A stretch of DNA of 64,000 nucleotides from Psammoneis japonica. Taxonomy: Eukaryota. The stretch spans positions 225,100 through 289,099 of the forward strand of contig QPGO01000055.1 in assembly GCA_008632985.1 (NCBI GenBank). The letters are read 5' to 3'. Made by a program: the position numbers and the translations under genes. Positions 1-64,000 of the stretch are shown here, piece after piece (position 1 is the first letter of the stretch; the number at the start of each line of letters is the position of its first letter). The notes beneath the pieces were generated by a model. The model was not told the origin of the DNA. It saw nothing but the letters and a program-made list of their open reading frames with translations, and did no database searches.

Positions 1-470
1 GTGTGCCCCATCTCTTGAAAGTGACCCAGCACAGGGTGTTGATGCCGCGCTCCTCCCAGCTGAGGATGGCATGTCTCACCTGTTTTGAGTGTCTCAGTGG
101 CTTGATTTTTCTTGATGGAACTGAAACATGTGAAAAATTTATTGGGAATTTTTTGTCAAAATGACTGCCAGAAAGAGCGCAGGTCACACAGGTTGGCAAG
201 TGGCCCCAGCATTGTGCCGCACTTTGTCACGCAAGGCCACGACAGCTTGCGCAGCTTCGTGGTTGCCAAAATCGGCCATTCCCAGCTGGCCTTCAAGCTG
301 GTTCCTGCTCCCAATGCAAGTCACCAGCAACTGTGCCATGCAATTGTGAACTGATTGACAACACACAGGGCTTTGATCATGCAAGTGCGGTTGAAAGATG
401 ATGGATGCAGGCAAGAGTGGGGGGGACCTGCCGCTATGACCGCCTGTGACCGTTGTGACTGGAGATTTGA
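1..470. repeat. TpA-depleted degenerate sequence (end of an unidentified repeat, truncated by window edge)
   Basis: Very few TA dinucleotides, excess TG/CA, overlapping C/H/Q-rich spurious ORFs; normal TA content resumes after ~470. Confidence 0.5.
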
Positions 471-990
471 TCGTACTGCACTGTATGTACATTGGACAAC
501 AAATTTTTCTTGTTTCCTTCGAAGCAAAAAAATTACTAACTGTATGTACCCCCTGCTACAACTAGAGCTGGCATTGTCTGAAGACTGTTGCATGTTTGAA
601 AAATTATTATTTGTATATTCATACTCTAATAAGTTCATAGTCTTGAGTCATTTTATTGCTTTTGTCGTGATAAATACGGCTTAAATGTTGCAGTCATCGA
701 GCTTTTACGGGACTATGGGGACACACCGAATGATTTTAGCCAGTGGCTAAAAACCGCCTGTAGAATTCTACACGTGTATCCTGGTATGCTAAAAATTTAA
801 GCTTAACGTCTTTTAACGTCACTCCATAGTTTCTGTTATATACATATACAATGCATACCCTTTATATAAACAAACATTGAATAACTACAGCTAGTATGAC
901 AGTCATTCGATGCTGTTCCCGCGCTAATTTTCCCGCGCTTCGAACCAAAGATGCCGCCGCCGGTGTTATCATCTCACACCGACCGAAGCT

Positions 991-3900
991 TTGCAGAGCG
1001 ACGCTTTCAATATGCCAACACTGGCTGCCTTACCTACAACAATGAATATGAACAGACAACACGCTGCGGCTAGTGGTGCATCCACAAGGGCACAAACCAA
1101 CGAATCTGGTTCCTGTGACAACGACGCGCAACGTCGACTCGACAACGCCACTCAACTAGCGCAGGTATTTCCACCGCCAAGTTTCCACCATATGCAATAT
1201 CAACACCTACAACACCCTACACATCCACCAACGTATCCAAATTCTTTCACCGGGCCCAACGATCCGCATCGAGATGCAAATTCCGGCGCAACTCACCCAG
1301 CTCACGCATTTCCACCGCCAACACGCAACTATGCTCAAGTACAGCAGGTAACACCCGCAACCCTTCCATCGAAGCATTCGTTTACAGAATCATCACCATA
1401 CTCAGCCTTGATAAACAGCAAGCCACCTCTACCGAAAAAACGAGCTCGTCGGACAAAGGTCAAAATGCCGATTCCGGGGTCTGTGCCGCATCGACATCCA
1501 CGGACAGTTGGCCCCCAAATGGTGCGGACTCCACCGCCGCATATAATGATTCAACCACCCAATCATGCCACTGCTACATCAACACCCGATAAGGCGGTGC
1601 CACGAAGACAAGCTCGTCAAACCAAATTCAAAAAGCAAATTCCGCATCGACCTAAACAGAAAGCGCTAACCCCAACTCCTCCAGCAAAGTCTCAAGAAGC
1701 TGTGCTTGTCACAACAGAGAATGAAGCCTCCGTCGCCACTACACCTGCCGCATCACATGCCAGTGACACCGCTCCGCAACGGGAGAATGATACGTCCAAA
1801 TCCGAATCAACTCCAATGGTAGAATGTGGACATGCCAGTGTATCCATGGGTTCAACTGAGGAGGAGAGCCCCCAAGAGGAAAAACGAGCGGACTCAAATG
1901 TCATCCGTGGAGCGTACAACGGAAAACTGTCTCCTCAAGAGAAACGGAATCACCTTTATTGGTTGTACTCTCGAGAGGAAAACGTCACCATTCGTGCATA
2001 CTGTGCTCAACATTGCATCGAGAGCCAACGAATGACGCTGAGCAATCTGTACAATAGAATTGGTCTGGAAGAGTTGAGAGAAAGAGGAGAACTGAAGCAA
2101 GCAGTGGCAGATAGAATCAATGCTGCCGTTCCATTAGAGGGCACCGCAAAGGAGAGTGGCGGACGGGGTATAGGAAACTCTCATCTGACGCACATGGAGC
2201 AATACTACATCTCTTACCTTGTGTCTATTCTTGGAATCACCGGCAACGGTATCGACAAGCCCTACATCGAAATGCTGGTGAATTCTGTCCTTTCGTTTAG
2301 GATGGATCAAGAAGACATTAGGCCTGTTGACGACCGAGTCATCGATAGGCTCTTAAAAAGAAATCAAATGCAGCTCGCGAATGCAAATTCATTGGACCCC
2401 AAGAGAGCGGAGGCTGCGAAGCTCGAAATCCAGGAAACGTTCTTCAAAGACCTTGACAATTTCTGTTTCATGTTGCATGAAGTATTCGGAGAGGAAATAT
2501 GGCCGTGGAAGCACTTCAAGGATGTACCGGCAGGCAACAAATCTTGCTCGGATGAGATGGCAACAAATACACTTGGCCACAGACGAAAAATCGGCATCCC
2601 TACGAGCTTCCTAGAGTTGAATCCTATGCTGTTTCAGAACACCCCAGAAGGCGATAAGAAGATGAACAGACAGATAACTTTGTGCATAGACACACAGGCT
2701 AATGGTGAGAATAAAAGTGAATGTGTAGAGCAGTCTATTGATCGTGGCAACAACTTACCCCGCCTTTGCTAATGTTGACATAGGCCTCTACCATGTACGA
2801 AAGTGAAAGAAACCCTTACAATATCCTTGTGCGCACGACTTATAGTGGAAGCCAGACTATCGACACATGGTATGATCGATGCATTCACAAATGCAATAGT
2901 CTCCCAAGTTATTGCGGTCCCAACGGTCAACCAATGATTGATTTCTGGGACGCGCATGCTTCTCGATGGAACGCGAAAGCGATACTGCATTGCCTGAAAA
3001 ACCGTGTGTTCCCTTTCCTGTCGCCAAGTCATTCAAGTATCTGGGCACAGAGCAACGACAACGGTGCTAACTACCGCATGTGCCTGTGCCTTGAGAGAGC
3101 ATCCCGTGAGGCTCGAGTGCTACAGAAGGATGCTCCCATACCGTATCTGAATGGTATCATTCTCCAAGCATGGATCTACTACCTTGCATGGGAATGGAAG
3201 GATTTGCTGATATATGGTAAAAATGCAGCATCGCAAGGCTTCTTCATCGTCGGTCTAGATCCATTCGACTATAACTGCCCCGGGTGGACTCAGGCAATTC
3301 AGCAAATGGGGCAAATCAATGAGCTTGAGAAGCAAGAAAAGAAAAGCAAATATGGGGACAAGCCCCGGGTTTATTGGACGGTGCGATGCTTACCTGAAGA
3401 TCGCCGACCGGAGCTCTCGGATGATGAGAGGGAGATTCTGCGAGACAACAAGGAGTGGCGGAACAGCCCACTCATGCATGACTTGTTTATTGCAAACAGT
3501 GTGATGAAGGCTCTGCTTGACAGATGGATCCAGGCCAAGGTATATTCTTCCGATGCTGATGTTGCATTGGATGCGCAATCTGACCGGCCCATTCCTACGA
3601 CGGATGCTGAGAGGGTAGCGATGAAGCTAATGGAGTTCGTGCCCGCCAGTGAACGAGCTCCGACCAACCCTTCCAAGACTCCCGAGCAACGGCTACAGGA
3701 ATTCAATGACAGGGTTGTAGGAAACACTCCAGCAGGGCAGGCTATTGTTGTATCAGAGACAGGTAAAGAGAATTGGAGATCCGCGACTCGCGATACCAAA
3801 GATGGGGCCCTATGGTGGGTTGCTTCGTGGACGGGAGGGCAACCTTTTCCAGTCCACACGAATACGCTTCGTGATCCAAATCAATGGCGGATGAAGAATC

Positions 3901-4829
3901 CCGAGTTGGCCATCAACTCTGCCGAGGCCAAGCGTAAAGCCCAGAAATCCAAGCGAAAAAGAAAAGCCGTTTCTCAGATCATGCAAGAGAAGGCACAGCG
4001 GGCAGCAAGCATGCAACGAAAAGAAGAAATCAAGACAAGGTTTGAGAAGATGATGGATGATATACGTCGCAATGGTGTGGATTCCTATACTTACGAGGAT
4101 TTTGAGCGAGATGTCCAGACGCCAATTGAAGCACCCTTTAAGACGACGATAAAAGACGTTGAAGTTGATGAGTTTGTTGATGACGTTGACGTTGTTATTA
4201 CCGGAGCCAACGGAGCTGCAATGGAAACTATGGCACTCGATCGACTTACAGATACATTGATTAAAAAGAAGAAGAGCAGTGCAACGCGAGGAGTCAACAA
4301 GAAAGCTCGAAAAGCGCTGAAGAACGCAGATACTTCCCGCGGAAGTGACGGCGTGTATCAGTTTGACACTCTGATGAACTACATGGCGAATGAGGAAGAT
4401 GAGACGAAGGCAGATGAAAGGAATAAGTTGAAGAATACAATCAAGAAGCTGACAAAAACAATCAAAGACGCTACAGAATTTCGTACCAAAAACGCCAGCA
4501 ACTACTGGGACTTGGCGTCGATGAAAAATCCGGGTCTCACAGTTGTTCTTCGTCTATTTTTCCCTGACTCCGGCAAGCTTTCAGCCACTGTTGACGCTAA
4601 GAAACAATATTTGCAAGAGAGAGAACTTGCAGAACTGACGCAAACAATGTTTGATGGTAGGGTGGAAGCCGCTGAATTAGACTTGAAGAGGGCAGAGGAA
4701 AAATTGCTGCTGCTGGAGAAGGAGGCTGAGTCGGATGAAGGTGACGACTTGGGCGAGCCGGATGAGTCTGATCAAGCCTTTCTCGAAGCCAGCGGCGCCT
4801 CTGCATTGTTAGAAGAGACAGTAGAGTAA
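991..4829 (+). CDS. pogo-like DD35D transposase (DDE_1 family), long N- and C-terminal extensions; probably frameshifted or deleted near the intron
   Basis: Motifs SDEM ... ITLCIDTQANG ... SGSQT ... FWDAHASR ... PSHSSIWAQSNDNG; 35 residues between 2nd and 3rd Asp. Putative intron 2705-2783 (GTGAGA...GCTAAT...TAG), but the spliced frame is one base off ORF 2793-4829. Confidence 0.75.
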
Positions 4830-5049
4830 GCAGTATCATTTACATAGAATCACAACACACAGGTCCATTCCTATCTCACGTAGGGCTTACCGTTTTCTCT
4901 CCCTTGTTTTAAGCCTCGTATCAAAAAGCTACAGCGCCCTGACAGTGCCTTGTTATTACCGTCCAATAGATGCCATGGCCGAAGCAGAGCCTAGAGTGGT
5001 TATCATTCCCGTGTTATGAACCATATGTGGCGACCGTTGTGTACTATGC

Positions 5050-5845
5050 TTGCCAAACCCGGAATGGCAAGAACCTCGTCAGTTTCATAGTTCAAGGCAT
5101 CACAGTTTTGGCAATCTTTCTAACAATAATTCAAGAGATAGTTTCCCGGAGACAAATTGGTTGTTATTCTCGTATCCAGGGATGCATTGTACTCTGCCAT
5201 TGTCATGTGTTCTATTTCTTTTTTGCGTCAGATCTGACCATTTCTGGCATGACAAGCTGAGTCACAATTTGCTTCAACTGCGTTTCCGTCTCAAGAGTTC
5301 TCGTCGGTCAATTCAAAGAGCGAGTGACCAAGCTCATGTACCAATGCTAGAGGGGTGGCAGAACGCATTGTTGCAGTAGCAATATATGCACTACTGTAAC
5401 AGCCGTGCCTCCGTACTGCCTACGCCTTGAGTTATGAATGATGACAGTTTGAAGATTGGATTTGACTTGGAAGCAGCTTGCTCCTTGCTTCCCAACTCGT
5501 AGGCTTGTTTTACGCCTCAGCGCAAGCGTCGATCGAATCTCTGACACCCCATTTCACAAAACGAGATATTGAGGTTTATTGGATCCATCATGAAGACGTT
5601 GAGTGCATCGATATCTTCTGCAAACAGGTTGCAGTTCTGCATAAATTTTTATGTCCTTCTGACCTGGTCCTCCCAAATGTCGCGACCAATCCAATCAAAG
5701 CCAGGCGCGACAAACACAGTATTGATTTTATACTTGTGGCATGGATTCCCAATTTTTTGTGTTATTGGTTAGCAATCTGGCGATGACATACAAACGCCAC
5801 TCCGACGACAAGTAGACAACCAGAGGTTAGAGGTGATGATGCCAT
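5050..5845 (-). pseudogene. Peptidase M64 (IgA peptidase)-like zinc metallopeptidase pseudogene inside the transposon
   Basis: Minus-strand translation gives YKINTVFVAPGFD...RRT*KFMQNCNLFAEDIDALNVF and LALVHELGHSLFELTDE (HExxH, ~5300-5350), then NCD/CQKWSDL; stop and frameshifts present. Confidence 0.6.
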
Positions 5846-5954
5846 TGCACTTCTCCGTTGAGTAGTTCAGAGCGTCATCTGACATCGGACCGCGTGATCT
5901 GAAGTTTTATGATGACGACCAAGGAGCACCTTAATCATTGCGGCCATGCGTTTC

Positions 5955-8900
5955 GGCAATTTTTTCATGTTCGTGGCCGGTTAAAGGAAAAGAGAAAAAA
6001 AGAGGGGAATCAACCGTTGAACACACACACACAATTGACCATGCAACCATGGCCAGAGTTGCACTGGCTTCTTTTGATCCAGGGTGGTTGCTGCAGGTGC
6101 AAAGAGTGGGGCACATTGCAGTTGCAGGAGGGTGACAATGTGGCACTGAGTGTGTGCCACCAGGCTGAGCAGCCCAGCTTGGGTGTCAGCCAAGCCCTGC
6201 CAGGCCAGCTGCCCTGGCTCCAGCTGCTCTTCCCAGTGTACGTGAGTTGTTGAAGGAGCACCACATTGACTCAAAGGCTGTGTTTTAAGTGGGGCAGAGA
6301 GAAAAAAACTGTTGTCTTGGCTGGTGCTTGCTTCAGACCCTGCATCATGAGCGCAAGCTCCTCTTGAGAAATGAGCAAGAAAACAGCCATTTTTGGCGCC
6401 TCTCTTTGGTTGCCCACTTGGCATTGCCAACAAATCTTGAACCAAACTTCACTCACAGTTTCTTCACTCTTCAACCACAAAACCAGGTTCAACTTTTTGT
6501 TGGCTTCTTTGTGGCTGGGGTCGCTGTTGCAGGCACAAATGGTGGGCACATGCCATGCGGCTGCTTGGCAACAAGAGAATGTGATGCCAAGCATGTGCTG
6601 CACACCAAGGAGCCAAGCAGCCCAGCTTAGCTTTGAATGGAGCCCCAGGACAGCAGCCAACTCTGGGTGATCTCAGCATGGTGTGCTTGTTTGGGCTGTG
6701 CTGCACTCACCCCACAGTGCTCTGTGTTGTGGTGGCTTGTTGTGCAAGCCGTGTGGGTGAGGAGCCAGCAGCCAGCCAGGGCCCATCTTGCAAAGGCCAC
6801 ACATGTTGACCCTGTGCAAAGCTGTGTGAGGGGGCAGGCACAGGGATTTGCAATGATGGCTTCACAGCCGTTGGCCCCAAGCTGGCATTTGATTGGGAGC
6901 CAGTGCTGAGGGGCTGTGAAGTGTGGGGTTGGGAGCCCAGCCAGCTCGCACTCTCTTTGTTGTCACAAAGTGCTGCCACAGCTGTCTTTGCATTGCAACC
7001 AGCCAGGTGCGGTTGACCCCAAGTTGGCACTTGATTTGGGGTGACTGCCAAGGAGCTGTGAAGTGTGGGGTTGGGCAGTCCAGCCAGCTCACACTCTTTG
7101 CTGACAGCAGAAAGCGCTGTCGCAGCTGTCCTTGCGCACACATGGCCAGAGCAGCCTTGGCACATCCTGCTGACAAAACTGACAAAGAAAGCGACTCTTG
7201 TGGTTGAGCCACTCAGCACACAGGAGATCTGGGCACACTCCTGGGAAGTCAAACAGGAAGGAGGGCTCAGCATTGCCGCCAGTGCCAGGCACAAATGTCA
7301 GCTTGTCTTGAGAGAGATTCGAGCCCACACAGCCCCGCGCTGGGCATCTTTGCTGGCAAAATGGAAAGCATTCTTGAGCACATTCTGGCGTGTGGGCAGC
7401 ACTGTCACCAAGAGGGCTGCTCTGCAGAGGAAGAGGGAAACAGGCAACAACATTTTGCAAGAACTGTTTTGTGTCAATGGTCGGGTGGGATGTGGCAGCA
7501 TCTGGACTTTGACGGAGCATTTGGCGGACAAAGCTTGGCACAGAGAGTTGTCCACTCAAGCTCCACAAGTGGCACTTTCCAAAGGTGACACCACACATGG
7601 GCCATGTGTTCATGCATCAACATGCCTCAAGCTGCAAGTCACATAAAAAAACCACCACCGACCTTTCAACCAACCACCATCATGGACAGAACAGGTCAAG
7701 AGGTTCAAAACAAGAGCAATCAATTGACTCTCTTCTGGTTCCATGCATTCAAGAGCTTCTTGTCCTTCTCAAATGTTTGTTGTGCATTGTTGTCTCTTTT
7801 AATTCAAGTGCAAAGAGGAGTCACTTTTCTTGTTTCCATCTCTTGAGATGTTGTTGGTTGTTGAGTGATGCAATTTTTGTTGTCACATTTTTGGAAATGT
7901 TGGCAAACCCGATCACTGCTTGATTGTCAACCCATGTACTGTTTTAAGTCTCCATGGCATAAAATGCCATAATTCCAGAGCCCTCAATTGTTTCATCAAA
8001 CGCAGTGCTTTGAAACACGTCCAACATCAACTCGACTCAGTTGAAATCCCAGTTTGTGGGCGATGAAAAATCACGAATGTCAAACAAATGGCTACTTTCG
8101 ACATCAAGATCCCCGAGTTCAATCCAAATGTGACGGTACGCCTCACAGCTTATGGCCATGACACATACAAGCATGCCTCATTGTTGTCATCGCGTCGAGT
8201 GCTCGTATCGAAAATGCCGATAGATCAAAGTTCAGGAAAAGGATGGAATACAAATTCATTTGTGTATTCATTAGTGGCATTGGCGTAATGACATTTACGG
8301 CAGAAGCAATCTAAAATCCTTGTTCATCATTGACATTTCTGTATTGCTCAGATTTTGAAATCTGACCACTACCGTTAAGCATTTAGCTGTCTTTGTATGG
8401 AAGTGGAAATGACACTTAAGTATTTACACTAACCATTTAGCTTTCTTTGTGTCGAAGTGGAAATGACACTTAACGATTTACACTAACCATTTAGCTTACT
8501 TTGGCTCGAAGTCAGACAAAGAGATTGGGCTATGGGCTTATCGTTAACCAGCCACGAGCATGAAATCTTTACCTGCGTTGGCAATTTTTTCATGTTCGTG
8601 GCCGGTTAAAGGAAAAGAGAAAAAAAGAGGGGAATCAACCGTTGAACACACACACACAATTGACCATGCAACCATGGCCAGAGTTGCACTGGCTTCTTTT
8701 GATCCAGGGTGGTTGCTGCAGGTGCAAAGAGTGGGGCACATTGCAGTTGCAGGAGGGTGACAATGTGGCACTGAGTGTGTGCCACCAGGCTGAGCAGCCC
8801 AGCTTGGGTGTCAGCCAAGCCCTGCCAGGCCAGCTGCCCTGGCTCCAGCTGCTCTTCCCAGTGTACGTGAGTTGTTGAAGGAGCACCACATTGACTCAAA

Positions 8901-11205
8901 GGCTGTGTTTTAAGTGGGGCAGAGAGAAAAAAACTGTTGTCTTGGCTGGTGCTTGCTTCAGACCCTGCATCATGAGCGCAAGCTCCTCTTGAGAAATGAG
9001 CAAGAAAACAGCCATTTTTGGCGCCTCTCTTTGGTTGCCCACTTGGCATTGCCAACAAATCTTGAACCAAACTTCACTCACAGTTTCTTCACTCTTCAAC
9101 CACAAAACCAGGTTCAACTTTTTGTTGGCTTCTTTGTGGCTGGGGTCGCTGTTGCAGGCACAAATGGTGGGCACATGCCATGCGGCTGCTTGGCAACAAG
9201 AGAATGTGATGCCAAGCATGTGCTGCACACCAAGGAGCCAAGCAGCCCAGCTTAGCTTTGAATGGAGCCCCAGGACAGCAGCCAACTCTGGGTGATCTCA
9301 GCATGGTGTGCTTGTTTGGGCTGTGCTGCACTCACCCCACAGTGCTCTGTGTTGTGGTGGCTTGTTGTGCAAGCCGTGTGGGTGAGGAGCCAGCAGCCAG
9401 CCAGGGCCCATCTTGCAAAGGCCACACATGTTGACCCTGTGCAAAGCTGTGTGAGGGGGCAGGCACAGGGATTTGCAATGATGGCTTCACAGCCGTTGGC
9501 CCCAAGCTGGCATTTGATTGGGAGCCAGTGCTGAGGGGCTGTGAAGTGTGGGGTTGGGAGCCCAGCCAGCTCGCACTCTCTTTGTTGTCACAAAGTGCTG
9601 CCACAGCTGTCTTTGCATTGCAACCAGCCAGGTGCGGTTGACCCCAAGTTGGCACTTGATTTGGGGTGACTGCCAAGGAGCTGTGAAGTGTGGGGTTGGG
9701 CAGTCCAGCCAGCTCACACTCTTTGCTGACAGCAGAAAGCGCTGTCGCAGCTGTCCTTGCGCACACATGGCCAGAGCAGCCTTGGCACATCCTGCTGACA
9801 AAACTGACAAAGAAAGCGACTCTTGTGGTTGAGCCACTCAGCACACAGGAGATCTGGGCACACTCCTGGGAAGTCAAACAGGAAGGAGGGCTCAGCATTG
9901 CCGCCAGTGCCAGGCACAAATGTCAGCTTGTCTTGAGAGAGATTCGAGCCCACACAGCCCCGCGTTGGGCATCTTTGCTGGCAAAATGGAAAGCATTCTT
10001 GAGCACATTCTGGCATGTGGGCAGCACTGTCACCAAGAGGGCTGCTCTGCAGAGGAAGAGGGAAACAGGCAACAACATTTTGCAAGAACTGTTTTGTGTC
10101 AATGGTCGGGTGGGATGTGGCAGCATCTGGACTTTGATGGAGCATTTGGCGGACAAAGCTTGAGCACAGAGAGTTGTCCACTCAAGCTCCACAAGTGGCA
10201 CTTTCCAAAGGTGACACCACACATGGGCCATGTGTTCATGCATCAACATGCCTCAAGCTGCAAGTCACACAAAAAAACCACCACCAACCTTTCAGCCAAC
10301 CACCATCATGGACAGAACAGGTCAAGAGGTTCAAAACAAGAGCGATTCATTGACTCTCTTCTGGTTCCATGCATTCAAGAGCTTCTTGTCCTTCTCAAAT
10401 GTTTGTTGTGCATTGTTGTCTCTTTTAATTCAAGTGCAAAGAGGAGTCACTTTTCTTGTTTCCATCTCTTGAGATGTTGTTGGTTGTTGAGTGATGCAAT
10501 TTTTGTTGTCACATTTTTGGAAATGTTGGCAAACCCGATCACTGCTTGATTGTCAACCCATGTACTGTTTTAAGTCTCCATGGCATAAAATGCCATAATT
10601 CCAGAGCCCTCAATTGTTTCATCAAACGCAGTGCTTTGAAACACGTCCAACATCAACTCGACTCAGTTGAAATCCCAGTTTGTGGGCGATGAAAAATCAC
10701 GAATGTCAAACAAATGGCTACTTTCGACATCAAGATCCCCGAGTTCAATCCAAATGTGACGGTACGCCTCACAGCTTATGGCCATGACACATACAAGCAT
10801 GCCTCATTGTTGTCATCGCGTCGAGTGCTCGTATCGAAAATGCCGATAGATCAAAGTTCAGGAAAAGGATGGAATACAAATTCATTTGTGTATTCATTAG
10901 TGGCATTGGCCTAATGACATTTACGGCAGAAGCAATCTAAATTCCTTGTTCATCATTGACATTTCTGTATTGCTCAGATTTTGAAATCTGACCACTACCG
11001 TTAAGCATTTAGCTGTCTTTGTATGGAAGTGGAAATGACACTTAAGTATTTACACTAACCATTTAGCTTTCTTTGTGTCGAAGTGGAAATGACACTTAAC
11101 GATTTACACTAACCATTTAGCTTACTTTGGCTCGAAGTCAGACAAAGAGATTGGGCTATGGGCTTATCGTTAACCAGCCACGAGCATGAAATCTTTACCT
11201 GCGTT
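5955..11205. repeat. Near-perfect direct tandem duplication, unit ~2625 bp (5955-8579; 8580-11205)
   Basis: Identical ORF sets offset by 2625; only about ten differences seen; TGCGTTTC at both outer ends, TGCGTT at the junction. Confidence 0.95.
8380..8512. repeat. 54-bp minisatellite, ~2.5 copies (second instance 11006-11138)
   Basis: Unit CATTTAGCTNTCTTTGTNTNGAAGTGGAAATGACACTTAANNATTTACACTAAC. Confidence 0.85.
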
Positions 11206-11620
11206 TCTGTATTCTACTATGGATAGAGGCTACGACCACTTATTTTGGCTTCATCATTCACCATTCGTGCTGTTCCTCATTCATGTGCTTCGTTTGCGTA
11301 TTTACTTCTAAAAGCTGGAGGTTTAATTTTAAAAAAACGTTATATTTAGAAACAAACCGTTACAGATATGACATTTCTGGCATCAATAAAATGGATAGTA
11401 AATATTTTCTCTGTAGAAAATATACCGGCGTAGGAATTTGGTATGTGTCTACACAAGATTTTAGCCACTGGCTAAAATCATTCGGTATGTCCCCCATACC
11501 AAGATTTATGCCTTTTCTCATGCAAGTCTTTTGGTTAAAGACCGCCGCAACTTTGTGTGAGCGACTCCGGCCGTGGGGCACACAATTATCGTTACATAGA
11601 TGGCGGAAGTGAAAGCCACG

Positions 11621-13629
11621 ATGAAATCCATCCGCTCTCTTCTCTCTTTGCAGCTGGTGCTTTGTAGCCTTTGCCGCTATGTCAATGCATCAGGCTCAGG
11701 CCCAGATCCCCGTTGCCACAGAACTGACACGTTTTCCGCAGCAGTCATGGTCATTCACGACGGAACTGCTCTTGGGAATGTAAGTGCCTTCTCGCTCCTT
11801 GTTGTGGGGCTTTCAACACCGCGAAATGGAGGCTGGCTCTTACGTTTTGCTGTTGTTGTGGCTGCTTTAGATTGGTACCCAAGAGTTCGAGCAACTTGGA
11901 AGGGATTTCGTGAAAGCTTGGGATATGTTGAATCTTCAATCGAGTGAATACTGTGATGCCAGCCACAACAGGCAGATCATGAATGTGACGATTACCGAGG
12001 AAGGCCAGGGTGAGACGCATGCTGAAAACTCTCAGCGTTGGGCGAGAAAGACATTCCTATACTCCATTGAAGGTAAATGCAATGGCAACTGCTCCGACTA
12101 CGAACTCTTTGCCCCGAACGAAACATACGTGCAACAGTCTACGCGCCATCTTAATGGCCAATATGACAACCCAAACATGTTCACGTCTTGCGACTGCGGA
12201 GGCAAGAAAAACCGAGGACCAACAGCCGAAGAGTTCTTGGATGTGTTTCAGAATAACATCGTGGGGTCAATTGTAGACGGAACAATCCATAAAGTGAAGA
12301 ATGTTTATGACATTATCGAGTACAGGCCGTTCCTGTGCAGTGACCAGGTACACTTTGACGACGACGAAGTTGAGTTGGAGTTTAACGAAACTATTCACCC
12401 GAGCGACATAACGGTCAGTTTGTTTGCAGTATTGTCTTACTTTTGATCCATCGCCTTACGAATCGATTAAACTAATATGTACGCATCTTCTGTTCTTGTT
12501 TGCAGGCCATCGAAGACGGATACGTGGACTCGTACAATACTTTGATCAAGTACTTTTGCCACACTTGTGACAGTCTCCTTATTGACGCAACACTCTCCCA
12601 TGAAATCCCGTTTTCGCTAAGGGCAAGGAGACTGCGCAAGCGCTTGTTGAGTACGAGAACGCGCAAGAGGGTGGCAACACTTGAGTCTGGGATGTTCGAT
12701 GATGCATCTGCCCGACGTCTCGTCGAATCTGAGCTGATGTATGTTGTCCATGTCCAAACTCGATACGGAATTAGGGAAAGAAATGCTACAGCTGCAGATC
12801 TTCGATTAATGGATGACAGAGGTAGGAAGTATGAGATCATCGAGACGTTTCATGTCGAAGCTGGTAGTCCAGAACAGATGTTCCTTGTCAATGTCAAAAC
12901 TCGATACGGAATTAAGACATTTGAGGCTACAGCTGCAGATCTACAAATAATGAAGGACAGAGGTAGGGAGTATGAGATCCTCAAGACCTATCATGTTGGA
13001 CCTACTAGTACAGAACCAATCTCCATCCAGCCCGAAACGAACACTGCTTCAGGAGGTGATGCCGAAAAGACCTCAATCCAGCCCGAAACGCACACTGTTT
13101 CAGCAGGTGATGCGGAAAAGACGTCATTGGCATCAGCGCCTGGTGTCGCCGAAAAGGAGGCAACCTCGATCCAGACCGAAACGAAGACTGTTTCAGAAGG
13201 TGATACCGAAAAGACGTCATTGGTATCAGCGACTGGTGTCGCCGAAAAGGAGGCAACCTCGATCCAGACCGAAACGAAGACTGTTTCAGAAGGTGATACC
13301 GAAAAGACGGCTTTGGTAACAGCGACAGGTGATGCCGAAAAGACGGCATCGGCTGGAGGCGCAGCCGTAGCCGGGCGGCTGGGGCAGCGTGCGCGTCGGC
13401 AGGAGGAGGCCCAGAACCGCCAATGGAATACACGTTCAACACCATCTGCTATTGTCCACGATATCCACGAGGTTACGGAATCCCCAGTGATGCGGATATT
13501 CATGATGCGTACCAAGAGATGCTGGCATATGAGGCTGCAAATGGCAAGCTGAGCCAGAATTATGGAGTTGAAAGTGTAGAAACCGACGGTGACGACAGTG
13601 ACGAAGGTGGCGGTGGAAGTAGTCGGTAA
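11621..13629 (+). CDS. Secreted protein of unknown function with internal repeats; 3 exons
   Basis: Signal-peptide-like start MKSIRSLLSLQLVLCSLC; phase-0 introns 11780-11870 and 12414-12505 join ORFs in frame; likely frameshift near 13380-13420 into ORF 13423-13629. Confidence 0.7.
13020..13345 (+). repeat. Coding tandem repeats (51-bp and 93-bp units; TSIQxETxTVSxGDxEKT)
   Basis: GCCGAAAAGGAGGCAACCTCGATCCAGACCGAAACG at 13148 and 13241. Confidence 0.85.
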
Positions 13630-15311
13630 ACCGCCAGGACCAGACAACGCATGTTAAGCGTTTTTGAATCAAGTGTAATTGAGCTTTATGTAACTTCTCA
13701 TTTTCACTAGAAAGTTTGCTGTGGAGTCTTCTCGCCGACGACTTTTGCAGCTAGCCTCGACACTGAGTCCAACTACTTTCCACGGTTGACTGATCCCACA
13801 TCTAACTGAAGTCATGACATGTCTCTCACTGTCATGTGAGGGCATTTCGCGAAGCGCAAATCTTTCATGTACGGTCTCTACGCCGCTGTTGTCTGTTAAG
13901 AGGGTAAGAGCATTAGTCTGTGGAGCGACTTTCATTGATTCGTGCTTTTCGCATCAACTTGAAAGACGGCAACCATGAGACAGTTTCTCAAGTAGGTCGT
14001 TTCGTCTCGTTAACTCTTTGTTTGACCATCAACAACATGACCCCAAATGGCACGTCGCCGTTGTGAAACTTGCCTGCCATGCCATGCTCATTTTTGCTGG
14101 AATGATCAGGCTTCATCACAAGTGCCACTCGCCCATCACGTTCCCTCCTGTTTTCTTCAACATTCCTTTGACTCTGCTGTGGGATGGCAGAACAGTCCAG
14201 GCTTCCCTGACTGCAAACTCTGCGTGCATGCAGCCCCATCCACCTCAACCAAAGCAACAAGGTCATGAGTTGTGCAGCTGTCCACCACTTGAGGGGATTT
14301 CTCATCTGCTGCATTAAATTTGCAAGTTCTCCTCCGCTTCCCACTGCCGCACCATCCAATCATCTGCTGGGACAAAGTGCAAAAGATGCACAAAAGAGTG
14401 AAAGCCACAGCAGGTGCATGCTGCACATGACCAGAGTGCAATGAACAATGCCGTCCATTGTCATCTTTCACAACTCACAACCTGATTGACATCTTTTGCA
14501 TGTCAGCACACCTGCAGTCTCATCCAAGGAACTGACAGTCTGTGGCAGTGCCTCATTTTCAACTGGAGTGGCTGCTGCAATCAAGTTGTTGGCAATGGAT
14601 CCACAGAGTGATGTGGAAGAGGCGATCAATTTGCCACAGTTGGAATCTGGGAAACCAGCAACACATGGCAAACACATGGCAACAAAATGAACAGGATGAC
14701 CATGCCCAGTGCAGCAAATTGGTTTTGTTCAAGTGCAACAGGGAGACGGTCACTCCAGTGCAGGAGATGAGTGTCAACAGGTTCCTCATGCATTTGGAGT
14801 GGACGTCAGCAGAGCTGGACTCCGCAGAAGAAAAAATTGCCCCAGCTTGCTCCCTGTTCACACTTTTCAGCTGGCGCAGGTCTTCTCTTGGTTGTCCATC
14901 CAGAAATTCTTGAGGTTCTTCCCAATGTTGCAGCAAGAACAGTTGGAAACAATCGCCCAGCTGACCCCATGTGCGTGACAGCTCTGCTCGCATCTTGCAA
15001 GTCATGTCTTGCTGATCTCTTTGCCCTGCCAGAGAAAAAGAAGAGAGCCGCTTGCCTCCCAACATGCTGCTGGAGCTGTGTTCAACCAAAACCGGCTTGT
15101 TGGCAGAACATTGGAGATCACCATGTCCAACTGCAGCGCGCCTCTCTCTCAAGGCTTGAGTGTTCCTCCATTCCTGCTGTCATGATTGACCTCTCTCCAA
15201 ACTTGCCATGGCTTTTGACTGCAGTGCAAGGCATTGCTGCAGGAGCAAATGGGGGGGGGGCACTTGGCAGCATCAATGGCCGATGAGAGAATGCTGCCAA
15301 GCAGACGTGAA

Positions 15312-16544
15312 GATGCATTTTCAGAAGCAGGTGGGAATCCAGGTGACATGCTGGGCCTGCGGAATTCTGCATGCAAGCTCTGCAGCAAAATTGTTGGGTG
15401 ATGAACACAGGCCTGTTCCAGCTCCAGGTGATCTGCTTTTCATTGCGTGAGAGGCCGATTTTCTGCGCAGTTTGGCGCAATCAACTCCTTCAATTTTGAT
15501 CATTTCAAAAATCGAAAGGTGAGTGCACACCCGAAAATGCATGTAAAGTGTGCACTTGCCCTTCGATTTGGCAAAAAATGGATTTGGAAAAAAGCCAATT
15601 GCACCAAATGCACAAATTTCCAAATGATGGGAATCGAACCCGCGCGGAGCACCTGGAGCTGGAACAGGCCCACATCAATGATCGCCAACAGAACATGAGG
15701 CAATTTTGTGAATGCACAAACTCATCCACAATTGAAGCACATCATTTTTTGCTTGGCCAGGAGCATTCTTCAGACATTGAAGAATGTGCCTGGCATGCGC
15801 TGATGGTCTTGCAATTTCGACATGCTCCAGCCCCAGGTGACGCACAAAACAACAATCGACTTTGAACACAATTCATGCATCTTTTAGTGCATGCAGCATT
15901 TTCACATAAAATGCTTGGACAGATTGACTTTTGTGGGCTTCTAGAGTGTGCACATTTAAATGGTTTTTTGAGGGGTGTTCAAGTCCTCATGGGACCTGTG
16001 TCACAAACTTCCTCAGCAGACTCAGCGCTGATTGTGCATCAGCAGAGTTGTGCTGAGATTTCTTTGCAGGTGGAAAACCCACCAAGCAGCATCGTAGAAA
16101 GATGTGTTTGGGTGACATTCAAATGATGGCAACATTTTTGCCGAAAATCATCCATTGTGTCACGAATCTTTTGACGCAATGAAAAACACAGATGGCACAG
16201 TGACAATGATGTTGCAGCACTCACACGAGTCTTGTCAGTGTTGCAAAACATTTGTGTTTGTGTGAATCCATGCTTTTGGTGGTGAAAGATCAATTGCAAG
16301 TTGGGGCCATGCAAAAATTGCACAAATGTCGTTTTTGTGCACGATTTGGTTCACGTGCGGCTGGAGCACGTCTTTCGTTCAACAAAACATCTGGGGTTTT
16401 GCAAAACAGCAAGCCTGGCAGAACAGTTTTTTGGAAGATCACACATCATGGAAACACATGTGTGAAACATGCAATGGATGATAAAAAAACAATTGTGTCA
16501 CATGTCAGCACTGCAAGCTCCCACCCAGAGCTGGGGAACGCATC
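15312..16544. mobile_element. Degenerate ~1.2-kb TIR element, same family as the MITE at 55935-56330
   Basis: Shared blocks (GCAGGTGGGAATCC..., TCAATGATCGCCAACAGAA..., GTCAGCACT...GCTCCCACC); decayed termini; internal copies of GTTCCAGCTCCAGGTG. Confidence 0.7.
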
Positions 16545-16809
16545 TGAGGGTGCGAGATGCTAAAAAACAAAGCCCGCTGCAATCTGTTGCAGCTGATGCA
16601 AAATCGGGCAGTGTCAGCTGCAAGCCACAGCATGAGACAATGACAAAGCAAGTTGCTTTGTCCTCCTTGAATGAACCACCTGTTCATGTCATCTGATTCA
16701 AACTCAACTGTGCAAGAACAACAGCACAGCCCAACAGCAGCAGCGTCGACAATGATGACAGACAAGCAACAAAACAGTGACGACAAAGCACAAACAACAA
16801 ACAACAAAC

Positions 16810-17019
16810 TGGGGGAAGTCTCCAGCCAGTTGCTGGCTGAAAAAAAGTCTGCCATCAACACATCAGGGGGTTTTGCCAGCGCAATTTTGTGTGTGCAAAA
16901 GACGATGAGTCTGTCCAGCGTTCACCAAAACACCCCAACACACAGATTGACAGATGACTCTTTCAATGCAAATTCCACACAAGATTCTTCAGCCAGCAGC
17001 TGGCTGGAGACTTCCCCCA
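16810..17019. mobile_element. ~210-bp MITE
   Basis: TGGGGGAAGTCTCCAGCCAGTTGCTGGCTGAA vs TTCAGCCAGCAGCTGGCTGGAGACTTCCCCCA inverted repeat; flanked by AAAC on both sides. Confidence 0.7.
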
Positions 17020-17557
17020 AAACTGGGTGCCGCCACTTGCAACGCACAACGAGAATCCCAGTGGCGGTCTGTCAGGTCTCCATTGGGAATCAGGAATCCA
17101 TGGCGGCTTGGAGGGAAAACCCCTTGTACAAGTCCTGCCGGTACACACGTCTACGCAATTTTGAAATTTTGATTGCGATGGACAGACTGCATTTGCCCTG
17201 CCTCTTCTTTTCCCGCACGAAAGTGACACGCACTGGTGTCAATCTTGTGAAGTCGCAAATCTGCATGCATTGCACCAATCAGAATGGCGGAAACATCTGA
17301 ACACGAATGACGCAAAATGTGAGGCGATCTATTTAGGGGTTCCGGAAGCAACTGCATCGTCATGTGTTTAAGTACGCTGTTTTTACTCATAAATAACTCT
17401 GTTTAGTGTGACACGATGACGTAAAACAATCCTTTGTCCGTGTCACTTTTTCTGTTGTCGTGAACAGCTGCCTCCACTGATTCTCGTTATCGTTGTATCC
17501 AGAGTTTCTTTCGCATTCTCACCAAAGAAGGGAGTGTGTTTCTATTGTAAATGTAAA

Positions 17558-18308
17558 ATGCCGTCTTTTCCTTTGACAAATCTATCGCATCCTCGCACAG
17601 GCAAGAGAGGCGTGCCTCAGCAGTTTCCGCGAAAGCTCTTTGAGATGTTGGAAAGCGAATCTGAGCTGGCCCAATCGTCTCCGGATTATGAAGAGATCAT
17701 TGCGTGGTCAGAATCGGGCAATGCTTTCGCCATTATCGATCCAGCTCTATTTTCTTCCCACATTCTTCCCAAGTACTTTCGTACCAATAAGTTTAGCTCT
17801 TTTCAGAGGAATCTCAACCTTGTAAGTGTACAGCACTGCCCGAGTGTGTGGCAAGATTTCTTTGGAATTCACACCACTTTTCGCTAATTTCTGTCGTTGT
17901 TGCTGATCGTTGCAGTATGGCTTTTCTAAAGTTCGCCACGGACCCGATGCAGCCATGTATTATCATCCATTGTTCTCAAGAGGTCATCCCGAGACGCTTC
18001 TTCTGCTTCGAAAGTGCAAAAACGGTGGAAACAAGGCAACCGTTTCACTGGCACCGCTACAGCAACGAAAGAATTTCGTTCACCCCGTGTCGCCTTCTCC
18101 TCCGTCTTCGCCAGTTTCAATAACTCAAGTCCCATTGAAATCGTTGGTATCATCCTTTTGGGCTTCGGAGCAGAACCAACAGCTCGCTCCTCGTCCAATG
18201 AACAATGTTCATCCGACCGACAATGCGACATCTTCTATCGGAGGAAACAAGCTTTCGCTCCTAGCCCTTGCCATGATCTCGGTCGAAGCGGCACAGCTAC
18301 CCTCTTAA
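17558..18308 (+). CDS. Heat shock factor (HSF) DNA-binding domain transcription factor
   Basis: FPRKLFEML...IIAWSESGNAF...LPKYFRTNKFSSFQRNLNL|YGF; intron 17822-17915. Confidence 0.92.
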
Positions 18309-19285
18309 CCATTTTGCCTTTTCTCAACCTTGTAAATAAGCTTTGTGCTTTGCAAGGATCCACTGGTCCTCTGTACATAAATTTTGCAAGCACACAAGAA
18401 CAACCACATACAGCAACATACATCATCTCTTTGCTACGTTCCCATCATCTCAACGCTAAGGAACGCAATCTGTCAATATTGATACATACATTTCCATACA
18501 GACGCAGCTATTTCTAAAACATGTAAACTAATTTTTCTAGAAACATAGCCTGCTAGAAGCTGCAATCTCTTCTGTTCGATCAGTGTTCGATCTCAGTTTA
18601 CTGCAATCTGCCTAGATCAAAACTAGGCCGCTATCTCTACTGCGAGATTTGAATCTGGCCTCTACCGTAACTAGTTGTACCAAAACGAATTAACCACCAA
18701 ACTGGCCGTCTCTTCTTCATTCTTAAAGAACAAATGACGGCTTCTAAATCTGTTAACTTGAAAACATGAGCACTGAAACTTGATGCAAGCCATGGGATTG
18801 AGTATCACGCTTCTCTCGACTCTCTAGCTAGTAGCAGGGCCCTCTACTAGAGTAGCTAGAGACAAGGATTTGAGTAGAGAGCTCTACTCTCGAGTACTCT
18901 ACTCTCGAGTACATGTAGAGTAGAGAGTACGAAGCGAGCATACAGTAGTCGGCGTTTGCTGGCCACGATCATTTCGAGCCGTTGAGCGACACGACGCGCA
19001 TAAAAATTTGGCGGGAGAAGCTTCGCGTGAATGAAAGCCGTTAACTTTTCAAATGGATGACATAATGTATCGCACAAAAAGAGCTTCATGCGATGCCACT
19101 AATCCAGTCTTGTGAAGCCATCTCCGTGCGTTTGAAATCAAAAATTTAAAGCTGCCATCTTCCCGCCACTATCGATCACATCCGTGTCCACTCTTGCCAC
19201 ATTTCTTCTCCTACGTCAAACCGAGCCTTTCAATGCACTCATTTTTTGACTAGGTCTACTGAGTGAAAGGAGGAGAGGTGAAACC

Positions 19286-20401
19286 ATGGTGATTGCGACT
19301 GTACGCAATGATGATTCGGTACAGGAAAAGAACTCTTGTGACAAGACCACAACAAATCGACTCGCGCCGGGGCTGCAAGGCGTCTCGTTTGCCGACATTG
19401 AATCGCCCATTGGGGCGGGCTTGCAAGAGGCACAAGACGACGAATTTTTCTCAATACACCGAGTTCACTTTTCGTGGTTTGCCTACGGTAGAGTCTTGAC
19501 GATCCTCGCCATTGCTTCGTCGGTTGCTGGCTTTGCGCTATCCTTCCTCGCAATTAGTAGCTACGAATTTGTGCAATTGAGGGATCCAATCATTCTTGCC
19601 GATACTCAAAATATATCTTCCGTCGGATTGATGTGGATGCGTGTGTGCTTTATTGAGGAAGGAAGAAGTTATGATGCGTCAGGTTCACCTACATCGGAAG
19701 CTGTTCAACAGATCTCCGATCACGTGGATCTTGCACACGAAGATTCGGACGATGTCCACCGCAGACTCCAACAGTTGGAGAAGGGTGTTCATGCTGATGG
19801 AGAGTGCACAACTGTTAAATTGTCGAGTGAAATTATGGATGATCCCAAATGGACCGCCGCAAGATGTTTTTCCGCAGCTGCAATAGCATTGGGAGGATTC
19901 TTGACGTTGTTTCTGAGCACGTCAATCTATTGGGAAAGCATCAACCTCAGGCCAGTATACATTGGACTTATTTCGACCTATCTGTTCCAATCAATATCCT
20001 TTCTCTTTTATGATTCCAACCTTTGTCGAGGCCTCGGCTGTGGTGTAAACACGGGAACCTTTTTCAGCATTATTGCCAGCGCCCTGTGGTGCTTGAGTGC
20101 TTTGCTGACCATTCGCATGGATATAGTCTACCGAGCAAGGCAGAGACAGCTTGAAACAGAAATCGCAAGGAGATACAAGGCGAGGGCACTGAAACGAGGA
20201 CAAACTTTGGAAACTCTAGCTTCTTCTTCGAGTGATGATGCGGACGTATTCATGTCGGCTTCAAGTCGAGAATGGGAGTGGGAGGGAGATCCTGAATCGG
20301 AAGCATCAGGTCAAGAAAACGACGAACACGACGGGGATACGGATAGCGCAAGTGTCTCGTTGTCTTCGGAATATTCAAGCGGCAATGAGGCAAGTGTGTG
20401 A
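19286..20401 (+). CDS. Four-transmembrane membrane protein, unknown function
   Basis: 371-aa ORF, four hydrophobic segments with Cys-containing loops, acidic C-terminal tail. Confidence 0.75.
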   Translation: MVIATVRNDDSVQEKNSCDKTTTNRLAPGLQGVSFADIESPIGAGLQEAQDDEFFSIHRVHFSWFAYGRVLTILAIASSVAGFALSFLAISSYEFVQLRDPIILADTQNISSVGLMWMRVCFIEEGRSYDASGSPTSEAVQQISDHVDLAHEDSDDVHRRLQQLEKGVHADGECTTVKLSSEIMDDPKWTAARCFSAAAIALGGFLTLFLSTSIYWESINLRPVYIGLISTYLFQSISFLFYDSNLCRGLGCGVNTGTFFSIIASALWCLSALLTIRMDIVYRARQRQLETEIARRYKARALKRGQTLETLASSSSDDADVFMSASSREWEWEGDPESEASGQENDEHDGDTDSASVSLSSEYSSGNEASV

Positions 20402-20671
20402 AAGCTATACCGACGTTCACTATCAACACTACCCACCACCAGAGTTGAGAGTGGCAATAACAAAAAAATATTGCTCATCAAAACAAATTTCAGACTCGAT
20501 ATCGACGGGCACGACGAGGGGGGGACGGACAAAGAAAGAGTCTCGTCGTCTCCGGAATATGCAAGCAGCAACGAGGAGAGTGCGTGAACGAAAGTAATGC
20601 TTGTACCTATCATCGTCATCAACACTTCCACTATACAGAAAAAAACTATAAAAGTGCATCATGATTTCAAC

Positions 20672-22252
20672 TTAAACGTATTCTCCTTGCATGTGTCGTA
20701 TCAGCGTGGGTGTCGCGAGAAAGGTGACGCAGAGAACTAGCTTTCCAGGCGCAACATCACGTATTTCTCTTGCGTGGACTTTGCATCCCAATTCGTTCAG
20801 TTCTTCTTTTCGATTCGGTGTCGGTTCACGGCCTTGTGGTAGCAAATAGTGAGCTACCAAATCAATGGCAACATTTGCCGACGACCGATCTTTGGTGGCG
20901 CGAGCAAACGTATAAACGTGAAATTTAGGAACAACCTCATTGTTGCCGCGTCTTGCTGGCCACCATCGCAAGGCTGAAAGAAACTTTGGGGCCTCTAGGG
21001 GATAATTCATTACGACATGATGCGGCAACTGCTGGTTCTGCTGCTCCTGTTCGTTTTGGAGCAATCCAATGTCGATCAAAAAGTCATACGAATCGCTGCA
21101 GGACACCTTGAATCGATTCTTTTTGCCCAAACTGTTGCTCTCGATATTCTTCTTTAGATATTCAACAGCATATGGATTCCAATCATTCGCCCAAATAGAA
21201 CAGTCCATACGCTTGACGGCCAAGAGACAGAGAGCACCAACTCCACAAAAGACATCGGCGACAAGCTGTTTCGGCATGAATTCGTTCTGCACCATGTACA
21301 ATCGTTCGCCCGATAAACGTGTGTTCCAATAAACTTTGGAAATATCTAACTGGATCTTGATACCATGTTCTGTCAGAACAAGGTTTTCGGGCATGGTTCC
21401 CGCCAATACTTCCATATCAAAGGTTCTATGCGGTCCCGAGACATTGCCGACCTTGTTGACGATCGTTTCAATTCCTTGCGGCCGCAACGATTCAAACAAC
21501 ACACTGCCAATCAATTTCTGAAACGGTAAGTGATGCGATTTCAGATTTAAGTGAATCAAAGGACCGACTTGCTCATAAGAATTCGGCGGAGGATGAACCT
21601 CGGGAGGCAACAGCTTTTCGAGAAGATACTGCCACGTCCATCTTGAATACGGTATAGACATTTCAAAGACAGGTCCCTCTCTTATACCCATTTCATCCAG
21701 TCGATCTCTGATCTCGTCAGAATCAGAGTGCTCGATGGATGGATTTCTCAAAATCAATACACAGCCCTCCTCGGAATTCGATTGCACAACTTTAATGCGT
21801 GGATGAACAAACTGCAAATCATGAAAAGACGAAGCCAGCGCCAGTTGAAATTCTTCATCTTTCAGAATAGCTTGACAGTGCTTTGACGGAACGATCCAAG
21901 TAGGAAAAAGAATGGTAGGATTTATCAATGGGTCCTCTCTCCAATCTCTCTCGCCGCTTTCTGTAGTGGGATCAGTCGTCGTGCTGACTACCGAAAATGT
22001 TCGTTTTGTGCTGCTGGTACTGTTACTATCTTGACATATCTCTATTGGTGTTGCTGTTGATGTCAATACGTTGAAATGCCGCCGTCGTCTTGTTATCCAT
22101 TGATTGTGCTGGAGGCCTTTTTTGCTGATGCATCCGCCGCATACTCTTCTTGAACTGGCAGAAAAGCATGTCACAAGCACTCGTCGACCTTGCATTGCAA
22201 TCATTTCCAACAATAAGCATAATAAAACGGTATGCTGTTGAATTAGTCTCAT
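20672..22252 (-). CDS. TRM5: tRNA (guanine37-N1)-methyltransferase Trm5/Met-10+ family, probable organellar targeting peptide
   Basis: YEQVGPLIHLNL, VYWNTRLSGER, DVFCGVG, ANDWNP, HHVVMNYP motifs; hydrophobic N-terminus followed by FSASSRR. Confidence 0.88.
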   Translation of the reverse strand: MRLIQQHTVLLCLLLEMIAMQGRRVLVTCFSASSRRVCGGCISKKGLQHNQWITRRRRHFNVLTSTATPIEICQDSNSTSSTKRTFSVVSTTTDPTTESGERDWREDPLINPTILFPTWIVPSKHCQAILKDEEFQLALASSFHDLQFVHPRIKVVQSNSEEGCVLILRNPSIEHSDSDEIRDRLDEMGIREGPVFEMSIPYSRWTWQYLLEKLLPPEVHPPPNSYEQVGPLIHLNLKSHHLPFQKLIGSVLFESLRPQGIETIVNKVGNVSGPHRTFDMEVLAGTMPENLVLTEHGIKIQLDISKVYWNTRLSGERLYMVQNEFMPKQLVADVFCGVGALCLLAVKRMDCSIWANDWNPYAVEYLKKNIESNSLGKKNRFKVSCSDSYDFLIDIGLLQNEQEQQNQQLPHHVVMNYPLEAPKFLSALRWWPARRGNNEVVPKFHVYTFARATKDRSSANVAIDLVAHYLLPQGREPTPNRKEELNELGCKVHAREIRDVAPGKLVLCVTFLATPTLIRHMQGEYV

Positions 22253-22664
22253 AGGATGAGTTTCAGAGGATTTTGCGGTTGTACGATGTAAGCTATTCGT
22301 CGTGATCTGTTGTGTTGTTGTGTTACCGGTAGGGCCCTACCGGTATGATCTGTTGTGCGGTCTGTGGTTGGCGGTCGGCGGTCAGGAAAATCTGATGGAT
22401 GATGGGTAGGGTTAACCCACTTTCCAGGTTACCACGAACTAGATAGTAGATTGAGAATGCAAGCAGTGGCCGGATCACCTTATTCACTGTTAGTGTTACT
22501 CAGCGACCTGAGAACTAGTAGAGCTGACCCTATTATGAAAATACCGTTGTCTATTTCAATTATGAATCTCTTTTAGCGGAGCAAAGGTCACACTCACACT
22601 ACTGCTCCAATCCGGTTTCGTTCACAGCACACGCAACATGTATAGCATCTCTTCAATCACCTCC

Positions 22665-23522
22665 CTACTTGCTTTCCAATAAATGAAGGCCCAAAACTGA
22701 ATCTTGACTAGCCGAGGCGATGCTCGAGAAAGACCTCCGCGAATCGTTTACGCCAAAGTCAAGTTGGTCCTCAACGAGAGAATCGTCGTCACTAAAGTAG
22801 GCCTTGTCTTCAAAGTTGTGTTCTTCAATCACAGGAAGAAGATTTTGTTTCGTTTCTTGCTCATCAAAAGGGGTTTCCTCTTCTAATCCGTTTTCACGTG
22901 GATCGAATCCTCCGCCACTTGTCGGAACCGCAATGCAGCTTCGAGGCGCCGACAAAGTCGTTCCTTGTTCTTGTACAACATTGTTCTGCACAACCTTGTT
23001 ATTCTCTTCCCCAAGATTTTTCTCGCCCTCATCAAAAGGAACTTCGTCAAAAGGAATGTCATCATCCTCAACAATCGGAGGAGAAAAAATTGATGTACCA
23101 ACTTGCGTGTCACCGTACACACTACTGCCGACATATTCATCGCAAGAGGAAAAATCGTTCGAGAGTTCATGTGACTCCAGCGAAACAAAATCAAAAAGTG
23201 CAGGCAACGCTTTATCCCGCATCCTGTTTATTACAGAATCGTCCCAACGCACGCGACGCGGCACAACATCTTCCTCTCCGGACGAAACATCCGTCTCTGA
23301 CGTATCACTCACTTCGCATCCAGGCGGACCTCCGTTGGCAATGAAGCATTCTAGCCCTTTGCTTCCCGGTTCCATCAACACTTTAACCGGGATGTGTAGG
23401 TGCGCGTCCCATGGATGAGATTTTCTTCCGCACCGTCTCGAGTCCGTAACTGCTGGCACCTCGCCACCGTCATCACTGGCGGGGTTTCCCTCAGAGGAGG
23501 AGGACTCGCACTGTTCCCCCAT
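22665..23522 (-). CDS. Acidic low-complexity hypothetical protein
   Basis: 285-aa ORF in normal-composition DNA; RRVRW motif, repeated PFDE. Confidence 0.6.
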   Translation of the reverse strand: MGEQCESSSSEGNPASDDGGEVPAVTDSRRCGRKSHPWDAHLHIPVKVLMEPGSKGLECFIANGGPPGCEVSDTSETDVSSGEEDVVPRRVRWDDSVINRMRDKALPALFDFVSLESHELSNDFSSCDEYVGSSVYGDTQVGTSIFSPPIVEDDDIPFDEVPFDEGEKNLGEENNKVVQNNVVQEQGTTLSAPRSCIAVPTSGGGFDPRENGLEEETPFDEQETKQNLLPVIEEHNFEDKAYFSDDDSLVEDQLDFGVNDSRRSFSSIASASQDSVLGLHLLESK

Positions 23523-23995
23523 GAATGGCGCACTGCCTTTCTCTGTTTGAATTTTTCCCGATGAGCGTCGTAAGAGCCAGAGACGTAATAGTTCTCGTGA
23601 AGCGACCCATCACATTTGCGGCGACAAGACTCCCTCGTCTGATTCATTTTGTGACTGATTTGCAGTCTTGTCGAAATTACGATTTCGTTCTGTCGGTGTA
23701 CTTCATCCATGAATAATTTGAATGCTCTAATTGAACGATATTACTGTATGTCCTCTAATATCAGTATTAAAAAATTAGAATGATGACGTCATTCATGTAT
23801 ACAAATCTGAAGATCCCAAAACATGCTTACACGACCAACCGTCCGATCAGTCATGCGAAAGGAAACACAAGAGAAAATTTGAAATTCCAGCGCCACAAAA
23901 TATGCCAATAACACGATCGATCAGAACCCACCGTTGCATGCTGCTCAGCCGACTCCCTCACAACTATCATTTCTCTTCTAAAAGCAAATCCAACA

Positions 23996-24754
23996 ATGGC
24001 ATTGAAACGCAAGGCACAAGATCCATGTCTCGTTAGTCCAGGGGACAGCACAGGGAAACGGTCGAGACCATCGTCTCCATGCGAGTCTACTGACACGACG
24101 GAGGAGATTGCCATGTGGCAGCCACCTCCGTCGGCCTTGCCAAGAACCACTAGCACATCGCGCTCTGAAATTATTGTAACCGCGTCTGTTTCTGCCACAT
24201 CAGATGAAACCGACGGAATCATCAAGCCCGGTGACAACGACGTTGTTTGCAAACGTGGCGGTCGGGCCATCAAGAACCCGGGAAATGCTCTCTATCGAAA
24301 CTTGATCAACAGCAAGAAAACAGATTATCAAACGTGCAGCCAAGAATTCAAAACAGAGATTGCCATGTCCATTGTGAGCAAGATACACGGACAAACACCC
24401 GCTGGTAGATTTCTCATGTTGGATCCCAAGACCCAACTCTGGTTCGAAATACCAAAGATGAAGGCTTTACAGAAAACGAGCATGGCGCTCGCACAAGCCA
24501 AGAGAGACCGAATCACAAAGACCGACACGTTCAAGGTGAAAATCGAGGTCACAGACACTGAGAGCAATGGTGATATTAGTGATTGTTCTCATTCGCTAGA
24601 AGAAATATCAGAGCTCACCAACGAAGATGACTTTTTGCCACTCCCATACAATGGACCCGCCATGACTCAGTACGACAGGGATTTTGTTGCCTTTATGAAC
24701 ACCAAAGGTGTTCTCCACGCGCTATTTGACGAAGGGAAATTCTTTTCTCGTTAG
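23996..24754 (+). CDS. DUF6824-domain protein (diatom-expanded family)
   Basis: PGDNDVVCKRGGRAIKNPGNALYR...K..IAMSIV...GRFL...W......KTSMAL. Confidence 0.8.
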   Translation: MALKRKAQDPCLVSPGDSTGKRSRPSSPCESTDTTEEIAMWQPPPSALPRTTSTSRSEIIVTASVSATSDETDGIIKPGDNDVVCKRGGRAIKNPGNALYRNLINSKKTDYQTCSQEFKTEIAMSIVSKIHGQTPAGRFLMLDPKTQLWFEIPKMKALQKTSMALAQAKRDRITKTDTFKVKIEVTDTESNGDISDCSHSLEEISELTNEDDFLPLPYNGPAMTQYDRDFVAFMNTKGVLHALFDEGKFFSR

Positions 24755-24832
24755 AGGGGTATCAAATATCAACGTTTGATTACCGATGGAGCGTTGCTAT
24801 GGGGCGCAATGTTCCTGCCAAAGAAGACTCAT

Positions 24833-25383
24833 ACTATGAAGGAGTAAACCGATAACTACAGCTTATTGTATCTATGTTTTAGCATTTTTACAGACGCCTT
24901 CTTTCTTCTTCTCCATGAAAATACCGCAGTACTCTGAGACGGTACAATCTGTTGTTTGCTTTTAAAAAGTAGAGATCTTTTGGGACAGTCTCGTCCCCTT
25001 TGATGGGGAGCCACCACTAAATCATCCCGTCACTAATGTATGGGCCACAAGATGAATCTCTCGGTTAAGGATTAACTGTATGAAGACGACAGGTTACTCT
25101 CTGAATACAGGGTCCACTGTCTAGCAAAGCGTGGCCTTCAACTAAGGAGAGACCTGGAAAAATTAAGCCTGGGAGGACGTGTAAAATGTGAACCAAATTC
25201 GACACCTTGATGAAAGCGTTGGAATTTGTGGAAAACTGTCACTGGCCTAGCTAGAAATAAAGATGAAACAAACCATGCATGTTCAATTTAACTTAGATGT
25301 TGTGGCAAACGTCTTTAGAGAAGCTTCTTGTGTTTCTTTTTCTTCTCAGGTGGCTGGACAGGAACTTCTTGTCAAATGACAAT
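24833..25383 (-). repeat. Duplicate of the SERRATE 3' end and downstream flank (39481-39871) with a ~172-bp insertion (24978-25149)
   Basis: Colinear from ACTATGAAGG to CAAATGACAAT in both places. Confidence 0.9.
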
Positions 25384-25790
25384 GCAGAGTTGAGGTGTTG
25401 TCCTGTGCAGCTGGCAATTTGCTGGGTTGTTTTTGAAAAGGTGTCAGCTTGCTGCTGTTTGCCCCCTGTCTTGTCACACACAAAGACAGTGTGCAGCTCC
25501 TCTGAGCACCCCTTGAGCTTGCTTTGCATCTCTGTGGTCACGCAGCTCCTCTGTGCACCCCCCTCTCCTTTTGCAGTCTCTTCTTGAGCCCTGCCCCTGT
25601 TTTTGAGCACATTTGCTGGCCTGCCACTCATCTCAAATGGCTTTGAAGCTGCTGCCAGCATGCTGGGTGCCTGGTTGCTGCCATTGTCTCCAACAGTTTC
25701 AGCATTTTGGGCACGGCTGTGTTGGAGCAACTGCACTGACTTTTTGGGCTTGGGCCTGCAAAGTCACAGATCTCACCCTGCACTGGAGAA
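25384..25790 (-). pseudogene. Copia gag N-terminal fragment, inverted relative to the adjacent element
   Basis: KGCSEELHTVFVCD...QADTFSKTTQQIASCTG resembles the start of diatom Copia gag (KG..EL....YD...QAD.F.KTT..IA.YVG). Confidence 0.55.
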
Positions 25791-25849
25791 GATCAGCACA
25801 CTCTGGTGGGTGTGGAAATGACAGCTCTGCTCTAGAGCAAGCTGGCTTG

Positions 25850-28800
25850 CCTGTCTCTCTTTCACACTGTGATCTTGTCGGTTTGCCCAACATCAATTTT
25901 AGTCTGCCAAAAGATGGTGATTCTGACTGCAATTCTGAGCCAGCCAAGAAAGAGCAAGAAGAAAAAGCACTCAAGTGTGAGTGCAAAGTGGAGCTCAGTG
26001 GCTGCCACAAAAAGTTGAAACAGTTCAAAGAAGAGAACAAGACTGCCACAGTCACCAAGATTCTAGATGACTTCTGCACCAAGCAAATGAAGCAGAGATT
26101 GACAGGTGATCCTGGCTTTGACAAGATCAAGGATGGTCCAATTGAGCCAATGAAAGTGATTCAATTCCTGACACTTGACTCAGTGAGAGGTCGACATCCA
26201 TTCCACATGCTTGCCAAGGCCATGAAGAACACCCTGGAAGTGAGTCAGCAAGAAAAGAATGAGTCGTTGAATGACTGTCTGTCAAGGTTCAAGAACCAAG
26301 GAGATGCTGCCAGTGAAGCACTTGGGGAGGAGATGTTAAATGGACTCATCTTGAACACCAAAGAGTTTGAGGATGCCAGTGCAGGCAAGCAAGAAAAGCT
26401 GAGGAATGCAGCATTCAAGACATGGACAACTTGTCCACTTCCAGAAAACAGCTGCAGCTGCTGTCACAAGAGCCTCAAGAAAAGCTTTGCAGTCTTTTGG
26501 AAGGAATGCGCACCCAAAGACTCTGGACAGGGCAATGGATGTGCTGGTGCTGAACCATCCCTGGGACAATGATCCCAAAAACTGTCACAAGAAGAAGAGC
26601 GATGAATGAAGAGAGGGGAGCAGCAGCAACAACAAGAGCAATGGAGTCTGACAATGCAAAGGACCACCAGAGTCATGCCCAGAAGATTGGCAACAGTGAC
26701 ACAACTGCGCGCCACTGCTGTGGTGAACCAAGTCACAAGTCCCCACAATGCAAGCACATGAGAATGATGTTGCACTTGATGACTGGCGCAAGAACACTGG
26801 ATGGAACAAACTGGGTGCCAGGGGACAGGCAGCGAGCCATGCACAGGCTCAAGGTGGCAATGAAAACCACTCATTGGCTGGCAGTGATGACACGTGAGTG
26901 TCACCACCAGTGCTGGATCTGCTGGATCAACATGTTCTGCCAACAGCAGAGGAGCAGGATGGACTGGACTGCAGCTGGTCAACATCAAACCAGAGACAAG
27001 TGTGATCCAAGCCAATGCAGGCATTGAGAGAGATGAAATCATCCTCAACAATGGCTCAACCCTCAGTGTGGCAGCAAGCTGGAAGTCAGTGCACAATGTG
27101 CAACAAACAAAGACCAACATTGATTTGTCCATGAACACAAGAGTGGACACCCCAGACAAGAAGCGGGCTGCACAATGCCCTGATGGGGGGGACATGAAGC
27201 TTGGATCTGAGGGCACAACAGCAAACATCCCAAGTTGAAGGATGTGAAGAGCAGATGCTGTGTGACATGCAATGACAGAGTGGTGGATGAGCTCTGGCTG
27301 CTGAGCAAAAAAAAACTGGCAAACAACAAGAAGCGGCATTCAAGGCCAATGATGTTGGGCTGCACATGCTCACTCTGAGCCAGCAATTCTTTGGCTGCAT
27401 CAAAAAATTCCAAGAGAATGAGTCACATGTGAGCATGTCATTGAAGAAGAAGAAGATGATGATGAGTGAGAAACAGAAACACAACACAAAACAGAGTGCA
27501 CCCAGAACCACCCAAAAGCCAAGCAAGTGCTCAGGCTGCACCAGCAGCATGAGGCTGGAACACCTGGTGCAAGAGATTTCAAGCAATTTTCATGTTCCAA
27601 TCTGGTGAAGAATCTGTTCATCACACCAGAAGATGTTGACAAAATGGCAACCATTTGGGGTCCACCCCTGTGGATGTGTTGAAGGTCAAGACCAAGCGTG
27701 CATGTTGTTCCCATGAGAGGAACAACATGACAGCCATTCCATCTGAGATTTGTGAGAAGCAGAGAAAAGGTGTGACACTCTGCATTGCTTGATGCCATGG
27801 AGGCATGTGCAGAGCCAAGCTGCTGCACAAGATTGACAAGATGATCAAGTGCAACCAAGTGTGAGACTGAAGCCCAAGAAGCACACTGGTTTGCACACAG
27901 TGCACTGGACATGATTCTCTGACAGTGCAGCACGGCACTGTTCAAGATTGACTTCATTGAGTGTGATCCCGAATTCAAGGCTGTCCAGCCAAAGTGCCAG
28001 ATGGCATGAGTTTGGAGTTGCTGGATGTCAACACCAGTGACCATGTGCCAGAAGCAGAGCATTGGGGCCATCAAGGAGCAAACCTGGGCTGCTGCGCACC
28101 ACCTGCCATGCAAGATGATGCCCAAGTTGATGTGCAAGCATGCCGCAATCAACAGGGTGCTGCAATGAAGGAACCTTGTGACTGGCTGTGACAAGCACTT
28201 TGAGCTTGCCTTTGGAGAATTTGTCCCATCCCACATTGAGAACAACCCTGCCAACACAGTGGGGACATGTTTGTGGCATTGGCAGCACACAACACTTTGA
28301 CTCACCCAAGGGTGGCAACTGCACTGTGAACCTGCACACAAGGAACCTTCTGAGCCCCTGCAAGTGCACCTCAGCTCCACTGACTGACACACATGTTTTG
28401 AGTGGTTGAGAAGATGGCATCCTCCCAAGGCAACAAGGGCTTCAAGTTCACCGGGAAACACAGTGACGACACAATCTCCGTGGTGCTGGTTGGGCTGCAG
28501 GAGTGGGGCTGGACAAGAAAGGTGAAAGCAACAGCAACAGCAAAGACAAAAACAAACAAGACAAAAATGACATGAACATTGTGACAGGTGCAGAGTCAGA
28601 TGACAGTGAGTGCAAACATGACTCAGCAGATGAAGAGCGCAAAGAAGCATGCAGTGCATTGGCAAACAAAAGTTTCAGCCCCAATCACCTGCATGCAAAC
28701 CAAGTGTCAGATGAAGAGTGCTGCTCTGCAACTGTGAAGAACAAGATGATGATCCATTGGAAGATGAAAATGAACACCATGAAGGCAATGATCTGTCACA

Positions 28801-30700
28801 GAAGACAATGAAGAACCCCAAGAAGATGCTAAATGGGAAGGTGGAAGAATGGCAAAAGAAGCAAGAGATCTGCCAGGATGAGTGACACGGGGCCAAAAGT
28901 GCCTCAACACCATGTTGCGGATCAGAGCACCCATGAGAGAAGCCAAGAGCGAGAAAGTTTAATTTGCTGGAGTGGTGGACAGCACCAAGAAAGTGCAAGC
29001 AAAGTGCCATTGAATGCTTGCAACCTGACATGAGCCCCAATCCTGAGGATCATGTCAAACATGACATGCAAGCCAGAAAGGTTGTGGCCCAATTCACACG
29101 TGAGACCAATGACTGAGTTTGAGTGGGGGAGGCTGTCTCCTTTGCCCAGCAACACCTGCTGCATGAGGGCATTGAAGAACTTGACCAGAAGGGGTGTCAA
29201 ACAGCTGCACAACCAAGTGTGCTTTGCACCAACATCAGTTGAGGACATGACTCTGAGTGAAAGGGCCAAGGCCACAACAGCCTTGGTGCTATTTCTGATG
29301 GAGAAGCAAGATGGTTGGGTCAATGGGCACATGGTTTGCAGTGGGAAGCCAACCAGAGAATGGCTTGACAAGGGTGGATCAGCCAGCCCAATGGCATCAT
29401 TGGAAGGAGCGCTGATGACAGCCATTGACGAAATTGTGGAAGAGCATGACATCATGAGTGCACTTGTTCCAAACACATTCATTCAGATGTTGACATCAGA
29501 GCCTGAGCAAGGTGAGGACTGGACAGTGATGAAGCTTGCAGGAGCATTGGCAGACATGTCAGTGAACATTGATCCCAACCTGTGCAGACCATGTGTGGTT
29601 GCAGAGAAGGGGGGGGAAGCAAGAGAGTCATCCTCTGTGTCCAAGTCATCAGAGCTGTTTTTGTGGCACAAGAAACTTTGCAAGGACTTGGAAAAGAACA
29701 GGCTTGAGTTTGTCCCATGCAATCTGTGCATTGTCAACTGAGCAGTCAATTGCAAGCAGCGCACAACACATTTCCACATGGGCAACCTTTTGATGAGCCA
29801 CGTCAACCCAAAAGTGAATGACAAATTCCTGAGATGACTGAACAAGCTGCACAGAAGTCATTGCAAGGCCATGGCAACCTCAGGGAAGAAGCAAGGCCAC
29901 CTTGGAATGACCCTGTGTTTTGCCACCAAGGGCAAGGTGAAGGTTGACATGACCAAGTGTGTTCAGAAGATGACCAATGAGTTTCCAGAAAAGATCAAGA
30001 TGAGTGTGGGTGCCATGGCAACACCAGCAGGAGACAACATGTTCTTTGACACCAGTGGCATGAGATTGCCAACCAAGAAAGCAGTGAAACTCCACACATG
30101 GGCACCCAAAGGACTGCTCACATCCAAGAGAGGCTGGGTGGATGTGTGCCCTGCTGTTGCAGCACTGTGCACTTCAGTCAGAGAACCCACCAACAAGGGT
30201 TGGGGGCAGTTGCTCTGTTGCATCAAGTGCCTGAACCAGGAATGAAATGAAGCCACTGCTCTGAGCGCAGATCACCTCTGAGCAACAAAGTGGTGCATGG
30301 ATGCATCATTTGCCATGCAAGCTCAACACCCAAAGCAGCATGCTGAAGCTGGGCTTGTTGGAGTTGATGATGCAATGACTGTGATGATCCTGTGGACAAA
30401 GTCATTTGTGGAGCACAAGGGGTGTCCAGTCAACAAGAATGTCCTGCATCAGGACAAGAACAAGAGTGCCACCCCCGCTGGAGAGCAATGGGTGCAGGAG
30501 TGCCAGAAAGCACTCAAGAGCACTCAACACTCAGCATTTCTTTGCCACCAAGTTGAGAAGGGCAACCTCAGAGTGCAGCATTGCCCAGCTGATGACATGT
30601 TGGGAAACTTGATGACAAAGCCATTGCAGGGCAAGAAGTTTTGAAAATTTGAGCAAGCCATTGAGGGTTGTCAGCAGCAGCCATGGCAGGCAAGGTGCCT
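25850..30700 (+). mobile_element. Degenerate Ty1/Copia (CoDi-like) LTR retrotransposon internal region
   Basis: Order gag (ESLNDCLSRFK), zinc knuckle (HCCGEPSHKSPQC), protease (IILNNGST), integrase (CDPEFK, DHVPEAEH), RT (FLMEKQDG, SASPMASLE), RNase H (DASFA, AEAGLVGVDDAM, HCPADDMLGNLMTKPLQG). LTRs not identified. Confidence 0.88.
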
Positions 30701-31261
30701 GCCTGTCCTGCAATGTCAGATGAGAATTCTGCCTGATGCATGTGGGTGAAAGATCCTTGCAAGCACTGAAAACCATGCAGAGCCAAGACATGAATGGGTT
30801 GCAGCTCAAGTCATCAAAGATTTGTCCATTGAGAACAAGCATTCTTGACGATGACAGATCAGGTTTGCAGTCTGACACATGACGACGTGTCTGCTCAAAG
30901 CTGGCCAACTGCTGGCACATGACAGAATGGCCAAAGGACCAGGGCAGGAGAACCAGCAAAGCTGAAGAGAAAGATTTGCAGATCTGCTTGCTTGAAACAA
31001 GGCATTGGAGAAAGCACAGAAGATTGGAGCCCATGGCTCAATTTTAAACACAGCTTGGAGCAAAGAGAAATCCACAGACCAGATGCTTTAGATTGCTGTC
31101 AGCTCTCATTGGATGAAGAGAGAGAGAGAGAGTGACAGGGAGAGTGAGAGAGACAGAGAGAGAGAGAGACAGCAATTGAATTTGAATGGTCTTGGTCAAC
31201 TTGTCCGTCCTCCTTTGGATCTTTTGATGCAACAGCGCCCACCATGTGAACAACAGCAGCC

Positions 31262-31313
31262 AGCAGCTGATGAAGCCACTGCCCGTGAAAGTCTCATTGT
31301 CCTGACTTCAGCC
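31262..31313 (+). ncRNA. Decayed hammerhead copy
   Basis: CTGATGAAGCCACTGCCCGTGAAAGTC...GACTTCAGCC. Confidence 0.55.
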
Positions 31314-32304
31314 AATGTTGTTGTGCCTGCTGTTCACTGAAACAGCTGGACAAATGTCTGATTGAGTGGCTCTGCCTCAGCTGCTGGTGTCATTTGTTTG
31401 TCACATTCAACGGAAATTGGCTTTGCCAATTTTGATCATTCCAGAGAGAGAGAGGCAGAGAGAGAGAGAGAGAGAGAGTGCAAAGGAACCACCCTCCCCA
31501 CCGCATGCCATGCTCTGCCATGCACTGCATGAAGCTGTGCTCCCAGAGGAGTTTAGCGCCAACCTCATCCATTGCAAGCGATTCATTGATGATGTCTTCA
31601 GCATTTGGAAAATCACCGAACCTGCCACTGACACCGCATGTTGGAGGGCCGCATTTGCCTCCAGACTGAATGACTGCAAAATCAATTGGGTCATGAGCCC
31701 GCAGTCACTCCAATCCAATTTTATGGATCTCACCATCACACTCCAAGGCTCCCACATCCACACCACTCTCTATGAGAAAGAGATGAATCTGCATCCATGC
31801 ATTCCACCACACTCAGCTCACCCACCTGGAGTGCTCACTGGCCTGATTGTGGGCACGCTCTTCCACTTTAAAAACCTTTGCTCCAATCCATCCGACGCTA
31901 AAGCAAAGATGAAATCACTCTGCCTGCGCCTTCTTGCTCAAGGCCACAAACCCAGCAAGCTGCAACCCATTTTCCAAAAAGCATGCAACCACTTTTTTTG
32001 AAACGAGACCACAGTGGAAGCACCTCCAACCAACCCACCCATCTCCCTCCACATCCCCCATCATCCAAATGACCCACCATCTGGCAAACTGCAGAAGATT
32101 TGGAAAGAAATGATGGCCTCTCCACCCTGCTCCCAACCACCAGCCAACATCTGCAACCATGCCCAGCAACGCATTGGCCTGGACCATGTGATCATCTGCT
32201 GCAGCCGATCACGCAACCTTGGCAACCTCCTTTCGCACTGCATCCTTCACGTCTCCAATGCCCTCGCAGTTTTGTCCTGCCGGGTTGCAAACAGGGAGGC
32301 CACT

Positions 32305-32335
<31 letters not shown>

Positions 32336-32444
32336 CGCGCGGCAAACTTGTGCCAAAAAATTGGTCGATCAAGTCCACCCGCCCATCCTCCACCCCTTGG
32401 ATCCTTTTGGCGCAACAACTTCAACCACTTCAACAACATCAGCC

Positions 32445-32490
32445 GGCCGCTGATGAAGCCACCACAAAAGTCTCACTCCTGACTTCAGCC
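32445..32490 (+). ncRNA. Decayed hammerhead copy (GAAA box lost)
   Basis: GGCCGCTGATGAAGCCACCACAAAAGTC...GACTTCAGCC; differs from the 35761 copy by CG->CA changes. Confidence 0.6.
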
Positions 32491-32623
32491 AATGTTGTTG
32501 TGCCTGCCATTTGTCAAAACAGTTGGACAAAGATCCAAGCTGGCAGCTCTGCCTTGGCTGCTTTTGTTCTTTGTTTGTCGCATTTGATGGAGAATTGGCT
32601 GCGCCAGTTCTGTTGTTTTTCAA

Positions 32624-33622
32624 ATGTCGAAAACTGCTGAACAGAGCCAGGAGTTTTTAGCTCTGCAGGAGGAAACCAACGACCTCATCTCTACAACCCA
32701 ACTGGCTTTCAAAAAGCAAGTTGTCCAAGCCACCAAGATTGAACTCCGAGTCATCCAAGAAGAAATTTTGGAGTCGTGCGCGAAAGCCATCCGACTCGCA
32801 ACCGAAAGTTTCGTTGTGGCCGACAGCATCAACACGCCTGTCGACACTGCAGTGGTCACCCCACTCGACCGCTGCCATGAGACGTCACTCAAACACGTCA
32901 TGGCCCGCGACCTCAATGCCTTCCTTGCCAAGCACAAGACTGCAAACACCGTCCCTGACCTGCCTCAACCGCTGGTTGCCCCTGCCGCTCGACTGACACA
33001 AGAAGAGGACCGAGCTGGCGACTCCTTGTTCCTAACGCAAGAACCCGCACCAGCACCAGCAGCTCCGCAGATCACCGCCGCACAACAGAAAGTCGAGACT
33101 GAGCTCAGCAAGATTTTCTGAGCATTTGAATGCATCTTCGTGTCTCCCTGGGAAACCCACCTCAAAACCAAAAAGAAACACGATGTCAGCCTCCAGCTGA
33201 AGAAACTGAACAAAGAACACTTTGACACAGAGGCCACCGAACACGCCAACATGGAATTTGACAATGAAGCCGCCGTCGACCCTGCCACCCTGCAAGAACT
33301 GATCCGCAAGGAAACCGAGAAAAACACCAAAAAACTCTCCCAACAGGTCAACTCGCTTGCCCAACGAATCAAGTCCATGAAGGCTCAATCAAACACCCAG
33401 AGGGGCCGCACTCACACCGCCGGCGCCTCATCACAAAAAGAAAAAGGCAAAGGTGCCTCATCGGGTCAACCGAGGAAACAACGTCCTCAGCGCGACCGCG
33501 AAGCCGACGATGCCGACAACGACACCGCCAGCGCCAACAAAAGCAATCGCCGTCGCTCCAAATCGAAACAGCCATCGAAAAAGAAGCAACAGCACTCCAG
33601 CACCAATCGGAACAGGCGCTAG
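32624..33622 (+). pseudogene. ORF1 of the Penelope-like element (helical/coiled-coil, basic C-terminus)
   Basis: Two in-frame ORFs (32624-33121, 33140-33622) separated by one TGA, likely from CGA. Confidence 0.7.
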
Positions 33623-33714
33623 AGGCGATCCACCGCCGAATCCACCGCACACACGGATTCGTCGCCGATCCATCTCGCACAACCCACCACAACGCCTGCA
33701 CCCACCTCCAACAC

Positions 33715-35633
33715 ATGCCTGCCTGGTGCCACTTCAGCAGGCCCTCTCACCTTGCCTTCCATGATTGCACCACAATGAAACAACCACCAAAAAACCTTCA
33801 ATCACCACTCGGTCTCGGCTTGAAATTGATCCCAACACCACGCTTCACCAATGACGGGAAGTCCTCCAAGATCCAAGAACACACACTCGGACGATTCAAG
33901 CAAGACCTCGACAAGCATGAGCATTTTGCCAATGCCCCAATTGACAATGCTGACGGAGATTACAACCCCCGGATGTGCCTCCGGTCCAATTGGACACCTC
34001 CCTCTTGGAAACTCACCAACATCATCAAATGCCGCTGCACCACTTTCAAGACACAAGTCACCAAGCTGCTCGTGAAACGCCATGGCAGAACCAACCTCCT
34101 GCCTCACCAACGTCGCGCCCTCACCCACCTTCACAAACAAGATGACTTCATGATGGCTCAATGCGATAAGAACTTGGGACCCGCCATCATCGAAAAGACT
34201 GAACACATCAAGATGGCATGTCGCGACCACCTTAACAACACCAACGCATGTCGTTTCCTCAACGAATTTGAAACCCGATTCTATGAACGCGGCATCAAAA
34301 ACCTCCTCAACGATTGGCTCATGACATGCAAAGCCAGCCTCACCCCCATGGAACGCAAGCACCTCAAAAACTGTCTCGAAACTAACGAAGACCCGTTCCC
34401 TGTCTTCTGCCTCACTCCAAAGGTGCACAAGCCCCCGCCGCTACGATCTCGACCAATCGTTTCCACCAGCGGCAGCCCACTCTACGGCTCAGGCATCTGG
34501 GTAGACGACAAGCTCCAGAAGATTGCTCGCCACCAACGTTCACACTTCAAGAGCTCCCTGGACCTGAAACAAGCACTCGTCCGGATGGAGTTGCCACCGA
34601 ACTGCCTCCTCTTCACATCCGACGCCGAGGCCTGCTGCTCCAACATGCCCACCAATGAAGCACTTCGATTGATCGCCGCCTGCCTCCGACGTCATGAAAA
34701 TGACTGCAACGATGTGCCAACGGACGCCCTCATCAAAGCCCTCCGAATCGTTGTGGAAAACAATGTGTTCACATTCGGAGATGCAACCTGGCACCAGCGC
34801 AATGGAACCTGCCATGGGTGCACCACCCGCCCCTCCATGCGCTGCCTCATGCTGCGCACTTCACGAAGACACACTCCTGGAGGAGTTTAGCTCCCAGCTG
34901 TTTTATTGCAAACGATTCATTGACAACGTCTTTGGCATTTGGCGCATCACCGACTCTGCCACCGACTCCGCCACCTGGGAAGCATTTGCCTCCAGGCTCA
35001 ACGACTTCGACATCACCTGGATCACGAGCGCCCGAAGCTGCCAAGTCAACTTCATGGACCTCACGATCTCACTCCAAGGCTCCCACCTGCATGCCACCCT
35101 TCATGAAAAAGAAATGAACCCACACATGCACATCCCGCCTCACTCAGCTCATCCGCCTGGAGCACTCACCGGCCTCATCATGGGCATGCTCTTTCGCTTC
35201 AAAAACCTCTGCTCCGACACTGACGATGCCAAAGCGAAAATGAGACTGCTCTGCCTTCAACTTCAAGCTCGAGGCTGCAAGCCCAGCAAACTGCAACCGC
35301 TCTTCCACAAGGCACATGACCGCATCTTTGGCAACGCCACCGGAACAATCCAAGCACCTCAGTCAAACCCCATCTTTCTGCACATTTCCCATCATCCGAA
35401 TGATCCGCCATCAAGTGAACTGCAGCAAATTTGGAAAGGTGCCATGGCCACCCCTCCCGGCTCACAACCCCTCTCAAACCTTCGAAATCACGCTCGACAA
35501 CGCATCGGCCTTGACCGCATGATTGTCTGTCATGGCCGCTCACACAACCTCGGAAACCTTCTGTCTTGTCACAAACTTTGCATCTCCCATGGCCCCCCAG
35601 TTTCGTCCTGCCGGATTGCAAACAGGGAGGCCC

Positions 35634-35666
<33 letters not shown>

Positions 35667-35671
35667 GGTGA
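33715..35671 (+). pseudogene. Penelope-type reverse transcriptase, frameshifted, no visible endonuclease
   Basis: DKNLG, PKVHK...RPIVS..GSP, NNVFTFG...Q.NG, AMGAPPAP, KRFIDN(D)VFGIW, VNFMDLTI, IPPHSAHP; frameshift near 34810. Confidence 0.88.
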
Positions 35672-35760
35672 TTTGAACCAATCAATCGAGTCAACTCGCC
35701 TGTCCTCCACCACTCGGATTTTTTAACGCAACAACCTCAACCACGTCAACAACAACAGCC

Positions 35761-35808
35761 GGCCGCTGATGAAGCCACCGCGAAAGTCTCATTCTCCTGA
35801 CTTCGGCC
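35761..35808 (+). ncRNA. Minimal type I hammerhead ribozyme motif
   Basis: GGCCG-CTGATGA-AGCCACCGC-GAAA-GTC(loop)GAC-TT-CGGCC: conserved core boxes, stem I GGCCG/CGGCC, stem III GTC/GAC. Confidence 0.75.
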
Positions 35809-35959
35809 AACGTTGTTGTGCCTGCCACCCACCGAAATAGTTGGATAAATGTCCGATTAAGCAGCTCTACCTTAGCTGCTTGCATTCTTTGTTTGTCACA
35901 TTTGACGGAGAATCGGCTGCGCCGATTCGTTCGTTCATTCGAGAGGAGAGAGAGAGAGA

Positions 35960-37800
35960 AAGTGCAAAGAGCCAAGTGAGCTTGCCAGTTGCCTCTGCAT
36001 GAGGTGGCATGAACCAGGCAGAAAAAGGATGGTGCCAATGGAGCATGTGCACAAAGAATGCATTGTGAAGTGGGTTCCAGAAGCTGAAGAATGTGTGCAT
36101 GCCAAGAGCAAGCTTGCCAGCTGCCTTTCTGTGAGGTGGAATTAACCATGCCAGAAAAGGATGACACCAACGAAGCACACACACAAAGAATTCATTGTGA
36201 AGTGGGCTCCAGAAGCTGAAAAAAGTGTGTCTGCCACAGAGCTGATGTTCTCTGCTCATGACAATGAAGAAGAGATTGTGCAAGACATCAAGGTTTGCTG
36301 TGCATGCACACACTTGACCCCAAGGAGTGCTGGCAAACCATTGGGTGCAACAATGCAAAACAATGGAGGACATGTTGCAGCATTTGTGGTCCATCACATT
36401 GTCAGGAATCAGCCAAAGCAGGGATGATGGATGAGACACCCGTCACTGGTTCAAGGGGTGGCAACCTGTGGTTGACCTCAGACAGATGAGATGTTGGCCA
36501 TTTGAGCAAGTGTTCAGAAGCGGGCTGTCCTGCCTGTGGCATGGGCGCACAAGGGGCATGTGGTTCCCTCATGAAGAGGGTCACCAATCACCCTGAAGGT
36601 GCTGCAAATCATTGTCAACTGGCTCAAGGAAGTTGGCATCATTTTTCAACCATGACATCAAGATCGCACACGCAAACTTGCAAAAGATGCACAGAATGGG
36701 TTCTTGATTTTGACTCCCAACCAAGAAAATTGGTGGCTGGACCAAAGAGCTGCTCAGTGCTCTGTCATGTCATGACATCATGAAAAAATTGTCAAGTCTG
36801 TGTTGGGTGATTTGCAATGGTTGTGCAAGGCACAACGGACTTGCTGGATGACATGGCTGATTTCTCTGATGAGGGACAGCATGCCAGTCTGTGTTGCAGC
36901 AGCCTGGAGACCCTTGAAGTTGGAGGAGCACATGTGCAAGCAAGGTGAAAACTTGTGCGGCACTCTGGAAGAAAAAATCTTGGTTGCCTCATTCCAAGTT
37001 TTTAGAGTGCCAATGAGAGCAGCAACATCTGGATCAGGGTTGCTGCAAGGACCCAGGCATGCCGGGGAAAAAGCATTTTTTGGCTGCTGATGCCACACAC
37101 ATCGATGGCTGCTCTTTTTTGAGAATTTCATCTGTTTTTGATTTTCTTTAAGTGCACTTTGATCTCACTTTTTTTGTTTGGCAGATCAACCTGTTTGATC
37201 TGTCGGCACCAGTGGGCGCCTGCGCCGCTGCTTTTTTGTTGCAGGTTTGAAGCTGCGCGGCGAACTTCCAGCCAGGCAAACCTCAGCTGACCAAGCAGCC
37301 AGGGTGAGTGTGGCAAGCAGCACAGGAGAAAGCTTTGCAAGATTTCATTTGGCAACATCAACTTGCTGGTTCAACAGGAGCTCTTCACTCTAAGGCCGAT
37401 GAGCACTTGGCCCGTGACGGAGCTCAGTTGCTCAACTCACTCGATGAGCATCTCGCTCACTCTGCCCACAGAGTGCAAGAGCATCCGCAAAGCCCGACCT
37501 TTGGCAGTTGGAGGCACACATGCCATTGCAGCCGGGTGATGCCGATCTTGGCCAACTGACATGTGCTCCTGCCACACCTGGTGTGCTGGGGGTGTGGGCT
37601 GGCTTGTTGCCGGAGTTGCAGGGTGGAAGAGCAGCAGCACTTAAAACTCAATTTTGGGTTTTTTGTTTTGGTTCAACAAGAGCTCTTTGTGCTCCAAAAG
37701 CACAAGCCAATGAAGTCTCATGCGGCGCAAGATGACTTGTCGTGAGTGGGTGGCTGGGTGGGCTGCTTCGAAAAGCTCAACTGTGCACGCATGAACAAAG
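35960..37800. repeat. Unclassified TpA-depleted degenerate element with ~130-bp internal duplication
   Basis: GCTTGCCAG...CATTGTGAAGTGGG.TCCAGAAGCTGAA repeated at ~35980 and ~36112; TA nearly absent. Confidence 0.55.
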
Positions 37801-38235
37801 ACCCACGGCACCGCAATTGATTGTTTGCGCCCTCCAATTATGACATTTTTATTCCAGTCGTAAACCAAAACAGTGTTGTGTGCAGCATGTTCTCATCGAT
37901 GCTAAAGTTGCACCTCGCAATGATTTATGATCGTCATTTAAGCCCACAGCCTTTTAATCCTGTAATGTCTCTTGTGTGGCATTTTGTCTCTACAGCACTT
38001 TACAATGTCCTTCCCCACCGCAACCACAAAACGAATAATGCATTTGTACGAACCAGCACAGACCACTCTGATGAAAAATTTACATTTAAGCCCTCCACTT
38101 GCCGGCTTAAGTCATTTATAAGCCCAGACACGTTTTCAATTAGAAAAATGACTCTGGTGAGGATGACTCTGGTGTGGCATTGTACTCCTCACAATTTTCT
38201 CAACTCGTTTTTTTTTTTGCGAGACCCCGAACAAC

Positions 38236-39253
38236 ATGAAGCTTTCTTCTCTCCCCCTCTTTGCCTTCCTTGGATTGGTTGCCATTGCGCAAGCCTCAGG
38301 TGTGTTGACTGCGATAGTTGACCCTTCGCATGCTTGAAATTCCGATTGTAAATTTCACTCACTATCTATTCCTTACTGCATCCGTGATAGCTGCAGACAT
38401 CTCGACAGGCACTATCCTCGTTGATGACGGCAGTGAAGAAAAAGGCCGTGGTCACGGAAAGCAAGATCGCCCCATCAAGGACAAACCGACTACTCCTGGG
38501 AAGAAAATGCTGAGGACTGGCAAACCCGACGACCGTCCGGTGGAGAAGGACAAAGGCGAGAAGCCTGACAACGAGCCTACCATGACTAGGACTGGCTATA
38601 CGGAGAAGGAGGAACGCGTAAAGCCAGACAACGAACCCACGAGGACCAGGACTGGCTATACGGACAAGGAAGAACGCGAGGCAGAGCGTGAAAAGGACAA
38701 GGAGGAACGCGAGGCGGAGCGTGAAAAGGACAAGGAGGAACGTGAGGCGGAACTCGAAAAGGACATTGAGGAACGCGAGGCGGAGCGTGAAAAGGAGAAG
38801 GAGGAACGCGAGGCGGAACTCGAAAAGGACATTGAGGAACGCGAGGCGGAGCGTGAAAAGGAGAAGGAAGAGCGCGAGGCGGAACGTGAAAAGGATAAGG
38901 AGGAACGCGAGGCGGAGCGTGAAAAGGATAAGGAAGAGCGCGAGGTGGACCGTGAAAAGGACAAGGAGGAACGCGAGGCGGAGCGTGAAAAGGACAAGGA
39001 AGAGCGCGAGGTGGAGCGTGAAAAGGACATCGAGGAAGGCGAGGCGGAACTCGAGAAGGACAAGGAGGAACGCGAAAAGCCAGATAACGAGCCCACCAAG
39101 AAACGTGTAAGGAAAAACAAGCCTGAAGGGGACAAGCCCAAACGCACCAAGGAAGAAAGGATTCAGCGCAAATGCCGCAGATGCAAGAAGGATGGATGTC
39201 TCGAAGGAAACGAAGACGCCAAGTGCGCAGCTTGCAAGGCTTGCTACAGTTAA
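38236..39253 (+). CDS. Secreted highly charged protein with 11-aa (33-bp) EEREAEREKDK repeats and Cys-rich C-terminus
   Basis: Signal peptide MKLSSLPLFAFLGLVAIAQAS, phase-1 intron 38300-38390 joins the repeat ORF; about 12 repeats at ~38670-39075; ends CRRC...C...CAACKACYS. Confidence 0.8.
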
Positions 39254-39798
39254 AATGATCTTGAGCATGTGCGTGCACCCGCAAGAATTATTCGGGTTGA
39301 TGATGTGGCTGTTGTAACCCAAAATGGTAGAGATGTAGTTGCGGCAAAAGATATCTGTACTATTAGCTTCATTCTGCATTAAGGAACACATGGCGTTGCG
39401 CTCCTGGCCTCCGTTTCTAGCTTCAGCAGTCATAATTCATCCTAGTAGCATTGATTGACAGCAGCCTTGCTCTCAAGCTTACTATGAAGGATTAAACCGA
39501 TAACCACAGCCTATTGTTTTTTTCTTAGCATTTTTACAGACGCCTACTATCTTCTTCTCCATGAAAGCACAGCAGTACTGTACTCTGAGACGGTACAATC
39601 TGTTTGTTTGCTTTAAAAAAAAGTAGAGATCAGACCTGGAAAAATTAAAGCCTGGGAGGACGTGTGATATGAACCAAATTCGACACCTTGACGAAAGCGT
39701 TGGAATTCGTGGAAAACTATCGCTAGTCTAGCTAGAAATAAAGAGATGGAAAGAACCAATGCATATTCCATTTAACTTAGATATTGTAGCGAACGTCT

Positions 39799-42168
39799 TT
39801 AGAGAAGCTTCTTTCGTTTCTTTTTCTTCTTGGGTGGCTGGACAGGAACTTCCAGCTGATCAAATGACAATTCGACCTTTTCCACCTTGACGTCATCTAC
39901 GTCGACAAAGTTTCCACCTCGATTGCTGCCCCTGTGTTTGTCGTTATTGCCTGCCTGATTGTCCCCATCCCGATGATGACCTCGGTCATCCATGTCCCCA
40001 CGAGGCCGATGACCATGATGGCGGTCTCGATCGTAACTGTGGTGGTGGCGCTCTTCCTCTTCTTCCATCCTCTTGCGCCTTTCTTCTTCCTTTCGCCACA
40101 ATTCTGGTTCTGGGTCGGTAGCCGTTGGATTCTCGGCGCCAGTCACGTTACTGAGGACCAGACCAAATTTGGCACCACAATCCACCAGTATGGGTGGAAC
40201 GGGTCGATTGGCTTCGCTGTCCCACGATTTCATCATGTACGGATCGTGACACTTTGTCACTTCTGCTCTTAGAAATTCTGGGTGCTTCTTGACCAGATGC
40301 TTTTCTAGAAACTTCTTGTCCTTGAAGAGCTTTCGACAAAAGTGAAAAGAGCACCTCGCCCTTCCATCGGCATCAATGATACAATGATTTTGAACCCATT
40401 CGTCCGTCGCCGATGCCTCCAATTCCTCAATCTCCTTGGCTTGTTGGTCCGTCGTTTCATCATCCAACACATTCCCTCCCGCGTGCGCCACCCATTCATT
40501 GCTTTGCTCCAACGCCTTGGTAATGGAATCATCCAATCGCATCACCAACAAGTCCTTGGCAGGTTCGCTTTCGCCGCCATCATTATCCAAATCACCGTAC
40601 ATTTCTTCATTTTCTCGTTTCGATTGCTGAAGCAACTCATCTGCTCCCTTGAGTCGCAAATGAATCACCCCGGCAGAATGCGTATTCGAAAAGACATCTC
40701 CCACACCATTGGCTCGTGTACAGCCATTGTAAAAGGAAAACAAGTGAACTCGACGAAGATAGGCAATACTGACATCGAGAATATCGGCAGCAGAGTCCAA
40801 GTGTAGCACATCGAGCAAATCATCCAGACGAACTCCTTGTGAAATACCCCGCGCCACATCGAGTGCTCTCGTCAACATGACGGCCGCGTCCTTGTCTCGA
40901 TCAATCCGTTCGGTACACGACAGGGCCGCCGTCAAGACGGCAACCGGCTGCGTTTCTAACGTCGTTTGTACCGAAACAGTGGCACGTCGTGTCGGTACCT
41001 TTTCCATGTCTTCGGAAGGAGCCGTTCCACCACCCTTGCCATCGGGATCCACTTCGAATCGTCCGTAGGGATCGGAACAATCGACATCCAAATCGAGAAA
41101 TTTCGGCATGGGACGATCCTTGGCATCGTCCTTTCGAGGAATATCACCCGCAGTTGTGGTGGAGGTCGTGGTGGTCGTGGCATTGGGGATGCGGCTTGCC
41201 GAGTAGTTTGCCTTTTCGAGATTATTCAAAATATCCAATCGCACATCAGATGATTCACAAACGACGTGTGCTTGACGACACAGCGGTCGGTTTGCGTTGG
41301 AAGCGGTATATGTGACGGTGGAACTGTACACTTGAATCTTGGCTCCATCCTTGGAACAATGATCCATGATTGCGTGGTGCAACTGATCCTCTGTCACATG
41401 CGGCGGAACTTGTCCAATCATAATGACAGTCTTGCTCTTGACCGCATCCAAGACGTGACTCTGGGGAACAGTGTTGGAATCGTCTTGTTTTTCGTCTTGT
41501 GGTTGTGGTTGCTCATTCGTTCTGTATTTACGTTTTCGTTGTGTTGAAGTGTTTGATTTCTGTCCTTGTCCCAATTGAGCTTGCTGTACAAAGACTTGTG
41601 GGTCGGCATGGATTTCTTCCAACATGCACTGTGCTTCTTGAACGGCACGATTGGCTTCGAGTTTGGCCGCCATGGCTCGTCCCAAAGGAGAGTACCGACT
41701 CCGAAACCAGGAATCGTCCAAGTGTTCATTGAAAAAGGAACGGACATACTTTAAACAGTAATGATGACGGTACGTGTCGTAGTCCTCCTTGTTTTCTGCT
41801 TGTTGTTGTTTTTGAGTTTCATCGTCGTCGTCATTCTTCTTGTTGCTTTCGTCTTCGTCTTGTGCTTTTTCGTTTTCACTATTCTTCTGTTTTTGTTCTT
41901 GTTCCCATAAATACTGACAAAGCATGGGAGTCTCCATATACCGCTCTACAGCATGACGGAATCGCTTCGTAGAGCCTGTGCCTGCTCTGGAGGGAGAGGA
42001 ACGATGTTCGGTAGACGACCGAGTCGAGGATTTTCTTCTGGCTAATGCTGCTGCGGGATCGTCTCGACTGTTGCTACCTCTGCTGCTGTAATGATGATGA
42101 TCGCCACCACCTCCTCCTCCAGATGCTGCTGCTCCCGGTACCTCGCGGCCAAACTCGTCAACCACCAT
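39799..42168 (-). CDS. SRRT: SERRATE/Ars2 (cap-binding complex adaptor, small-RNA biogenesis)
   Basis: FFNEHLDDSWFRSRYSP, YLRRVHLFSFY, C2H2 finger CSFHFCRKLFKDKKFLEKHLVKKHPE. Confidence 0.88.
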   Translation of the reverse strand: MVVDEFGREVPGAAASGGGGGGDHHHYSSRGSNSRDDPAAALARRKSSTRSSTEHRSSPSRAGTGSTKRFRHAVERYMETPMLCQYLWEQEQKQKNSENEKAQDEDESNKKNDDDDETQKQQQAENKEDYDTYRHHYCLKYVRSFFNEHLDDSWFRSRYSPLGRAMAAKLEANRAVQEAQCMLEEIHADPQVFVQQAQLGQGQKSNTSTQRKRKYRTNEQPQPQDEKQDDSNTVPQSHVLDAVKSKTVIMIGQVPPHVTEDQLHHAIMDHCSKDGAKIQVYSSTVTYTASNANRPLCRQAHVVCESSDVRLDILNNLEKANYSASRIPNATTTTTSTTTAGDIPRKDDAKDRPMPKFLDLDVDCSDPYGRFEVDPDGKGGGTAPSEDMEKVPTRRATVSVQTTLETQPVAVLTAALSCTERIDRDKDAAVMLTRALDVARGISQGVRLDDLLDVLHLDSAADILDVSIAYLRRVHLFSFYNGCTRANGVGDVFSNTHSAGVIHLRLKGADELLQQSKRENEEMYGDLDNDGGESEPAKDLLVMRLDDSITKALEQSNEWVAHAGGNVLDDETTDQQAKEIEELEASATDEWVQNHCIIDADGRARCSFHFCRKLFKDKKFLEKHLVKKHPEFLRAEVTKCHDPYMMKSWDSEANRPVPPILVDCGAKFGLVLSNVTGAENPTATDPEPELWRKEEERRKRMEEEEERHHHSYDRDRHHGHRPRGDMDDRGHHRDGDNQAGNNDKHRGSNRGGNFVDVDDVKVEKVELSFDQLEVPVQPPKKKKKRKKLL

Positions 42169-42574
42169 GCTGGAAAAAAGACAAAGTCACCAGAAGTAGC
42201 TAAGTATTGAAGTGTAGACTGCTAAGGCAGACGCGGCAGCATAACAAAAACAGCAACAGCGATAACAACACAATAACATGTAACAGCGATGCGATGTTCT
42301 GTTCGTTTTGGTTTCCCTCCATACGTTGAACTTTGTGAGGGAAAAGATCGTACGATGGACAGAAAAATACGGCTCATGGCCTGTTTCGTAGAAACACACT
42401 GCAAGAATACAGTAGGACAATTTTTGGCGCGAAACTAAATAAACATCTTCAGTGCCGACGAATCACATGACAACTCCAAAAATAAAAAGGCTGTTGACAA
42501 CCAACAACAAAAACCAAAAGAACCATGAGCAGCCGTGTCTGTGGACAAGCTGTCAACAAGGGCGGTCCATCAAA

Positions 42575-45500
42575 ATGGCAGCGTCAAATGGGACACACGG
42601 TCATTCCAAGCGCAAGGCAGAAAAGAACGAACAAGAACCGGAATGAGCGCAACGCCGTGCCGAGTGTCATCGTAAACGTCATGGTGAAGCCATTGACGTC
42701 AAGTTTGGGTGTGAACGATAGAATCACACTGCATCGACGGAACCGAGATGTCATGGATGGTTGCTCAACATGTTGCCAACGGCAAGTCAATGCCGTGCGT
42801 GTGAATTGTGAATGGCGGGAGTCTCAATCACACGCCCGTGTGTTTCTTGTGCTCTCGTCATTGTCATCCATCGACAGCAGCGTCGGGTGCTTCTTTTGGA
42901 AGTGGAGCAGACGATGGCTCTCCGGATGGTCCAGAATGTGCCAGATTGATTCATCTGCCGCAGGGAAAGAGCTCAGCATTCACATGCGAGATTGAAATGT
43001 CGGAGCACGGAGCACGTTTGTAGAGTCAAGAAATGGTCGAAATCCACATCTACATCCTGTCACTTCAGCCGGGATCGAGGACAAGTCATGTGAGACTGGG
43101 ACTCCATTGATGCTCCGTGCGTCATTGGGATGCGCGCTCAGAATCCCAACATCTGCTGCGTCCCAAGATGGGAGTCGCAAGTCGCGCGCCTTGTCGGAAT
43201 TGCAGCGCATCAACCGTCTGGCCAAAGGAGTGCATCTTAGCAAACATGATGTGTCACACAAACGCATCTTCATTTCTGTCGCTGCGAACGCAAAGTCCAA
43301 GACAGAAATCGTGGCCATGTTCAAGATGGACGGTGGCAAAGGAGAGAACAGACCTTTTGAATGAAGCGGAGGCTTCCGGCCAGAAATCTGAGTGCAGCAG
43401 CATCTCCCCCGAGAGCTGCTTTAACATGACAAGCAAGCGTTTTCCGGCATTGAGGAGGTGCTCAGCCCGTGCGGCCAATTTAATCAAGGTCCCACATTTG
43501 TGCTCCTCAGCGGCAGCAAACCGTTGCCGCACCTCTGTCGCGCTGTTCCAAGCTTCAATTCGTTCCCGATCATCACTTTCCCTTTTCCACCTGGTCCTCA
43601 TGCAACCCTTCTTTGATGATTCTGCCCGCGTTGAATTGGGAGCCAACGGCAGCACAGCTCTGCATGGAAGCATGCTTCCACATGGGCGTCATTTCCTTCC
43701 CCAAGCGCGTCTCTCATGCCAGACATTTGCAGGTGCCGGTTGGAAATCTCGATCAAGACGAAGCTGTTGCGTTGTGCGACTTTGGATTTGGTCACCAGTC
43801 GGACTGTGTCGTGGGCAAGCGCGACGCATCCTGACTTTGGAATGTCGTTCCTCTGAGGTGATTGCAAAACCGATGAAACTTCCATCCTTTCGAACCAAAA
43901 AGAAATTTGGGGCGATGATGATGAGCTGATGAGTCCGGTTGTTCGTTGTCCTGGCTCTTGTCATTGTGTTTGCACTGAAATCGATGCACACGATCTGGCA
44001 ATTGTTGCCGCCCTGACGGATGCCGCTGCGGCCGCTGCTCTTCCTTCTGCTGTGAGCCAAGCGGGCATCCCTGCGTCACCGAGCAGCGTCACCATGTTTG
44101 ATTCCACATTTGACGGAATGAATTCCATGGTTGCGGGATCTTTGGGGGACGAAATGTCAACATCCGCATCACTTCCGATTCTGCGTGCATTTGTCGGAGC
44201 TTGGCTTTACGATGCCTTCGAAGCAAACAGTCAAGTTGCAGACGACATGCTCCACAAAGTGCACTGTCTTGTGTCGACGCCAGAGCCACTGTTGAATGAC
44301 CCAACTCTCCATCGAGTGATCCAATCATTGATGAAAGCGACTTTCTTTCGACGTCTTGGTGAACTGGAAAGGCTTGTTTGTCATGTTGTTTGTGCGACAT
44401 TTCGCAAGGTGACAGTCGCTGCGAATGAGAGCAGCCTCTCCGACGCTGCGGAGCATGTCAACTTTGTCATTTCTACGATTCGAAATCTAAGCGGAGCGTC
44501 CGAGGGTGACCAAATGTTTGCAAGACTGGGTCGCATTGAGTTGCGTGCAAGCACCTGCTTCTCGCATTGTCTCTTTCTTGACGAACACAACTGCGGTGGG
44601 ATTCATCCCGAGCGCCTCCAGTTGGAGGAGGGCGAAAGCGATTGGTTGATTCCGACTGAAGATGAGGGCGGTGTGCCAATCTTCCCAACGGTGGCAAGCG
44701 GTTGGAACATGATGCATCATTTGGGGAGCGAAATTGCACAAGATTGCTTCCGAGTCATTGTTGGTCACTTTTCCAAGGATGTTCTCCGGAAGCAGATTCA
44801 GCTTGATGAGCGAGACAAAAATGCCATGTTGGAGGACGATGCTCTAAATGCATGCAAGAAGAAATTGACATCTGAGCACTTTGCTGACTGCCTGACGCGA
44901 GCTGTAAGAGATCGAGGAGGAGGGAGGCGGTCCGAAAAGTTTTCTAGAGTCACACCCGGAACGCATCTCGTGCTCACCAATCCCACATTGGAGTTCATCA
45001 AGAGTGTCATGGTTGCATTGGAGTTGGATTCCGACGTACAAAAAGGAAGCACATGCATTGAAAAAGAGCTTGCTAGCTCAGACCGGAGTTCCAATGCTGC
45101 CAAGTGGGAAGACCCTTGCGCCTCTTTCATCTTGCCCGACATGTTTTGCATGGAGTGTCATGAATGTCGTGACGTGAATCTCTGTGATCTTCCGCCACTG
45201 AATGAAGAAGAGAGAACTCAAGTGCCAAGTCTCCTGGACGGAACTTGCAATCGCTAGAGGCGTGTCTACAATGCATCTCATGTGGTCGACTCCTTCTTCG
45301 TTACAGAGACAGTGGGAATGTGAAGACTGCGGCACCCCATGCTGTTCGCAGGACATGGAACGAAGACTTGCAGATCTTTGCAATCGAAAAGCCATTTGTC
45401 ATCAGTTGCAGGACGTGCGGTGCACCAAGACTGGTGCAGTTGGGACGAGAGCCATGTCACGGCAGTCCGATTGTTCGTCTGAGTTACAGCAGGACATCCC

Positions 45501-45603
45501 TCGGGAACAGGCACTGTCACAGTTGAAGATTGTCAATTGTCTTGCTTCGTTTCATGGCTTGGAATGGTCGGCCGAAATGACGCTAGAGCTGCTCAAACTC
45601 TGA
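42575..45603 (+). pseudogene. POLE: DNA polymerase epsilon catalytic subunit, C-terminal half only, mutated
   Basis: DUF1744-like CTEIDAHDLAI, LLNDPTLHRVIQSLMK, FLDEHNCGGI; C-terminal Cys motifs WEDPCASFILPDMFCMECHECRDVNLC and WECEDC...HQLQDVRC; several frameshifts and stops; no N-terminal polymerase domain. Confidence 0.85.
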
Positions 45604-45849
45604 TGTGGTGCCGATGCACAACGAGGTGGTGATTTCAGATGAAGACACGTCTCCAATCTAGACGAGAGTCCATTTTGACAATCTCAGCACGATTCCAGAT
45701 TTTTGGAAAGTCAAGTGTGTAAATTAGGAGACTTTGGCTTTGTCCTCTCGCATCCATGTCCCTGTCTACTGGCTCGCTCGAGCGACACTCGTCGTTGCGT
45801 TTGCATCTCAACTTTCGAATCAATTTCATTGCAGAAAACACTTCTAAAC

Positions 45850-48130
45850 CAGATGATGCCCATTTTGGGTGTCTGTCTTCTCTGCCTCAATCACCATTTT
45901 CCATGAGCAATGCCCACTGTGCACTGCACTGGAGCAACTGCCTCTTAGAGTCTAGACCAATGCAGCACAAGTCACAAGAAATGTGGCAGCATCTGCGAAG
46001 TTTGAAGCAAGCGTGACTGCGAGTGTCAATTTTTTACGGGATTCGCCAACGCATTTTGCACTCAGTCACAAATGCGACGCGCGCTCTTCATCACCACATG
46101 CAATTCCGACTTTTGTTGCACTGAAACACTCTTGCTTTGCCAACCCATCTTTGTTGCGATGCCACCCCAAACATGATTGCATGAATTGCACTTGTCATCC
46201 TCTTGTTGAATCTCCTGCTGTGCCTCTTTGATGCTGGTGAGCAGAGCCAGCGCGCTGCCACCACAACATTGGCCATTTTCTCTGTGAAAGTTGTTGAACA
46301 ACTGCCAGCATTGTTTTGCTGTCAATGTGATTCTCCTCACAATTGGAGAAATTTGCAAAGCTTTTCTTGCTCTCCTCATTCTGTCTGTCATGTGCTCATT
46401 GTCCAGCTCTGGCTCGGACCTCACATTGCTGGACTGTGACATGATGAGAGCTTTTTGGTCATGCTCATCTGCGTGTCACGCACTCAGATTTCTGAGTGCA
46501 CTTTTCTGCAAAATTGTGCCATCATGCTCCCTGTTTTTTGCCAAGCCGAGGGCTTTTTATCATGGCTGTTTGTCAGAACAAACATTGGCTCTGCTGGGTG
46601 TTCTCTTTGGTGTCTGAAGAACACACCTGCACAAGGTGGAAATGATGGTGTGCTTCACAATGAAAAAGGAGGTGCAATTGCAAAATTGCCGCTTTTTCTG
46701 TTGGTGATTGTTGGCACATTTTTGCTGCCTGGCAATTTTGCTGTGGAGCTTGTGCGCAGAATTGTGCACACAAATGCCACATGGAGTTCCACCTCCTGGG
46801 GCTAGAACACATCTTTTGCAGCTTTTTCTTTGAAGCTCACAATGCTGTTGCAGCCACTCTTGCGGCAACAGCATCTGTGTGCAGACAATGCATCAGAGCT
46901 TTTCTTCATTGTCAACTTTGCTGCCCACATTGTAGTTCCTTGGCTGCTGTTCTTGAAGTGCAAATTGCTCAGCCATGGTCATGTCAGATGTGTGGTGCAC
47001 CCCCAAAGATTGCAGGGCCTTTGAAGCAGAGTTTGCTGATGCTGCCCCATCAAAGCTGCTGCGGCTGCTTGAAAATGACTCTTTGAGATCCCAAGCATGC
47101 AAGAGCCATCAGGCAAGATGTTGGGTTGTGCACTGAGATGAGTTGACAAAAAGCAAACAAGCTGTGGCTCAGAGTCATTGCTTTGCCAACAGTGCTTGCA
47201 GCAGCTTCACTCCTTGTCTCAACAAGCTGGTGCTCTCTGGAGAATTTCCCCCCCCCCAGCCAGCAGGGAAGCCAAGCACTGTGCTGCACTTGTGTTGTCC
47301 CCCCACTCAGAACAACTGGCAAGTTCAGTTGTTTGTGAGTGTTGAGAACATTTCCCACCAGGTTTGGTTGCGCAACACGACCTGCTTCAGAAAACTGTCG
47401 AGGTTGCGTTGTTGTGTGACAGATGATGGCAGCTTGAAAAAGTCTTTCAAGAGACACTCCCCCAAGCCTGCGTCAAAGTTCATCGCATGTCGGCAACAAT
47501 GAAGAAACGCTGGGAGATGGAGTGTTTCGTGAAGCTTTTGAAGCTTCCATCCGCGCCCTTGGCAGAGCTGCAGCTGTGAGCAGCCCTCTGGCTTCTGTTG
47601 TGGAAGTCATCTCCATGACTGCAGATGCTGCTGTCACCTTGAATGATGACAACTTGGTGCTCATGCCCTTCTTGAGCAAGCTTGTGACAGTGACGCGCGT
47701 TTGTCAAGCAGCCAGTGGTGAGATTGCAGAAAGAGAACACAAATTGAATCTCTGGTGGTGTGGCGCAAGTGTCTTGATGACCAAACAGATTTTGTTAAAA
47801 GTTCATTGGGTGCAAGTGCACACATGAAAGCAATTTGAAAATTGCAGGCCACAAAAAACTTGTGAGACAACAGCACAAAAACAACAGCAACCAGGAAAAA
47901 ACAGAGAAAATGTTCGTGGTGAAGATGTGCTGGTGTGTGCTGGAGAGAGGAGCCCGGAGAAAATGTGGTTGTAGTGTCTGTCATTGATGCATCATTGGCT
48001 TTCCATGCAGTTGACGAGCATGTGGGATGGGGTGAATCAAAATGTGATGGATTTGTGACCCGATTTTTTTTTGACACCCACACTCCACCGGCACATTTTT
48101 TGAAGCAATGTTTTGCATTGAAGATTTCTC
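45850..48130. repeat. Unclassified TpA-depleted degenerate sequence
   Basis: TA nearly absent, strong TG/CA excess, no recognisable protein. Confidence 0.55.
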
Positions 48131-48489
48131 AATAACACGGTGACAGAACACCCATCACATCATACAGCCAAGGTGATTCCACGAGAGCACGCTTTCTGCT
48201 TTCTGCTCACAACATCATATCCCTGCTTATTTTTCACGAGCTCTAATTTGCACACGAACCACATGCTGGTTCCTGTGCATTTACGTACATTTTATACCAG
48301 TCGCATCGTAGTGGGGTGTTGTTCGCCGGCCCTGACGAACTCTTTCTTTGACATAAAATATTTTTCACGACGGCCGGCACAGACTGCCGGCTCGGTGGAC
48401 AAGTGTTAAGTGGTACAAACACGTAGATCCTACGTCAGATTTACAGTACTCAGATTTATTCGGTACAAATCTACGCAGCATTTTGCGTA

Positions 48490-48562
48490 GGGTGCACACG
48501 AACCACCAGGTGGTTCGTGTGCACCCAAAAATGCACACGGACCACCAGGTGGTTCGTGTGCA
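48490..48562. repeat. Two tandem palindromes
   Basis: GGGTGCACACGAACCACC-A-GGTGGTTCGTGTGCACCC (18-bp arms, 48490-48526), a near copy at 48532-48562 and a degenerate copy at ~48249. Confidence 0.85.
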
Positions 48563-48576
48563 TAAGCAGGGTTATC

Positions 48577-49542
48577 GAGAATTACTAATTCCTCACCACG
48601 GAGATGCTCACCAAATGCTCACCACGTCTGTTTGCGTCAGTCGCGCGAATGCTTCCCGCCCCACCCGACCCCCTTCACACCCTTCCTCATCGACGCCCAA
48701 ATTTCGCGAAGTCGAAAATTCCACTGCGCTGTAGCGTACTGTGGAGCAACGGCGATCGATTTGAGACGTCACGTACTGAGCCGCATGTAGAAATATACTG
48801 AGATGACTTGATGTGTTTTTCGTGTAAGTCGCCATGGCGTCTGCGGCCGTTTCTCACAACTTCTTCCAGATTTAAAACAATAGAAGTAGCACCATACGAT
48901 AATATTAAGTCTATATGATCATGTCAGGTGAAGAAAATGGCAAAATGGTGTGGACTTATGGCTAAAATAGACTTGTTGTATTCACAGGATTGTTCGTGCA
49001 CCATACAAACTCAATGCATAAGGCAGCTAAACTAGATCCACACGATACACCAATAAGCTTAAAGACTAACTTAAATATGGAGGATTTAATCGGCTTATTA
49101 TTATGTAGTTTGATCTTAGACTGAGGGGTCGAAATGGCCCGAGAAAAGGATCTAAAACTTGACAATTGACAGCTTCTGAAAAAACTCCATAAGTCTACGA
49201 TCACAGCACTGGACAAAAGAGAAATGAACTTCACAGACTAATTAATATACGACGGTTCGATTGCTCTTCTTTTTATTGTCATACGGTTGAAATTTGACGC
49301 CGTTACGGGCCATCATTTTCATGCTCTGTGTGCCACCATGTTGTCGATGCGTGTTGTTTTCTGTTTTCTGGGCGTTGCCGTCAGTTTTGGTCGGTTTTGA
49401 TGGGGGGGGGATTATGTTTGGTTTGTGAAAGAGTGATGTGGCAGTTCGCATATGACGGAGAGACTGACGTAATATATTTAAAACGAAAAAGTCGTGGTGA
49501 GCATTTGGTGAGCATCTCCGTGGTGAGGAATTAGTAATTCTC
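48577..49542. mobile_element. 966-bp non-autonomous DNA transposon, perfect 50-bp TIRs, 3-bp TSD (ATC)
   Basis: ATC|GAGAATTACTAATTCCTCACCACGGAGATGCTCACCAAATGCTCACCACG ... exact reverse complement|ATC. Confidence 0.9.
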
Positions 49543-49631
49543 ATCATATCTAATTTCTCTTGTTGACGCAATGACGAGCACCATGCTTGCAACAAAGCAG
49601 CTGTGTTTACTATTGTGTTGTCATTATCATA

Positions 49632-52600
49632 ATGAGTCGATGGGATGCGCTACAACCAAGTAAGCGCTCGTTCCGAAATACACGACAAACGAGATTATCG
49701 TCAAACCGTCGTGACTGTTCAACGTCAGAGTCTGAGGAGCGCGACACTACCAACAATAAAAACGAGGCTTATGAGAATCAGCTCACCGTTTGGAATGGCC
49801 TGGTGCAGCGGCTTTGTACCTGTATAACCGAACGAAACAACGGAACGTCTGATATATTGAAAGAACTGTCAGAAAAGGCCTTTGTTGAAAAGACTCCTTT
49901 GCTGCCTCATATTTTCGGTGAATCAATTTCGTCAGTGATTGAATGTTGCTTGCAAGAAGCGGGCGATAGCAACGTGGATGAGTCTTCCATATACAAATTT
50001 ATCGCTCGACTGCTACGAGAGAAAAATGTTAAATTCACGTCAAGAGGCGCTCGCAAGATTGTGCCATCCATGACGAGTCAATTATGCAAAAGTAAGGCTC
50101 AATCCTTACAGAACGTGGATATATCTTTGTCCTTCTTCCTGCAGCTCGAGTGCGTGGTTCGTATCCTCATGGCCAGTATTCGACAACTTCCTGCAGAAGA
50201 AACGACGCAATTGCTACTGCAAGACTTGCTGATACCAGTGCTATTGCTGCAGCAAGAACGCCATAGCTTTGTTTTCGAAGGCATTCGAGCCATGCTTCAA
50301 GATCCACTCTTTGCTTCAGCCATACTTGCGCCCCTTGTCGTGGGTGTATCAAACCAAGGAGAAGAACAGGCGATTGAGAATCCTTCCCGAAGTATACTCT
50401 TGTCTACACTACAAAAGTTGCTGGCAGTGGAGAGTAAAGTTATCGTGGTGGAGGCTTGTCGGACTCTTGCTACCGCAATGGATGCTGTCCGTAAAGGCAC
50501 GCATAAAGGTGGAGTTGGTCAGTCCTCGCTTGATTTGGACCTTGTCACTCTAGAGCGATTTGTCCGTGAAAGCTTGTCTTTGACAAAACAAGAGGACACA
50601 TTTCAAATGCGGCATGAAACAATGCTTTTGCTTGTTTCCGTACTCCAAGCCTTTCCCGATGCCTCGTCCTCCATGTCAAGTCTTGTCTTTGAGTGCAATC
50701 GAGATTCTCCGGATACTCATTCCTGTGATTGTCAGATATCGGCGCCGCTACTCTCCATGTTGCATTCAAGGGATACATTGCTTGTTTCGGATGCGACTCG
50801 TGCTATTCAAGAATTGATTCGGGCCATGCCGCTGGACTTGTGGGTCACGGGAAAGGGCGGTCCGCATCAACAACAATACTTGGCTCAGCGTGTGACTCGT
50901 GGTCTGAAGCAAACAATAATTGTCGCAAAGTGTTGTCTCGAGTACGTGATACAATCAACACGGAAAGCAGCGTTTTTACCACTTTGTGACTTGGTTACCG
51001 GTATTTTGACCGACATATGCTACAGCGACCATGATCTCCTTACGACAGCATTGGATTTGCTGTCTACAGTCGGCGATACGCTTACGCAATCATTTGTTGA
51101 CAAGCGACGTCGATTCATGATTGAGCCATTGAGAAGCACGTTGGTGGCGTCCATGGGAGGAAAATTGACCCCACAGGGATTACGTGTGCCCATGCCGGTC
51201 CCAATGAAGCAATGGCTTGTTTCGAACGATGCATTCCGCACGGAGGTTTACAAAGGTGCTATCAAAGGAGATGATGCAGTTCGGACCTCTTGTGTCAAGA
51301 TCTTGTCATCTGCGGTGAGAGTCGAGCCCGCGGTTGTTCTTGATTCACCTGACGACATTAACTCATTTCACAGTGTACTACTTCACATGACAAACCCGAG
51401 CCAACTCGACAGACTTGATGGGGTCAAGTTATTGGAGAACTTTCTTTTAGGAAGGTTAGAGTACGGCAGCGAGAAGGAGATTCAATCCAGTGTTGAAATG
51501 GTCGTGTCGTACACCTCCTCAATTTTACCGTCGTGCTTGAATGATGGGAATCCTTCTATCCGGTCGTCGGCCTTGAGCGCATACGGATCATTTGCCGCAG
51601 CCGATTGGAGTAGATTGTTTCAACAGGGCTCTAACTTCGGAATGGAAGCCTTGAGATCAATGTTGACGAACTGTATCCGTGGTTTACGTGATTCGAACGA
51701 ACGTGGCGAATCAAATGGGCAAGTTCGCAGTACGGCATGCAAAGCTGTTGGAAATGCGTGTTCTCAAATGCTATCACGGACTTCCGTCTCATCGTCAATA
51801 GCACTTTCGGATCACGATACAAAAGCAGTCTTTCACGAGGTTCTTGACGTCATGTGTCAATCCATAGAGGACACAAATCCATCAGTACGAAGTATGGTGA
51901 GTTGTTGTCATTTTGTTCACGTTTCTCGGGTTCTCGATCCGACAATGTCCTTACCGCACACTCAATTTCTTTGTTCTCACTACAATAGGCAGTGTTTGCC
52001 CTTGGAAATCTTGCTCATGCACTCCGACACCTACCAAACGGCTTAGATACTGCTCCTGCTACTAGTTTACTTGAAGCTGGACGACTCGTAAGAGGTTTGA
52101 TTGAAGAGAGTGTTGACAAGGTGGCTGGCAACGCTATACGTAGCAGTGGTCACATCTGCTTTCTTCTATTTCGAAGCAACAAAGAAAATCTAGAATCTTC
52201 AACCCTGTCTACTTTCTTTTGCAGTCTTGTATCAATTCTCACGGGTAAGATCGAGCTTGCGTTGACAGAAGCAACGGGAGAGCATAGTTTTACCAGAAGA
52301 AGCTGGAAGCAGCGATCAGTGATACGCAAGCATGCATGGGGCTCCTGCAACTCCTTAGCGGTAGTTTTGTGCTGTGAAGGTACTACCATCCAAAACGGCC
52401 GTTGCATGTTGTCTTTTCAGCAAGCAATAGATTCGATGGTTCGCTGCATCCGCTACATGGGATCCATCAACGAGAAAGTTGTAATTGCAGCCGCAGCTTC
52501 ACTCTTAGCGGTGTCCAAAGATCTGTGGTCGCAACTGTCGGCCGGGACAGATACTGTCGGAAACGCTCTTGCTTTCTGTCTACTCGAGGTTTACAAGGTG

Positions 52601-53094
52601 AGATTAAATTTCCTCAGCCCCATTTCTTTTCTGTTCCAAGTCACACCGTTTCACGTGAATGTTTCTCACGTCCTTTTTCTTTCGACTGACTACAGATCCG
52701 AACGACCTCTCCTGGAAAACGTGTCAGTCATGGACGCCTTAAATTGAATGATCAATTGCAGTTGCTCTTAGAGAGACTTGTTGTAGTCGCCACGATTTCA
52801 GATGTATGCATCATGCTCAAACACGAGGAGATATCCAAACAGGTCCTGGATTTCCTTTACGAATGGATGACTGATTCAACAAAGGAAGAATCCATCACTG
52901 CGGGTTGCTTCGAGTCCTTTGCGTTGGCACTTCAACGTCAAGACTTGTGTGATGAGATATCGATTCATCAAAAGTTTGCCAGCCGAGCGATGCAGCGATA
53001 CAGGTGCCAACGAGGTGGAGATTCTGAAGAGTTTGTGTCTCTTCCTCACTCGGAGCAAGAGCATATTGACCAAGCTTGGGATGATGAATTGTAA
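49632..53094 (+). CDS. HEAT-repeat protein, HEATR6-like; 3 exons
   Basis: Introns 51897-51988 and 52598-52695 join ORFs in frame; VRSM|AVFALGNL, DKVAGNAIRS, KHAWGSCNSL, NEKVVIAAA resemble the HEATR6 C-terminal repeats. Confidence 0.75.
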
Positions 53095-53178
53095 TGCATT
53101 ATGCGGAAAAAACTATATTTACAATGTATACACATGTAGTTCTACTGCCTATTCTAAGCTGTCCCATTCCCCCGATTC

Positions 53179-54268
53179 TTAGACAGGCATGTTCATCAGA
53201 TCTCCGAGTATCAAACTAAACTGCTCGTCTTCCTCTGATTCATGGGAGTAGTCTGATTCGGAAGAGCAGTCGATGGGAGATGGAACAGACTCTAATGCAT
53301 AGTCCATAGTTGGGCTCAAATAAGGATGACTTGGGATTCCTTGTGACGGCTTCGACTCCGACGAAGATTGGCTTGTTGTACACCATTTGGGCACGATCCA
53401 CTGGTGGCGTTGTGATTTCTTCGTGGGTGATTCGTTTTCAGAAAAGACAGTATTCACGGAAGATGGAGCTTCGTCAGGTACAATCAACTTCATAGCTTGA
53501 GGAGGACAGGAAGACTCTTGTGGACGCATCGTCGTATTCAACTGAGGCCAGAACGACGAGAGCGACACCTGAGGTTCTGGAAGGACTGCAGTTTCAACCT
53601 GAGGAGCATCGTTTCTGACTCGACTGATCGGTGATGACGGTGGGCTGCTTTGGAGTGGTGGATATGCGTAAAGATCCGGTTCTGACTCGGGAGAACTCGG
53701 TTGTCGCACGCCAGTTCCCCTGACCTCAATACGCCGTATCTGAAGACACAGAAAGAACCTGTCCCTGAGAAAGAGTTCGTGGTAGTAGCTTCCTGCATCG
53801 GGCCCAGTGGTGATTCTTTTAAAGTTATAAATGTTCAGCTGGAGTTGAATAATGACAGAGATGGATAATTCCGGCATGGTTAGAAGAAACGGTATTGCTA
53901 CAGCCCATTTTACGCCGATCATGTTGTAGAGGGCAATCTCTTACCTGGCGTTGAAACGATGTGAACTTGGTATTTGGGAAGTACTTGGGGAGAATCTGAT
54001 CTACAAATCGCTTCCGATTGTGAATCAGAAACGCTCTACCATGTGGCTGCCAAGAGACAATGCCATCCAACGCTTCTTCTTCAACTTCCGTGAGCATCGA
54101 ATGAAGCTTCACTTGGAATGTCTCGCCGTGAAGATTTCGCTTCTTCTTTGATTGCGTCGTGTTGGCGTCGTTCGCATGGTCGATGTAGATCACGGTCGGC
54201 TTTTTAGGGGACGCATTATCGGCGTGGACGCTTGTAGAAGTTGGTAACGAACCCATTTTCCTCCTCAT
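53179..54268 (-). CDS. Heat shock factor (HSF) transcription factor
   Basis: FQVKLHSML...IVSWQPHGRAF...LPKYFPNTKFTSFQRQ|LNIYNFKRITTGPDAGSYYHELFLR; intron 53839-53944. Confidence 0.92.
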
Positions 54269-54799
54269 CTCTGCAATGTGTTCTGATGTGTGGCAAAAGC
54301 GTTCCTTGTTCTTTGTCTCGCTAATCGTGATGCCGAGTTTCTCTGTCGATGCATTCGGACTTTTATCTGACACGATGACATCAGAAGATGTTAAATAGTG
54401 GTAAATGAATCTTTTGCTATTTAAGTAAACATTTATCCCAAGAACATTTTCATGATTAAATACGGACGTGGCAACATAACACCACGACACACATACGTGC
54501 CGTACTGTAGTGTGTTCTGTACAGTACAATCATGGGTGAAAAATGAGTGGCTGACGGTGCTGCGCTGGCGGCGCAAGATGACACCTTCTTCCGTCGCGAA
54601 TGCCTTTGAAACTTCAACATTCTTCTTTCTTTCTTTTCGTCATCGTTGAAATCTTTGTCATTGATGCGTCACACCTTTCTTGTTCATTTTATGAGCACAT
54701 TAAAATATCTAAAGTTATGTATAAAAAACATGCCCTTTTTCGTTTGCACTTTGCACAGCTTTTCCGTTCTTTTCTCCTTTTTTTGCTTTTTTCCTTTTT

Positions 54800-55520
54800 C
54801 ATTCCTTTACCCTGCCGGCCTCCTGTCCGACCACCCCCTTGAATGCCCCGCCGACGTAGGCGTCCAACTCACACCCGGCTCTGCACCGCCTGACGCCCCA
54901 TCCACCCACCAATTTTTGGCCATGGACGTCACTGTGCCGCCCGCCACCCCGCTTCCTGCACCTGGTTTGCCCATCCCTGAAAACCCACTTGACAAGGCTC
55001 ACCTCAGCAGCGCACAGGACAAGCTCCTCGGCTGCTCTGCATCATCTGCTCACGGATCCGACATCATCGATGCCATCAACCAAGCCGGTCTCTTCCTTCT
55101 CCCTTTCATCCTCGACCACCTCGGCGGCATTGGCTGCCATTTCCATGCCTTTTTCTTCGGCACCTCCACCACAACTTCCTCTTCCACACCACCCCTTCCT
55201 CCCAAACCACCCTGGACAAGTCCTGCCTCCTTTTCCAACTCTCAGCCATCCTTTTCCGCCTGCACCAACTCACTCCTCGAACCCTCCGATCTCCTTGCCA
55301 ACTCCAACTCGGCCTGGAAACAACTCTCTCAAGACCGCTTCGGCTCTTCACACCATTTTCAGCACCATCGCTTTGGGCCTCCCCTCCCTTTGCTCTCTCC
55401 ACCCATCTTTCTGCGCATCAAGCTCTTCTCCTCCGCCACCCTGCCATTGCCAACTCCTCCTCTCTCAGCCATCTGTCCGCACTCTCGGTCCACCCTTTTT
55501 CTCCCCACGCTGCCATGAGA
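54800..55520 (+). mobile_element. 3' fragment of a non-LTR retrotransposon with restriction-like endonuclease (CRE/R2-type), degenerate
   Basis: (R)PADV...LAMDVT...K...LLPFILDHLGGIG spacing typical of RLE domains; pyrimidine-rich, TA-depleted. Confidence 0.55.
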
Positions 55521-55934
55521 CCCAGGCCTTGAGCACTGTGACTTGAAACTGGCATGGCAGGCGCACTCCGGATGAGCGCACAGACCATCACCTTGGTGAC
55601 AACACGGAGAAATTGTCAAAAACCCGCCGGAGCCGACGATGACATTGACGCAGCAGACAAGGTGTCCAAACATTCCTTGTTTCTTGGACCATTGCAACAG
55701 AAGCTCCATTGGACCCTCGTCGATGTGCCGTTGCAATCATCCATTTGGAGACGTGCAGTTTGGTGAGAAATGTTGAAACACACCGCTCCGCTTTGTCGTG
55801 ACACCATGTTGCATGCAGACGACGCATCAACTCGTCATTTGCGGATTTTCGGCACCCACTGAGTTAAAGTCCGAGTTCATTAAAAGGTGAGTAAGTTGAA
55901 AATCAAAATGGTGTTGTCAATGCATCCGAGGCTC

Positions 55935-56330
55935 GACGCGTTCCAGACGCAGGTGGGAATCCATGTGACATTGGGCCCGCAGACTTCTACGTGCGAGCTC
56001 CGCACTGAAATTGTGCGGCAATTAAAATCTCAATGATCGCCAACAGAAAATGAGGCAATTTTGCGAACGCACAAACTCACCCATGATTGAAGCACATCAT
56101 TTTTTACTTGGCCAGTTGCATTCTTCAGACATTGAAGAATGTGACTGGCGCATTGTTGTTTCTATAAATTTGTCACACAAAACGTCTGGGGCTTCGCAAA
56201 ACAGCGAGTCTGGACATTTTTTTTTAAATGTCACATGCAGAAATCTGCGTGCGAAACATACGACGGATGATGAAAATTGTTGATGTCACACGTCAGCACT
56301 ACGAGCTCCCACCTGGGGCTGGAACGCGTC
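55935..56330. mobile_element. 396-bp MITE, ~24-bp TIRs, 4-bp TSD (GCTC)
   Basis: GCTC|GACGCGTTCCAGACGCAGGTGGGA ... TCCCACCTGGGGCTGGAACGCGTC|GCTC. Confidence 0.85.
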
Positions 56331-57481
56331 GCTCACCACTTGTTGTCTCACTCAACTTTCTTGCCGCCGCAGCCACTCTCGCTGTCTTGCCTGGCATGAG
56401 CACACATCGACAAATCCAATGTGTCGTCACATCGTCAAGCCCATTTGATCAATGGCATTGACCAGACGAACATTTTTGAAGATTTTGACAATGCAACTGC
56501 AATGCATTCAGCCAAGTGTTCTTGAGTGGGAGAGAGTCGGGGGCGGATGAGAGTGAAAATGAAGAATGAAGTTGGCGCACGGTTCAAGAAAAAAGCATTC
56601 AAACATGGTTGACAAAACATTCTGATGCTGTCATTCTGTGGAATGACAAACAACAGTGAAGAGCTTCTCCCTGGCTTGCACACACTCTCTAGATTGATCG
56701 CAAAGACACAAATGTCAAATCTGAGAACAGAAAAGTGCGGCTTGCAAACGAGTGTTCGTGGATTGCTTCACCCATTTACAGCATGAAAGAGGTCAGATAT
56801 AGTTGTCACGAGGTCAAAGACAAACTAGAAAGTAGAACATTGCCATAAAATCGGTTTGTGATGATGTTGTCATCTAGTCTCGGTGTCGAGAACGAGTCGT
56901 CAATTTCACCTCATCGTACAGCGAGTCACGTGTTTTCAATCCCGTATGAACCATTCGATTAAAAATTTTGGTAGAATTAGCTAGACTTTGACCCCAGCTA
57001 GAGCCACAAATTACACAAGATATGAGCATTATCAGTCTCAGACTCTTTAAACAGATGCCTTGCAAGGATGTAATAGGTATGTATTGTTCGTGGTATGTGG
57101 CACTTCAAAATAGAACTAACTTTTCGTGGAGCACCTTTATTACACGGGCAAGTGCGAGAGTCAACATTCAGTGATTGGTTAGTAACTAACGTTCACCCCC
57201 ATTCTAGGCCCCCAAAAGTGTGCTGAACTACGTATCTGGATACTGTTAGTCGATCGAGGTGGGTAAACGGGGGGTTAATTTTTACACGTGGCATCCCGAA
57301 GCTGGGACGGAAAGCTGCTTCGCGCGACCCTTCCGCCACACATTTCCCCAGACCCACCCCTTCCAATTTCCAATGCCATAGACTCCCTAATCAAAAACGA
57401 CTGTCATATGAACAACAGCACGAGTAAGAAGCCAGCACCATCATCCATCATCAGGGAAGAGAAAAGATAAGTGGTAGTGAT

Positions 57482-58398
57482 GTGGCTTTCAGACCAATGA
57501 CGAGCCCCCTAAAGCCATTTGGATTGTGGATCTACAAGCACTGCCTTCATGATTGCTGTCAGTTTCGTCGAAAACCGGATGTAAAAGACCAACCTATCAA
57601 TGTTTGCGGGGTTATCCAATTCATTGCTGCAAAGTTCTTACTTGAAGTCAGCGGTGCTGCCGGAGCTGTTTGGGGGTCTTCTGAAGCTTTGACATTGCGT
57701 CGTTCTAGCCGTGAAATCAACAATGAGTCATGGCGTCTTGTCGCGATTGCCGTTGGCCTGGTGTTTGTCGTTCGTTTCTGGTGGCATGCCAAACACTATT
57801 TTCAACACGAACGGGATTTTCTCCCCATCAAATTGAATCATCGACGGATATGGAAACTTCCCTTTCTGCAAATCTTTTCTTCGAAATTCTTATTGGAAGT
57901 CTTCGGTGGCACTGGAGCAATTTGGGGGTGTTCAGAAGCTCTGACCTTGCGGAACGATACGAATCAACATGATTGGAGAATTGCGGCAATAGCAGTTGGT
58001 GCCACGTTTTAATCCGTTGGATCTATCAAATACTTGCCTATTGTCTTTATTTGGCTCCCTTATGGTATAATCCGACGTCGATTCTCATGACGATGGTCCG
58101 TTGTTACGAAGCCTTGGTGGTCAAATTTATTCTCGAGGTGTTGGGGGCCGCAGGAGCCGTATGGGGGTTCTCGGAAGTTGTATACCTTCGCACACCACAG
58201 ACACTTGCTCTGTGGCGGACTATAGCTGTGGTTACGGGTGTTGTCTTCATGGTTCGATGGCTTGCTCACTTGTATTTCTTTATCAAAGATGAACGAAGCT
58301 CTGCGCATACTCAGGATATGGTCCAACCACAAGATACCAAAACGGAAGAGGTTCAAGATTTGGAGATGTCGGACCTTGCCTTGAAGGAAGCATCTTAG
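57482..58398 (+). CDS. Membrane protein with three internal KFxLEVxGxxGAxWGxSE repeats; 1-bp frameshift at ~58010; 5' end uncertain
   Basis: ORFs 57482-58012 and 57973-58398 hold repeats 1-2 and 3; adding one T in ACGTTTT-AATC joins them. Confidence 0.7.
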
Positions 58399-60916
58399 TT
58401 TTCTCCTTGTTACCATTGTGGTTCGCCCGGTATGGTACGAGATGCGCTAGTGTATCTTCCTTGGTTTATTACTTGTATGTTCTGAAGTTCGCTTAGCTTT
58501 CGTTGCTTTTACTTGTCTGTTCCAGATCACATTGCAGTACCTTGGTTGTAGCGGCAATGATTGACTCTTTTGTATACACCCGATGTGAGTACACGACTAG
58601 TGTACCATGAGACCAGCATAAACAAGCTATGCAAACTCTCAAGAACGAGCGCATATCATTATTGTGCCCGTCTGATGATGCTGATCAGTAGTGTACCCGC
58701 TCCACATTTATCGTTGTTCATGAAGGAACGATTTATGACATATTTTTCGATTTGTCGCAAACGCTAGTGATTCAGCTGGCTGCTGGTGCAAAGTACGAAG
58801 TATGGAAAGTGAACCCTTTTTGGTAGTCACCAATGGTGCTTCAAGGGAGTCTTGCCACCAGTTATTTATACCCGAGTGATGATTGAAGATGCGATTTATC
58901 AACTCAAGTACTCAACAGCATGGTACCGAGGGTCATCAAGCGGCAAACTGGATGCAACAGAAACGATTCGGGTCCTTCAAAAACTGGCGCGCCTTAGAGA
59001 ATAGAATAGAGCTTTTCTTGGTTGTCAATGATCTAGGCCCTCTAGCGCCGTCTCCACAGTTCCCAGCTCCAATGATTGCTCCAGCCAGTGCGAAACGCTC
59101 CTCTTCAACATTTTTCGACTGCTAAATACCTGCGCTGATGCTATCCCGAGTTAATTTAGCTAGCCTATCTAGGAGAGAGTAGAGGTATCAAGTATCATAC
59201 CCTCTACTACTAGCTTCAGTTAAGAGCGAGGGTTTGGTCGGTGTCTTCCGTCGGTCGGTCTTCCAATTCTTTGAGCTCCTTTTGCCGATGCAGTAACACA
59301 AGATAGCGGTGTGGTACAAAACTAGAAGCGACGACATCAATGCATACAACGACACATCTACGACCGTCATCGTAGTCTATTGACGTACGTACGGATTAAC
59401 TTATACTCAAATAAAGATTGCTATGTCATACTCTGAGTCTTTCTACTTCCATTGAAAGAGTTTCAAAGAGTCAAAAGTCGCTATTGAAATCCCTCCGCTA
59501 TTTCGGCAGAACACTTGAAACTCCCTAAAAACAAGTGAACACGACGAATCCATAAGATATGCAGGCGATCAGCGCCGAAATAGTCCAACACACATCGACG
59601 ACAAGCCTTGGGGGGATACTGTAACGAATATCCCAGCATGGACCCCACCTGAAAGAAAAAGAGCAGTGTGGTACGAGAACAGAAACCATGACATCAAAGT
59701 GTGCGATGACATCGCAAGAGCTACGGCCGTCATCGTAGTCGTACGGAATAATTTACACGCCAATAAAGATTGCTACAATGTACTTTTAGTAATTCTACTT
59801 CTATTTTGAAGGTCCAAAGCATGTTTCTTAAAAAGTGAAACACGCCAATATCAGAAGTTGATAGAAATCGGTCGCGTAGGATAACGTTGCCTCAAGAGCG
59901 CCATCAGAAGATGGAGCTCAAGCTTTTCGTATCTTCAGAGTGAAAAGTGTCACTCAAAAAATGTAAAAGGGGGGACGTACTACGGAGACAACAAGAAAAC
60001 TTGCGAGTCAACCGCGTTCTAAATCAACACTCCCTACGAGTGAAGACTTACCGTGTCATGTCACTGATACGACGGAACCCCAAACCCGCGTTCCGTCAAC
60101 GGCATGATCTGCTTGGCGAGCTTTTGCTGCTTCACAGATGAACGCTGCTGTCTGTTTCAACAGCCGTGACCTGACGGGTCAAGCGAACAGGCAACTTCCT
60201 ACGCTCAAAGACACGAGAGTGACATGGACTCAAGGCCGGAGAGACGCATTCGATTTGCCCCGACCTCTGGACTTAACTGGCAACACCTACGCCACCTAGA
60301 GACAACACGCCATCAAGCAAATGAGTTGTGGAATGCCAAACAAGAGCGAGCTCTCAATCCAGAGGAAGGGCGAGCCATCCTCGGAGATTGCGGCTTCCGG
60401 CTTGGCAAACAACAAGACATCGTGCGAGACGACGATTTTGTGATCGAAACGAAAGAATTTCCGAGACATAGAGATTTTGTTTGTTTCGTGACCGTTGCTA
60501 AATTTCTCAATCACTATCATTTTGTGTGTATCTTTGTAGAATTACTACCATGATTTCGCATGTAAAAGATTCATGGGAATGCAGTGCTTTCAAAAATACT
60601 ACGGATTCCTACGTGCACTTTACTGTAACCGTCGAAAATGCAAAAGACTTGCCGAGCGACTGACTGACGAAAAAAATCTTCAAATTCGCACTCCAAATTC
60701 ACAATCCAATTCCGCCCACAACGCAACAAATTTGACATTGAAGAGCAGAGAATCAGATGACAATGAAGGTCAAAGTTGTGCACAAAGCATGGCCTTTTTT
60801 GGTTTGCGCCTTTTCGTTCTTTTCTCCTTTTTTTGATTCCTTTTTTCACCCACACGTGGAGGGCACCACTTCCACGAACGACAGCAAGAAGAAGCAGAGC
60901 ACACGAGAAAGAGCAC

Positions 60917-62870
60917 TTGGATTGTGGATCCACAATCATTGCCTCCATGATTGCTGTCAGTTTCATGGAAAACCAGATCTGAAAGACCAACCCACCAATG
61001 TTTGCGGGGGGTGTCCAATTCATTGCTGCGCAAAAGTTCTTGCTTGAAGTCTGCGGTGCTGCCGGAGCTGTTTGGGAATCTTCTGAAGCTCGGACATTGT
61101 GTCGATCCAACCATGAAATCAACAAGCACAATGAGTCGTGGTGTCTTGTCTTGATGATTGTCATTGGCCTGGTCTTTGCCACTTGGTTTTCAACATGAAC
61201 AGGATTTTCTCCCCATCAAATTGAGTCATCGATGGACGTGGAAACTTCCCTTTCTGCAAAGCTTTTCTTCAAAATTCTTGTTTGAAGTCTGTGGCAGCAC
61301 TGGAGCAATTTGGGGGTGTTCAGAAGCTCTGACCTTGTGGAATGATGCAAATCAACATGATTGGCAAATTGCTGCTGTGGCAGATGGCACCACGTTCTCA
61401 GTCCATTGGAGATCTGTCAAATGCTCGCCTGTTGTCTGCAATTGGCTCCCTTGTGGACCAATCTGATGTTGACTCTCATGACAGTGGTCCATTGTTGCAC
61501 AAAAGCTTGGCACCCAAACTTGTTCTCGAGGCATTGGGGGAAGCCCAGCAGGAGCCATGTGGGGGGGGGTTCTTGGAAGTTGCTTCTTGCTTGCCCTGTG
61601 GCAGACTGCAGCTGATCATGGCGGGTGTTGTCTTCATGGTTTGGTGGCTTTTTCACTTGCCTTTCTTTGTCAAAGAAGATGAATGGAGCTCCACACATGC
61701 TCAGGATGTGATCCAACCACAAGACACAAAAATGAAAGAGGTTCAAAATTTGAAGATGTCGAACCTTGCATGAAAGGAATCATCTCAGTTCCCCCCTTGT
61801 TTCTGTTGGTGTTTGCCTGGCATGGTGCAAGATGCATTCATGCATCTTCCTTGGTGTGTCACTTGTGCATGTTTTTCTGAAGCAGGCTTGGTTTTCGTTC
61901 CTTTCACTTGTCTTTGCCATGTGACTTTTTAGTCACATGGCTGCACCTCAGATGCAGGGGCAGTTGCTGACTTTTTTGCATGCACTTGTCATGATTGCAA
62001 GACCTGTGCACCCCAAGTCTGACATGACCAAGCTGCGCAAGCAGCTCTCAAGAATGAGCAAAGCCATGCTTGCCATGAGAACGAACAAACGTTGTTGTTG
62101 TGCACGTCTGATGAGGCTGATGAGTGCACCCGCTCAACTCACCAAGAGTCATTTTTGACACATTCAACTTTTTTTGGAAGGAATGACACTTGTGATGCAT
62201 TTGGATTTGTCATTGCTGTCATTGATTCAGCTGGCTGGTGCCAAGTTCGAGGCGCATGGAAAATGCCAAAACCTGCGGCGCTTGTGACAGACAGCACCTG
62301 AGTTCTTTTTGTTGGCAGTCGTCAACGGCACTTCAAATGAATCTTTGCAACCAGTTGCTGGCCAGCATCAGAGTGGTGATTGAAGATGTGATGCAATGAC
62401 ATGGCACTGAGGGTTGACAGGCAGCAAACTGCAGATGCGACAAAAAAGCAACTCGGCTCGGCGGTTCTTCAAAAACTGGTGTGACAGAGAACAGAGTGGA
62501 GTTTTTCTTGATTGCCAAGGATCCAGTGCCATCTCCATGGTCCCATTTCCAATGACTGTGTCAGTCAGCGAAACTCTGCTCTTCAACATTTTATGACTCG
62601 TGCTTGATGCCTGCCGCCATCCCGAGTCACTTGCACTTCTTGAGCCACCTTGTCTGGCCACCAGCTGCAGAGGAGAGCATCATGTAGAAGCACCCTCTGG
62701 AGCAGCTGGAGCAGCCACCAGCAGCTGCTGCAGTGCCCTCTTTAGCTAGCTACTCTCTACAAGAACTGCTCTCTAGCTAGAGCAGAGGCTAGCTCCAGCA
62801 GAGAGAGTGGAAACAGCGGCGAAGGTTTGGTCCGCGTCATCGATCGTCGGTCGGTGTTCGAGCTCCTTTA
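60917..62870 (+). pseudogene. Hypermutated duplicate of 57517-59285 (membrane protein gene plus downstream flank)
   Basis: Colinear alignment; TA sites of the first copy read TG/CA; frameshifts present. Confidence 0.92.
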
Positions 62871-63049
62871 TTGCGGCCGATAGCTCGTATGAGTCATTGC
62901 TCTCGGCTCTCGGCCATGAGACTGCGACATTGTGAAGTGCCGCCGCCCCGACCTTATTACATCTCTACAAGTACCACCATTCCCGTTCTCTCGATTGAAT
63001 AAGTACAACTATAGAAGAGGCAGTGCCAACGAGCAACAATTCTTAGACC

Positions 63050-64000
63050 ATGTCTTCAGGGTCATTAAAGCCATCGCAGCTCGCTGCCGTTCATCGCATG
63101 TTGGCCTTCAACGAAAAGAGTATTCAGCCCATGGAGGACGGCGATGATTCGTACAGTCTTCCTCCTGCTGGTTCTTCTCATAATCAATGGAAGATTCTGA
63201 TTTATGACGCTCCATGTCGCAGTATCATCTCACCACTCATGAGCGTATCTCAGCTGAGGCGACGTGGAGTGACTCTTCATCTGCTGCTCGAGAGCGACCG
63301 AGAAGCCATTCCTGATGTACCGGCGGTGTACTTTATTCGACCGACTCGTGAAAATCTGCAGATTGTAGCTAGGGATTGTGCCAAGGGATTATACGAAAAG
63401 GTGCATTTGAACTTTTGTACCAAGCTTGATCGCAGCCTTATGGAAGAATTTGCAAAGCTCGTGGTACAAACGGGATCTCTCGATAAGATTGCGAGTGTGC
63501 ATGATCAGTACTTGGATTATGTTTGTTTGGAAAAGGACCTATTTTCGCTCTACAAGCCCAACTCCTACATTACCATCAATGGATCTAATGCGACAGACGC
63601 AATTATTGAAGACGCCATGAATGAGATCGCCTATGGGCTCTTTAGTGTTGTGGCGACTCTTGGACAGATCCCAATCATTCGTTGCCCAACGGTAAGTTTG
63701 CAGTTTGGTATACCTATCGACGTTTTAAGCCTCTTTTTACCTCATTATCTTTTGTTTTTCCAGGCTGGGGCACCAGAAATGGTGGCTCGTAAGCTGAACC
63801 GCATGATTGCTGAGCATCCTACACTGTTGCGCGGAAAGAACACAGCTGTCCAACATCGACCGCTTTTGGTCATTTTGGATCGTAATTCCGACTTGGTGAC
63901 ACCCTTGCAGCATACCTCTACCTACCAGGCGTTGATTGACGACTTGCTGCAGCATCGTGCGAATCGTGTCGAGTTCTCTGTCAAGGAAGAAGGCAAAAAG
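63050..64000 (+). CDS. SLY1: Sec1/Munc18 family protein Sly1/SCFD1, 5' part (runs off window)
   Basis: MSSGSLKPSQLAAVHRML...WKILIYD...IISPLMSVSQLRRRGVTLHL...IPDVPAVYF; 72-bp intron 63692-63763; RPLLVILDRNSDLVTPLQHTSTYQALIDD. Confidence 0.93.
   Translation, partial: MSSGSLKPSQLAAVHRMLAFNEKSIQPMEDGDDSYSLPPAGSSHNQWKILIYDAPCRSIISPLMSVSQLRRRGVTLHLLLESDREAIPDVPAVYFIRPTRENLQIVARDCAKGLYEKVHLNFCTKLDRSLMEEFAKLVVQTGSLDKIASVHDQYLDYVCLEKDLFSLYKPNSYITINGSNATDAIIEDAMNEIAYGLFSVVATLGQIPIIRCPTVSLQFGIPIDVLSLFLPHYLLFFQAGAPEMVARKLNRMIAEHPTLLRGKNTAVQHRPLLVILDRNSDLVTPLQHTSTYQALIDDLLQHRANRVEFSVKEEGKK

Follow-up and report, generated by a model that had tools for sequence, protein, structure and literature searches.

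Comparison of duplicated copies in a 64,000-bp stretch of the genome of the diatom Psammoneis japonica (hereafter the window) shows that a mutational process acting at the level of nuclear DNA turns TpA into TpG or CpA, by an A:T to G:C transition at either base pair. This process acts site by site and in place, solely inside kilobase-scale domains with sharp borders. Its targets are decayed retrotransposons, other repeats and the dead gene duplicates that abut them, and it is near saturation, its pace being at least tens of times that of substitution in the background. Targeted mutation of this type is rare and has been reported so far in one unrelated alga, Bigelowiella natans (Mettrop et al., 2026; bioRxiv 10.64898/2026.01.13.699255), the diatom being the second lineage. 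Overall, the observations are probably best explained by a chromatin-directed TpA mutator of the B. natans kind in this diatom.

TA-depleted domains and their content

The depletion of TA in the window is confirmed. Eight domains, whose limits were set from the gaps between successive TAs, total 29,865 bp (1-470, 5955-7930, 8580-10555, 14010-17310, 25317-37840, 42484-48133, 54690-56690 and 60626-62592) and hold 121 TA, whereas the background observed/expected ratio (o/e) of 0.60, taken from the other 34,135 bp with their 1,467 TA, predicts 1,096. A sequence-only reading had placed all eight domains to within about 100-300 bp of these limits, and had noted the absence of TA in 27001-27300, which lies inside a TA-free run of 2,493 bp (26337-28830). 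The loss of TA is coupled to a gain of TG and CA, with o/e values of 1.5-2.5 within domains versus about 1.15-1.19 in the background. Most borders are sharp, TA per 100 bp falling from 4-10 to 0-1 over one or two bins (about 100-200 bp). Depletion is partial in 54690-56690 (20 TA versus 72 expected). The features are the following, with the strand where one was assigned:

1..470: TA-depleted domain continuing beyond the window start; 2 TA versus 16 expected, CpG o/e 0.41
5955..7930: TA- and CpG-depleted block in a 2.6-kb tandem unit; 6 TA versus 69 expected, CpG o/e 0.20
8580..10555: twin of the 5955-7930 block, the tandem units being 99.1% identical
14010..17310: TA-depleted domain; 13 TA versus 133 expected, CpG o/e 0.40
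25150..25316: incompletely converted rim of the large domain, duplicate of 39630-39871; 12 ancestral TA
25317..31100, + strand: decayed Ty1/copia retrotransposon; 9 TA versus 215 expected, CpG o/e 0.10
31100..36140, + strand: second retroelement, two diverged copies (31488-32667 versus 34822-35999, 76% identity)
36140..37840: tail of the large domain, depleted in both TA and CpG
42484..46035, + strand: partly TA-depleted domain with normal CpG (o/e 0.88); 27 TA versus 128 expected
46035..48133: TA- and CpG-depleted repeat adjoining a DNA polymerase epsilon fragment; summed contig depth to about 29x that of the flanks
54690..56690: copy from a family of very abundant repeats, with part of its TA lost; CpG o/e 0.78, contigs summing to a depth about 500-750x that of the flanks
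57516..58798, + strand: unmutated paralog with normal TA, the reference copy in the alignment to the depleted copy
60626..62592, + strand: dead TA-depleted gene copy (homology 60914-62250); 2 TA versus 83 expected, CpG o/e 0.42

The domains had been described as decayed transposable elements and duplicated gene pieces, and those whose content could be identified are retroelements, abundant repeats or pieces of duplicated genes. No DNA identity was found for 1-470, 5955-7930 and its twin, 14010-17310, 36140-37840 or 42484-43480, and no viral insert was seen among the identified contents of the domains in the window. A stretch of 141 bp in 14010-17310 recurs in the high-copy repeat at 56.0 kb, where it is 88% identical. 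At 43484-45600, a fragment of the C-terminus of DNA polymerase epsilon is frameshifted over three frames; a second copy of it, with its TA intact, lies elsewhere among the contigs of the sequencing run.

The Ty1/copia element retains gag-integrase (about 25934-28165) and RT-RNase H (29034-30668) regions, the latter with four TGA stops, and the second retroelement has an RT-like ORF at 34673-35668, TA having been lost from both of its copies. At the 16 Tyr columns conserved in the outgroup family of the copia RT, the window element has Cys at 7, His at 5 and Tyr at none. It keeps all five Trp columns, and conserved Arg in 2 of 20 columns (most often replaced by H in 4, K in 3, S in 3, and Q, W and C in 2 each). 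In the second retroelement, whose two copies together give 18 Tyr columns, Cys stands at 11, His at 5 and Tyr at none, and a control homolog keeps Tyr at 7/9 columns. The destruction of Tyr codons anticipated by the sequence-only reading is thus borne out, Cys and His occupying 12/16 and 16/18 Tyr columns in the two elements, and the process has erased TAA and TAG stops in the domains as well. In a protein database sample biased to intact ORFs, Tyr-less homologs numbered 0/86 for copia and 0/83 for the second family. Among 79 related copia loci drawn from other metagenome records, 3 carry the same signature in partial form, with Tyr replaced by His or Cys.

If heterochromatin held clusters of modified bases, miscalls could in theory be limited to domains, so that modified DNA would have caused sequencing, base-calling or assembly errors there. 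De Bruijn contigs from run X1 match 45820-46517, 46679-47404, 47530-48244, 60731-61326 and 61308-64000 with 0-1 differences at a depth of 58-78, and one of them spans a domain border; this run, of which the platform is not on record, is possibly the source data of the assembly itself, which makes it a not fully independent check. The contigs, at a word depth of about 60-fold that equals the flanks, nevertheless agree with the domains as a single haplotype and lack the mixture of TG and CA that strand-wise misreading should give. The partial signature in the three metagenomic copia loci also argues against an artefact, as does the de novo appearance of the same signature in Illumina-sequenced B. 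natans lines (Mettrop et al., 2026). A base-calling artefact is unlikely because the read-derived contigs reproduce the domains at flank depth with 0-1 differences, and artefacts in the broader sense, assembly errors included, were judged extremely improbable.

Direction and sequence context of the changes

The TA-normal gene at 57516-58798 aligns with 60914-62250 in the depleted copy over 1,234 bases at 81% identity. None of its 55 TA sites is kept in the depleted copy, where 26 read TG, 19 CA and 10 something else; the claim that TA becomes TG or CA between paralogs is therefore confirmed for 45 of the 55. Of 61 changes at bases that belong to a TA in the reference copy, 51 are A>G or T>C, whereas AT to GC changes outside TA and CG show no excess over GC to AT (37 versus 33), so that enrichment of A>G and T>C at TpA, on which the proposal of hypermutation depended, is what the gene pair displays. 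TG and CA outcomes are interleaved along the depleted copy (26:19) without strand runs. Between the two copies of the second retroelement, 24 of the 86 dinucleotide pairs that differ at both bases are TG/CA discordances, the next type numbering 4. These patterns indicate that the change occurred on DNA, in place and on each strand independently. The core of the sequence-only reading, a domain-restricted A:T to G:C change at TpA on either strand of DNA that consists of repeats, decayed retroelements and duplicated genes now dead, is supported. Since the 99.1%-identical tandem units (which include 5955-7930 and 8580-10555) carry identical conversions, their duplication came after hypermutation.

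That reverse transcription carried ADAR-like A-to-I hyperediting of retroelement dsRNA into the genome might be envisaged from the shared preference for a 5' U/T and from the two domains that are retrotransposons. This explanation is already contradicted, and was left with next to no credence, by intron retention and by discordances that arose in place. A contig from run X2 splices out 58434-58524 (GT..AG) from the 57516-58798 gene, and the dead copy at 60626-62592 retains this intron; the 24 TG/CA discordances arose in place after the retroelement copies had duplicated. Furthermore, the polymerase epsilon fragment does not belong to a retroelement, TG alternates with CA along a single molecule, and TAG is a slow context here, whereas ADAR prefers a 3' G.

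Polymerase eta makes A to G errors at WA, with TA as a hot spot, and heterochromatin that replicates late, if copied or repaired in an error-prone way, could produce domains that mirror a replication or repair regime. The changes are, in contrast, strictly confined to TA: all 55 TA of the reference gene are lost, whereas AA became AG at 4 of 69 steps and the 142 TT steps changed at background level (TT to TC 10, TT to CT 5). With no AT to GC excess away from TA and CG, and with saturation at one dinucleotide that is unlike a polymerase error spectrum, such mutagenesis is a very improbable source of the domains.

The TA that survive in the domains are rich in YTAR (63/124, versus 286/1,469 in the background, p 1e-13) and poor in ATAC (1.6% versus 16.3%). 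A context fit orders the 3' neighbor as T>C>G>A, with CTAG and TTAG enriched among survivors, TAG being a slow context. Similarly, among the 12 ancestral TA of the 25150-25316 duplicate, 5/6 YTAR were kept and 5/6 others changed. The base pair of TA that changed, as predicted from the flanks, leaned in the predicted direction (24 cases versus 12, p 0.065). The richness of survivors in YTAR implies a T-A-Y preference of the process, in which T-A-Y sites go first and YTAR sites last. T-A-Y on one strand reads R-T-A on the other.

Separation from CpG decay, trigger and candidate chemistry

A subset of the domains is also depleted in CpG, a feature absent from the sequence-only reading. Among 500-bp windows with TA o/e <0.25 (n=56), CG o/e is below 0.5 in 36 and at least 0.7 in 16, and one of 66 TA-normal windows is poor in CpG. 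The depleted paralog keeps 12 of 57 CG, 21 having become TG and 17 CA. In the second retroelement, CpG loss concerns the 31-kb copy alone, and 37 CpG gone from it are still present in the 35-kb copy. CpG decay is thus a process separate from TA loss, and slower, and is probably the usual deamination of 5mC in such domains as are methylated too. As a cause of TA loss, 5mC deamination was rejected, in agreement with the sequence-only reading: C to T changes cannot remove TA, and 16 of the 56 TA-poor windows have normal CpG.

How the domains are singled out bears on the possibility of a RIP-like trigger, in which duplicates would be sensed by homology and mutated, with no reading of a chromatin state. 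The depleted domains that could be identified do all consist of retroelement, abundant repeat or duplicated gene sequence. However, one member per gene pair was changed, the expressed copies (the 57.5-kb gene and the second polymerase epsilon copy) keeping their TA; each of the 99.1%-identical tandem units has a 650-bp TA-normal part, and 41 TA there are common to both; the abundant repeat at 59342-60100 is TA-normal; and the conversions in the 25.2-kb duplicate fade within the homologous stretch and not at its end. The main target in B. natans is, moreover, single-copy (Mettrop et al., 2026). A homology trigger is accordingly regarded as quite improbable.

The favored reading remains a chromatin-directed mutator, in which silent chromatin, and not homology between repeats, would recruit an enzyme. 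This enzyme would modify one base of TpA, which in the following round of replication would pair as G or C. Inosine formed from A is read as G, and we know of no enzymatic route to a clean A:T to G:C change other than deamination of A to I. Deamination of adenine to hypoxanthine, by a deaminase of the TadA/ADAT or another type, is the leading guess for the chemistry, to be held tentatively, at somewhat less than even chances. We infer that the domains are silent chromatin and that the enzyme is a deaminase; a scan of 19 long ORFs of the window and 107 ORFs of the domains showed no deaminase domain. We know of no established natural DNA adenine deaminase that is targeted to chromatin.

The main alternative to adenine deamination is thymine oxidation, by which a TET/JBP-type dioxygenase would oxidize T at the TpA of silent chromatin to 5hmU or 5fU, mispairing with G and giving T to C. 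Sequence cannot tell whether A was hit on one strand or T on the opposite one, and all the counts fit both. Base J is located at TpA of both strands in kinetoplastid telomere repeats, the 5hmU of dinoflagellates prefers TpA, and 5-formyluracil induces A:T to G:C changes, all of which favor this possibility; 5hmU itself, on the other hand, is weakly mutagenic. A literature search returned no report of 5hmU in diatoms among the matches listed, all of which concern dinoflagellates, and the available part of one dinoflagellate 5hmU paper states no TpA preference. The B. natans authors favor adenine deamination (Mettrop et al., 2026). Thymine oxidation was considered unlikely, with a better standing than the other alternatives.

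Relation to known systems

The view that no natural system of this kind had been described is outdated. In mutation-accumulation lines of B. natans, 231 of 302 new mutations fell inside two integrated viral regions, and A>G or T>C changes on TpA made up 20/20 of those in the virophage region and 210/211 in the giant-virus region; a raised de novo rate was measured, active in some lines only (Mettrop et al., 2026). According to the same preprint, low-TpA coding sequences of that alga are enriched in reverse transcriptase and DDE domains, and its authors propose an ADAT2-like adenine deamination. By analogy, the process in the diatom would be of the same kind: in both, A>G and T>C are limited to TpA, yield TpG or CpA on either strand and are restricted to regions, and the long-term footprint consists of clustered windows poor in TpA and rich in CpA and TpG. 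B. natans is a chlorarachniophyte (Rhizaria), whereas diatoms, to which the present host belongs, are Stramenopila, and no report of TpA hypermutation in diatoms was found in the literature. The footprint here is saturated, with o/e 0-0.1 over kilobases, compared with a Rho of 0.45 for the giant-virus insert, and the targets identified are the copia and second retroelements, abundant repeats and dead host-gene copies, among which no viral insert was seen. The separability from CpG decay, the flank preference and the evidence against a homology trigger are absent from the preprint's main text (Mettrop et al., 2026).

As in fungal RIP, a dinucleotide-specific transition hypermutation disables repeated or selfish DNA in discrete domains. 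RIP makes TpA from CpA, however, whereas TpA is destroyed here (0/55 kept), which upholds the description of the process as the reverse of RIP; RIP affects both copies within one sexual cycle, whereas one copy is affected here by site-by-site accumulation, and the host is not a fungus. 5mC deamination at CpG also yields TpG and CpA, and a CpG o/e of 0.1-0.4, together with the loss of conserved Arg in copia, shows it in a subset of domains, but the removal of TpA sets the process apart, as does the absence of CpG decay from the 35-kb retroelement copy.

Among enzymes, a 5' U/T neighbor is favored by ADAR, ADAT (TadA; U33-A34 in tRNA) and engineered adenine base editors. All hits here are at TpA, which agrees with this context but does not make the enzyme a member of the group. 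The natural substrates of ADAR and ADAT are RNA. ADAR's taste for G on the 3' side differs from the order T>C>G>A seen here, and the T-A-Y preference is likewise unlike fungal TAD2/3 mRNA editing. TET/JBP enzymes (base J, 5hmU) modify T, with TpA contexts reported, in silent or repetitive protist DNA; this hydroxylation is an epigenetic mark which, to our knowledge, does not drive saturating T to C mutation.

A wider reading, to which we give slightly less weight than to adenine deamination, is that of an old and widespread defense of the SAR clade: a natural, chromatin-guided DNA editor shared with B. natans, which would cleanly convert A:T to G:C at T-A-Y in the double-stranded DNA of the nucleus and would depend neither on cytosine methylation nor on homology between repeats. 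If so, transposons, integrated viruses and host DNA lying in the same silent domain would be permanently disarmed, and the partly converted copia elements of the unrelated metagenomes would represent the same process caught early.

Extent, contents and authenticity of the TA-depleted domains

The 64,000 bp of the window have a GC content of 48% and contain 1,593 TA dinucleotides, whose very uneven spread is beyond what chance can produce. Per 500-bp window, the observed/expected ratio (o/e) of TA lies between 0.4 and 1.0 across most of the window and at 0-0.1 in discrete domains, where the o/e of TG and CA rises to 1.5-2.5, so that the domains listed as TA-poor in an earlier, sequence-only reading are indeed so. 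Most of their borders are abrupt, with TA falling from 4-10 to 0-1 per 100 bp over one or two bins. The eight domains, 29,865 bp in sum, hold 121 TA, compared with 1,096 expected at the o/e of 0.60 of the remainder of the window (the background), and the longest run devoid of TA, 26337-28830, measures 2,493 bp.

TA-depleted domains, delimited by gaps between TAs
1-470
5955-7930
8580-10555
14010-17310
25317-37840
42484-48133
54690-56690
60626-62592

In these domains TGA accounts for 1,438 of the 1,616 stop trinucleotides (1,351 of 2,658 outside), and stop-to-stop ORFs of at least 100 aa occur on both strands at 3.98 per kb (1.87 outside). The domains are thus a hazard for annotation, a trap for gene callers in which spurious ORFs are twice as dense and whose Tyr-free 'proteins' evade Pfam.

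Recognizable sequences in and near the domains
23912-24754: ORF with DUF6824 (E 1.8e-21)
25317-31100: Ty1/copia element, near full length
about 25934-28165: its gag-integrase part, matched in the upstream region of a related element (E 9e-29)
29034-30668: its RT-RNase H (best E 1.9e-115; homologs with RVT_2; named matches from Cylindrotheca)
31100-36140: second retroelement, two copies
34673-35668: ORF of the second retroelement family (named matches 'Reverse transcriptase', Seminavis robusta)
43484-45600: fragment of the DNA polymerase epsilon C-terminus, split over three frames (DUF1744, zf_DPOE_2, zf-DPOE)
46.0-48.7 kb: abundant repeat family, summed contig depth ~29 times the flanks (indicates abundance and does not give a copy number)
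54.7-57.3 kb: very abundant repeat family, summed contig depth ~500-750 times the flanks (to be read in the same way)
60914-62250: dead gene copy, paralog of 57516-58798

Both retroelements were detected by homology search only. Pfam gave no match on whole six-frame reads of 25230-37800 (X at stops), and only 3 of 107 stop-free domain ORFs passed the curated cut-off, each of them from the polymerase epsilon fragment. Comparison by tblastn of the other depleted domains with 79 metagenome copia loci yielded a sole match, 25317-29034, and neither this search nor domain-ORF Pfam identified 1-470, 5955-7930 and its twin, 14010-17310, 36140-37840 or 42484-43480. Copia LTRs were sought for a test of 5'/3' LTR discordance; the alignments were all at or below shuffle level. 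Each of the gene-derived pieces adjoins a repeat. The organism is a diatom, as first hinted by the DUF6824 ORF. Organism-named relatives of three query proteins are diatoms throughout, with a best identity of 56% for a Trm5/TYW2-like ORF.

Several other features were observed. The repeat member 55340-56673 is TA-depleted in part, with near-normal CpG and no Pfam or copia match. The unmutated gene contains, at 57428-58398, an internal threefold repeat of a Gly/Ala-rich, membrane-helix-like segment without a Pfam family, and the dead copy at 60.9-62.3 kb has the same repeat layout. At least 12 tandem 33-nt (11-residue) coding repeats occupy 38596-39156 within ORF 38318-39253, and ORF 12476-13552, also without a Pfam family, carries 93-nt coding repeats at 13019-13348 and 141-nt repeats at 12731-13012.

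Contigs of the sequencing run X1 match 45820-46517, 46679-47404, 47530-48244, 60731-61326 and 61308-64000 with 0-1 differences, and one of them, 6,865 nt long, spans a depleted domain into normal sequence. Their word depth over depleted domains (58-78) equals that of flanking single-copy genes, and each site is one fixed base pair, with no TG/CA mixture. The window stretch is present in the runs of one study and the platform of X1 is not on record; since X1 may be the assembly's own data, its support is not fully independent. A sequencing or assembly artefact behind the loss of TA is nevertheless very improbable: the same footprint is found in metagenome contigs of other records, and lines of Bigelowiella natans sequenced by Illumina acquired these mutations de novo, according to a preprint (Mettrop et al., bioRxiv 10.64898/2026.01.13.699255).

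Direction and sequence context of the changes

The gene 57516-58798 and its diverged copy 60914-62250 are 81% identical over 1,234 aligned bases. None of the 55 TA sites of the normal copy is TA in the depleted one: 26 have become TG, 19 CA and 10 something else, so that 45 of 55 follow the conversion that the sequence-only reading had described for paralog pairs. The changes are also enriched at TpA. Differences within TA amount to 0.53 per base, corresponding to one hit per dinucleotide, versus 0.125 per base outside TA and CG, where there are 37 AT->GC and 33 GC->AT changes; AA has become AG at 4 of 69 positions. Among the 57 CG sites of the normal copy, 12 are kept, 21 are TG and 17 CA. 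These counts suggest that TA was hit in this domain at least tens of times faster than the background, and faster than CpG by a factor of more than 2.6. GC-biased gene conversion is rejected, because AT->GC changes are not in excess away from TA. A polymerase-eta-like error process is unlikely.

In domains that lack a paralog in the window, conserved protein positions tell of the same direction. At 16 Tyr columns of the copia RT-RNase H conserved in 40 homologs, the window encodes 7 Cys (TGY), 5 His (CAY) and 4 other residues, with Tyr absent throughout. Retention is 5 of 5 columns for Trp and 2 of 20 for Arg, the commonest Arg replacements being H (4), K and S (3 each), followed by Q, W and C (2 each). 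The replacements by H, Q, C and W can be read as the signature of CpG decay. Over both copies of the second retroelement, 18 Tyr columns hold 11 Cys, 5 His and no Tyr, versus Tyr in 7 of 9 columns of a control homolog. The predicted destruction of Tyr codons is thus borne out in both elements. Tyr-free relatives were absent from the protein database among 86 copia and 83 second-family homologs, a collection in which gene callers favor intact ORFs, so that the absence has little weight. The polymerase epsilon fragment was compared with a second copy in the run's contigs using 40 listed of 655 differences; among the 33 of these that lie in the fragment, at least 13 TG or CA of the window face TA, and at least 5 further ones face CG. 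Foreign DNA with its own TA avoidance and selection against TA are both rejected, since formerly present TA is seen to have been converted when the domains are compared with the paralog and with outgroups.

Loss of CpG is a separate process. Of 56 windows with a TA o/e below 0.25, 36 have a CG o/e below 0.5 and 16 have one of at least 0.7, and among the 66 windows with a TA o/e of at least 0.35 a single one is CpG-poor. The second retroelement's 35-kb copy (34822-35999) is TA-depleted but retains 37 CpG that became TG or CA in its 31-kb copy (31488-32667), and the polymerase epsilon domain has lost ~79% of its TA and almost no CpG. Such TA-poor sequences with intact CpG indicate that TA loss is independent of, and ahead of, CpG loss. 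The latter would be the expected product of 5mC deamination where the domains are also methylated.

The TAs that survive are a biased sample. YTAR (TTAA, CTAA/TTAG, CTAG) makes up 63 of 124 survivors versus 286 of 1,469 background sites (odds ratio 4.3, p 1e-13), while ATAC/GTAT accounts for 1.6% versus 16.3% and ATAT for 0.8% versus 6.6%. Similarly, when the partly converted stretch 25150-25316 at the edge of the large domain is set against its normal duplicate (39630-39871), 5 of 6 YTAR sites were kept and 5 of 6 other sites changed. An additive two-strand model, hand-fitted to ten context ratios, orders the rates by the 3' neighbor of the hit A as T>C>G>A or, read on the opposite strand, by the 5' neighbor of the hit T as A>G>C>T. 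That the flanks also decide which base pair is hit is suggestive only: the counts were 12:6 versus 3:3 in the paralog alone (p 0.63), and 24 versus 12, leaning in the predicted direction, in three pooled data sets (p 0.065, not significant). No flank effect is reported in the main text of the preprint (bioRxiv 10.64898/2026.01.13.699255).

Mode of conversion and targeting

Along the depleted paralog TG and CA outcomes alternate and strand runs are absent, which indicates independent hits and not a single processive sweep of one strand. The two copies of the second retroelement, 76% identical, differ by discordant TG<->CA at 24 of 86 double-difference dinucleotide pairs, the next type numbering 4. 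Such discordance marks a single palindromic step of the ancestor that underwent conversion separately in the two copies once they had been duplicated. The tandem 2.6-kb units 5907-8579 and 8538-11205, on the other hand, are 99.1% identical and have their conversions in common, so their duplication came after hypermutation. Each consists of a 2-kb block depleted of TA and CpG and a 650-bp TA-normal block with 54-nt sub-repeats.

A 91-nt intron, spliced from the normal copy in a contig of the run X2, is retained in the depleted paralog, which is therefore a DNA duplicate; RNA editing is an unlikely source of the changes. Contigs of X2 skip 51896-51987, 52596-52693 and 58434-58524, the last being GT..AG, and these stretches are probably introns. 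Because of these skips of 91-98 nt, one of them GT..AG, X2, recorded as 'DNA?', resembles RNA. Its contigs do not cover 46002-47335 and 60676-62676, holes that carry no weight as evidence of silence.

Homology as such does not seem to trigger conversion. Within each gene pair the expressed member is left unaltered, the near-identical tandem units retain 41 TA in common, the abundant non-coding repeat 59342-60100 has normal TA, and in the 25.2-kb duplicate conversions fade within the duplicated stretch. The target might instead be a regional state, in that silent chromatin nucleated on transposons would be read as the cue. The non-coding repeat as a whole (59342-60675), which abuts the depleted gene copy, has units of ~355 nt and normal TA over 59300-60100, and the contig depth of its relatives adds up to 30-110 times that of single-copy flanks; it may be a young insertion.

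Chemistry, precedent and spread

The resulting sequence is identical for a modified A on one strand or a modified T on the other. Adenine deamination at TpA would yield A:T->G:C and is to our knowledge the only clean enzymatic route to this change; it is tentatively favored here. In the substrates of TadA/ADAT enzymes the target A is preceded by U, and the 3' preference of ADAR does not match the 3' order found in the window. The principal alternative, a TET/JBP enzyme that oxidizes thymine, appears rather improbable. The literature matches listed for 5hmU in diatoms all concern dinoflagellates, and the accessible passages of a 5hmU paper give no TpA preference (PMC6313786). Deaminase-SAM-Tudor proteins, described as restricted to stramenopiles by Iyer et al. 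(2011; PMC3239186), offer a lead to a candidate enzyme.

The sequence-only reading knew of no natural system of this kind; one is now in print, as a preprint (Mettrop et al., bioRxiv 10.64898/2026.01.13.699255). Mutation accumulation in 15 lines of B. natans placed 231 of 302 nuclear mutations in integrated giant-virus and virophage regions; those in viral regions were confined to some lines and consisted almost entirely of A>G/T>C, and every GC-biased one lay at TpA. The genome contains 124 clusters of TpA-poor, CpA- and TpG-rich windows, RT and DDE domains are overrepresented among its low-TpA coding sequences, and an ADAT2-like DNA adenine deaminase has been proposed (Mettrop et al., bioRxiv 10.64898/2026.01.13.699255). 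Literature and broader searches for TpA depletion or hypermutation in diatoms and algae returned this preprint only, so that the present case would extend this kind of process to a second lineage, distant from the first. Unlike in B. natans, the diatom footprint is saturated and its targets are retrotransposons and pseudogenes; the points on CpG, flanks and targeting are additions to that report.

Metagenome contigs were scanned with a copia RT alignment, and the 79 loci retained have a median TA o/e of 0.64. Three outliers, with TG/CA o/e of 1.4-1.7, are depleted in part.

Partly TA-depleted metagenome copia loci (Tyr/His/Cys at conserved Tyr columns)
L074, 1-1900: TA o/e 0.17; 2/6/1 of 10
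L067, 200-1400: TA o/e 0.31; 7/4/2 of 14
L061, 200-900: TA o/e 0.30; 5/4/2 of 11

Two control loci kept Tyr in 14 of 15 and 11 of 15 columns. The depleted part has TA-normal flanks on both sides in L067 and downstream in L061, and YTAR represents 11 of the 34 surviving TA of these loci versus 16% (p 0.017). The RT frames of L074 and L067 are free of stops, and these loci may therefore represent an early stage of the same process. Small as the numbers from three loci are, the process probably extends beyond this strain.

If one and the same process operates in both a chlorarachniophyte and a diatom, it is more than the curiosity of one alga. With a chemistry opposite to that of RIP and APOBEC, A:T->G:C, it would, if true, stand beside them as the second major class of genome defence by mutation. 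With two hosts so far apart, comparative genomics can find the enzyme, and some diatoms are models amenable to genetics; a naturally occurring enzyme for A:T->G:C in nuclear DNA with a defined trinucleotide context would be of interest for base editing. The finding would also bear on local variation in mutation rate and on the evolution of GC and dinucleotide content.

Follow-up and report, generated by a model that had tools for sequence, protein, structure and literature searches.

RIP, a genome defence of ascomycetes that was long regarded as a fungal peculiarity, introduces transitions at one dinucleotide in mobile DNA, making TpA from CpA by C-to-T change, and mutates all copies of a duplication. 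Enzymes of the TadA/ADAT2 type act on A34 of tRNA within a U-A-C-G loop, with U located 5' and C located 3' of the target A, and engineered DNA adenine base editors belong to the same type. ADARs favour a G on the 3' side of the edited A. Among natural ADAT2 enzymes, only that of amphioxus has been shown to act on DNA; it prefers adenine in GAA and cytosine in TCG, according to the account in PMC10354150, and the preference for GAA rather than TA counts against it as a precedent for the locus described here. The closest described system is found in the chlorarachniophyte Bigelowiella natans, in which integrated DNA of giant viruses and virophages undergoes TpA-specific hypermutation (Mettrop et al., bioRxiv 10.64898/2026.01.13.699255, 2026). 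Two integrated viral regions there yielded 231 de novo mutations, of which 230 were A-to-G or T-to-C, each of them at TpA (bioRxiv 10.64898/2026.01.13.699255). The main text contains no flank analysis and makes no mention of trinucleotide or tetranucleotide context, CpG, or diatoms. This preprint alone emerged from our literature search, which turned up nothing on TpA-directed hypermutation in diatoms or on the flanks that such a process favours. Here, we describe a further case of B. natans-type TpA hypermutation, probably in a stramenopile, in a stretch of 64,000 bp (the window); the detail of its flanking motif is new, since the preprint's main text holds no flank analysis.

We delimited TA-depleted blocks over the whole window with an HMM on TA density, which called 29,170 of the 64,000 bp as depleted, in nine segments. 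The observed/expected ratio (o/e) of TA was 0.00 to 0.09 in depleted DNA; of the eight normal segments, seven had values of 0.49 to 0.71 and the remaining one, of 436 bp, had 0.29. TG and CA rose to o/e values of 1.5 to 2.0 in depleted DNA, and the block edges were sharp, at less than 100 bp. The largest contiguous block, 12.5 kb long and defined by both the HMM and its sharp edges, lies at 25317 to 37838 (TA o/e 0.05, CG 0.37, TG 1.89, CA 1.51) and contains the remains of a Copia element, a reverse-transcriptase-like element in two copies, and more unidentified DNA. A 2.6-kb tandem duplication has a depleted part in its first unit (5983 to 7936; TA o/e 0.04, CG 0.18) and a matching one in its second (8608 to 10562), which is 99.5% identical to the first and retains the same surviving TA. 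The other depleted segments called by the HMM are one at the window edge (1 to 434; TA o/e 0.04), one without any Pfam match (14012 to 17126; TA o/e 0.04, CG 0.37), a block that has largely kept its CpG (42484 to 48132; TA o/e 0.09, CG 0.69), a TA-free segment (54858 to 55864; 0 TA in 1,007 bp, CG o/e 0.73), a short segment (56301 to 56776), and a repeat copy, copy B (60627 to 62684; TA o/e 0.01, CG 0.42). The spared, normal DNA carries genes for TYW2, a SERRATE-like protein, an MMS19-like protein (an 823-amino-acid ORF assigned to this family by protein atlas look-up), and a DUF6824 protein. No deaminase domain was found among the scanned ORFs of the window. Pfam searches of 96 ORFs, taken from depleted segments other than the Copia remnant and from 54.8 to 62.7 kb including the normal repeat copy A, gave no convincing family and three weak, sub-threshold matches that we judged to be due to chance.

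The depletion of TA is mutational, as seen by comparison of copy B with copy A (57400 to 59200; TA o/e 0.6 to 0.8), an unmutated copy of the same repeat that served as an ancestral proxy for B. The two copies are 75% identical in nucleotides and 89% identical in purine/pyrimidine code, which identifies the changes as transitions; they are also separated by indels. All 50 aligned TA were lost, 25 to TG, 18 to CA, 2 to CG, and 5 to other dinucleotides, and copy B holds one TA only across the aligned region. A-to-G changes were found at 43 of 93 positions after T, at 13 of 193 after A, at 17 of 164 after C, and at 10 of 158 after G. CG had become TG or CA at 39 of 57 sites and was kept at 11, and this loss showed no 5' T preference. 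We dismissed error-prone WA mutagenesis of the polymerase eta type as an explanation, AA being unaffected (o/e of approximately 1.0 to 1.4 in depleted DNA, with 8 of 72 AA in the pair changed to AG or GA). A self-comparison of the window after purine/pyrimidine recoding revealed no repeat pairs beyond those found by BLAST.

The transitions at TpA (45 of the 50 aligned TA now TG, CA, or CG), their presence on both strands, and their restriction to discrete regions with the genes spared are all characteristic of the B. natans system, in which, likewise, the main text describes A:T-to-G:C transitions confined to TpA, with both TG and CA produced. As a further parallel, the B. natans target is single copy, and here the normal part of a 99.5% tandem duplicate was spared, with its 35 TA unchanged. 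Some features differ, as far as that text describes them. The B. natans data are de novo events from mutation-accumulation lines, whereas the end state alone is visible in our window, and depletion here is near total (o/e 0.00 to 0.09), in contrast to a Rho of 0.45 in the giant-virus region of B. natans. Unlike in B. natans, a host-gene pseudogene has been hit and CpG decay runs alongside; moreover, B. natans is a chlorarachniophyte, whereas all named best matches of the window are to diatoms. RIP shares with the present pattern the action on both strands, the sharply bounded blocks, and the shifted dinucleotide ratios, but its direction is opposite: TpA is destroyed here by A-to-G change, and we found no C-to-T change at CpA enriching TpA. 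Nor were all copies mutated, as copy A and the normal part of the tandem duplicate were untouched. CpG decay of the kind known from 5-methylcytosine in methylated repeats, from CG to TG or CA, has occurred in the same blocks but lags behind the loss of TA, which it leaves unexplained. Three blocks with a TA o/e of 0.00 to 0.09 still have a CG o/e of approximately 0.7, and the reverse combination occurs in no block. That TA loss saturates ahead of CpG loss is a hint that TpA may, as in B. natans, mutate well above the genome background.

Coding sequences within the depleted DNA allowed the direction of change to be read at conserved tyrosine codons. On the plus strand, at 25904 to 30668, tblastn with 47 full-length homologues identified the decayed gag-pol of a Ty1/Copia-type element, disrupted by frameshifts and by TGA codons in frame. 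Homologue P0199 is colinear with this interval from residue 39 to residue 1625, with HSPs in frames 2/3/2/2/3/3. The element at 25.9 to 30.7 kb shows, via its homologues, the gag-protease-integrase-RT-RNase H order and PF07727 that define Ty1/Copia; 86 plus 47 Copia homologues were collected, the majority with PF07727 (RVT_2 reverse transcriptase). A Pfam scan of the mutated Copia frames themselves gave no match, and self-comparison of the window found no LTR pair for the element. Direct repeats of 1.1 kb at 31479 to 32610 and 34813 to 35928 were considered as LTRs and rejected, as they represent a reverse-transcriptase fragment present twice, mutated in both cases; these copies offer just 10 sites with one TA retained. 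At 30 conserved tyrosine columns the Copia remnant now has cysteine in 13, histidine in 10, another residue in 7, and tyrosine in none. The second coding sequence is the C-terminal half of DNA polymerase epsilon, a 5'-truncated and frameshifted host-gene pseudogene on the plus strand (42484 to 45600) that was recognized by Pfam (DUF1744 and zinc fingers) and has diatom homologues with up to 46% identity. Its conserved tyrosine columns now read cysteine in 7 cases, histidine in 7, and tyrosine in none, which gives pooled counts for the two sequences of 20 cysteine, 17 histidine, and no tyrosine. Because cysteine and histidine are about equally frequent at tyrosine codons, both strands were hit, and editing of the sense RNA is excluded.

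ADAR-type A-to-I editing of transposon RNA, fixed through reverse transcription, is very unlikely for this reason, the sense-strand T-to-C change being as frequent as A-to-G. The idea is not without appeal, given that both the Copia element and the 5'-truncated copy of the polymerase may once have passed through an RNA stage, and that ADARs prefer a U 5' of the edited A (bioRxiv 10.64898/2026.01.13.699255, Discussion). The depletion, however, is unbroken for 12.5 kb over several unrelated elements and the DNA in between. The changes are neither confined to the transcribed strand nor favoured by a 3' G, which protects here, being enriched 1.66-fold at +1 among surviving TA.

It could also be asked whether the blocks were low in TA and CG from the outset, owing to compositional selection of the kind seen in many RNA viruses, or whether they reflect a sequencing artefact at modified bases. 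Joint suppression of CpG and UpA is common in viruses, and modified bases can give systematic miscalls on some platforms. We consider either reading extremely unlikely: catalytic and other conserved tyrosines have been replaced, the frame is broken by frameshifts and stops, and the A/B pair also contains indels. Furthermore, 80 intact environmental relatives of the Copia clade have a TA o/e of 0.28 to 0.98. Contigs built from k-mers of run X1, at a word depth of approximately 60, agree with 25230 to 31100 with 0 other letters; the depletion is thus not an assembly artefact by this contig match, with the reservation that X1 may be the DNA's own source. The Copia family is multicopy, as 417 read pieces have 80% likeness to 25230 to 31100. 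Their 441 variant places comprise A>G at 62, C>T at 57, G>A at 106, T>C at 81, and transversions at 135, and among the 40 of the 441 that were listed, 0 restore TA and 2 restore CG. The environmental loci were found in metagenomes with an RT alignment, and the scan is biased toward intact copies; TA content was ordinary across the 80 loci, and the depleted sequence among them amounted to just 2.6 kb, in four short stretches. Three of the 12 survivors in those stretches were YTAR, a sample too small to serve as an independent replicate.

The TA sites that survive are not a random sample. A first-pass annotation of this DNA had named seven survivors in the Copia region and described survivors as mostly YTAR, and both observations held. 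All seven are present, at 25833 (CTAG), 25900 (TTAG), 26064 (CTAG), 26337 (TTAA), 28830 (CTAA), 28960 (TTAA), and 31045 (TTAA), and two further sites, 29290 (CTAT) and 31089 (TTAG), bring the total to nine; six more TA at 25248 to 25316 belong to the normal flank, outside the depleted part. Eight of the nine survivors in the depleted interval 25317 to 31100 are YTAR, a result with a probability of 5e-6 (for at least 8 of 9) given that YTAR makes up 16.9% of the 16,878 TA in the 80 environmental Copia-clade relatives. Over all depleted segments, the 94 survivors comprise 54 YTAR, 21 YTAY, 16 RTAR, and 3 RTAY, versus 285, 421, 309, and 448, respectively, of the 1,463 TA in normal segments (Fisher p=7e-15; chi-square p=6e-18). 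Counting the tandem duplication once gives 51, 21, 16, and 2 of 90. As all changes are transitions, the purine/pyrimidine class of each flank is the ancestral one.

Survival over the NTAN contexts, tabulated for the depleted segments of the window, was not uniform and depends strongly on the bases flanking TA. Among canonical tetranucleotides, relative survival was highest for TTAA (3.2), CTAG (3.0), and CTAA/TTAG (2.7), followed by CTAC/GTAG (1.0), GTAA/TTAC (0.9), ATAA/TTAT (0.8), ATAG/CTAT (0.5), and GTAC (0.3). ATAC/GTAT had 0 survivors against 240 sites in normal DNA, and ATAT had 0 against 97. The survival factors for the +1 base were 0.31 for T, 0.50 for C, 1.66 for G, and 1.81 for A. 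Expressed as minus-log survival, with ancestral TA densities represented by proxies from normal DNA or relatives, the values were 1.49 for YTAR, 2.82 for YTAY, 2.78 for RTAR, and 4.83 for RTAY, which fit the series 1 : (1+r)/2 : r with r of approximately 3.2. The order YTAR >> YTAY = RTAR >> RTAY is as expected if each strand is attacked independently of the other and a 3' pyrimidine is preferred. YTAR is lost more slowly per site and has come to form the majority of the remaining TA as a result.

Alternatively, the remaining TA might have arisen afresh through subsequent C-to-T or G-to-A changes, or lie in small younger insertions, so that their context would reflect the creation of TA. Clusters of survivors at 35838 to 35873, 45720 to 45725, and 45946 to 45953 do suggest small unmutated islands. 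Survivors with no other TA within 100 bp are nevertheless biased even more strongly (20 YTAR, 5 YTAY, 5 RTAR, and 0 RTAY of 30). The blocks that keep CpG, which we read as younger, are also richer in YTAY and RTAR survivors (16 plus 9, or 25 of 52) than the CpG-poor blocks, which we read as older (2 plus 5, or 7 of 30); this fits sequential loss and makes the alternative very unlikely.

Preferential attack on the A of 5'-TAY-3' had been proposed in the first-pass annotation, with the observation that YTAY sites in the repeat pair at 57 and 61 kb mostly became TG. The observation is weakly right, as 11 of the 18 aligned YTAY sites became TG, 5 became CA, and 2 changed otherwise; RTAR sites divided into 4 TG versus 4 CA, and 0 of 6 YTAR sites survived. 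When the A/B pair (15:9), tyrosine codons after a pyrimidine (7:4), and the copies of the reverse-transcriptase element (3:3) were pooled, 25 of 41 half-site events ran in the TAY direction (fraction 0.61; 95% CI, 0.45 to 0.76). The skew is not significant against 0.5 (p=0.21), and the fraction lies marginally under the 0.76 expected from a pure +1-pyrimidine model (p=0.04). An estimate of the same fraction from composition, with 50 intact relatives as the ancestral proxy, was 0.67, and in the A/B pair A had become G at 31 of 57 positions before Y and at 12 of 36 before R (p=0.057). A codon-boundary test revealed no skew (odds ratio 1.5, p=0.59), and the CpG-retaining blocks had no TGY-type excess (strand-symmetrised sums, 421 versus 412). 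The A of TAY as the substrate is only partly supported by these data.

Two other models predict the same survival order. A mutator might bind the degenerate palindrome RTAY as a duplex and alter the A of either strand equally, with half-sites bound less well. The order YTAR > half-sites > RTAY fits this model equally well, the 25:16 outcome and the 4:4 division of RTAR do not depart from equality, and neither the codon-boundary test nor the CpG-retaining blocks show a skew. Against it, three partly independent estimates (0.61, 0.67, and 31/57 versus 12/36) lean alike, and we regard duplex recognition as possible but doubtful. In the other model, a motif R-T-A, a purine at -2 relative to the mutated A is decisive, such that YTAY should go to CA and RTAR to TG. 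The outcomes run the opposite way in 25 of 41 events, versus 24% predicted (p=5e-7), and a purine at -2 was not preferred in the A/B pair (23 of 56 versus 20 of 37); this model is rejected and scarcely tenable.

We favour, as probable, an account in which silenced blocks undergo two-strand, flank-dependent TpA hypermutation by attack on the A of 5'-T-A-3'. DNA-level hypermutation has struck discrete, sharply bounded blocks on both strands. Its targets, presumably chosen by chromatin state, include retrotransposons that are no longer active, other repeats, and a single host-gene pseudogene. The A:T pair of TpA has been converted to G:C, giving TG or CA, nearly to completion. RTAY goes first, above all ATAT, ATAC/GTAT, and GTAC, with YTAY and RTAR intermediate and YTAR (TTAA, CTAG, and TTAG/CTAA) lost approximately three times more slowly per site. 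Attack on the A of 5'-T-A-3' is the simplest model for survival and outcomes together, with a 3' pyrimidine in that model raising attack approximately 2.4-fold and a purine two bases 5' raising it less, approximately 1.3-fold. The chemistry is most likely enzymatic adenine deamination, in which a putative deaminase would convert A to hypoxanthine, read as G. CpG decays to TpG or CpA in the same blocks, more slowly, as would be expected from cytosine methylation of silenced repeats.

This account invites comparison with TadA/ADAT2 enzymes, and the first-pass annotation had likened the preferred context to their UAC. A-to-I chemistry would be common to both, U-A-C resembles T-A-Y, and a +1 pyrimidine is indeed favoured here. 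The analogy is loose, however, as TAT disappears no less readily than TAC.

Taken more broadly, a TpA-specific, adenine-editing DNA defence may operate in both diatoms and chlorarachniophytes, may be old across the SAR algae, and may be a mirror image of RIP with an (R)TA(Y) fingerprint of enzymatic origin; we put the chances of this slightly below even. The same signature, here driven to saturation on a pseudogene as well as on retrotransposons and other repeats, suggests that the process is far more widespread among ecologically dominant algae. If so, TTAA, CTAG, and TTAG would be refuges, and the flank hierarchy would be a specificity fingerprint usable to identify the enzyme, narrowing the search through comparison of ATAT with TTAA substrates. 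The loss of RTAY first and YTAR last would amount to a built-in clock, and the ratio of the remaining TA classes could date the silencing of any repeat. Since Pfam scans of the mutated frames and ORFs gave no convincing family, such repeats escape annotation; and because TA-free DNA is poor in stop codons, it carries long spurious ORFs.

Patches of the window have TA observed/expected ratios (o/e) of 0.00 to 0.10 in the 1-kb dinucleotide table, with TG and CA each raised to 1.5 to 2.3. Segmentation by a two-state HMM on TA density assigned 29,170 of the 64,000 bp to nine depleted segments (TA o/e, 0.00 to 0.09); TA o/e was 0.49 to 0.71 in seven of the eight normal segments and 0.29 in the other, which spans 436 bp. 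At the depletion edges, the transition occurs within less than 100 bp. CpG was low in most depleted blocks (o/e, 0.17 to 0.42) and was largely retained at 42484-48132, 54858-55864, and 56301-56776 (o/e, about 0.7) and in the 32-36 kb stretch (0.61 to 0.93 in 1-kb windows). Across the whole window, every CpG-poor 1-kb window was also TA poor. Since CpG is kept in some TA-poor blocks and the reverse is never seen, TA loss is the faster of two separable processes. Each depleted block also carries overlapping long open reading frames (ORFs) in several frames, such as one of 424 aa on the minus strand at 27400-28674. They arise because TA-free DNA lacks the TAA and TAG stops; they are spurious, and ORF-based annotation would take them for genes.

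The TA depletion is a product of mutation and not native composition. One repeat is present as copy A, with normal TA (57400-59200), and as TA-depleted copy B (60800-62700); copy A serves as the ancestral proxy, and the two are 75% identical, rising to 89% in purine/pyrimidine code. None of the 50 aligned TA sites of copy A remained TA in copy B, where they read TG (25), CA (18), CG (2), or otherwise (5), and the 57 aligned CG sites had become TG at 22 positions and CA at 17, with 11 kept. Counted per adenine over both strands of this pair, A-to-G change affected 43/93 adenines after T versus 6 to 10% after A, C, or G.

A degenerate Ty1/Copia element was traced on the plus strand at 25904-30668 by colinear alignment of a full-length homologue (P0199) across several frame changes. 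Near-length (86) and full-length (47) homologues, the majority with PF07727, match it at identities of up to 44%, and a Pfam scan of the mutated frames no longer recognized the element. In the 30 columns with Tyr in at least 60% of homologues, the element has Cys at 13, His at 10, another residue at 7, and Tyr at none. TA o/e among 80 environmental relatives of this Copia clade was 0.28 to 0.98. Contigs from sequencing run X1, with a word depth of about 60, were identical to the Copia region (25230-31100), with 0 differences, which argues against a base-calling artifact; X1 is possibly the source sample, and the match is hence not independent. The family is multicopy in the source organism: 417 X1 contig pieces aligned to 25230-31100, 280 of them less than 90% alike, and summed word depth reached about 980 versus about 60 in the single-copy flanks. 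Among the X1 differences listed, the best supported were private to the window copy and none restored TA, which suggests that the remaining copies are likewise TA depleted.

Changes outside TpA were also observed. In the A/B pair, adenines before T and without a preceding T had become G at 20/136 positions versus 20/379 for other non-TpA adenines. Against the homologue consensus, the Copia element has a second-codon-position A-to-G excess outside TpA (D>G, 7, and G>D, 1; N>S, 5, and S>N, 0; E>G, 4, and G>E, 1; K>R, 5, and R>K, 4). These changes may reflect weak off-target activity.

A host gene pseudogene lies at 42484-45600 on the plus strand. It corresponds to the C-terminal half of DNA polymerase epsilon (DUF1744 and zinc fingers), is frameshifted, and is truncated at the 5' end in a pattern that would fit a retrocopy. 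It is TA depleted with CpG retained, showing that the process reaches host-derived pseudogenes too. Its conserved Tyr columns hold Cys (TA to TG) at 7, His (TA to CA) at 7, and Tyr at none. Over the Copia element and this pseudogene, Cys and His are about equally frequent, which indicates that both DNA strands were mutated. Two mutated copies of another fragment, at 31479-32610 and 34813-35928, are 74% identical (90% in purine/pyrimidine code). Their translation resembles the thumb-side portion of a reverse transcriptase, and (GA)n-rich tracts lie at the ends of this element (31100-31180 and its repeats). Pfam gave no match in either copy or in the 540-aa ORF between them (33268-34887, plus strand).

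Because only transitions occur, the purine/pyrimidine class of the flanks is ancestral, and the contexts of surviving TA are directly comparable with those of ordinary TA. The first-pass annotation had described the survivors of the Copia region as mostly YTAR; the dominance of this context is confirmed and statistically strong: the 94 survivors in depleted segments comprised 54 YTAR, 21 YTAY, 16 RTAR, and 3 RTAY sites, versus 285, 421, 309, and 448 among 1,463 TA sites in normal segments (Fisher P = 7e-15; chi-square P = 6e-18). In the same order, the counts were 51, 21, 16, and 2 without the second copy of a tandem duplication (n = 90) and 20, 5, 5, and 0 for survivors with no other TA within 100 bp (n = 30). 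In the Copia region, YTAR accounted for 8/9 survivors versus 16.9% of 16,878 TA sites in relatives (P = 5e-6); all seven survivors named there previously are correct, and CTAT at 29290 and TTAG at 31089 had been overlooked. The proposed interpretation is partly supported: survival across NTAN contexts was nonuniform, and there is an extended target motif, for which (R)TA(Y) is the most apt notation, YTAR being its refuge. Among the ten canonical tetranucleotides, relative survival fell from 3.2 (TTAA), 3.0 (CTAG), and 2.7 (CTAA/TTAG) to 0.3 (GTAC), with no survivors for ATAC/GTAT (240 in normal DNA) or ATAT (97). One position further out, T at -3 (equivalently, A at +2) was 1.8-fold enriched among survivors. 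CpG-retaining blocks held 26 YTAR, 16 YTAY, 9 RTAR, and 1 RTAY survivors and CpG-poor blocks 22, 2, 5, and 1; the larger number of half-site (YTAY and RTAR) survivors in the former is expected of sequential loss, if those blocks were silenced more recently.

Each TA with flanks N1 and N3 contains two adenines, the plus-strand one with N1 at -2 and N3 at +1 and the minus-strand one with the complements of N3 and N1. YTAR and RTAY look identical from both strands, so only half-sites reveal which flank acts on which strand. If the mutator attacks the A of TAY, as previously proposed, YTAY should become TG and RTAR should become CA. In the small set of direct, polarized events, outcomes followed this direction in 15 cases against 9 in the A/B pair, 7 against 4 at Tyr codons with a preceding pyrimidine (Copia and polymerase pseudogene), and 3 against 3 in the two reverse transcriptase-like copies where one retained TA. 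The sum, 25/41 (0.61; 95% confidence interval, 0.45 to 0.76), leans toward the proposal and falls marginally short of 0.76, the value predicted by the rate ratio that survival gives (P = 0.04). The mirror (R-T-A) model, in which a purine at -2 decides, was excluded by the same outcomes (P = 5e-7), and the A/B pair showed no purine preference at -2. Alternatively, RTAY could be recognized as a duplex palindrome and the A of either strand changed equally; the outcomes are compatible with such an equal split (P = 0.21), a reading we consider less likely. On the side of TAY, adenines of the A/B pair had become G at 31/57 positions before Y versus 12/36 before R (P = 0.057), and a composition estimate, with 50 intact relatives as the ancestral coding-strand proxy and TA and CG solved jointly, gave 0.67 in the TAY direction (CpG, 0.56). 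Against TAY, a codon-boundary test was flat (odds ratio, 1.5; P = 0.59), and TGY-type excess was absent in CpG-retaining blocks (421 versus 412, summed counts). The A of TAY is favored as the substrate, about twice as probable as not, but is not proven. From minus-log survival (YTAR, 1.49; half-sites, 2.8; RTAY, 4.83) combined with the 0.61 to 0.67 outcome split, we infer a multiplicative preference in which a 3' pyrimidine is favored about 2.4-fold and a -2 purine about 1.3-fold, values that rest on proxies and small counts.

Copy A was unmutated despite its duplicate. A 2.6-kb tandem duplication (5947-8579 and 8574-11205; 99.5% identical) has in each unit one TA-depleted and one normal part, and TA is retained in the normal part of both units. 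The 12 internal differences between the units include a single TA-to-CA change, located in the depleted part. Since copy A is untouched and the normal tandem part keeps TA, duplication alone is no trigger. The largest depleted block runs uninterrupted over several unrelated elements. We infer that targeting is regional, with a silenced chromatin state probably the guide.

The closest match to this TpA loss is a 2026 preprint on Bigelowiella natans, whose main text reports 230/231 de novo mutations as A-to-G/T-to-C at TpA in integrated giant-virus and virophage regions, enrichment of reverse transcriptase and DDE domains among TpA-depleted coding sequences, and an ADAT2 homologue as the suggested agent (bioRxiv 10.64898/2026.01.13.699255). 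None of the terms "trinucleotide," "tetranucleotide," "flanking," "context," "CpG," and "diatom" occurs in that main text; the supplementary list of mutated sites may bear on flanks. Beyond this preprint, our literature search returned nothing on TpA-directed hypermutation or on diatoms. The window holds a new case, probably from a stramenopile, of a phenomenon described only once, very recently, to which the flank hierarchy adds a new detail. Fungal RIP is a functional analogue, but its chemistry and duplication dependence are opposite. ADAR editing was excluded on two grounds: mutation affects both strands, and a G 3' of the A is protective. The suggested likeness to the UAC context of TadA holds only loosely: TAT is no less sensitive than TAC, and GAA is the preference of the sole natural ADAT2 with demonstrated DNA-editing activity (PMC10354150).

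The window DNA is eukaryotic. Intact-looking genes in normal-composition DNA encode a TYW2-type methyltransferase (20672-22336, minus strand), a DUF6824 protein (23912-24754, plus), a SERRATE/Ars2-like protein (39799-42186, minus), and an MMS19-like HEAT protein (49575-52046, plus); DUF6824 is presumably a diatom protein family. We term the organism diatom-like because the best named matches in two homology searches were all diatoms (Cylindrotheca, Thalassiosira, Fragilariopsis, Nitzschia, Conticribra, Pseudo-nitzschia, and Epithemia). Three environmental Copia loci contain short TA-poor stretches (o/e, 0.03 to 0.13) in four places (L066:892-1859, L066:2824-3283, L058:237-780, and L029:1-589), whose 12 survivors are too few to assign a process. 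Adjoining the SERRATE-like gene, a tandem array at 38540-39077 (period, about 60 to 66 bp; copies 85 to 88% identical) lies within long ORFs of both strands in normal-composition DNA.

Follow-up and report, generated by a model that had tools for sequence, protein, structure and literature searches.

We propose that region-targeted hypermutation of double-stranded DNA, which converts the palindromic dinucleotide TpA to TpG or CpA, has acted on two copies of a reverse transcriptase (RT) gene in Psammoneis japonica, and we hold this with high confidence. The two copies (copy A at 31488-32303 and copy B at 34825-35634) lie in the window, which is the whole 64,000-nucleotide stretch of contig QPGO01000055.1 that was analysed. 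Each affected site would have undergone one A:T-to-G:C transition, with the strand chosen at random. As every Tyr codon holds TA, the outcome at Tyr would be Cys (TGY) or else His (CAY), with each copy resolving its sites independently. The reaction goes near completion (TA at 2-11% of expectation). The window itself shows the direction of the change, its balance between the strands, its confinement to blocks, and its reach beyond retroelements. The reaction probably acted in situ, after insertion, and might be a silencing-linked genome defence.

Ten blocks, which cover 28,950 of the 64,000 bases (~45%), have an observed/expected ratio (o/e) for TA of 0.02-0.11 and TG/CA at 1.4-2.0. Their bounds are sharp. 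In the remainder of the window, TA o/e is 0.59, CG is 0.98, and TG/CA is at 1.2. Older blocks have CG o/e of 0.19-0.42. The blocks considered here, which carry no strand, are:

5951..7925: TA-poor block, unit 1 of a 2.63-kb tandem duplication (TA o/e 0.05)
8576..10550: TA-poor block, unit 2 of the 2.63-kb tandem duplication (99.5% identical to unit 1)
14001..17125: TA-poor block (TA o/e 0.05, CG 0.38)
25301..37850 (12.5 kb): TA-poor block holding the element array (41 TA vs 743 expected; TA-free runs up to 2492 bp)
42451..45575: TA-poor, CpG-normal block (TA o/e 0.11, CG 0.90)
45976..48125: TA-poor block (TA o/e 0.04, CG 0.34)
54826-55875 and 56276-56775: two TA-poor, CpG-near-normal blocks (from composition)

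By its host genes, the window comes from a diatom. The affected DNA includes retroelement copies, unannotatable repeats, a gene-like duplicate, and a pseudogene fragment of Pol epsilon; the window has no viral integration. A Copia-like tail may lie at 30282-30641. When ORFs from the TA-poor blocks were compared to Pfam (at 1e-5; a cutoff of 0.05 gave sub-threshold matches only), no match was credible except for the Pol epsilon fragment. A homolog search with a DUF6824 ORF gave no match. The family of a Sec1 fragment was confirmed (ESM Atlas), but its matches gave no informative taxon.

The element array has the head-to-tail order L1 - truncated RT - L2 - ORF1 - RT - L3, where L1, L2, and L3 are pseudo-LTRs. 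Its parts are:

31120..31178, no strand: GA-rich microsatellite that borders the array on its left (direct reading, alignment)
31179..31442, + strand: pseudo-LTR L1, with a CTGATGA...GAAA core (aligns to L2 and L3 at 75-78%)
31443..31478, no strand: (GA)n (direct reading)
31488..32303, + strand: copy A, 3' part of the RT gene, 5'-truncated, with an in-frame stop at 31999 (TA o/e 0.11, CG o/e 0.38; older, CpG-decayed)
32304..32334, no strand: (GA)n 3' of copy A (direct reading, alignment)
32340..32620, + strand: pseudo-LTR L2, CpG-decayed as copy A is (alignment)
32627..33619, + strand: copy B ORF1, interrupted by a single in-frame TGA at 33119 (TA o/e 0.07, CG o/e 0.96)
33775..34809, + strand: N-terminal RT part of copy B (P0002), with conserved Tyr retained at 1 of 8 columns (Cys at 5, His at 2)
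34810..34810, + strand: single extra base that causes the RT frameshift, absent from other genomic copies
34811..35632, + strand: C-terminal RT part of copy B (P0001), with conserved Tyr retained at 0 of 8 columns
35635..35668, no strand: (GA)n 3' of copy B; the ORF continues into the repeat (RERERE tail), like the tail in homolog P0005
35680..35930, + strand: pseudo-LTR L3, with a few TA left where L1 and L2 show TG or CA

TA, TG, and CA are found at the same columns of the three pseudo-LTRs. We considered L2 and L3 as the pseudo-LTR pair of one insertion and rejected this: L2 is CpG-decayed like copy A, and L2-L3 identity (78%) is no closer than that of other pairs. As a test of in-situ mutation, we also looked for an LTR pair by self-BLAST and found none.

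Copy A is probably an older, 5'-truncated copy, and copy B a younger, near-full-length copy, of a putative endonuclease-less Penelope-like element that would insert at (GA)n. A predicted model of homolog P0006 (pLDDT 87) has as its best PDB folds the TERT of Tribolium, Candida, and human, followed by a group II intron RT and LINE-1. The N-terminal RT part in the window is 50% identical to P0006, and the relation to telomerase RT is at the level of the fold only: a PDB sequence search with the RT profile gave no match. Local Pfam gave no match for the RT pieces of the window, for ORF1, or for three intact homologs. (The homolog search listed the precomputed Pfam accessions PF28514 and PF26215.) The RT ORFs sum to 619 amino acids, as compared to ~640 in the homologs, and contain no further domain and no GIY-YIG endonuclease. 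In the pseudo-LTRs, the CUGAUGA...GAAA core with its helix I and helix III pairings folds accordingly, with z-scores of only -0.9 to -2.1; an Rfam search recovered no hammerhead, whether at the gathering threshold or with the limit relaxed to E<=1, where the sole match was a chance one to GcvB. The 3' ends carry (GA)n and no telomeric repeats, genes lie on either side of the element, and (GA)n of at least 12 nt is present in 5 of 77 relatives. As described in the available text of Craig et al. 2021 (PMC8557442), the endonuclease-deficient Athena and Coprina elements share the TERT-like RT fold, the absence of an endonuclease, the pseudo-LTRs, and the head-to-tail arrangement with a 5'-truncated upstream copy. 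Relative to that text, the diatom element differs in its (GA)n flanks instead of telomeric repeats, its intergenic location, its separate upstream ORF1, and the lack of an Rfam-recognised hammerhead.

Aligning copies A and B reproduced the pairing given in the preliminary description and yielded 810 aligned bases with 71% identity, 150 transitions, and 83 transversions. Because transversions amount to 10% (83 of 810 bases), A and B are separate insertions, one old and one young, rather than one event, and they do not form a clean pair of states before and after the process. Adjacent double transitions between TG and CA occur 26 times, versus 1-9 times for each other class of double transition. 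We called TA ancestry from homologs with Tyr, with Leu/Ile/Val at codon positions 2-3, or with a following codon that begins with A. By homolog residues, 17 of the 26 TG/CA-discordant sites had an ancestral TA and 6 had a CpG, with 3 undecided. The proposal of ancestral TA at Tyr-type columns is borne out, with CpG decay as a second, minor contributor.

Five pairs of motifs had been proposed to reflect an ancestral Tyr that was resolved in opposite directions. In PCIPP/MHIPP (TGC at 31798 in A vs CAC at 35129 in B) and in GHKPS/GCKPS (CAC at 31945 vs TGC at 35276), the homologs have Tyr in 21 of 22 cases each. In LYEK/LHEK (TAT at 31771 vs CAT at 35102), 74% of 23 homologs have Tyr. LSHC/LSCH is two columns: the first is TA-derived, as proposed (Tyr in 13/22 homologs; CAC vs TGT), and the second, the Arg of the SYRKL motif, is the sole CpG-derived one of these columns (Arg in 22/22; TGC in A, CAC in B). 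In IHCKR/FYCKR, the H/Y column varies among homologs and copy B keeps TAT there; the next residue, which is Cys in both copies, is a conserved Tyr (91% of 23 homologs). The preliminary description had also noted that Arg (CGY) in the homologs would point to CpG decay alone. Among the seven discordant codon-position-1 columns with a clear consensus, six have Tyr, not Arg. Independent resolution in the two copies is upheld as well: of the 11 columns with Cys or His in both copies, 6 are discordant and 5 are concordant.

Compared to a reference set of 24-40 intact relatives of the RT, copy B retains the conserved Tyr at just 1 of 16 columns, versus 217 of 268 for other conserved residues (Fisher p=1e-9). 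Copy A retains it at 1 of 8 columns. Tyr was replaced by Cys (TGY) 13 times and by His (CAY) 6 times in copy B, and 7 and 5 times, respectively, in copy A. In the RT of copy B, Tyr makes up 0.6%, Cys 4.2%, and His 5.3%, while the means for 40 homologs are 4.2%, 1.1%, and 3.3%. All 77 relatives from metagenomes (environmental sequences) have normal TA o/e (0.43-0.95, median 0.65), so low TA is not a family trait of the element. When sibling paralog contigs (at least 90% alike) were compared to copy B, adjacent CA-to-TG double changes were found in at least four places among the 40 matches listed, and one sibling contig has TAT at a Tyr column where copy B reads CAT. Because copy B has TA o/e of 0.08 but CG o/e of 0.84, TpA loss is faster than CpG decay driven by 5-methylcytosine, which is a second process visible in the older blocks.

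A duplicated segment outside the array, listed here with a gene fragment, reveals the direction of change:

57511..58960, + strand: duplicate 'a', TA and CG normal (composition)
60909..62450, + strand: duplicate 'b', hypermutated copy of 'a' (alignment to 'a')
43484..45600, + strand: Pol epsilon C-terminal fragment (DUF1744 and zinc fingers), frameshifted, inside the block 42451..45575, with several aligned Tyr now Cys or His

At the 63 TA sites of 'a', 'b' reads TG at 27, CA at 23, CG at 3, something else at 10, and TA at none. The strands are balanced (27 vs 23, binomial p=0.67), and the 13 outcomes other than TG or CA fit the 16% ordinary divergence outside of TA and CG. At the 70 CG sites of 'a', 'b' reads CG at 15, TG at 25, and CA at 21. 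The balance in 'b', along with the presence of both Cys and His outcomes in each RT copy, agrees with the earlier suggestion that mutations arose on either strand. In the 99.5% identical tandem duplication, TA changed at 0 of 35 sites in the TA-normal part and at 1 of 6 (TA to CA) in the TA-poor part. These numbers are too small for significance; they fit chromatin targeting rather than repeat induction. A PDB sequence search with the ORFs upstream of the Pol epsilon fragment gave no match.

A similar process has been described in Bigelowiella natans. According to the available text of a preprint (Mettrop et al., bioRxiv 10.64898/2026.01.13.699255), mutation-accumulation lines gained de novo A>G/T>C mutations in integrated viral DNA, and these lay at TpA only. 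That text also reports that the TpA-poor set of coding sequences is enriched in reverse transcriptase and DDE domains, that active targets keep much TA (Rho of 0.45 in the NCLDV region), and that there are only 124 clusters of at least 3 kb in ~95 Mb. As far as the available text goes, the two cases share changes that are exclusively TpA>TpG/CpA, on both strands and regional, with depletion of TpA and gain of CpA and TpG. They differ in that B. natans is a chlorarachniophyte (Rhizaria) and our host is a diatom; in that 45% of our 64-kb window is at TA of 0.02-0.11; in that a pseudogene fragment of a host gene and one member of a duplication are affected here, and the loss of TA can be ordered relative to CpG decay; and in that mutations were seen in real time in B. 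natans, and the diatom pattern is read from sequence comparison. By analogy, the chemistry might be enzymatic deamination of adenine (A to inosine) at 5'-TA-3', as the available text proposes for B. natans, which we offer tentatively and at a little under an even chance.

Another chemistry could give the same outcome at the DNA level. The thymine of TpA might be turned, for instance by a TET/JBP-type enzyme, into a modified base such as 5-hydroxymethyluracil that pairs wrongly with G, or heterochromatin might have a TpA-specific lesion or repair bias, with no dedicated defence enzyme. Sequence by itself does not distinguish A>G on one strand from T>C on the other, since TpA is a palindrome. 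Also, comparing 'a' and 'b', we detected no 3' neighbour preference of the changed A (p=0.39) of the kind that is typical of deaminases, so the pattern ties to no particular enzyme so far. In dinoflagellate DNA, 5-hydroxymethyluracil is found mainly at TpA and TpC. However, 'a' versus 'b' shows no sign of TpC>CpC, or of other extra classes, beyond the ordinary 16% divergence, and overall we think that a different chemistry is unlikely.

The copies might instead have arrived already mutated, if RNA was edited during retrotransposition (ADAR-like A-to-G after U) and/or a deaminase acted on first-strand cDNA. This would suit the fact that the affected DNA is mostly repeat or retroelement, that each sibling copy has its own pattern, and that sense A>G changes (Tyr to Cys) somewhat exceed Tyr to His in copy B. 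ADARs do prefer a 5' U, as stated in the Discussion of the preprint (10.64898/2026.01.13.699255). But the two strands are hit equally in 'b', and the 12.5-kb block is unbroken across spacers and nested elements of differing CpG age. The affected DNA also includes a fragment of a host gene and a gene-like duplicate; both could in principle be retrocopies. Finally, the available text of the preprint reports the same spectrum in resident single-copy DNA of B. natans. We consider editing during retrotransposition to be quite improbable. A DNA-level process had been favored over single-strand RNA editing from the outset, and this is supported by the Pol epsilon fragment, by the one affected duplicate, and by the mutation accumulation in B. 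natans as given in that text; the non-retroelement targets strengthen this reading. That mutation followed insertion in both RT copies, as had been claimed, is what we infer.

There is very little chance that the pattern is a sequencing artefact, in which TpA sites that are heavily modified in silent chromatin are miscalled as TG or CA. A strand-dependent miscall at a palindromic site would likewise yield TG or CA only. However, contigs from a public run, perhaps of the same sample as the assembly, match the unique TA-poor parts over 25001-30648 with 0 differing letters. Three runs, all of one sample, are listed as containing the sequence, and no RNA run is among them. The affected DNA also has frameshifts, stops, CpG decay, and 16% ordinary divergence, and, according to the available text of the preprint, Illumina NovaSeq data underlie the mutation calls in B. 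natans.

We can hardly credit CpG decay as the sole cause, in which TG/CA pairs would go back to CpG sites, those of CGY (Arg) codons or others, that were methylated and then deaminated on opposite strands. CpG decay does occur here as a process of its own, chiefly in copy A: at 26 sites where copy B retains CG, copy A reads TG or CA. It also accounts for the SYRKL Arg, for the six discordant sites that derive from CpG, and for the low CG of the older blocks. But it cannot remove TA, and is refuted as the sole cause because the homologs (Tyr, Leu, or A-initial codons at 17 of the 26 discordant sites), copy B (TA-poor with CG largely kept), and the duplicates (all 63 TA sites of 'a' lost in 'b') disagree with it; it is not the cause at the Tyr columns. 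Intrinsic composition or selection, with elements that are TA-poor by origin or codon use, has nothing specific to the window in its favor and a negligible chance of being correct: it is refuted by the TA-free twin 'b' of the TA-normal 'a' and by the 77 relatives (all with TA o/e of at least 0.43), and invariant Tyr of the RT are destroyed.

Hypermutation at TpA can also be compared to better-known systems. Fungal repeat-induced point mutation (RIP) converts CpA to TpA, which creates TA, and strikes both members of a duplication. As in RIP, hypermutation by transitions is specific to one dinucleotide, affects repeated or foreign DNA in blocks, and spares the flanking genes. Unlike RIP, TA is destroyed (the opposite direction), 'a' is untouched while 'b' is saturated, and there was no burst in the 99.5% identical tandem duplication. 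Deamination of 5-methylcytosine likewise acts on a palindromic dinucleotide and, depending on the strand, turns it into TG or CA, but the target here is TA instead of CG, and CpG decay is slower. The footprints of ADAR and APOBEC in animal retroelements are clustered transitions with a neighbour preference, which is a likeness, but they affect one strand only (A>G in the sense strand, or G>A that stems from the minus-strand cDNA), remain partial, and are confined to retro-copied sequence. In our window, the changes are on both strands, are saturating, and include DNA that is not from retroelements.

For annotation, TA-free blocks yield long spurious ORFs in all frames, defeat Pfam-based annotation of transposons, and inflate Cys and His in predicted proteins. 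Our literature search, with subscription journals outside its scope, found no report of TpA hypermutation in diatoms and gave the B. natans preprint only. Within that scope, a mutational defence that changes A:T to G:C at TpA, against the direction of fungal RIP, has one prior report, a 2026 preprint on one chlorarachniophyte, whose available text indicates a weak long-term footprint. What is new here is that a diatom, from a major group of marine primary producers, shows this signature in saturated form. Relative to the available text of the preprint, we add clean natural pairs of sequences from before and after the process, a fragment of a host gene among the targets, and ordering versus CpG methylation decay. 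The enzyme and the targeting signal become testable questions in a lineage with genetic tools.

It is possible, although we would not yet bet on it, that diatoms have a dedicated, silencing-linked DNA editing defence that erases nearly all TpA from inserted or duplicated DNA quickly, well before CpG decay is visible, and with no need for a second copy. The rhizarian Bigelowiella may share this system, which would then be ancient in SAR or have spread among marine algae. If this is true, then the removal of TAA and TAG, along with the change of Tyr to Cys or His, would mean that long open reading frames persist in dead elements, in each of the six phases.

The main change behind the TG and CA differences in this window is TA-specific, A:T>G:C, and occurs on either strand. 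It is seen in two reverse transcriptase (RT) copies of one retroelement, whose parts all lie head-to-tail on the + strand:

Parts of the element array, in order
Left edge of the array, before L1: GA-rich repeat
~31179-31442, +: pseudo-LTR L1, then (GA)n
31488-32303, +: copy A, the older, 5'-truncated 3' part of the RT, then (GA)n
32340-32620, +: pseudo-LTR L2
32627-33619, +: ORF1, with one in-frame TGA
33775-34809, extra base at 34810, and 34811-35632, +: RT gene of copy B, the younger, near-full-length copy, then (GA)n
35680-35930, +: pseudo-LTR L3, then (GA)n

Copies A and B are 71% identical over the 810 bases that align, and they differ by 150 transitions and 83 transversions. There are 26 adjacent double transitions between TG and CA, as against 1-9 for each of the other double-transition classes. 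The five motif differences quoted in the preliminary description are all found where it placed them, and the observation itself is confirmed. For the ancestral states, we aligned the copies with intact relatives (24 over the C-terminal part, 40 over the N-terminal part). We considered Tyr to be conserved if it was common to at least 70% of the relatives, or to be the consensus at 50% or more. Copy B retains conserved Tyr at 0/8 columns in the C-terminal part and 1/8 in the N-terminal part, and copy A at 1/8, while copy B retains 217/268 of the other conserved residues (Fisher p=1e-9). Tyr was replaced by Cys (TGY) or His (CAY): where the consensus is Tyr, copy B has 13 Cys and 6 His, and copy A has 7 Cys, 5 His, and 1 Tyr. 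Where both copies have Cys or His, 6 columns are discordant and 5 are concordant, which matches the expectation of independent coin-flips in each copy.

We then classified each of the 26 TG/CA-discordant sites from its position in the codon and the residue found in homologs. TA is ancestral at 17 of them, as the preliminary description had proposed for its examples; these sites are at Tyr, at Leu (CTG vs. CCA, or ATG vs. CCA), or where the next codon begins with A (such as Thr in 22/22 homologs). If CpG decay alone were responsible, then homologs should have Arg (CGY) at these columns, but they do not, except at the Arg of SYRKL. CpG is ancestral at 6/26 sites (Asp 23/23, Gly 23/23, Arg 22/22, and three weakly conserved columns), which is of the same order as the ~10 expected under independent decay by arithmetic from the A/B counts. 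The other 3/26 were assigned to neither. CpG decay is a second and lesser contributor, mainly in copy A (CG observed/expected or o/e of 0.38, vs. 0.74 in the corresponding part of copy B). Overall, our results support the preliminary interpretation and add CpG decay as a second, minor process.

TA hypermutation is saturated and confined to blocks. The background of the window has o/e of 0.59 for TA and 0.98 for CG. Ten blocks with sharp edges, which account for 28,950 of the 64,000 bases, have TA o/e of 0.02-0.11 and TG and CA o/e of 1.4-2.0. The longest TA-free run is 2492 bp, as compared to one TA per ~23 bp in the background. CpG is also low (0.19-0.42) in some of these blocks, but it is retained in copy B (TA 0.08, CG 0.84), at 42451-45575 (CG 0.90), and at 54826-55875 (CG 0.76), so TA loss comes before CpG decay or is independent of it. 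Copy B has 14 TA sites left, and TA also persists in pseudo-LTR L3. Because TAA and TAG cannot exist without TA, the 6 kb around the element is overlapped by 64 ORFs of at least 60 aa, in all six frames. Among the ORFs of 25301-31100 and of the other TA-poor blocks, Pfam gave no credible match except for a DNA polymerase epsilon fragment (described below). On the + strand of 26001-31000, TG o/e (2.0-2.5) exceeds CA o/e (1.6-1.9) over ~5 kb, and copy B shows a parallel skew (Tyr-to-Cys 13 vs. Tyr-to-His 6). The skew may reflect a mild strand bias tied to transcription or replication, and it is not significant here.

The direction of change is given by a 1.5-kb segment that occurs twice in the window:

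Duplicated segment
57511-58960: copy 'a', with normal TA and CG
60909-62450: copy 'b', within a TA-poor block

Of the TA sites of 'a', 63 are cleanly aligned, and opposite them 'b' has TG (27), CA (23), CG (3), or another dinucleotide (10), and never TA. Where 'a' has CG (70 sites), the counts in 'b' include CG (15), TG (25), and CA (21). TA loss is faster than CpG decay, and outside of TA and CG the two copies diverge by 16%. TG and CA outcomes are equally common (p=0.67), so both strands were changed, as the preliminary description had claimed. We found no preference for the neighbor 3' of the changed adenine (p=0.39, 'a' vs. 'b'). Unlike in fungal RIP, a single member of the pair was mutated. 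A head-to-tail tandem duplication of 2.63 kb (5947-8579 and 8574-11205, 99.5% identical) also bears on repeat induction. Within a unit, ~2 kb is TA-poor and ~0.68 kb is TA-normal, and the units differ by TA-to-CA at 1/6 TA sites in the TA-poor part and at 0/35 in the TA-normal part. This pattern is suggestive of region targeting, which it appears to fit better than repeat induction. The tandem duplication could be a very recent event or an assembly artefact.

The targets of TA hypermutation extend beyond retroelements. A TA-poor and CpG-normal block at 42.5-45.6 kb contains a frameshifted fragment of DNA polymerase epsilon. The flanking genes in the window (two HSF-type genes, TYW2, SERRATE/Ars2, DUF6824, and Sec1) are long uninterrupted ORFs:

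Polymerase fragment and HSF-type genes
43484-45600, +: DNA polymerase epsilon fragment, 5'-truncated, C-terminal third (Pfam DUF1744 and zinc fingers)
17420-17884, +: HSF-type DNA-binding domain gene
53828-54529, -: HSF-type DNA-binding domain gene

The polymerase fragment aligns with human POLE 1715-2190 (E=4e-32) and has Cys or His at several aligned Tyr positions. The upstream part of the gene is not present in the window. The fragment adjoins a repeat block, and it may have arisen as a retrocopy, by transduction, or by capture. Diatoms have a greatly expanded set of HSF genes, which the presence of two within 64 kb would fit. The named relatives of the Sec1 fragment (53-70% identity) are all from diatoms (Nitzschia, Bacillariaceae, Fragilariopsis, Fragilaria, Ditylum, Chaetoceros, Thalassiosira, and others), so the window comes from a diatom and not from Bigelowiella. 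We also note a 12-copy array with a 33-bp unit at 38596-39156, in which identity to the reference copy is 68-91%. The array is within 38318-39436, where five ORFs, each at least 110 aa long, overlap and are open across both strands; the array stretch has a GC content of 0.57 and is strongly depleted in CA (0.50). Finally, 24832-25383, directly left of the TA-poor block of 12.5 kb, shares 85-87% identity with 39480-39871, which is 14 kb rightward at the 3' end of SERRATE/Ars2. This may be a duplicated flank or the relic of a rearrangement.

The TA depletion belongs to these copies and not to the element family. In all 77 metagenome loci coding for relatives, TA o/e is 0.43-0.95 (median 0.65), although the patterns used to retrieve them came from intact proteins and may have passed over decayed copies elsewhere. 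Contigs from a public run, possibly from the assembly's own sample, stack on the element to a depth well beyond the ~60-65 of unique sequence, so the extra depth is due to paralogs that are at least 90% alike. Among 40 of 159 differences from copy B that were listed, at least four are CA-to-TG changes of two neighboring bases (33235/6, 33806/7, 34041/2, and 35390/1), and one gives TAT instead of CAT at 35531, in a Tyr column. Sibling copies thus have resolutions of their own. The extra base at 34810 is missing from the contigs that span it.

The pieces of the copy B RT matched hundreds of relatives (230 and 2901 matches), which are ~640 aa long and 40-53% identical. These pieces were not recognized in searches of the local Pfam copy or of PDB sequences. 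For P0006, a homolog, the best folds for the predicted structure (pLDDT 87) are telomerase RTs, followed by a group II intron RT and LINE-1 ORF2p. There is no endonuclease domain in the element, so by architecture and fold we predict that it is Penelope-like and endonuclease-deficient. Telomeric repeats, which are expected for this type, were not found at the element. Rfam did not recognize a hammerhead ribozyme; the pseudo-LTRs do contain a hammerhead-like core (CUGAUGA...GAAA; 35765-35830, 32447-32510, and 31266-31340) with a plausible long helix I (CAACAACA / UGUUGUUG), a plausible helix III of 4 bp, a helix II of only 2 bp, and weak folding z-scores (-0.9 to -2.1). The RT ORF continues into the 3' (GA)n at 35635-35668, which gives a RERERE tail, and the homolog P0005 ends in the same way. 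As (GA)n of at least 12 nt is also present at 5/77 metagenome relatives (L002, L008, L009, L011, and L028), this suggests that this endonuclease-less family inserts or primes at (GA)n/(TC)n.

A 2026 preprint describes a similar process in Bigelowiella natans (10.64898/2026.01.13.699255). In mutation-accumulation lines, two integrated viral regions received 231/302 new nuclear mutations; all but one of the 231 were A>G or T>C, and every one of those changes was at TpA. The preprint also reports 124 TpA-poor clusters genome-wide, with RT and DDE domains enriched in TpA-poor CDS, and an ADAT2-like candidate deaminase. Given that experiment and the non-retroelement targets in our window, the substrate would be resident double-stranded DNA. 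Because 'a' was spared and the tandem duplication has no burst of changes, targeting would be by silent chromatin or a guide, and not by sequence repetition as such. The chemistry may be adenine deamination at 5'-TA-3'. A thymine modification route is the alternative: TpA is palindromic, so this would leave an identical footprint, and the sequence cannot tell the two apart. The hypermutation is far more intense in the diatom window than in B. natans.

The hypermutated repeats of the TA-poor blocks are unannotatable by profile, and their long spurious ORFs on both strands are a trap for gene prediction. Our literature search for TpA hypermutation, which covered openly accessible full texts, found only the B. 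natans preprint, and nothing for diatoms, which are a different major lineage. TpA hypermutation in this diatom is a further instance, in a new major lineage, of a kind that was described once before.

Follow-up and report, generated by a model that had tools for sequence, protein, structure and literature searches.

The window analyzed here, a 64,000-nt stretch of a contig of the diatom Psammoneis japonica, holds a dead, 5′-truncated, DNA-level duplicate of the POLE catalytic-subunit gene beside an intact Ars2-like gene. After the duplication, nearly all TpA dinucleotides in this copy were converted to TpG or CpA, on both strands about equally and site by site. The loss of TA can be separated from that of CG, the TA loss always being the more complete of the two. 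With a probability of about 0.62, the erasure of TA reflects a TA-specific process that is distinct from CpG decay and reaches duplicated host genes, adenine deamination being its chemistry and CpG decay proceeding separately.

The POLE fragment and its surroundings

A first-pass annotation, made from the sequence alone, had recognized half of a POLE gene from position 42575 onward. The identity is confirmed: Pfam places DUF1744 (E 7e-29) together with zf_DPOE_2 in 43857-45257 and detects zf-DPOE in 45202-45603, and the C-terminal POLE modules (PF08490, PF23250, PF22912) are all matched in the fragment. All 120 homologs among the matches listed (120/120) are POLE-like, the named ones being diatom proteins. 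The start, however, had been placed about 380 nt too early, as protein homology runs from 42952 (aa 1284 of T. pseudonana POLE) to the stop codon. No protein matches were found upstream of 42952, and the piece 42490-42951 is not POLE at the protein level. The fragment (42952-45603) corresponds to the C-terminal ~870 codons (40%) of a diatom POLE. Its best match, P0001, is 56% identical by BLASTP and 61.6% identical in a frameshift-aware alignment; the protein database contains no closer relative, and both the parent protein and the window's own protein are absent from the collection. The features of the region are as follows (o/e, observed over expected):

39799..42186, minus strand: intact SERRATE/Ars2-like gene with a 795-codon open frame, an untouched control (TA o/e 0.38, CG o/e 1.06)
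42490..42951, no strand assigned: TA-erased, CG-rich piece 5′ of the POLE homology (TA 2/26.8, 0.07; CG 30/30.1, 1.0)
42952..45221, plus strand: main exon part of the POLE pseudogene, from ~aa 1284 of T. pseudonana POLE onward, with DUF1744 and the first zinc-finger module
45222..45306, plus strand: retained 85-nt GT..AG intron, on removal of which the frame is restored (..EERTQ joined to RQWECEDCG..)
45307..45603, plus strand: final POLE exon, which includes the zf-DPOE zinc finger and the stop codon (45601-45603); RYQLQD has become CHQLQD
45604..45850, plus strand: stretch flanking the fragment on its 3′ side, with CG still high (CG o/e 1.01) and TA partially depleted (TA o/e 0.28)
45851..48150, no strand assigned: adjoining old repeat in which both dinucleotides are lost (TA o/e 0.06, CG o/e 0.33)

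The frameshift-aware alignment to P0001 reveals about seven frameshifts and one stop. In the main exon part the frame shifts near 43425, 43598, 43800, 44914/44934 and 45040/45090, and an in-frame TGA is located at 43854; at position 45040 the window has one base extra compared to the other POLE contigs. A functional POLE gene is ruled out by these frameshifts, by the TGA and by the missing N-terminal half: the exonuclease and polymerase domains and an uninterrupted frame are absent, and the Ars2-like gene is found upstream instead. Because the 85-nt intron is kept, the fragment must be a DNA-level duplicate, which speaks against a processed pseudogene (retrocopy). No poly(A) run was seen in the sequence after the stop codon. 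Like other unprocessed (duplicative) pseudogenes, the fragment is truncated, retains an intron, carries frameshifts and a premature stop, and lies next to repeats. Unlike in the usual case, one dinucleotide-specific process dominates its decay: among 110 replacements in conserved columns, 26 are single TA>TG (14) or TA>CA (12) steps.

Together with the upstream piece and the old repeat, the fragment forms one continuous TA-erased block from ~42490 to ~48150, inside which CG falls sharply at ~45.8 kb. The left edge of this block lies ~300 nt from the Ars2-like open frame. The upstream piece also occurs as a repeat among the reads (extra depth 174), with loose ends at 42595, 42683, 42744 and 42936, and the contigs covering it diverge after 42936. 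A search on both sides of the fragment for terminal repeats, inverted or direct, that would point to transposon cargo found none. The proposal that captured or duplicated host genes are hit is supported, as far as contigs reach, for a duplicated gene, whose other copies keep TA; support for capture as transposon cargo was not obtained.

TA loss and CG retention in the fragment

That TA is lost and CG kept, as claimed in the first-pass annotation, is borne out by the dinucleotide counts of the POLE part: TA occurs 18 times against 155.2 expected (o/e 0.12) and CG 155 times against 176.1 (o/e 0.88), while TG (o/e 1.42) and CA (o/e 1.39) are gained. Toward the 3′ end, 44.8-45.85 kb still contains 15 TAs. 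The minimum TA density seen at the gene level would give 59 TAs in the fragment (P(≤18) = 4e-10).

The conserved tyrosines, which had been suggested to be replaced, are lost from every one of the 15 conserved Tyr columns (8 Cys, 7 His), compared to 269 of 355 conserved non-Tyr/Arg columns that are kept (Fisher p = 1.6e-9). These Tyr columns also fix the direction of the change, from TA to TG/CA. Of the individual replacements that had been named, YE to CE is seen at two places and YQLQD to HQLQD at 45400. NYGGI to NCGGI is not borne out, because the column at 44592 is mostly Phe in the homologs and the ancestral residue need not have been Tyr. Opposite the 20 Tyr of P0001, the fragment has 8 His, 7 Cys, 3 Phe and 1 Ala, plus a single Tyr that results from misalignment within the intron. 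The overall Tyr content of the fragment is 0.28%, versus 1.6-3.5% in six intact ORFs.

The arginines tell a different story. Conserved CGN-Arg codons are kept in 15 of 21 cases, with the other 6 changed to Cys/His by CpG transitions, a loss that differs significantly from the 15/15 of the Tyr codons (p = 1.4e-5). The CpG loss in the fragment is estimated at 17-29% (CI 11-52%); the TA and CG loss estimates are based on protein conservation and on 40 listed of 335 read differences.

Both strands of the fragment were affected, with 21 TA events leading to TG and 16 to CA, in 20 runs (19.2 expected; z = 0.28). Strand-run tests for processivity detected no clustering, neither among the events of the fragment nor in the control pair within the window (see below). 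When the events are sorted by flanking bases, as possible predictors of the strand hit, numbers become small: YTAY gave 11 TG versus 5 CA, and RTAR 3 versus 3.

Read contigs and other POLE copies

The TA-less sequence is reproduced by contigs built from reads. A 5269-nt k-mer contig (depth 64.7) of a public run equals window positions 41000-44238 with 4 differences, none of which is at a TA-type site, although this confirming run, of unrecorded library type, may be the data behind the assembly itself. At two of these four differences (42753 and 43536) the reads have CG where the assembly has TG/CA. Four more contigs cover 44225-44797, 44777-45140, 45435-45841 and 45820-46200 with 0-2 differences each; against 45820-46200, the contig of run X1 has 0 differences. 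The Ars2-like gene is matched by a contig of run X1 and reproduced perfectly in run X2.

The first-pass annotation had advised looking for an intact POLE locus. As far as the contigs show, TA-intact POLE sequence is indeed present elsewhere. Of the 40 listed differences from other contigs, which are 80-95% alike, 14 have TA in those contigs and TG or CA in the window, with 1 case of the reverse. CG in the other copies is TG or CA in the window at 7 of the 40, all but one within the fragment. An example of a TA difference is found at 44262-44267, where CACTGT in the fragment is TATCGT (Tyr-Arg) in another POLE copy. The divergence between the fragment and the other POLE contigs amounts to 9-13%.

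In the contigs of run X2, position 45221 is joined to 45306 with two letters between, which yields an in-frame junction. From this intron-less POLE junction, the perfect Ars2-like gene and a contig total of 30 Mb, it may be guessed that run X2 is transcript-derived. Over the fragment, this run has no contig identical to the window, nor does it have one at 42392-42565, gaps that carry no weight with regard to expression.

Erased blocks and control repeats in the window

Eight blocks of the window, 45% of its length in total, are TA-erased and have sharp boundaries; the erasure is near-saturated (TA o/e 0.01-0.12), while the remainder has a TA o/e of 0.59. Three further intact ORFs have TA o/e values of 0.53-0.62 and CG o/e values of 0.96-1.08. 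Most erased blocks are also CpG-depleted, with CG o/e down to 0.08-0.4, and no CG-poor stretch occurs among the eight that are TA-normal (0/8). Across the 1-kb windows inside the erased blocks (n = 26), TA o/e is confined to 0-0.15 and CG o/e spans 0.08-0.99. The two losses are hence not proportional, the outcome that the first-pass annotation had implied; residual TA is nevertheless positively correlated with CG o/e (Spearman 0.49, p = 0.011, n = 26). The TAs that survive are unevenly distributed over their flanks: RTAY accounts for 8 of 113 versus 449 of 1480 in normal DNA, and YTAR for 59 of 113 versus 290 of 1480.

Two other regions had served as comparators in the first-pass annotation, labeled Penelope (32624-35634) and Copia (measured here over 25351-31100). 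Their described composition is correct, as the former has TA o/e 0.09 and CG o/e 0.87, and the latter TA o/e 0.03 and CG o/e 0.10. Pfam does not support the labels. No transposon domain was found in 66 ORFs of ≥150 aa from the whole window, 14 of which were rerun at E ≤ 5, nor in 59 further ORFs of 70-149 aa from 25-36.5 kb. The ORFs scanned were stop-free. The stretch 33268-34887 gave an RT-like lead only.

Two pairs of repeats in the window allow comparison of their copies:

57516..58650, plus strand: TA-normal copy of a duplicated pair, control for mutation direction and context
60914..62059, plus strand: TA-erased copy of that pair, TA kept 0/41 (23 TG, 17 CA, 1 CG); of its CGs, 36 are lost and 9 kept
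31488..32605, plus strand: copy A of a direct repeat, now diverged, on either side of the RT-like element; it is TA-less, with 34 CpGs lost that copy B keeps
34822..35923, plus strand: copy B of this repeat, equally TA-less, with 8 CpGs lost that copy A keeps

In the first pair (57.5 and 60.9 kb), A>G changes occurred at 0.479 per base after T, compared to 0.071 in AA, 0.092 in CA and 0.076 in GA. A Pol-eta-like WA>WG spectrum was rejected, as AA is at background. The 23 and 17 events on the two strands fall into 24 runs (20.6 expected; z = 1.13). In the second pair the two copies are of equal age, and their unequal CpG loss (34 versus 8, p = 7e-5) implies that CpG decay depends also on place. 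A 2.6-kb tandem duplication (99.6% identical), assembled at 5.9-11.2 kb, has kept 40 shared TAs in that part of it which is TA-normal; duplication alone was no trigger of erasure there.

Proposed mechanism and alternative explanations

By analogy with the alga Bigelowiella natans, the most likely chemistry would be that adenine in 5′-TA, preferably in 5′-TAY, is deaminated to inosine and then read as G, and the mechanism would be the one proposed for that organism. The target would be the DNA of silenced or non-genic domains. TA erasure would be near-saturating wherever it is active, and CpG decay would differ from block to block with time and place. The loss of CpG would then be a second and independent process, i.e. 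the deamination of 5-methylcytosine, which would so far have been weak on the POLE fragment. TA loss accompanied by weak CpG loss suggests that the two marks come from separate machineries and are not bound to occur together. When scaled to the background divergence, the CpG loss of the fragment is ~4-7x and that of the CG-poor copies 11-14x, i.e. 2-4 fold lower in the fragment, with wide intervals. The survival of CpG on the fragment may reflect either youth or weak methylation.

The first-pass annotation had instead explained the difference by time, the TpA conversion being faster or earlier. On this reading, both a fast TpA conversion and a slower 5-methylcytosine deamination would act on each block that is targeted, and the fragment of POLE, like the RT-like block, would simply be younger, with its CpG loss still to come. 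The interpretation is partly supported, in that the TA loss is indeed further along (15/15 versus 6/21), but the unequal CpG loss of the equal-age repeats speaks against timing as the sole cause. As a complete account, a time lag is rather unlikely. It agrees with the nestedness of the two losses, there being no CG-poor stretch with normal TA, and with the slightly higher TA of the CG-rich erased windows, which a pure age model predicts. The fragment has also begun to lose its CpGs, as seen in the 6 of 21 CGN-Arg codons and the 7 of 40 listed differences, and a CpG loss at 11-14x background would still fall within the confidence interval of 6/21. The direct repeats, however, are both TA-less and of one age while having lost 34 and 8 CpGs, respectively; the fragment is not freshly made, given its frameshifts and its 9-13% divergence; and the CG content drops abruptly at ~45.8 kb within a single TA-erased block.

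The remaining alternatives concern the nature of the TA change itself. Passive damage, in which a TA-specific lesion or replication error accumulates where repair is poor (silent, untranscribed chromatin, the dead gene copy included), would fit a block that runs across unrelated pieces (upstream repeat piece, POLE fragment and old repeat) and ends ~300 nt from the open frame of the neighboring gene, as well as the independent events per site without strand runs. It is considered improbable in view of the extreme specificity (0.479 per base in TA versus 0.07-0.09 in other NpA), the flank preference by which RTAY has nearly disappeared and YTAR survives, and the regulated-looking behavior in B. 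natans, where the process is on in some lines only, at ~1000x background. Even less probable is RNA-level A-to-I editing by an ADAR-like enzyme, followed by reverse transcription and insertion of the edited retrocopy. A>G after T does correspond to the 5′ U neighbor preference of ADAR that the B. natans preprint cites (bioRxiv 10.64898/2026.01.13.699255), and the fragment is a partial gene copy, but the GT..AG intron is kept, both strands are hit equally (14 TA>TG versus 12 TA>CA), same-strand runs are absent and non-genic flanks are erased too. An assembly or base-calling artefact, with real DNA containing TA (perhaps as a modified base) and a miscalled consensus, is hardly credible, because the contigs reproduce the TA-less copy while other copies with TA coexist in the same run. 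Some CpG consensus error is conceivable at 42753 and 43536. The frameshifts and the truncation would not be accounted for, and the same signature arises de novo in the Illumina data reported for another alga, B. natans.

Relation to known systems

In B. natans, de novo A:T>G:C hypermutation restricted to TpA was observed in Illumina-sequenced mutation-accumulation lines (Mettrop et al., bioRxiv 10.64898/2026.01.13.699255). Its targets are integrated viral (NCLDV, virophage) DNA, and reverse transcriptase and DDE domains are over-represented among the TpA-poor coding sequences of that alga (bioRxiv 10.64898/2026.01.13.699255). Judged by analogy, the TA erasure of the fragment matches this hypermutation. 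In both cases the changes are restricted to TpA, which becomes TpG or CpA according to the strand that was struck; the affected regions are discrete with untouched neighbors (here the Ars2-like gene, ~300 nt away); and the long-term footprint consists of TpA depletion with CpA/TpG enrichment. The differences are that a diatom and a chlorarachniophyte belong to different supergroups, that TA o/e is 0.01-0.12 here versus 0.45 in the hypermutable NCLDV region of B. natans, and that the rate was measured de novo there while a footprint is seen here. Unlike the foreign DNA hit in B. natans, the target here is the duplicate of an essential host gene, with neighboring erased blocks that are repeats or RT-like.

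Fungal RIP, in Neurospora and other ascomycetes, makes C:G to T:A transitions, mostly from CpA to TpA, and mutates both copies of a duplication (PMC2621366, PMC7296669). The diatom process resembles it in being a hypermutation by transitions in a specific context, in wrecking DNA that is redundant or mobile, and in leaving a dinucleotide skew in sharply bounded blocks. The chemistry is however the opposite, as TA is destroyed and CA/TG are made (TA o/e 0.12), and one copy is hit while the other POLE copies and 57516-58650 keep their TA.

CG methylation in diatoms depends on DNMT5a and has TEs as its main targets, according to PMC9998398. The deamination of 5-methylcytosine likewise turns a palindromic dinucleotide into TG/CA. 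In contrast to such CpG decay, TA is gone from the POLE fragment while CG (o/e 0.88) and 15 of the 21 CGN-Arg are kept, and the CpG loss varies independently: the strong CpG depletion typical of methylation-driven decay is not seen in the fragment but is present in 45851-48150 (CG o/e 0.33).

Literature searches turned up no report of TpA-only hypermutation other than the 2026 preprint, which concerns viral inserts in a single alga. The relation of TpA hypermutation to CpG decay appears to be new, because CpG, diatoms and pseudogenes have 0 occurrences each in the text of this preprint.

Implications

The TpA footprint is thus present in a diatom, near saturation, and acts at the DNA level, as indicated by the intron, the two strands and the lack of strand runs. 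The process is able to destroy one duplicate of an essential host gene, other copies being spared. It neither needs nor entails CpG decay and is in this respect distinct from cytosine methylation, the known transposon control in diatoms.

It is tempting to go further and to propose, tentatively, a TpA-editing layer of genome defence in diatoms. Such a layer would be independent of cytosine methylation and would sense where or how DNA arrived, not homology. Since arrival rather than homology would be sensed, only the new copy of any duplication would be killed, quickly and one-sidedly, host genes included, and the resident copy would stay intact. If true, this would amount to a general 'pseudogenizer' that shapes gene-family evolution, and to a natural TA-specific DNA adenine editor.

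A more practical consequence concerns annotation. TAA and TAG are not possible in TA-erased DNA, so that the reading frames of dead genes stay open over long distances. These frames may mislead gene callers; in the present fragment, a 466-codon frame runs across several frameshifts.

Identity and structure of the fragment

The window is diatom nuclear DNA and contains a partial copy of POLE (DNA polymerase epsilon) at 42952-45603 (+). Among the matches listed in a protein homology search with its 466-codon frame (43857-45257), 120/120 relatives are POLE-like, the named ones all being diatom proteins (Thalassiosira, Cyclotella, Fragilariopsis, Cylindrotheca, Pseudo-nitzschia and others). Pfam recognizes DUF1744 and both POLE zinc-finger families. 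According to tblastn and frameshift-aware alignment, the homology runs from 42952, equivalent to amino acid 1284 of the 2154-aa T. pseudonana POLE, to the stop at 45601-45603, and the N-terminal half, with the exonuclease and polymerase, is missing. The start at 42575 proposed in the first-pass annotation lies inside a different piece (42490-42951), which lacks POLE homology and is repeated in the reads. The upstream neighbor, on the opposite strand, is an intact 795-codon Ars2/SERRATE-like gene.

The fragment shares 61.6% identity with the closest diatom POLE protein found (P0001) over 721 aligned codons (frameshift-aware alignment). It displays about seven frameshifts (near 43425, 43598, 43800, 44914/44934 and 45040/45090) and an in-frame TGA at 43854. 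An apparent shift near 45295 is accounted for by an 85-nt GT..AG intron (45222-45306), as its removal restores the frame. The retained intron, the truncation and the frameshifts and stop together mark this copy as an unprocessed, truncated pseudogene and not a retrocopy. The 466-codon frame stays open across four frameshifts. Indeed, both here and in other "erased" DNA (nearly all TA steps changed to TG/CA), several frames stay open over long distances, because TAA and TAG cannot form without TA. Such frames are a trap for gene callers.

TA loss and CpG retention

TA occurs 18 times in the fragment versus 155.2 expected (observed/expected ratio, o/e, 0.12), while TG (1.42) and CA (1.39) are both raised. 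The adjoining Ars2-like ORF has ratios of 0.38 for TA and 1.06 for CG, and three other intact ORFs have 0.53-0.62 and 0.96-1.08. With the lowest gene-level TA density as the yardstick, the expectation is still 59 TAs (P(<=18) = 4e-10). For the protein-level comparison, 120 homologs were mapped onto the fragment codons and columns with at least 60% agreement were taken as conserved. Tyr is kept at 0/15 such columns (8 Cys, 7 His), versus 269/355 for other residues, Arg excluded (Fisher p = 1.6e-9). Upstream of this alignment lie four more conserved Tyr columns, where the fragment has Cys, His, His and Ser. The 110 conserved-column replacements comprise 14 single-step TA>TG, 12 TA>CA, 9 CpG transitions, 23 other transitions, 33 transversions and 19 multi-step changes. 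The proposed replacements YE>CE and YQLQD>HQLQD were borne out; NYGGI>NCGGI was not confirmed, since most homologs carry Phe at that column.

CpG is mostly, though not wholly, preserved (155 CG observed versus 176.1 expected, o/e 0.88), and the claimed TA loss with CG retention thus holds, with the start corrected. Nineteen of 28 conserved Arg columns are kept (15 CGN, 4 AGR) and six have become Cys or His via a CpG transition. At conserved CGN-Arg codons CpG loss amounts to 6/21 (29%, CI 11-52%), versus 15/15 for Tyr (p = 1.4e-5); the o/e values give a CpG loss of ~17%.

Further POLE copies in the same sample

X1, a public sequencing run that is perhaps the assembly's own data (library type not on record), contains 93% of sampled words from 39800-48300. 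One X1 contig of 5269 nt (depth 64.7) matches 41000-44238 with 4 differences, and four more match 44225-44797, 44777-45140, 45435-45841 and 45820-46200 with 0-2 differences each, so the reads do contain the TA-less sequence. Other contigs on the fragment are 80-95% alike and represent ~1 extra copy over 43.1-43.9 kb and ~2-3 over 44.0-45.6 kb; the number of distinct contigs peaks at seven, at 44807 in the 3' part. Among 40 listed of 335 differences, 14 have TA in the other contig and TG/CA in the window (reverse: 1), and 9 have CG in the other contig and TG/CA in the window (reverse: 2). At listed sites of the former type, the further 3'-part copies (44000-45600) all read TA. At 44262-44267 the other contigs read TATCGT (Tyr-Arg) and the window CACTGT (His-Cys). 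The window's extra base at 45040, the cause of one of the frameshifts, is not found in them, and after 44633 they have a GAA codon that is missing from the window. As far as these partial contigs show, TA-intact, less broken POLE sequence thus coexists with the fragment, and a base-calling error in a sole POLE gene, the first-pass annotation's own counter-scenario, does not apply.

At two of the nine CG sites, 42753 and 43536, all X1 contigs, including the window-like one, read CG against CA or TG in the assembly. Polymorphism could explain the discrepancy, as could a consensus error at a (methylated?) CpG.

Erased blocks and repeats in the window

Eight TA-erased blocks (TA o/e 0.01-0.12) make up 29,008 of 64,000 nt; the rest of the window has TA 0.59 and CG 0.98. 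CG is not depleted in any of the eight TA-normal stretches (0.85-1.02). The following genes are all TA-normal:

17420-17884 (+), HSF-type DNA-binding domain gene
20675-22336 (-), TYW2-like methyltransferase
23912-24751, DUF6824 gene
53828-54529 (-), separate HSF-type DNA-binding domain gene
63047-64000, Sec1-family gene

The fragment sits in one continuous erased block (42.49-48.15 kb), within which CG falls abruptly at ~45.8 kb, from ~12 to ~2 per 200 nt. Across 26 erased 1-kb windows TA o/e spans 0-0.15 and CG o/e 0.08-0.99, with a weak correlation (Spearman 0.49, p = 0.011). Proportional loss of the two dinucleotides is not seen.

Several other features were observed. Region 33268-35668 (+) has two overlapping open frames in which, by eye, reverse-transcriptase-like motifs with replaced Tyr can be read; the closest clusters in the protein atlas are those with DUF8422/RVT_1 (score 0.97), and Pfam gave no match on these frames. 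The Penelope label from the first-pass annotation is tentative. A 31-nt near-perfect palindrome (TGCACACGAACCACC/GGTGGTTCGTGTGCA type) occurs three times at 48249-48562, in TA-normal DNA just beyond the right edge of the fragment's block. A GC-rich, TA-normal open frame contains internal tandem repeats at 38542-39075 (unit offset ~60-66 nt, ~85% alike).

Pair 1 joins a TA-normal copy (57516-58650) to an erased one (60914-62059), 81% identical. TA is kept at 0/41 sites (23 TG, 17 CA, 1 CG), and 36 CGs are lost and 9 kept, at a background divergence of 11.2%. Per-base A>G change is 0.479 after T versus 0.071 (A), 0.092 (C) and 0.076 (G). The pair fixes the TA specificity and shows one-sided action, and the value after A rules out the WA motif of polymerase eta. 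A tandem duplication (5947-8579/8574-11205; 2.63-kb unit, 99.6% identical, 11 substitutions) has a TA-erased and a TA-normal part in each unit. Both copies keep 40 shared TAs, with a single TA>CA difference between them. The erased part holds nine of the substitutions, among them all 4 CpG changes; there, 4/27 CpGs differ versus 5/~1950 other bases.

Time lag or targeting

CpG loss per dinucleotide was scaled to the background divergence of each copy; for the fragment, the background of ~5% is a rough estimate from 9-13% per-contig divergence, given that ~57% of listed differences are TA- or CG-type.

Scaled CpG loss of erased copies (multiples of background)
POLE fragment: ~4-7x
Pair 1 erased copy, 60914-62059: 14x
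Pair 2 copy A, 31488-32605: 11x
Pair 2 copy B, 34822-35923: 1.8x

These values suggest two classes of erased DNA. The CpG decay of the repeats would most simply be 5mC deamination, because diatom CG methylation, which is DNMT5a-dependent, has transposons as its main target (PMC9998398).

That TA loss and CpG loss are separable, as the first-pass annotation held, is well supported, and its interpretation as a whole is borne out in part. Its explanation, in which TA conversion is faster or earlier than 5mC deamination, fares less well: the fragment's own scaled interval overlaps the time-lag prediction, but in pair 2, where both copies are TA-less, copy A lost 34 CpGs that copy B keeps and B lost 8 (p = 7e-5). 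Because the two copies descend from one ancestor and are equally old, time by itself does not set CpG decay; place matters too. As the cause of the fragment's CpG retention, weak methylation is favored over youth, but modestly.

Possible origin of the TA loss

TG and CA arise about equally often (21 versus 16 in the fragment, 23 versus 17 in pair 1), and a runs test on both found no strand runs. Together with the kept intron this points to a DNA-level process, which would act site by site on both strands; RNA editing of a retrocopy does not fit. A full-text literature search found no published TpA hypermutation in diatoms, and the sole published parallel found, a preprint, concerns B. natans (bioRxiv 10.64898/2026.01.13.699255). 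In its mutation-accumulation lines, and in some of them only, two viral inserts acquired almost solely TpA>TpG/CpA changes, at ~6e-7 per site per generation, and a DNA adenine deaminase was proposed (ADAT2-like candidate). The preprint says nothing of CpG, diatoms or pseudogenes.

The 113 TAs surviving in the eight erased blocks are enriched in YTAR (59/113 versus 290/1480 in normal DNA) and depleted in RTAY (8/113 versus 449/1480), a pattern that fits a process favoring 5'-TAY sites on either strand. No ATAT or GTAT is left among these survivors (0 of 98 and 0 of 113 expected-class sites), TTAA is enriched 3.7-fold, and CTAG and TTAG ~2.5-fold.

Follow-up and report, generated by a model that had tools for sequence, protein, structure and literature searches.

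A duplicated gene copy in the window (the whole stretch of 64,000 nt analysed here) has lost every TA step at which it can be aligned with its partner, and it lies in one of seven TA-poor islands that together make up 28,838 nt (45%) of the window. Our preferred reading, to which we assign a probability of roughly 0.78, is that this copy is part of one of many domains under regionally targeted, strand-symmetric, DNA-level A:T>G:C hypermutation at TpA. The signature itself, with its polarity, regional limits, strand symmetry and context bias, is visible in the alignments and dinucleotide counts presented below.

Loss of TA from one copy of a duplicated gene

Local alignment revealed that copy 1 (57516..59285, forward strand, like every stranded feature below) and copy 2 (60914..62870), spaced 3.4 kb apart, form a true direct repeat: 57516-59156 matches 60914-62632 with 80% identity (1251 matches, 306 mismatches, 246 gap columns), the mismatches comprising 217 transitions and 89 transversions. 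Of the 68 TA steps that copy 1 has in the alignment, copy 2 retains none (29 read TG, 27 CA and 12 otherwise, i.e. TG or CA at 56 of the 68 lost steps and CG at a single one), whereas the 14 dinucleotide types besides TA and CG, when pooled, are retained at 965 of 1373 steps (70%; Fisher p = 6e-35). TG is kept at 108/137 and CA at 70/88 steps, and loss of AA, AT and TT is not raised. CG is retained at 16/71 steps, 27 having become TG and 19 CA (46/71 together). Counted per site, transitions are found at 63 of the 143 bases inside TA steps and at 57/706 A/T bases elsewhere; TA bases thus change at about five times the rate of the remaining A/T bases (odds ratio 9, p = 3e-23). With 50/556, other G/C bases have a rate close to that of the latter, and A>G changes are therefore not in excess overall. 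The earlier note had found all of ~25 checked TA sites converted, in one copy of the pair only and with merely partial loss of CpG, and had proposed the comparison with other A/T bases; the full alignment bears this out in each respect, and every substitution quoted there can be seen in it, including the stop codon change TAG>CAG at 58396.

TA observed/expected is normal in copy 1 (0.71) as compared to 0.09 over 60917-62870 and 0.01 at the core of copy 2 (1-kb windows); the final ~130 nt of copy 2 (62743-62870) lie beyond the island edge and retain TA. Both strands are struck alike, the 29 TG and 27 CA products falling into 33 runs versus 29 expected, that is without clustering. A short stretch 5' of copy 2 (60770..60850) is homologous to 54720-54800, and TA of the partner reads TG or CA here too. 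Contigs of DNA run X1, which has a depth of ~58-65 (single-copy level) and may be the source sample of the window, are identical (0 differences) to copy 1 at 57920-59387 and to copy 2 at 60731-61326 and 61308-63000.

Two open reading frames of copy 1, 57497-58012 (171 aa) and 58087-58398, jointly encode a three-repeat protein with 17 homologues (identity up to 52%), whose family was not recognised. A T run near 58005-58010 is short by one T, which shifts the frame relative to the homologues; the contigs of runs X1 and X2 contain no indel in this run. Further downstream, a 91-nt GT..AG stretch (58434..58524) is skipped in an X2 contig, which joins 57459-58433 to 58525-59184. This stretch is probably an intron located 3' of the stop codon and, if real, it would mean that copy 1 is transcribed and spliced. 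The alignment shows that its homologue is still present in copy 2, which rules out a retrocopy and identifies copy 2 as a duplicate made at the DNA level. Copy 2 moreover carries many indels and a broken reading frame. ADAR is known to hyperedit repeat RNA. As it edits RNA, only one strand of a retrocopy would bear its marks; ADAR hyperediting fixed by retroposition is therefore rejected, both strands being changed (29:27) and the intron-homologous stretch retained.

The background divergence of the pair is ~14%. There are also 14 TG<->CA double mismatches, a possible sign that a small number of TA or CG steps disappeared from copy 1 too. The end state of the pair corresponds to at least ~3.1 hits per TA, as compared to ~0.085 background transitions per dinucleotide per lineage. 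Because the mutation evidence in the window consists of end states and the background divergence is ~14%, a sustained rate of ~35 times background or more suffices and a burst is unnecessary.

Extent and borders of the TA-poor islands

TA observed/expected ranges from 0.03 to 0.09 in the islands versus 0.58 elsewhere in the window, and the longest run without any TA spans 2493 nt. The island holding copy 2 (60611..62742) contains 5 TA in 2132 nt (0.03), with values of 0.40 for CG, 1.65 for TG and 1.70 for CA. The island at 5909..7944 (TA 0.07, CG 0.22) lies within a 2.6-kb tandem duplicate, whose second copy contains the TA-poor island 8546..10570. The tandem copies (5947-8579 and 8574-11205) are 99.5% identical; one of their 11 substitutions, at the island edge, is TA (7644) versus CA (10270). 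The island 13915..17151 (TA 0.06, CG 0.41) has a repeat in common with 55941-56324 and, inverted, with 46611-46794. In the largest island (25290..37849; 12.6 kb, 42 TA, 0.06), CpG is nearly normal at 32-35.5 kb but very scarce to either side of this stretch, at 25.3-31.5 kb and 36-37.5 kb. The remaining two are 42484..48162 (TA 0.09, CG 0.69) and 54723..55891 (TA 0.07, CG 0.77). For the six islands other than 60611-62742, no TA-normal partner was found within the window.

Two other islands contain recognisable coding sequence. The first is a 3' fragment of the gene for the DNA polymerase epsilon catalytic subunit (43484..45600), which encodes DUF1744 and two zinc-finger domains, is spread over three reading frames and is of diatom type as judged by its homologues; no N-terminal polymerase domains were found nearby. 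The fragment has 1 Tyr in 466 aa versus 9-22 in the homologues, and none of eight conserved Tyr columns is retained (3 Cys, 3 His, 1 Phe, 1 Ser). The second is a retroelement in the largest island (31488..35935), TA-poor with near-normal CpG, which is flanked by direct repeats (31488-32617 and 34822-35935; 76% identical) and whose open reading frame (33268-34887) is related to a large family with reverse-transcriptase-like motifs. It retains Tyr at 0/9 columns conserved in this family (4 Cys, 3 His, 1 Met, 1 Ser). Tyr was replaced by His and by Cys in similar numbers across these two islands. The flanking repeats differ by 24 adjacent CA<->TG double mismatches, the next commonest type occurring 5 times; the two repeats were converted in place and independently of each other.

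At the left border of the largest island, 25187..25316 duplicates 39668-39800, the 3' end of an Ars2-like gene, and conversion is graded over ~150 nt: 6 of 12 TA are converted, those retained being CTAG (2), ATAA, TTAA and TTAG (2), and in the outer block 24832-24963 none of 13 TA reads TG or CA. All six converted steps at this border became TG (6/6, p = 0.03), an odd fit with strand independence. The island 60611-62742, in turn, begins ~300 nt 5' of the duplicated segment and ends ~130 nt before the end of that segment, so that island edges and duplication edges do not coincide. Conversion ends ~200-300 nt before the start of adjoining open reading frames. Between the two copies lies a high-copy dispersed repeat (59270..60605), identified by its summed contig depth of 400-9000 versus ~58 in the flanks and with many loose ends at 60523-60605; it is normal in CpG and in TA (0.6-0.9). 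Thus, a converted copy 2 next to a normal copy 1, the spared high-copy repeat and the border-straddling duplicate together indicate that targeting follows the domain rather than homology or copy number. Conversion takes a chromosomal domain, rather than a duplicate, as its unit. The framing of the earlier note, which had treated the conversion as a property of the gene/duplicate pair and contrasted its one-sidedness with RIP, is not supported: the tract edges ignore the duplicate, six further islands lack a TA-normal partner, both retroelement repeats are converted and the high-copy repeat is not.

The TA steps that survive reveal a preference for flanking bases. Among 87 residual island TA, pooled across islands that differ in age, 49 are YTAR and 2 RTAY, as compared to 275 and 442, respectively, among 1446 TA outside the islands (chi-square p = 1e-17). 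Product choice in mixed contexts, counted by hand, leaned to Y-TA-Y (18) as compared to R-TA-R (11), a difference too small to decide between A and T as the base attacked.

CpG is depleted as well, CG observed/expected being 0.19-0.77 in the islands versus 0.98 outside, and TA loss and CpG decay co-occur in most islands. However, the stretches at 32-35.5 kb and 42.5-45 kb have near-normal CpG, yet are equally TA-free. The decay of CpG to TpG/CpA is a second, independent and variable overlay, which probably reflects deamination of 5-methylcytosine. In copy 2 and most islands it resembles the CG>TG/CA decay of methylated repeats, but TA loss is stronger and CpG decay is nearly absent from the two fully TA-free stretches. 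As a cause of TA loss it is rejected, being unable to remove TA and both weaker and more variable than TA loss.

Chemistry, polarity and competing explanations

The process that we propose would make A:T>G:C transitions at the A of 5'-TA-3', strike either strand independently at each site and proceed nearly to completion, with RTAY as the best and YTAR as the worst substrate. It would take the contents of a domain whatever they are, be it a duplicated host gene, a polymerase fragment, a retroelement or unrecognisable DNA. The alignments show the removal of Tyr codons, of TAA/TAG stops and of 5' splice sites of GTA type, and TATA and AATAAA-type signals would be expected to disappear in the same way; such losses would inactivate genes permanently. 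Our favoured guess for the chemistry is that a TadA/ADAT-like enzyme deaminates adenine in DNA to hypoxanthine, with silent chromatin or small RNA as the putative targeting cue and genome defence as the possible role. A>G changes with a 5' U or T are made by TadA and ADAT2-ADAT3 at U33-A34 of tRNA, and TadA-derived adenine base editors act on DNA. The requirement for a 5' T is shared with these deaminases, and the UAC context of bacterial TadA, with a pyrimidine following the A, would fit the TAY lean seen in the window.

The same regional signature could have an origin in thymine, an explanation that we consider improbable. A TET/JBP-type enzyme would oxidise the T of TpA to 5-hydroxymethyl- or 5-formyluracil, and the oxidised T would mispair with G to give T>C, read as A>G on the opposite strand. 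A>G on one strand and T>C on the other look alike in sequence, and the favoured RTAY is its own reverse complement. Dinoflagellate DNA contains 5-hydroxymethyluracil, with a preference for TpA and TpC, and T>C mutations are promoted by 5-formyluracil. However, there is no TpC effect in the pair, TC being retained at 80/109 steps like other dinucleotides, and to our knowledge there is no evidence for an oxidised thymine base in diatoms.

Very unlikely is error-prone patch repair of methylated DNA, in which repeated mismatch or excision repair, e.g. following deamination of 5-methylcytosine, would rely on a polymerase-eta-like enzyme for the filling-in, A:T pairs in WA motifs being mutated in the manner of phase II antibody hypermutation. 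The coincidence of TA loss with CpG decay in most islands and the preference of polymerase eta for WA>WG speak for it. Yet AA is unaffected (79/96 retained, only 6 changed to AG), the two stretches with near-normal CpG are no less TA-free, and strand bias and clustering are both absent.

A reverse polarity, with copy 2 nearer the ancestor and copy 1 having gained TA through RIP-like C>T changes at CpA/TpG, is contradicted by the data and has next to no probability. At conserved sites, copy 1 has the residue of the 16 outgroup homologues (G 16:0, R 16:0, R 15:0, R 14:0, and further Y 11:0, V 10:0, L 9:0). The homologues carry the copy 2 residue at three variable sites, 57614 (7 Val), 57848 (10 Thr) and 57959 (6 Ala), which could favour the reverse direction; among sites conserved in at least 10 of 16 homologues, 57848 is the only counter-example, and we read all three as homoplasy. 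TpA/ApT is 0.73 in copy 1 and 0.10 in copy 2, and (CpA+TpG)/(ApC+GpT) is 1.22 and 1.99, the values of copy 1 being ordinary for the window and those of copy 2 aberrant. The frame-breaking indels sit in copy 2, and Tyr has changed to His or Cys relative to the respective families in two unrelated islands. Four independent comparisons (the copy 1 homologues, the polymerase epsilon Tyr, the retroelement Tyr and TA in 75 metagenomic loci of the retroelement family, observed/expected 0.43-0.94) thus indicate that TA is ancestral. The direction of change from TA to TG/CA proposed in the earlier note, and its expectation for outgroups, are upheld.

It is equally hard to believe that the islands, rather than being mutated host DNA, are of foreign origin or special composition and avoid TA by selection, through restriction-like avoidance or for RNA stability. 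The origin of most island sequence is indeed not recognisable, Pfam matches being limited to 4 of ~119 island open reading frames scanned, all on the polymerase epsilon fragment. But TA-normal partners of both copy 2 and the border block at 25.2 kb exist within the window, a diatom-type polymerase epsilon fragment has lost its conserved Tyr, the relatives of the retroelement are TA-normal, and broken reading frames make selection on function unlikely. A sequencing or assembly artefact, e.g. a modified base in TpA that is consistently miscalled, can practically be set aside: we found nothing in its support, X1 contigs (depth ~58) are identical to copy 2, the two bases of a step change in a linked manner, giving TG or CA and in only 1/68 cases CG, and conversion is accompanied by indels, CpG decay and consistent amino-acid changes.

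Comparison with known systems and significance

Our literature search found no report of TpA-erasing hypermutation in diatoms. Locally aimed TpA hypermutation has so far been reported once, in a 2026 preprint on an unrelated alga, the chlorarachniophyte Bigelowiella natans (Rhizaria); the genes of the window, in contrast, are of diatom type. Two silent viral inserts acquired 231 mutations in mutation-accumulation lines; with a single exception these were A>G or T>C changes, each of which lay at a TpA step (Mettrop et al., bioRxiv 10.64898/2026.01.13.699255). The targets are integrated giant-virus and virophage DNA, the main one being transcriptionally silent, and the long-term footprint is over-represented among sequences for reverse transcriptases and transposases, although it occurs in host-like domains as well (same preprint). 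The two cases have in common that TpA changes to TpG and CpA only, on both strands, in regions beside normally mutating DNA, with TpA depleted and CpA+TpG gained. They differ in that depletion is partial in B. natans (Rho TpA 0.45 in a viral insert) as compared to 0.03-0.09 here, in that 124 clusters, each of three or more 1-kb windows, are described there and seven islands covering 45% of the window here, and in that the rate was measured directly there, whereas the window provides an end state alone. A host duplicate with an unconverted partner, the CpG-decay overlay and the preference for RTAY over YTAR go beyond what we found described for B. natans. As compared to its foreign and mobile targets, the islands contain one retroelement, one host gene duplicate and one polymerase epsilon fragment.

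RIP of Neurospora and other ascomycetes likewise produces dense dinucleotide-specific transitions and permanently inactivates duplicated or mobile DNA, and it can spread somewhat past a repeat. However, RIP changes C to T at CpA, creating TpA and destroying CpA/TpG, which is the opposite direction; it is triggered by homology and usually mutates both partners, whereas copy 1 is untouched, the edges ignore homology and an adjoining high-copy repeat is spared. RIP is therefore rejected for this pair on direction, on the number of partners hit and on the extent of homology.

A saturated TpA footprint in a diatom-type genome, so classed from homologue labels and gene content, suggests that the process occurs widely in marine protists, where it can remodel a substantial part of the intergenic DNA. 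The locus is a natural before-and-after experiment, with a TA-normal, apparently transcribed copy next to a fully converted one, to which the second duplicate, straddling the island border at 25.2 kb, adds. The RTAY/YTAR bias provides a first flank preference against which candidate enzymes can be judged. As TGA is the only stop codon left in TA-free DNA, gene finders will be prone to calling long false open reading frames there, and Tyr-free 'proteins' can serve as a fast marker for such regions. More tentatively, diatoms may possess a chromatin- or RNA-guided defence by DNA adenine editing that erases every TpA in silent or non-self domains, the same as in Bigelowiella and ancient across SAR. 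If so, duplicated host genes would also be among its targets, in function it would mirror fungal RIP, acting at a motif that can be defined (RTAY) and within sharply bordered domains, and its enzyme and targeting signal could be found in a genetically tractable group.

Fate of TA dinucleotides in the gene duplicate

The TA-normal gene copy 1 (57516-59285, plus strand) and its converted duplicate, copy 2 (60914-62870, plus strand), form a direct duplication inside the window, in which 57516-59156 and 60914-62632 align locally at 80% identity with 1251 matches, 306 mismatches (217 transitions and 89 transversions) and 246 gap columns. Tracing each copy 1 dinucleotide into the aligned copy 2 revealed that none of the 68 TA dinucleotides is retained, 29 having become TG and 27 CA. 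The TA conversion claimed in the earlier note is thus real, and every example quoted there is seen in the alignment. CpG loss is partial, as had also been claimed: 16/71 CG dinucleotides are retained as compared to 0/68 TA, with 27 CG now reading TG and 19 CA. The remaining 14 dinucleotide types, when pooled, kept 965 of 1373 (TG, 108/137; CA, 70/88). Transitions affected 63/143 TA bases and 47/152 CG bases, as compared to 57/706 other A/T and 50/556 other G/C positions; the difference between TA bases and other A/T sites (p = 3e-23), a test proposed at the outset, ties the transition excess to TpA rather than to A or T generally. Relative to a pair background of ~8.5% transitions per site, loss of 68/68 TA requires at least ~3.1 hits per TA, which in a single lineage amounts to at least ~35 times the per-dinucleotide background. 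Contigs from X1, a DNA sequencing run (depth ~58-65) that possibly represents the window's own source sample, are identical to both copies with 0 differences, and the pair is therefore not an assembly quirk.

Four independent lines of sequence evidence, drawn from homologues of copy 1, a polymerase epsilon fragment, a retroelement ORF and metagenomic loci of the retroelement's family, indicate that TA is the ancestral state. The copy 1 protein could be aligned with 16 of 17 homologues (up to 52% identity), which side with copy 1 at conserved residues, the counts for the copy 1 versus the copy 2 residue being 16:0 for a Gly, 16:0, 15:0 and 14:0 for three Arg, 11:0 for a Tyr, 10:0 for a Val and 9:0 for a Leu. 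The proposed direction, TA to TG or CA, is borne out by this outgroup comparison. Three variable sites point the opposite way, with the copy 2 residue in homologues at 57614 (7 Val), 57848 (10 Thr) and 57959 (6 Ala), which we read as homoplasy at such evolutionary distance. Conversion has hit only copy 2 of the pair, again in agreement with the initial observation: the composition of copy 1 is ordinary (TA observed/expected 0.71; TpA/ApT 0.73), and copy 1 thus bears no sign of RIP.

Copy 1 encodes a protein with three repeats that belongs to an unnamed family. One T is missing, relative to the homologues, from a T run at ~58005-58010, and the reading frame is thereby divided between ORFs 57497-58012 and 58087-58398. 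Contigs of X1 and of a second run, X2, agree with the window at 58005-58010, and copy 1 may have become a pseudogene recently or represent one allele. At 57629, the window has G and the X1 and X2 contigs have A, at full depth in both, a discrepancy due either to an error in the assembly or to a difference between strains. Despite the possibly disabled frame, copy 1 has retained its TAs also 3' of the stop codon, so that the conversion of copy 2 alone is not accounted for by purifying selection on the protein. One X2 contig spans 57459-58433 and 58525-59184, omitting 91 nt with GT..AG ends, and X2 thus resembles a transcript assembly, in which copy 1 looks transcribed and spliced. The homologous 91 nt are present in copy 2, which therefore arose by DNA duplication; the GTA splice donor of copy 1 is GCA in copy 2. 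No X2 contig covers 60579-62822, which says nothing either way on copy 2 expression.

TA-poor islands and their borders

TA content in sliding windows, together with the distances between successive TA steps, delimits seven TA-poor islands in the window, i.e. 5909-7944, 8546-10570, 13915-17151, 25290-37849, 42484-48162, 54723-55891 and 60611-62742. Together they cover 28,838 of the 64,000 nt, with TA observed/expected at 0.03-0.09 as compared to 0.58 outside and with TG and CA raised to 1.4-1.9. The longest stretch without any TA extends over 2493 nt, against an expected density of one TA per 24 nt. The island that contains copy 2 begins at ~60611-60627, ~300 nt upstream of the duplicated segment, with a lead-in that is a converted copy of 54720-54800, and ends at ~62742, the final ~130 nt of the duplicate retaining their TAs. 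Copy 1 and copy 2 are separated by a repeat with normal TA and CpG, whose contig depth is 400-9000 as compared to ~58 in the flanks. This repeat (59270-60605) is dispersed, occurs in many variant contigs and in X2 contigs, and carries internal 150-nt direct repeats (59300-59453 and 59657-59805). Since the island edges lie off the homology and the high-copy repeat is spared, the target is set by position and not by homology or copy number. The pair-specific process of the earlier note accordingly gives way to domain-wide TpA hypermutation.

On its left side, the 12.6-kb island (25290-37849) is bordered by a duplicate (24832-25383) of 39480-39871, the 3' end of an Ars2-like gene, at 85-86% identity; the island-side copy carries a 170-nt insertion. 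In the outer block of this duplicate 0/13 TA have changed to TG or CA, and in the block 25187-25316 6/12 are converted (three ATAT, CTAT, CTAG and GTAG), those kept being two CTAG, ATAA, TTAA and two TTAG. A 2.6-kb tandem duplicate (5947-8579 and 8574-11205, 99.5% identical) consists of two units that each combine an island with ~600 nt of TA-normal DNA. Its copies differ by 11 substitutions, among them 4-5 CpG transitions and one TA versus CA at the island edge, the latter hinting weakly (n = 1) at recent activity. A short repeat family (15319-16536, 55941-56324 and 46611-46794) is common to three TA-poor islands, its members being 80-92% identical and one of them inverted. Word matching in a purine/pyrimidine alphabet for partners masked by transitions returned nothing beyond blastn.

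The intact genes of the window, which comprise two HSF-type factors, a DUF6824 protein, TYW2, the Ars2-like protein and Sec1, have long ORFs and few introns. Island edges lie ~200-300 nt from neighbouring ORF starts (42484 and 42186, 62742 and 63050, 54723 and 54529). The HSF-type DNA-binding genes (17420-17887 and 53825-54529) and the DUF6824 gene (23912-24754) are situated between islands, which end a few hundred nt away. Internal tandem repeats in TA-normal, ORF-rich DNA (38542-39075, in a 66-nt register, and 13055-13348, ~90 nt) are probably repetitive coding sequence.

Coding sequences inside the islands

Tyrosine is encoded by TAY codons only, which turn into His codons by TAY to CAY and into Cys codons by TAY to TGY changes. 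ORF 43857-45257, inside another TA-poor stretch, corresponds to the C-terminal part of DNA polymerase epsilon. When compared with 8 of the 38 homologues from the first search, it has kept 0/8 conserved Tyr columns (3 Cys, 3 His, 1 Phe and 1 Ser instead), and only 1 of its 466 residues is Tyr, as compared to 9-22 in homologues. Tyr loss is likewise seen when the closest relative (56% identity) is taken for comparison. Among ~119 island ORFs, Pfam matches were obtained solely on the polymerase epsilon fragment (4 ORFs). Seven of its 120 listed long homologues bear an organism label and all seven are diatoms (Thalassiosira, Cyclotella, Fragilariopsis, two Cylindrotheca, a Bacillariaceae genome and, from its JGI code, presumably Pseudo-nitzschia); the window therefore appears to be of diatom type.

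The family of ORF 33268-34887 is large (4554 hits at E ≤ 0.001) and carries reverse-transcriptase-like motifs. Judged from these motifs in the alignment, the ORF is probably RT-like; we presume a resemblance to Penelope-like elements. Pfam gave no match on 8 of its 150 listed relatives. Against 9 of these 150, none of the 9 conserved Tyr columns retains Tyr (4 Cys, 3 His, 1 Met and 1 Ser instead), whereas Gly is retained in 9/9, Asn in 6/6, Lys in 6/6 and Trp in 5/5 columns. Across 75 metagenomic loci of the family, TA observed/expected is 0.43-0.94 and 0/75 are TA-free, in a search biased to intact copies, as one of its two patterns contains Tyr and best tblastn matches were taken. The flanking direct repeats of the retroelement (31488-32617 and 34822-35935, 76% identical) are both TA-free and differ by 24 adjacent CA/TG double mismatches, the next commonest type numbering 5. 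Such an excess is predicted if each repeat was converted independently and in place at ancestral TAs that the two had in common.

TA-free DNA has TGA stops only, which accounts for the long ORFs found there; gene finders would probably call these ORFs as genes. The 12.6-kb island holds Cys/His-rich ORFs of up to 424 aa that match no family, e.g. 27403-28674 (minus strand) and 25607-26569 (plus strand). Two large island ORFs (27400-28674 and 26464-27339) considered as Ars2-like relatives were rejected, being unrelated on comparison.

Strand, sequence context and relation to known systems

Strand choice in the pair is even (29 TG and 27 CA), and a runs test for strand-coordinated bursts was negative (33 runs as compared to 29 expected). 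This even, site-independent choice fits many single events and not processive bursts on one strand. The border block 25187-25316 is an exception to the even split, with all six conversions being TA to TG on the plus strand (p = 0.03). Residual TAs at least 150 nt inside islands, counted without the second tandem copy, comprise 49 YTAR and 2 RTAY (n = 87), as compared to 275 YTAR and 442 RTAY outside (n = 1446; p = 1e-17), and ATAT and ATAC/GTAT are no longer found among them. RTAY is the best substrate and YTAR the worst, in agreement with the border block; the copy 1/copy 2 pair alone gave no clear signal for a flank preference by product choice. CpG observed/expected in the islands is 0.19-0.77 and is near normal at 32-35.5 kb and 42.5-45 kb despite TA loss there, so that CpG decay and TA loss are separable.

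The chemical direction of RIP is the reverse of the one seen here, and two features that define it are absent from the window. In the literature searched, no published description of TpA depletion or hypermutation in diatoms was found. A closer likeness comes from Bigelowiella natans. According to a preprint (bioRxiv 10.64898/2026.01.13.699255), 231/302 nuclear mutations in its mutation-accumulation lines fell within two integrated viral regions, all but one of these 231 being A to G or T to C and every such change lying on TpA; its genome contains 124 clusters that are TpA-depleted and rich in CpA and TpG, and an ADAT2 homologue is the proposed enzyme. We infer the chemistry in the window, adenine deamination with thymine oxidation as its rival, as well as the targeting signal. 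Measured against this preprint, the window shares the TpA signature and the regional confinement, whereas it belongs to a different lineage and is near saturation over 45% of its length. It adds a duplicated host gene whose partner is untouched, independence of homology and copy number, a flank preference and a separable CpG overlay. Here, the unit is the island or domain and not the duplicate pair, that is, TpA hypermutation is domain-wide.
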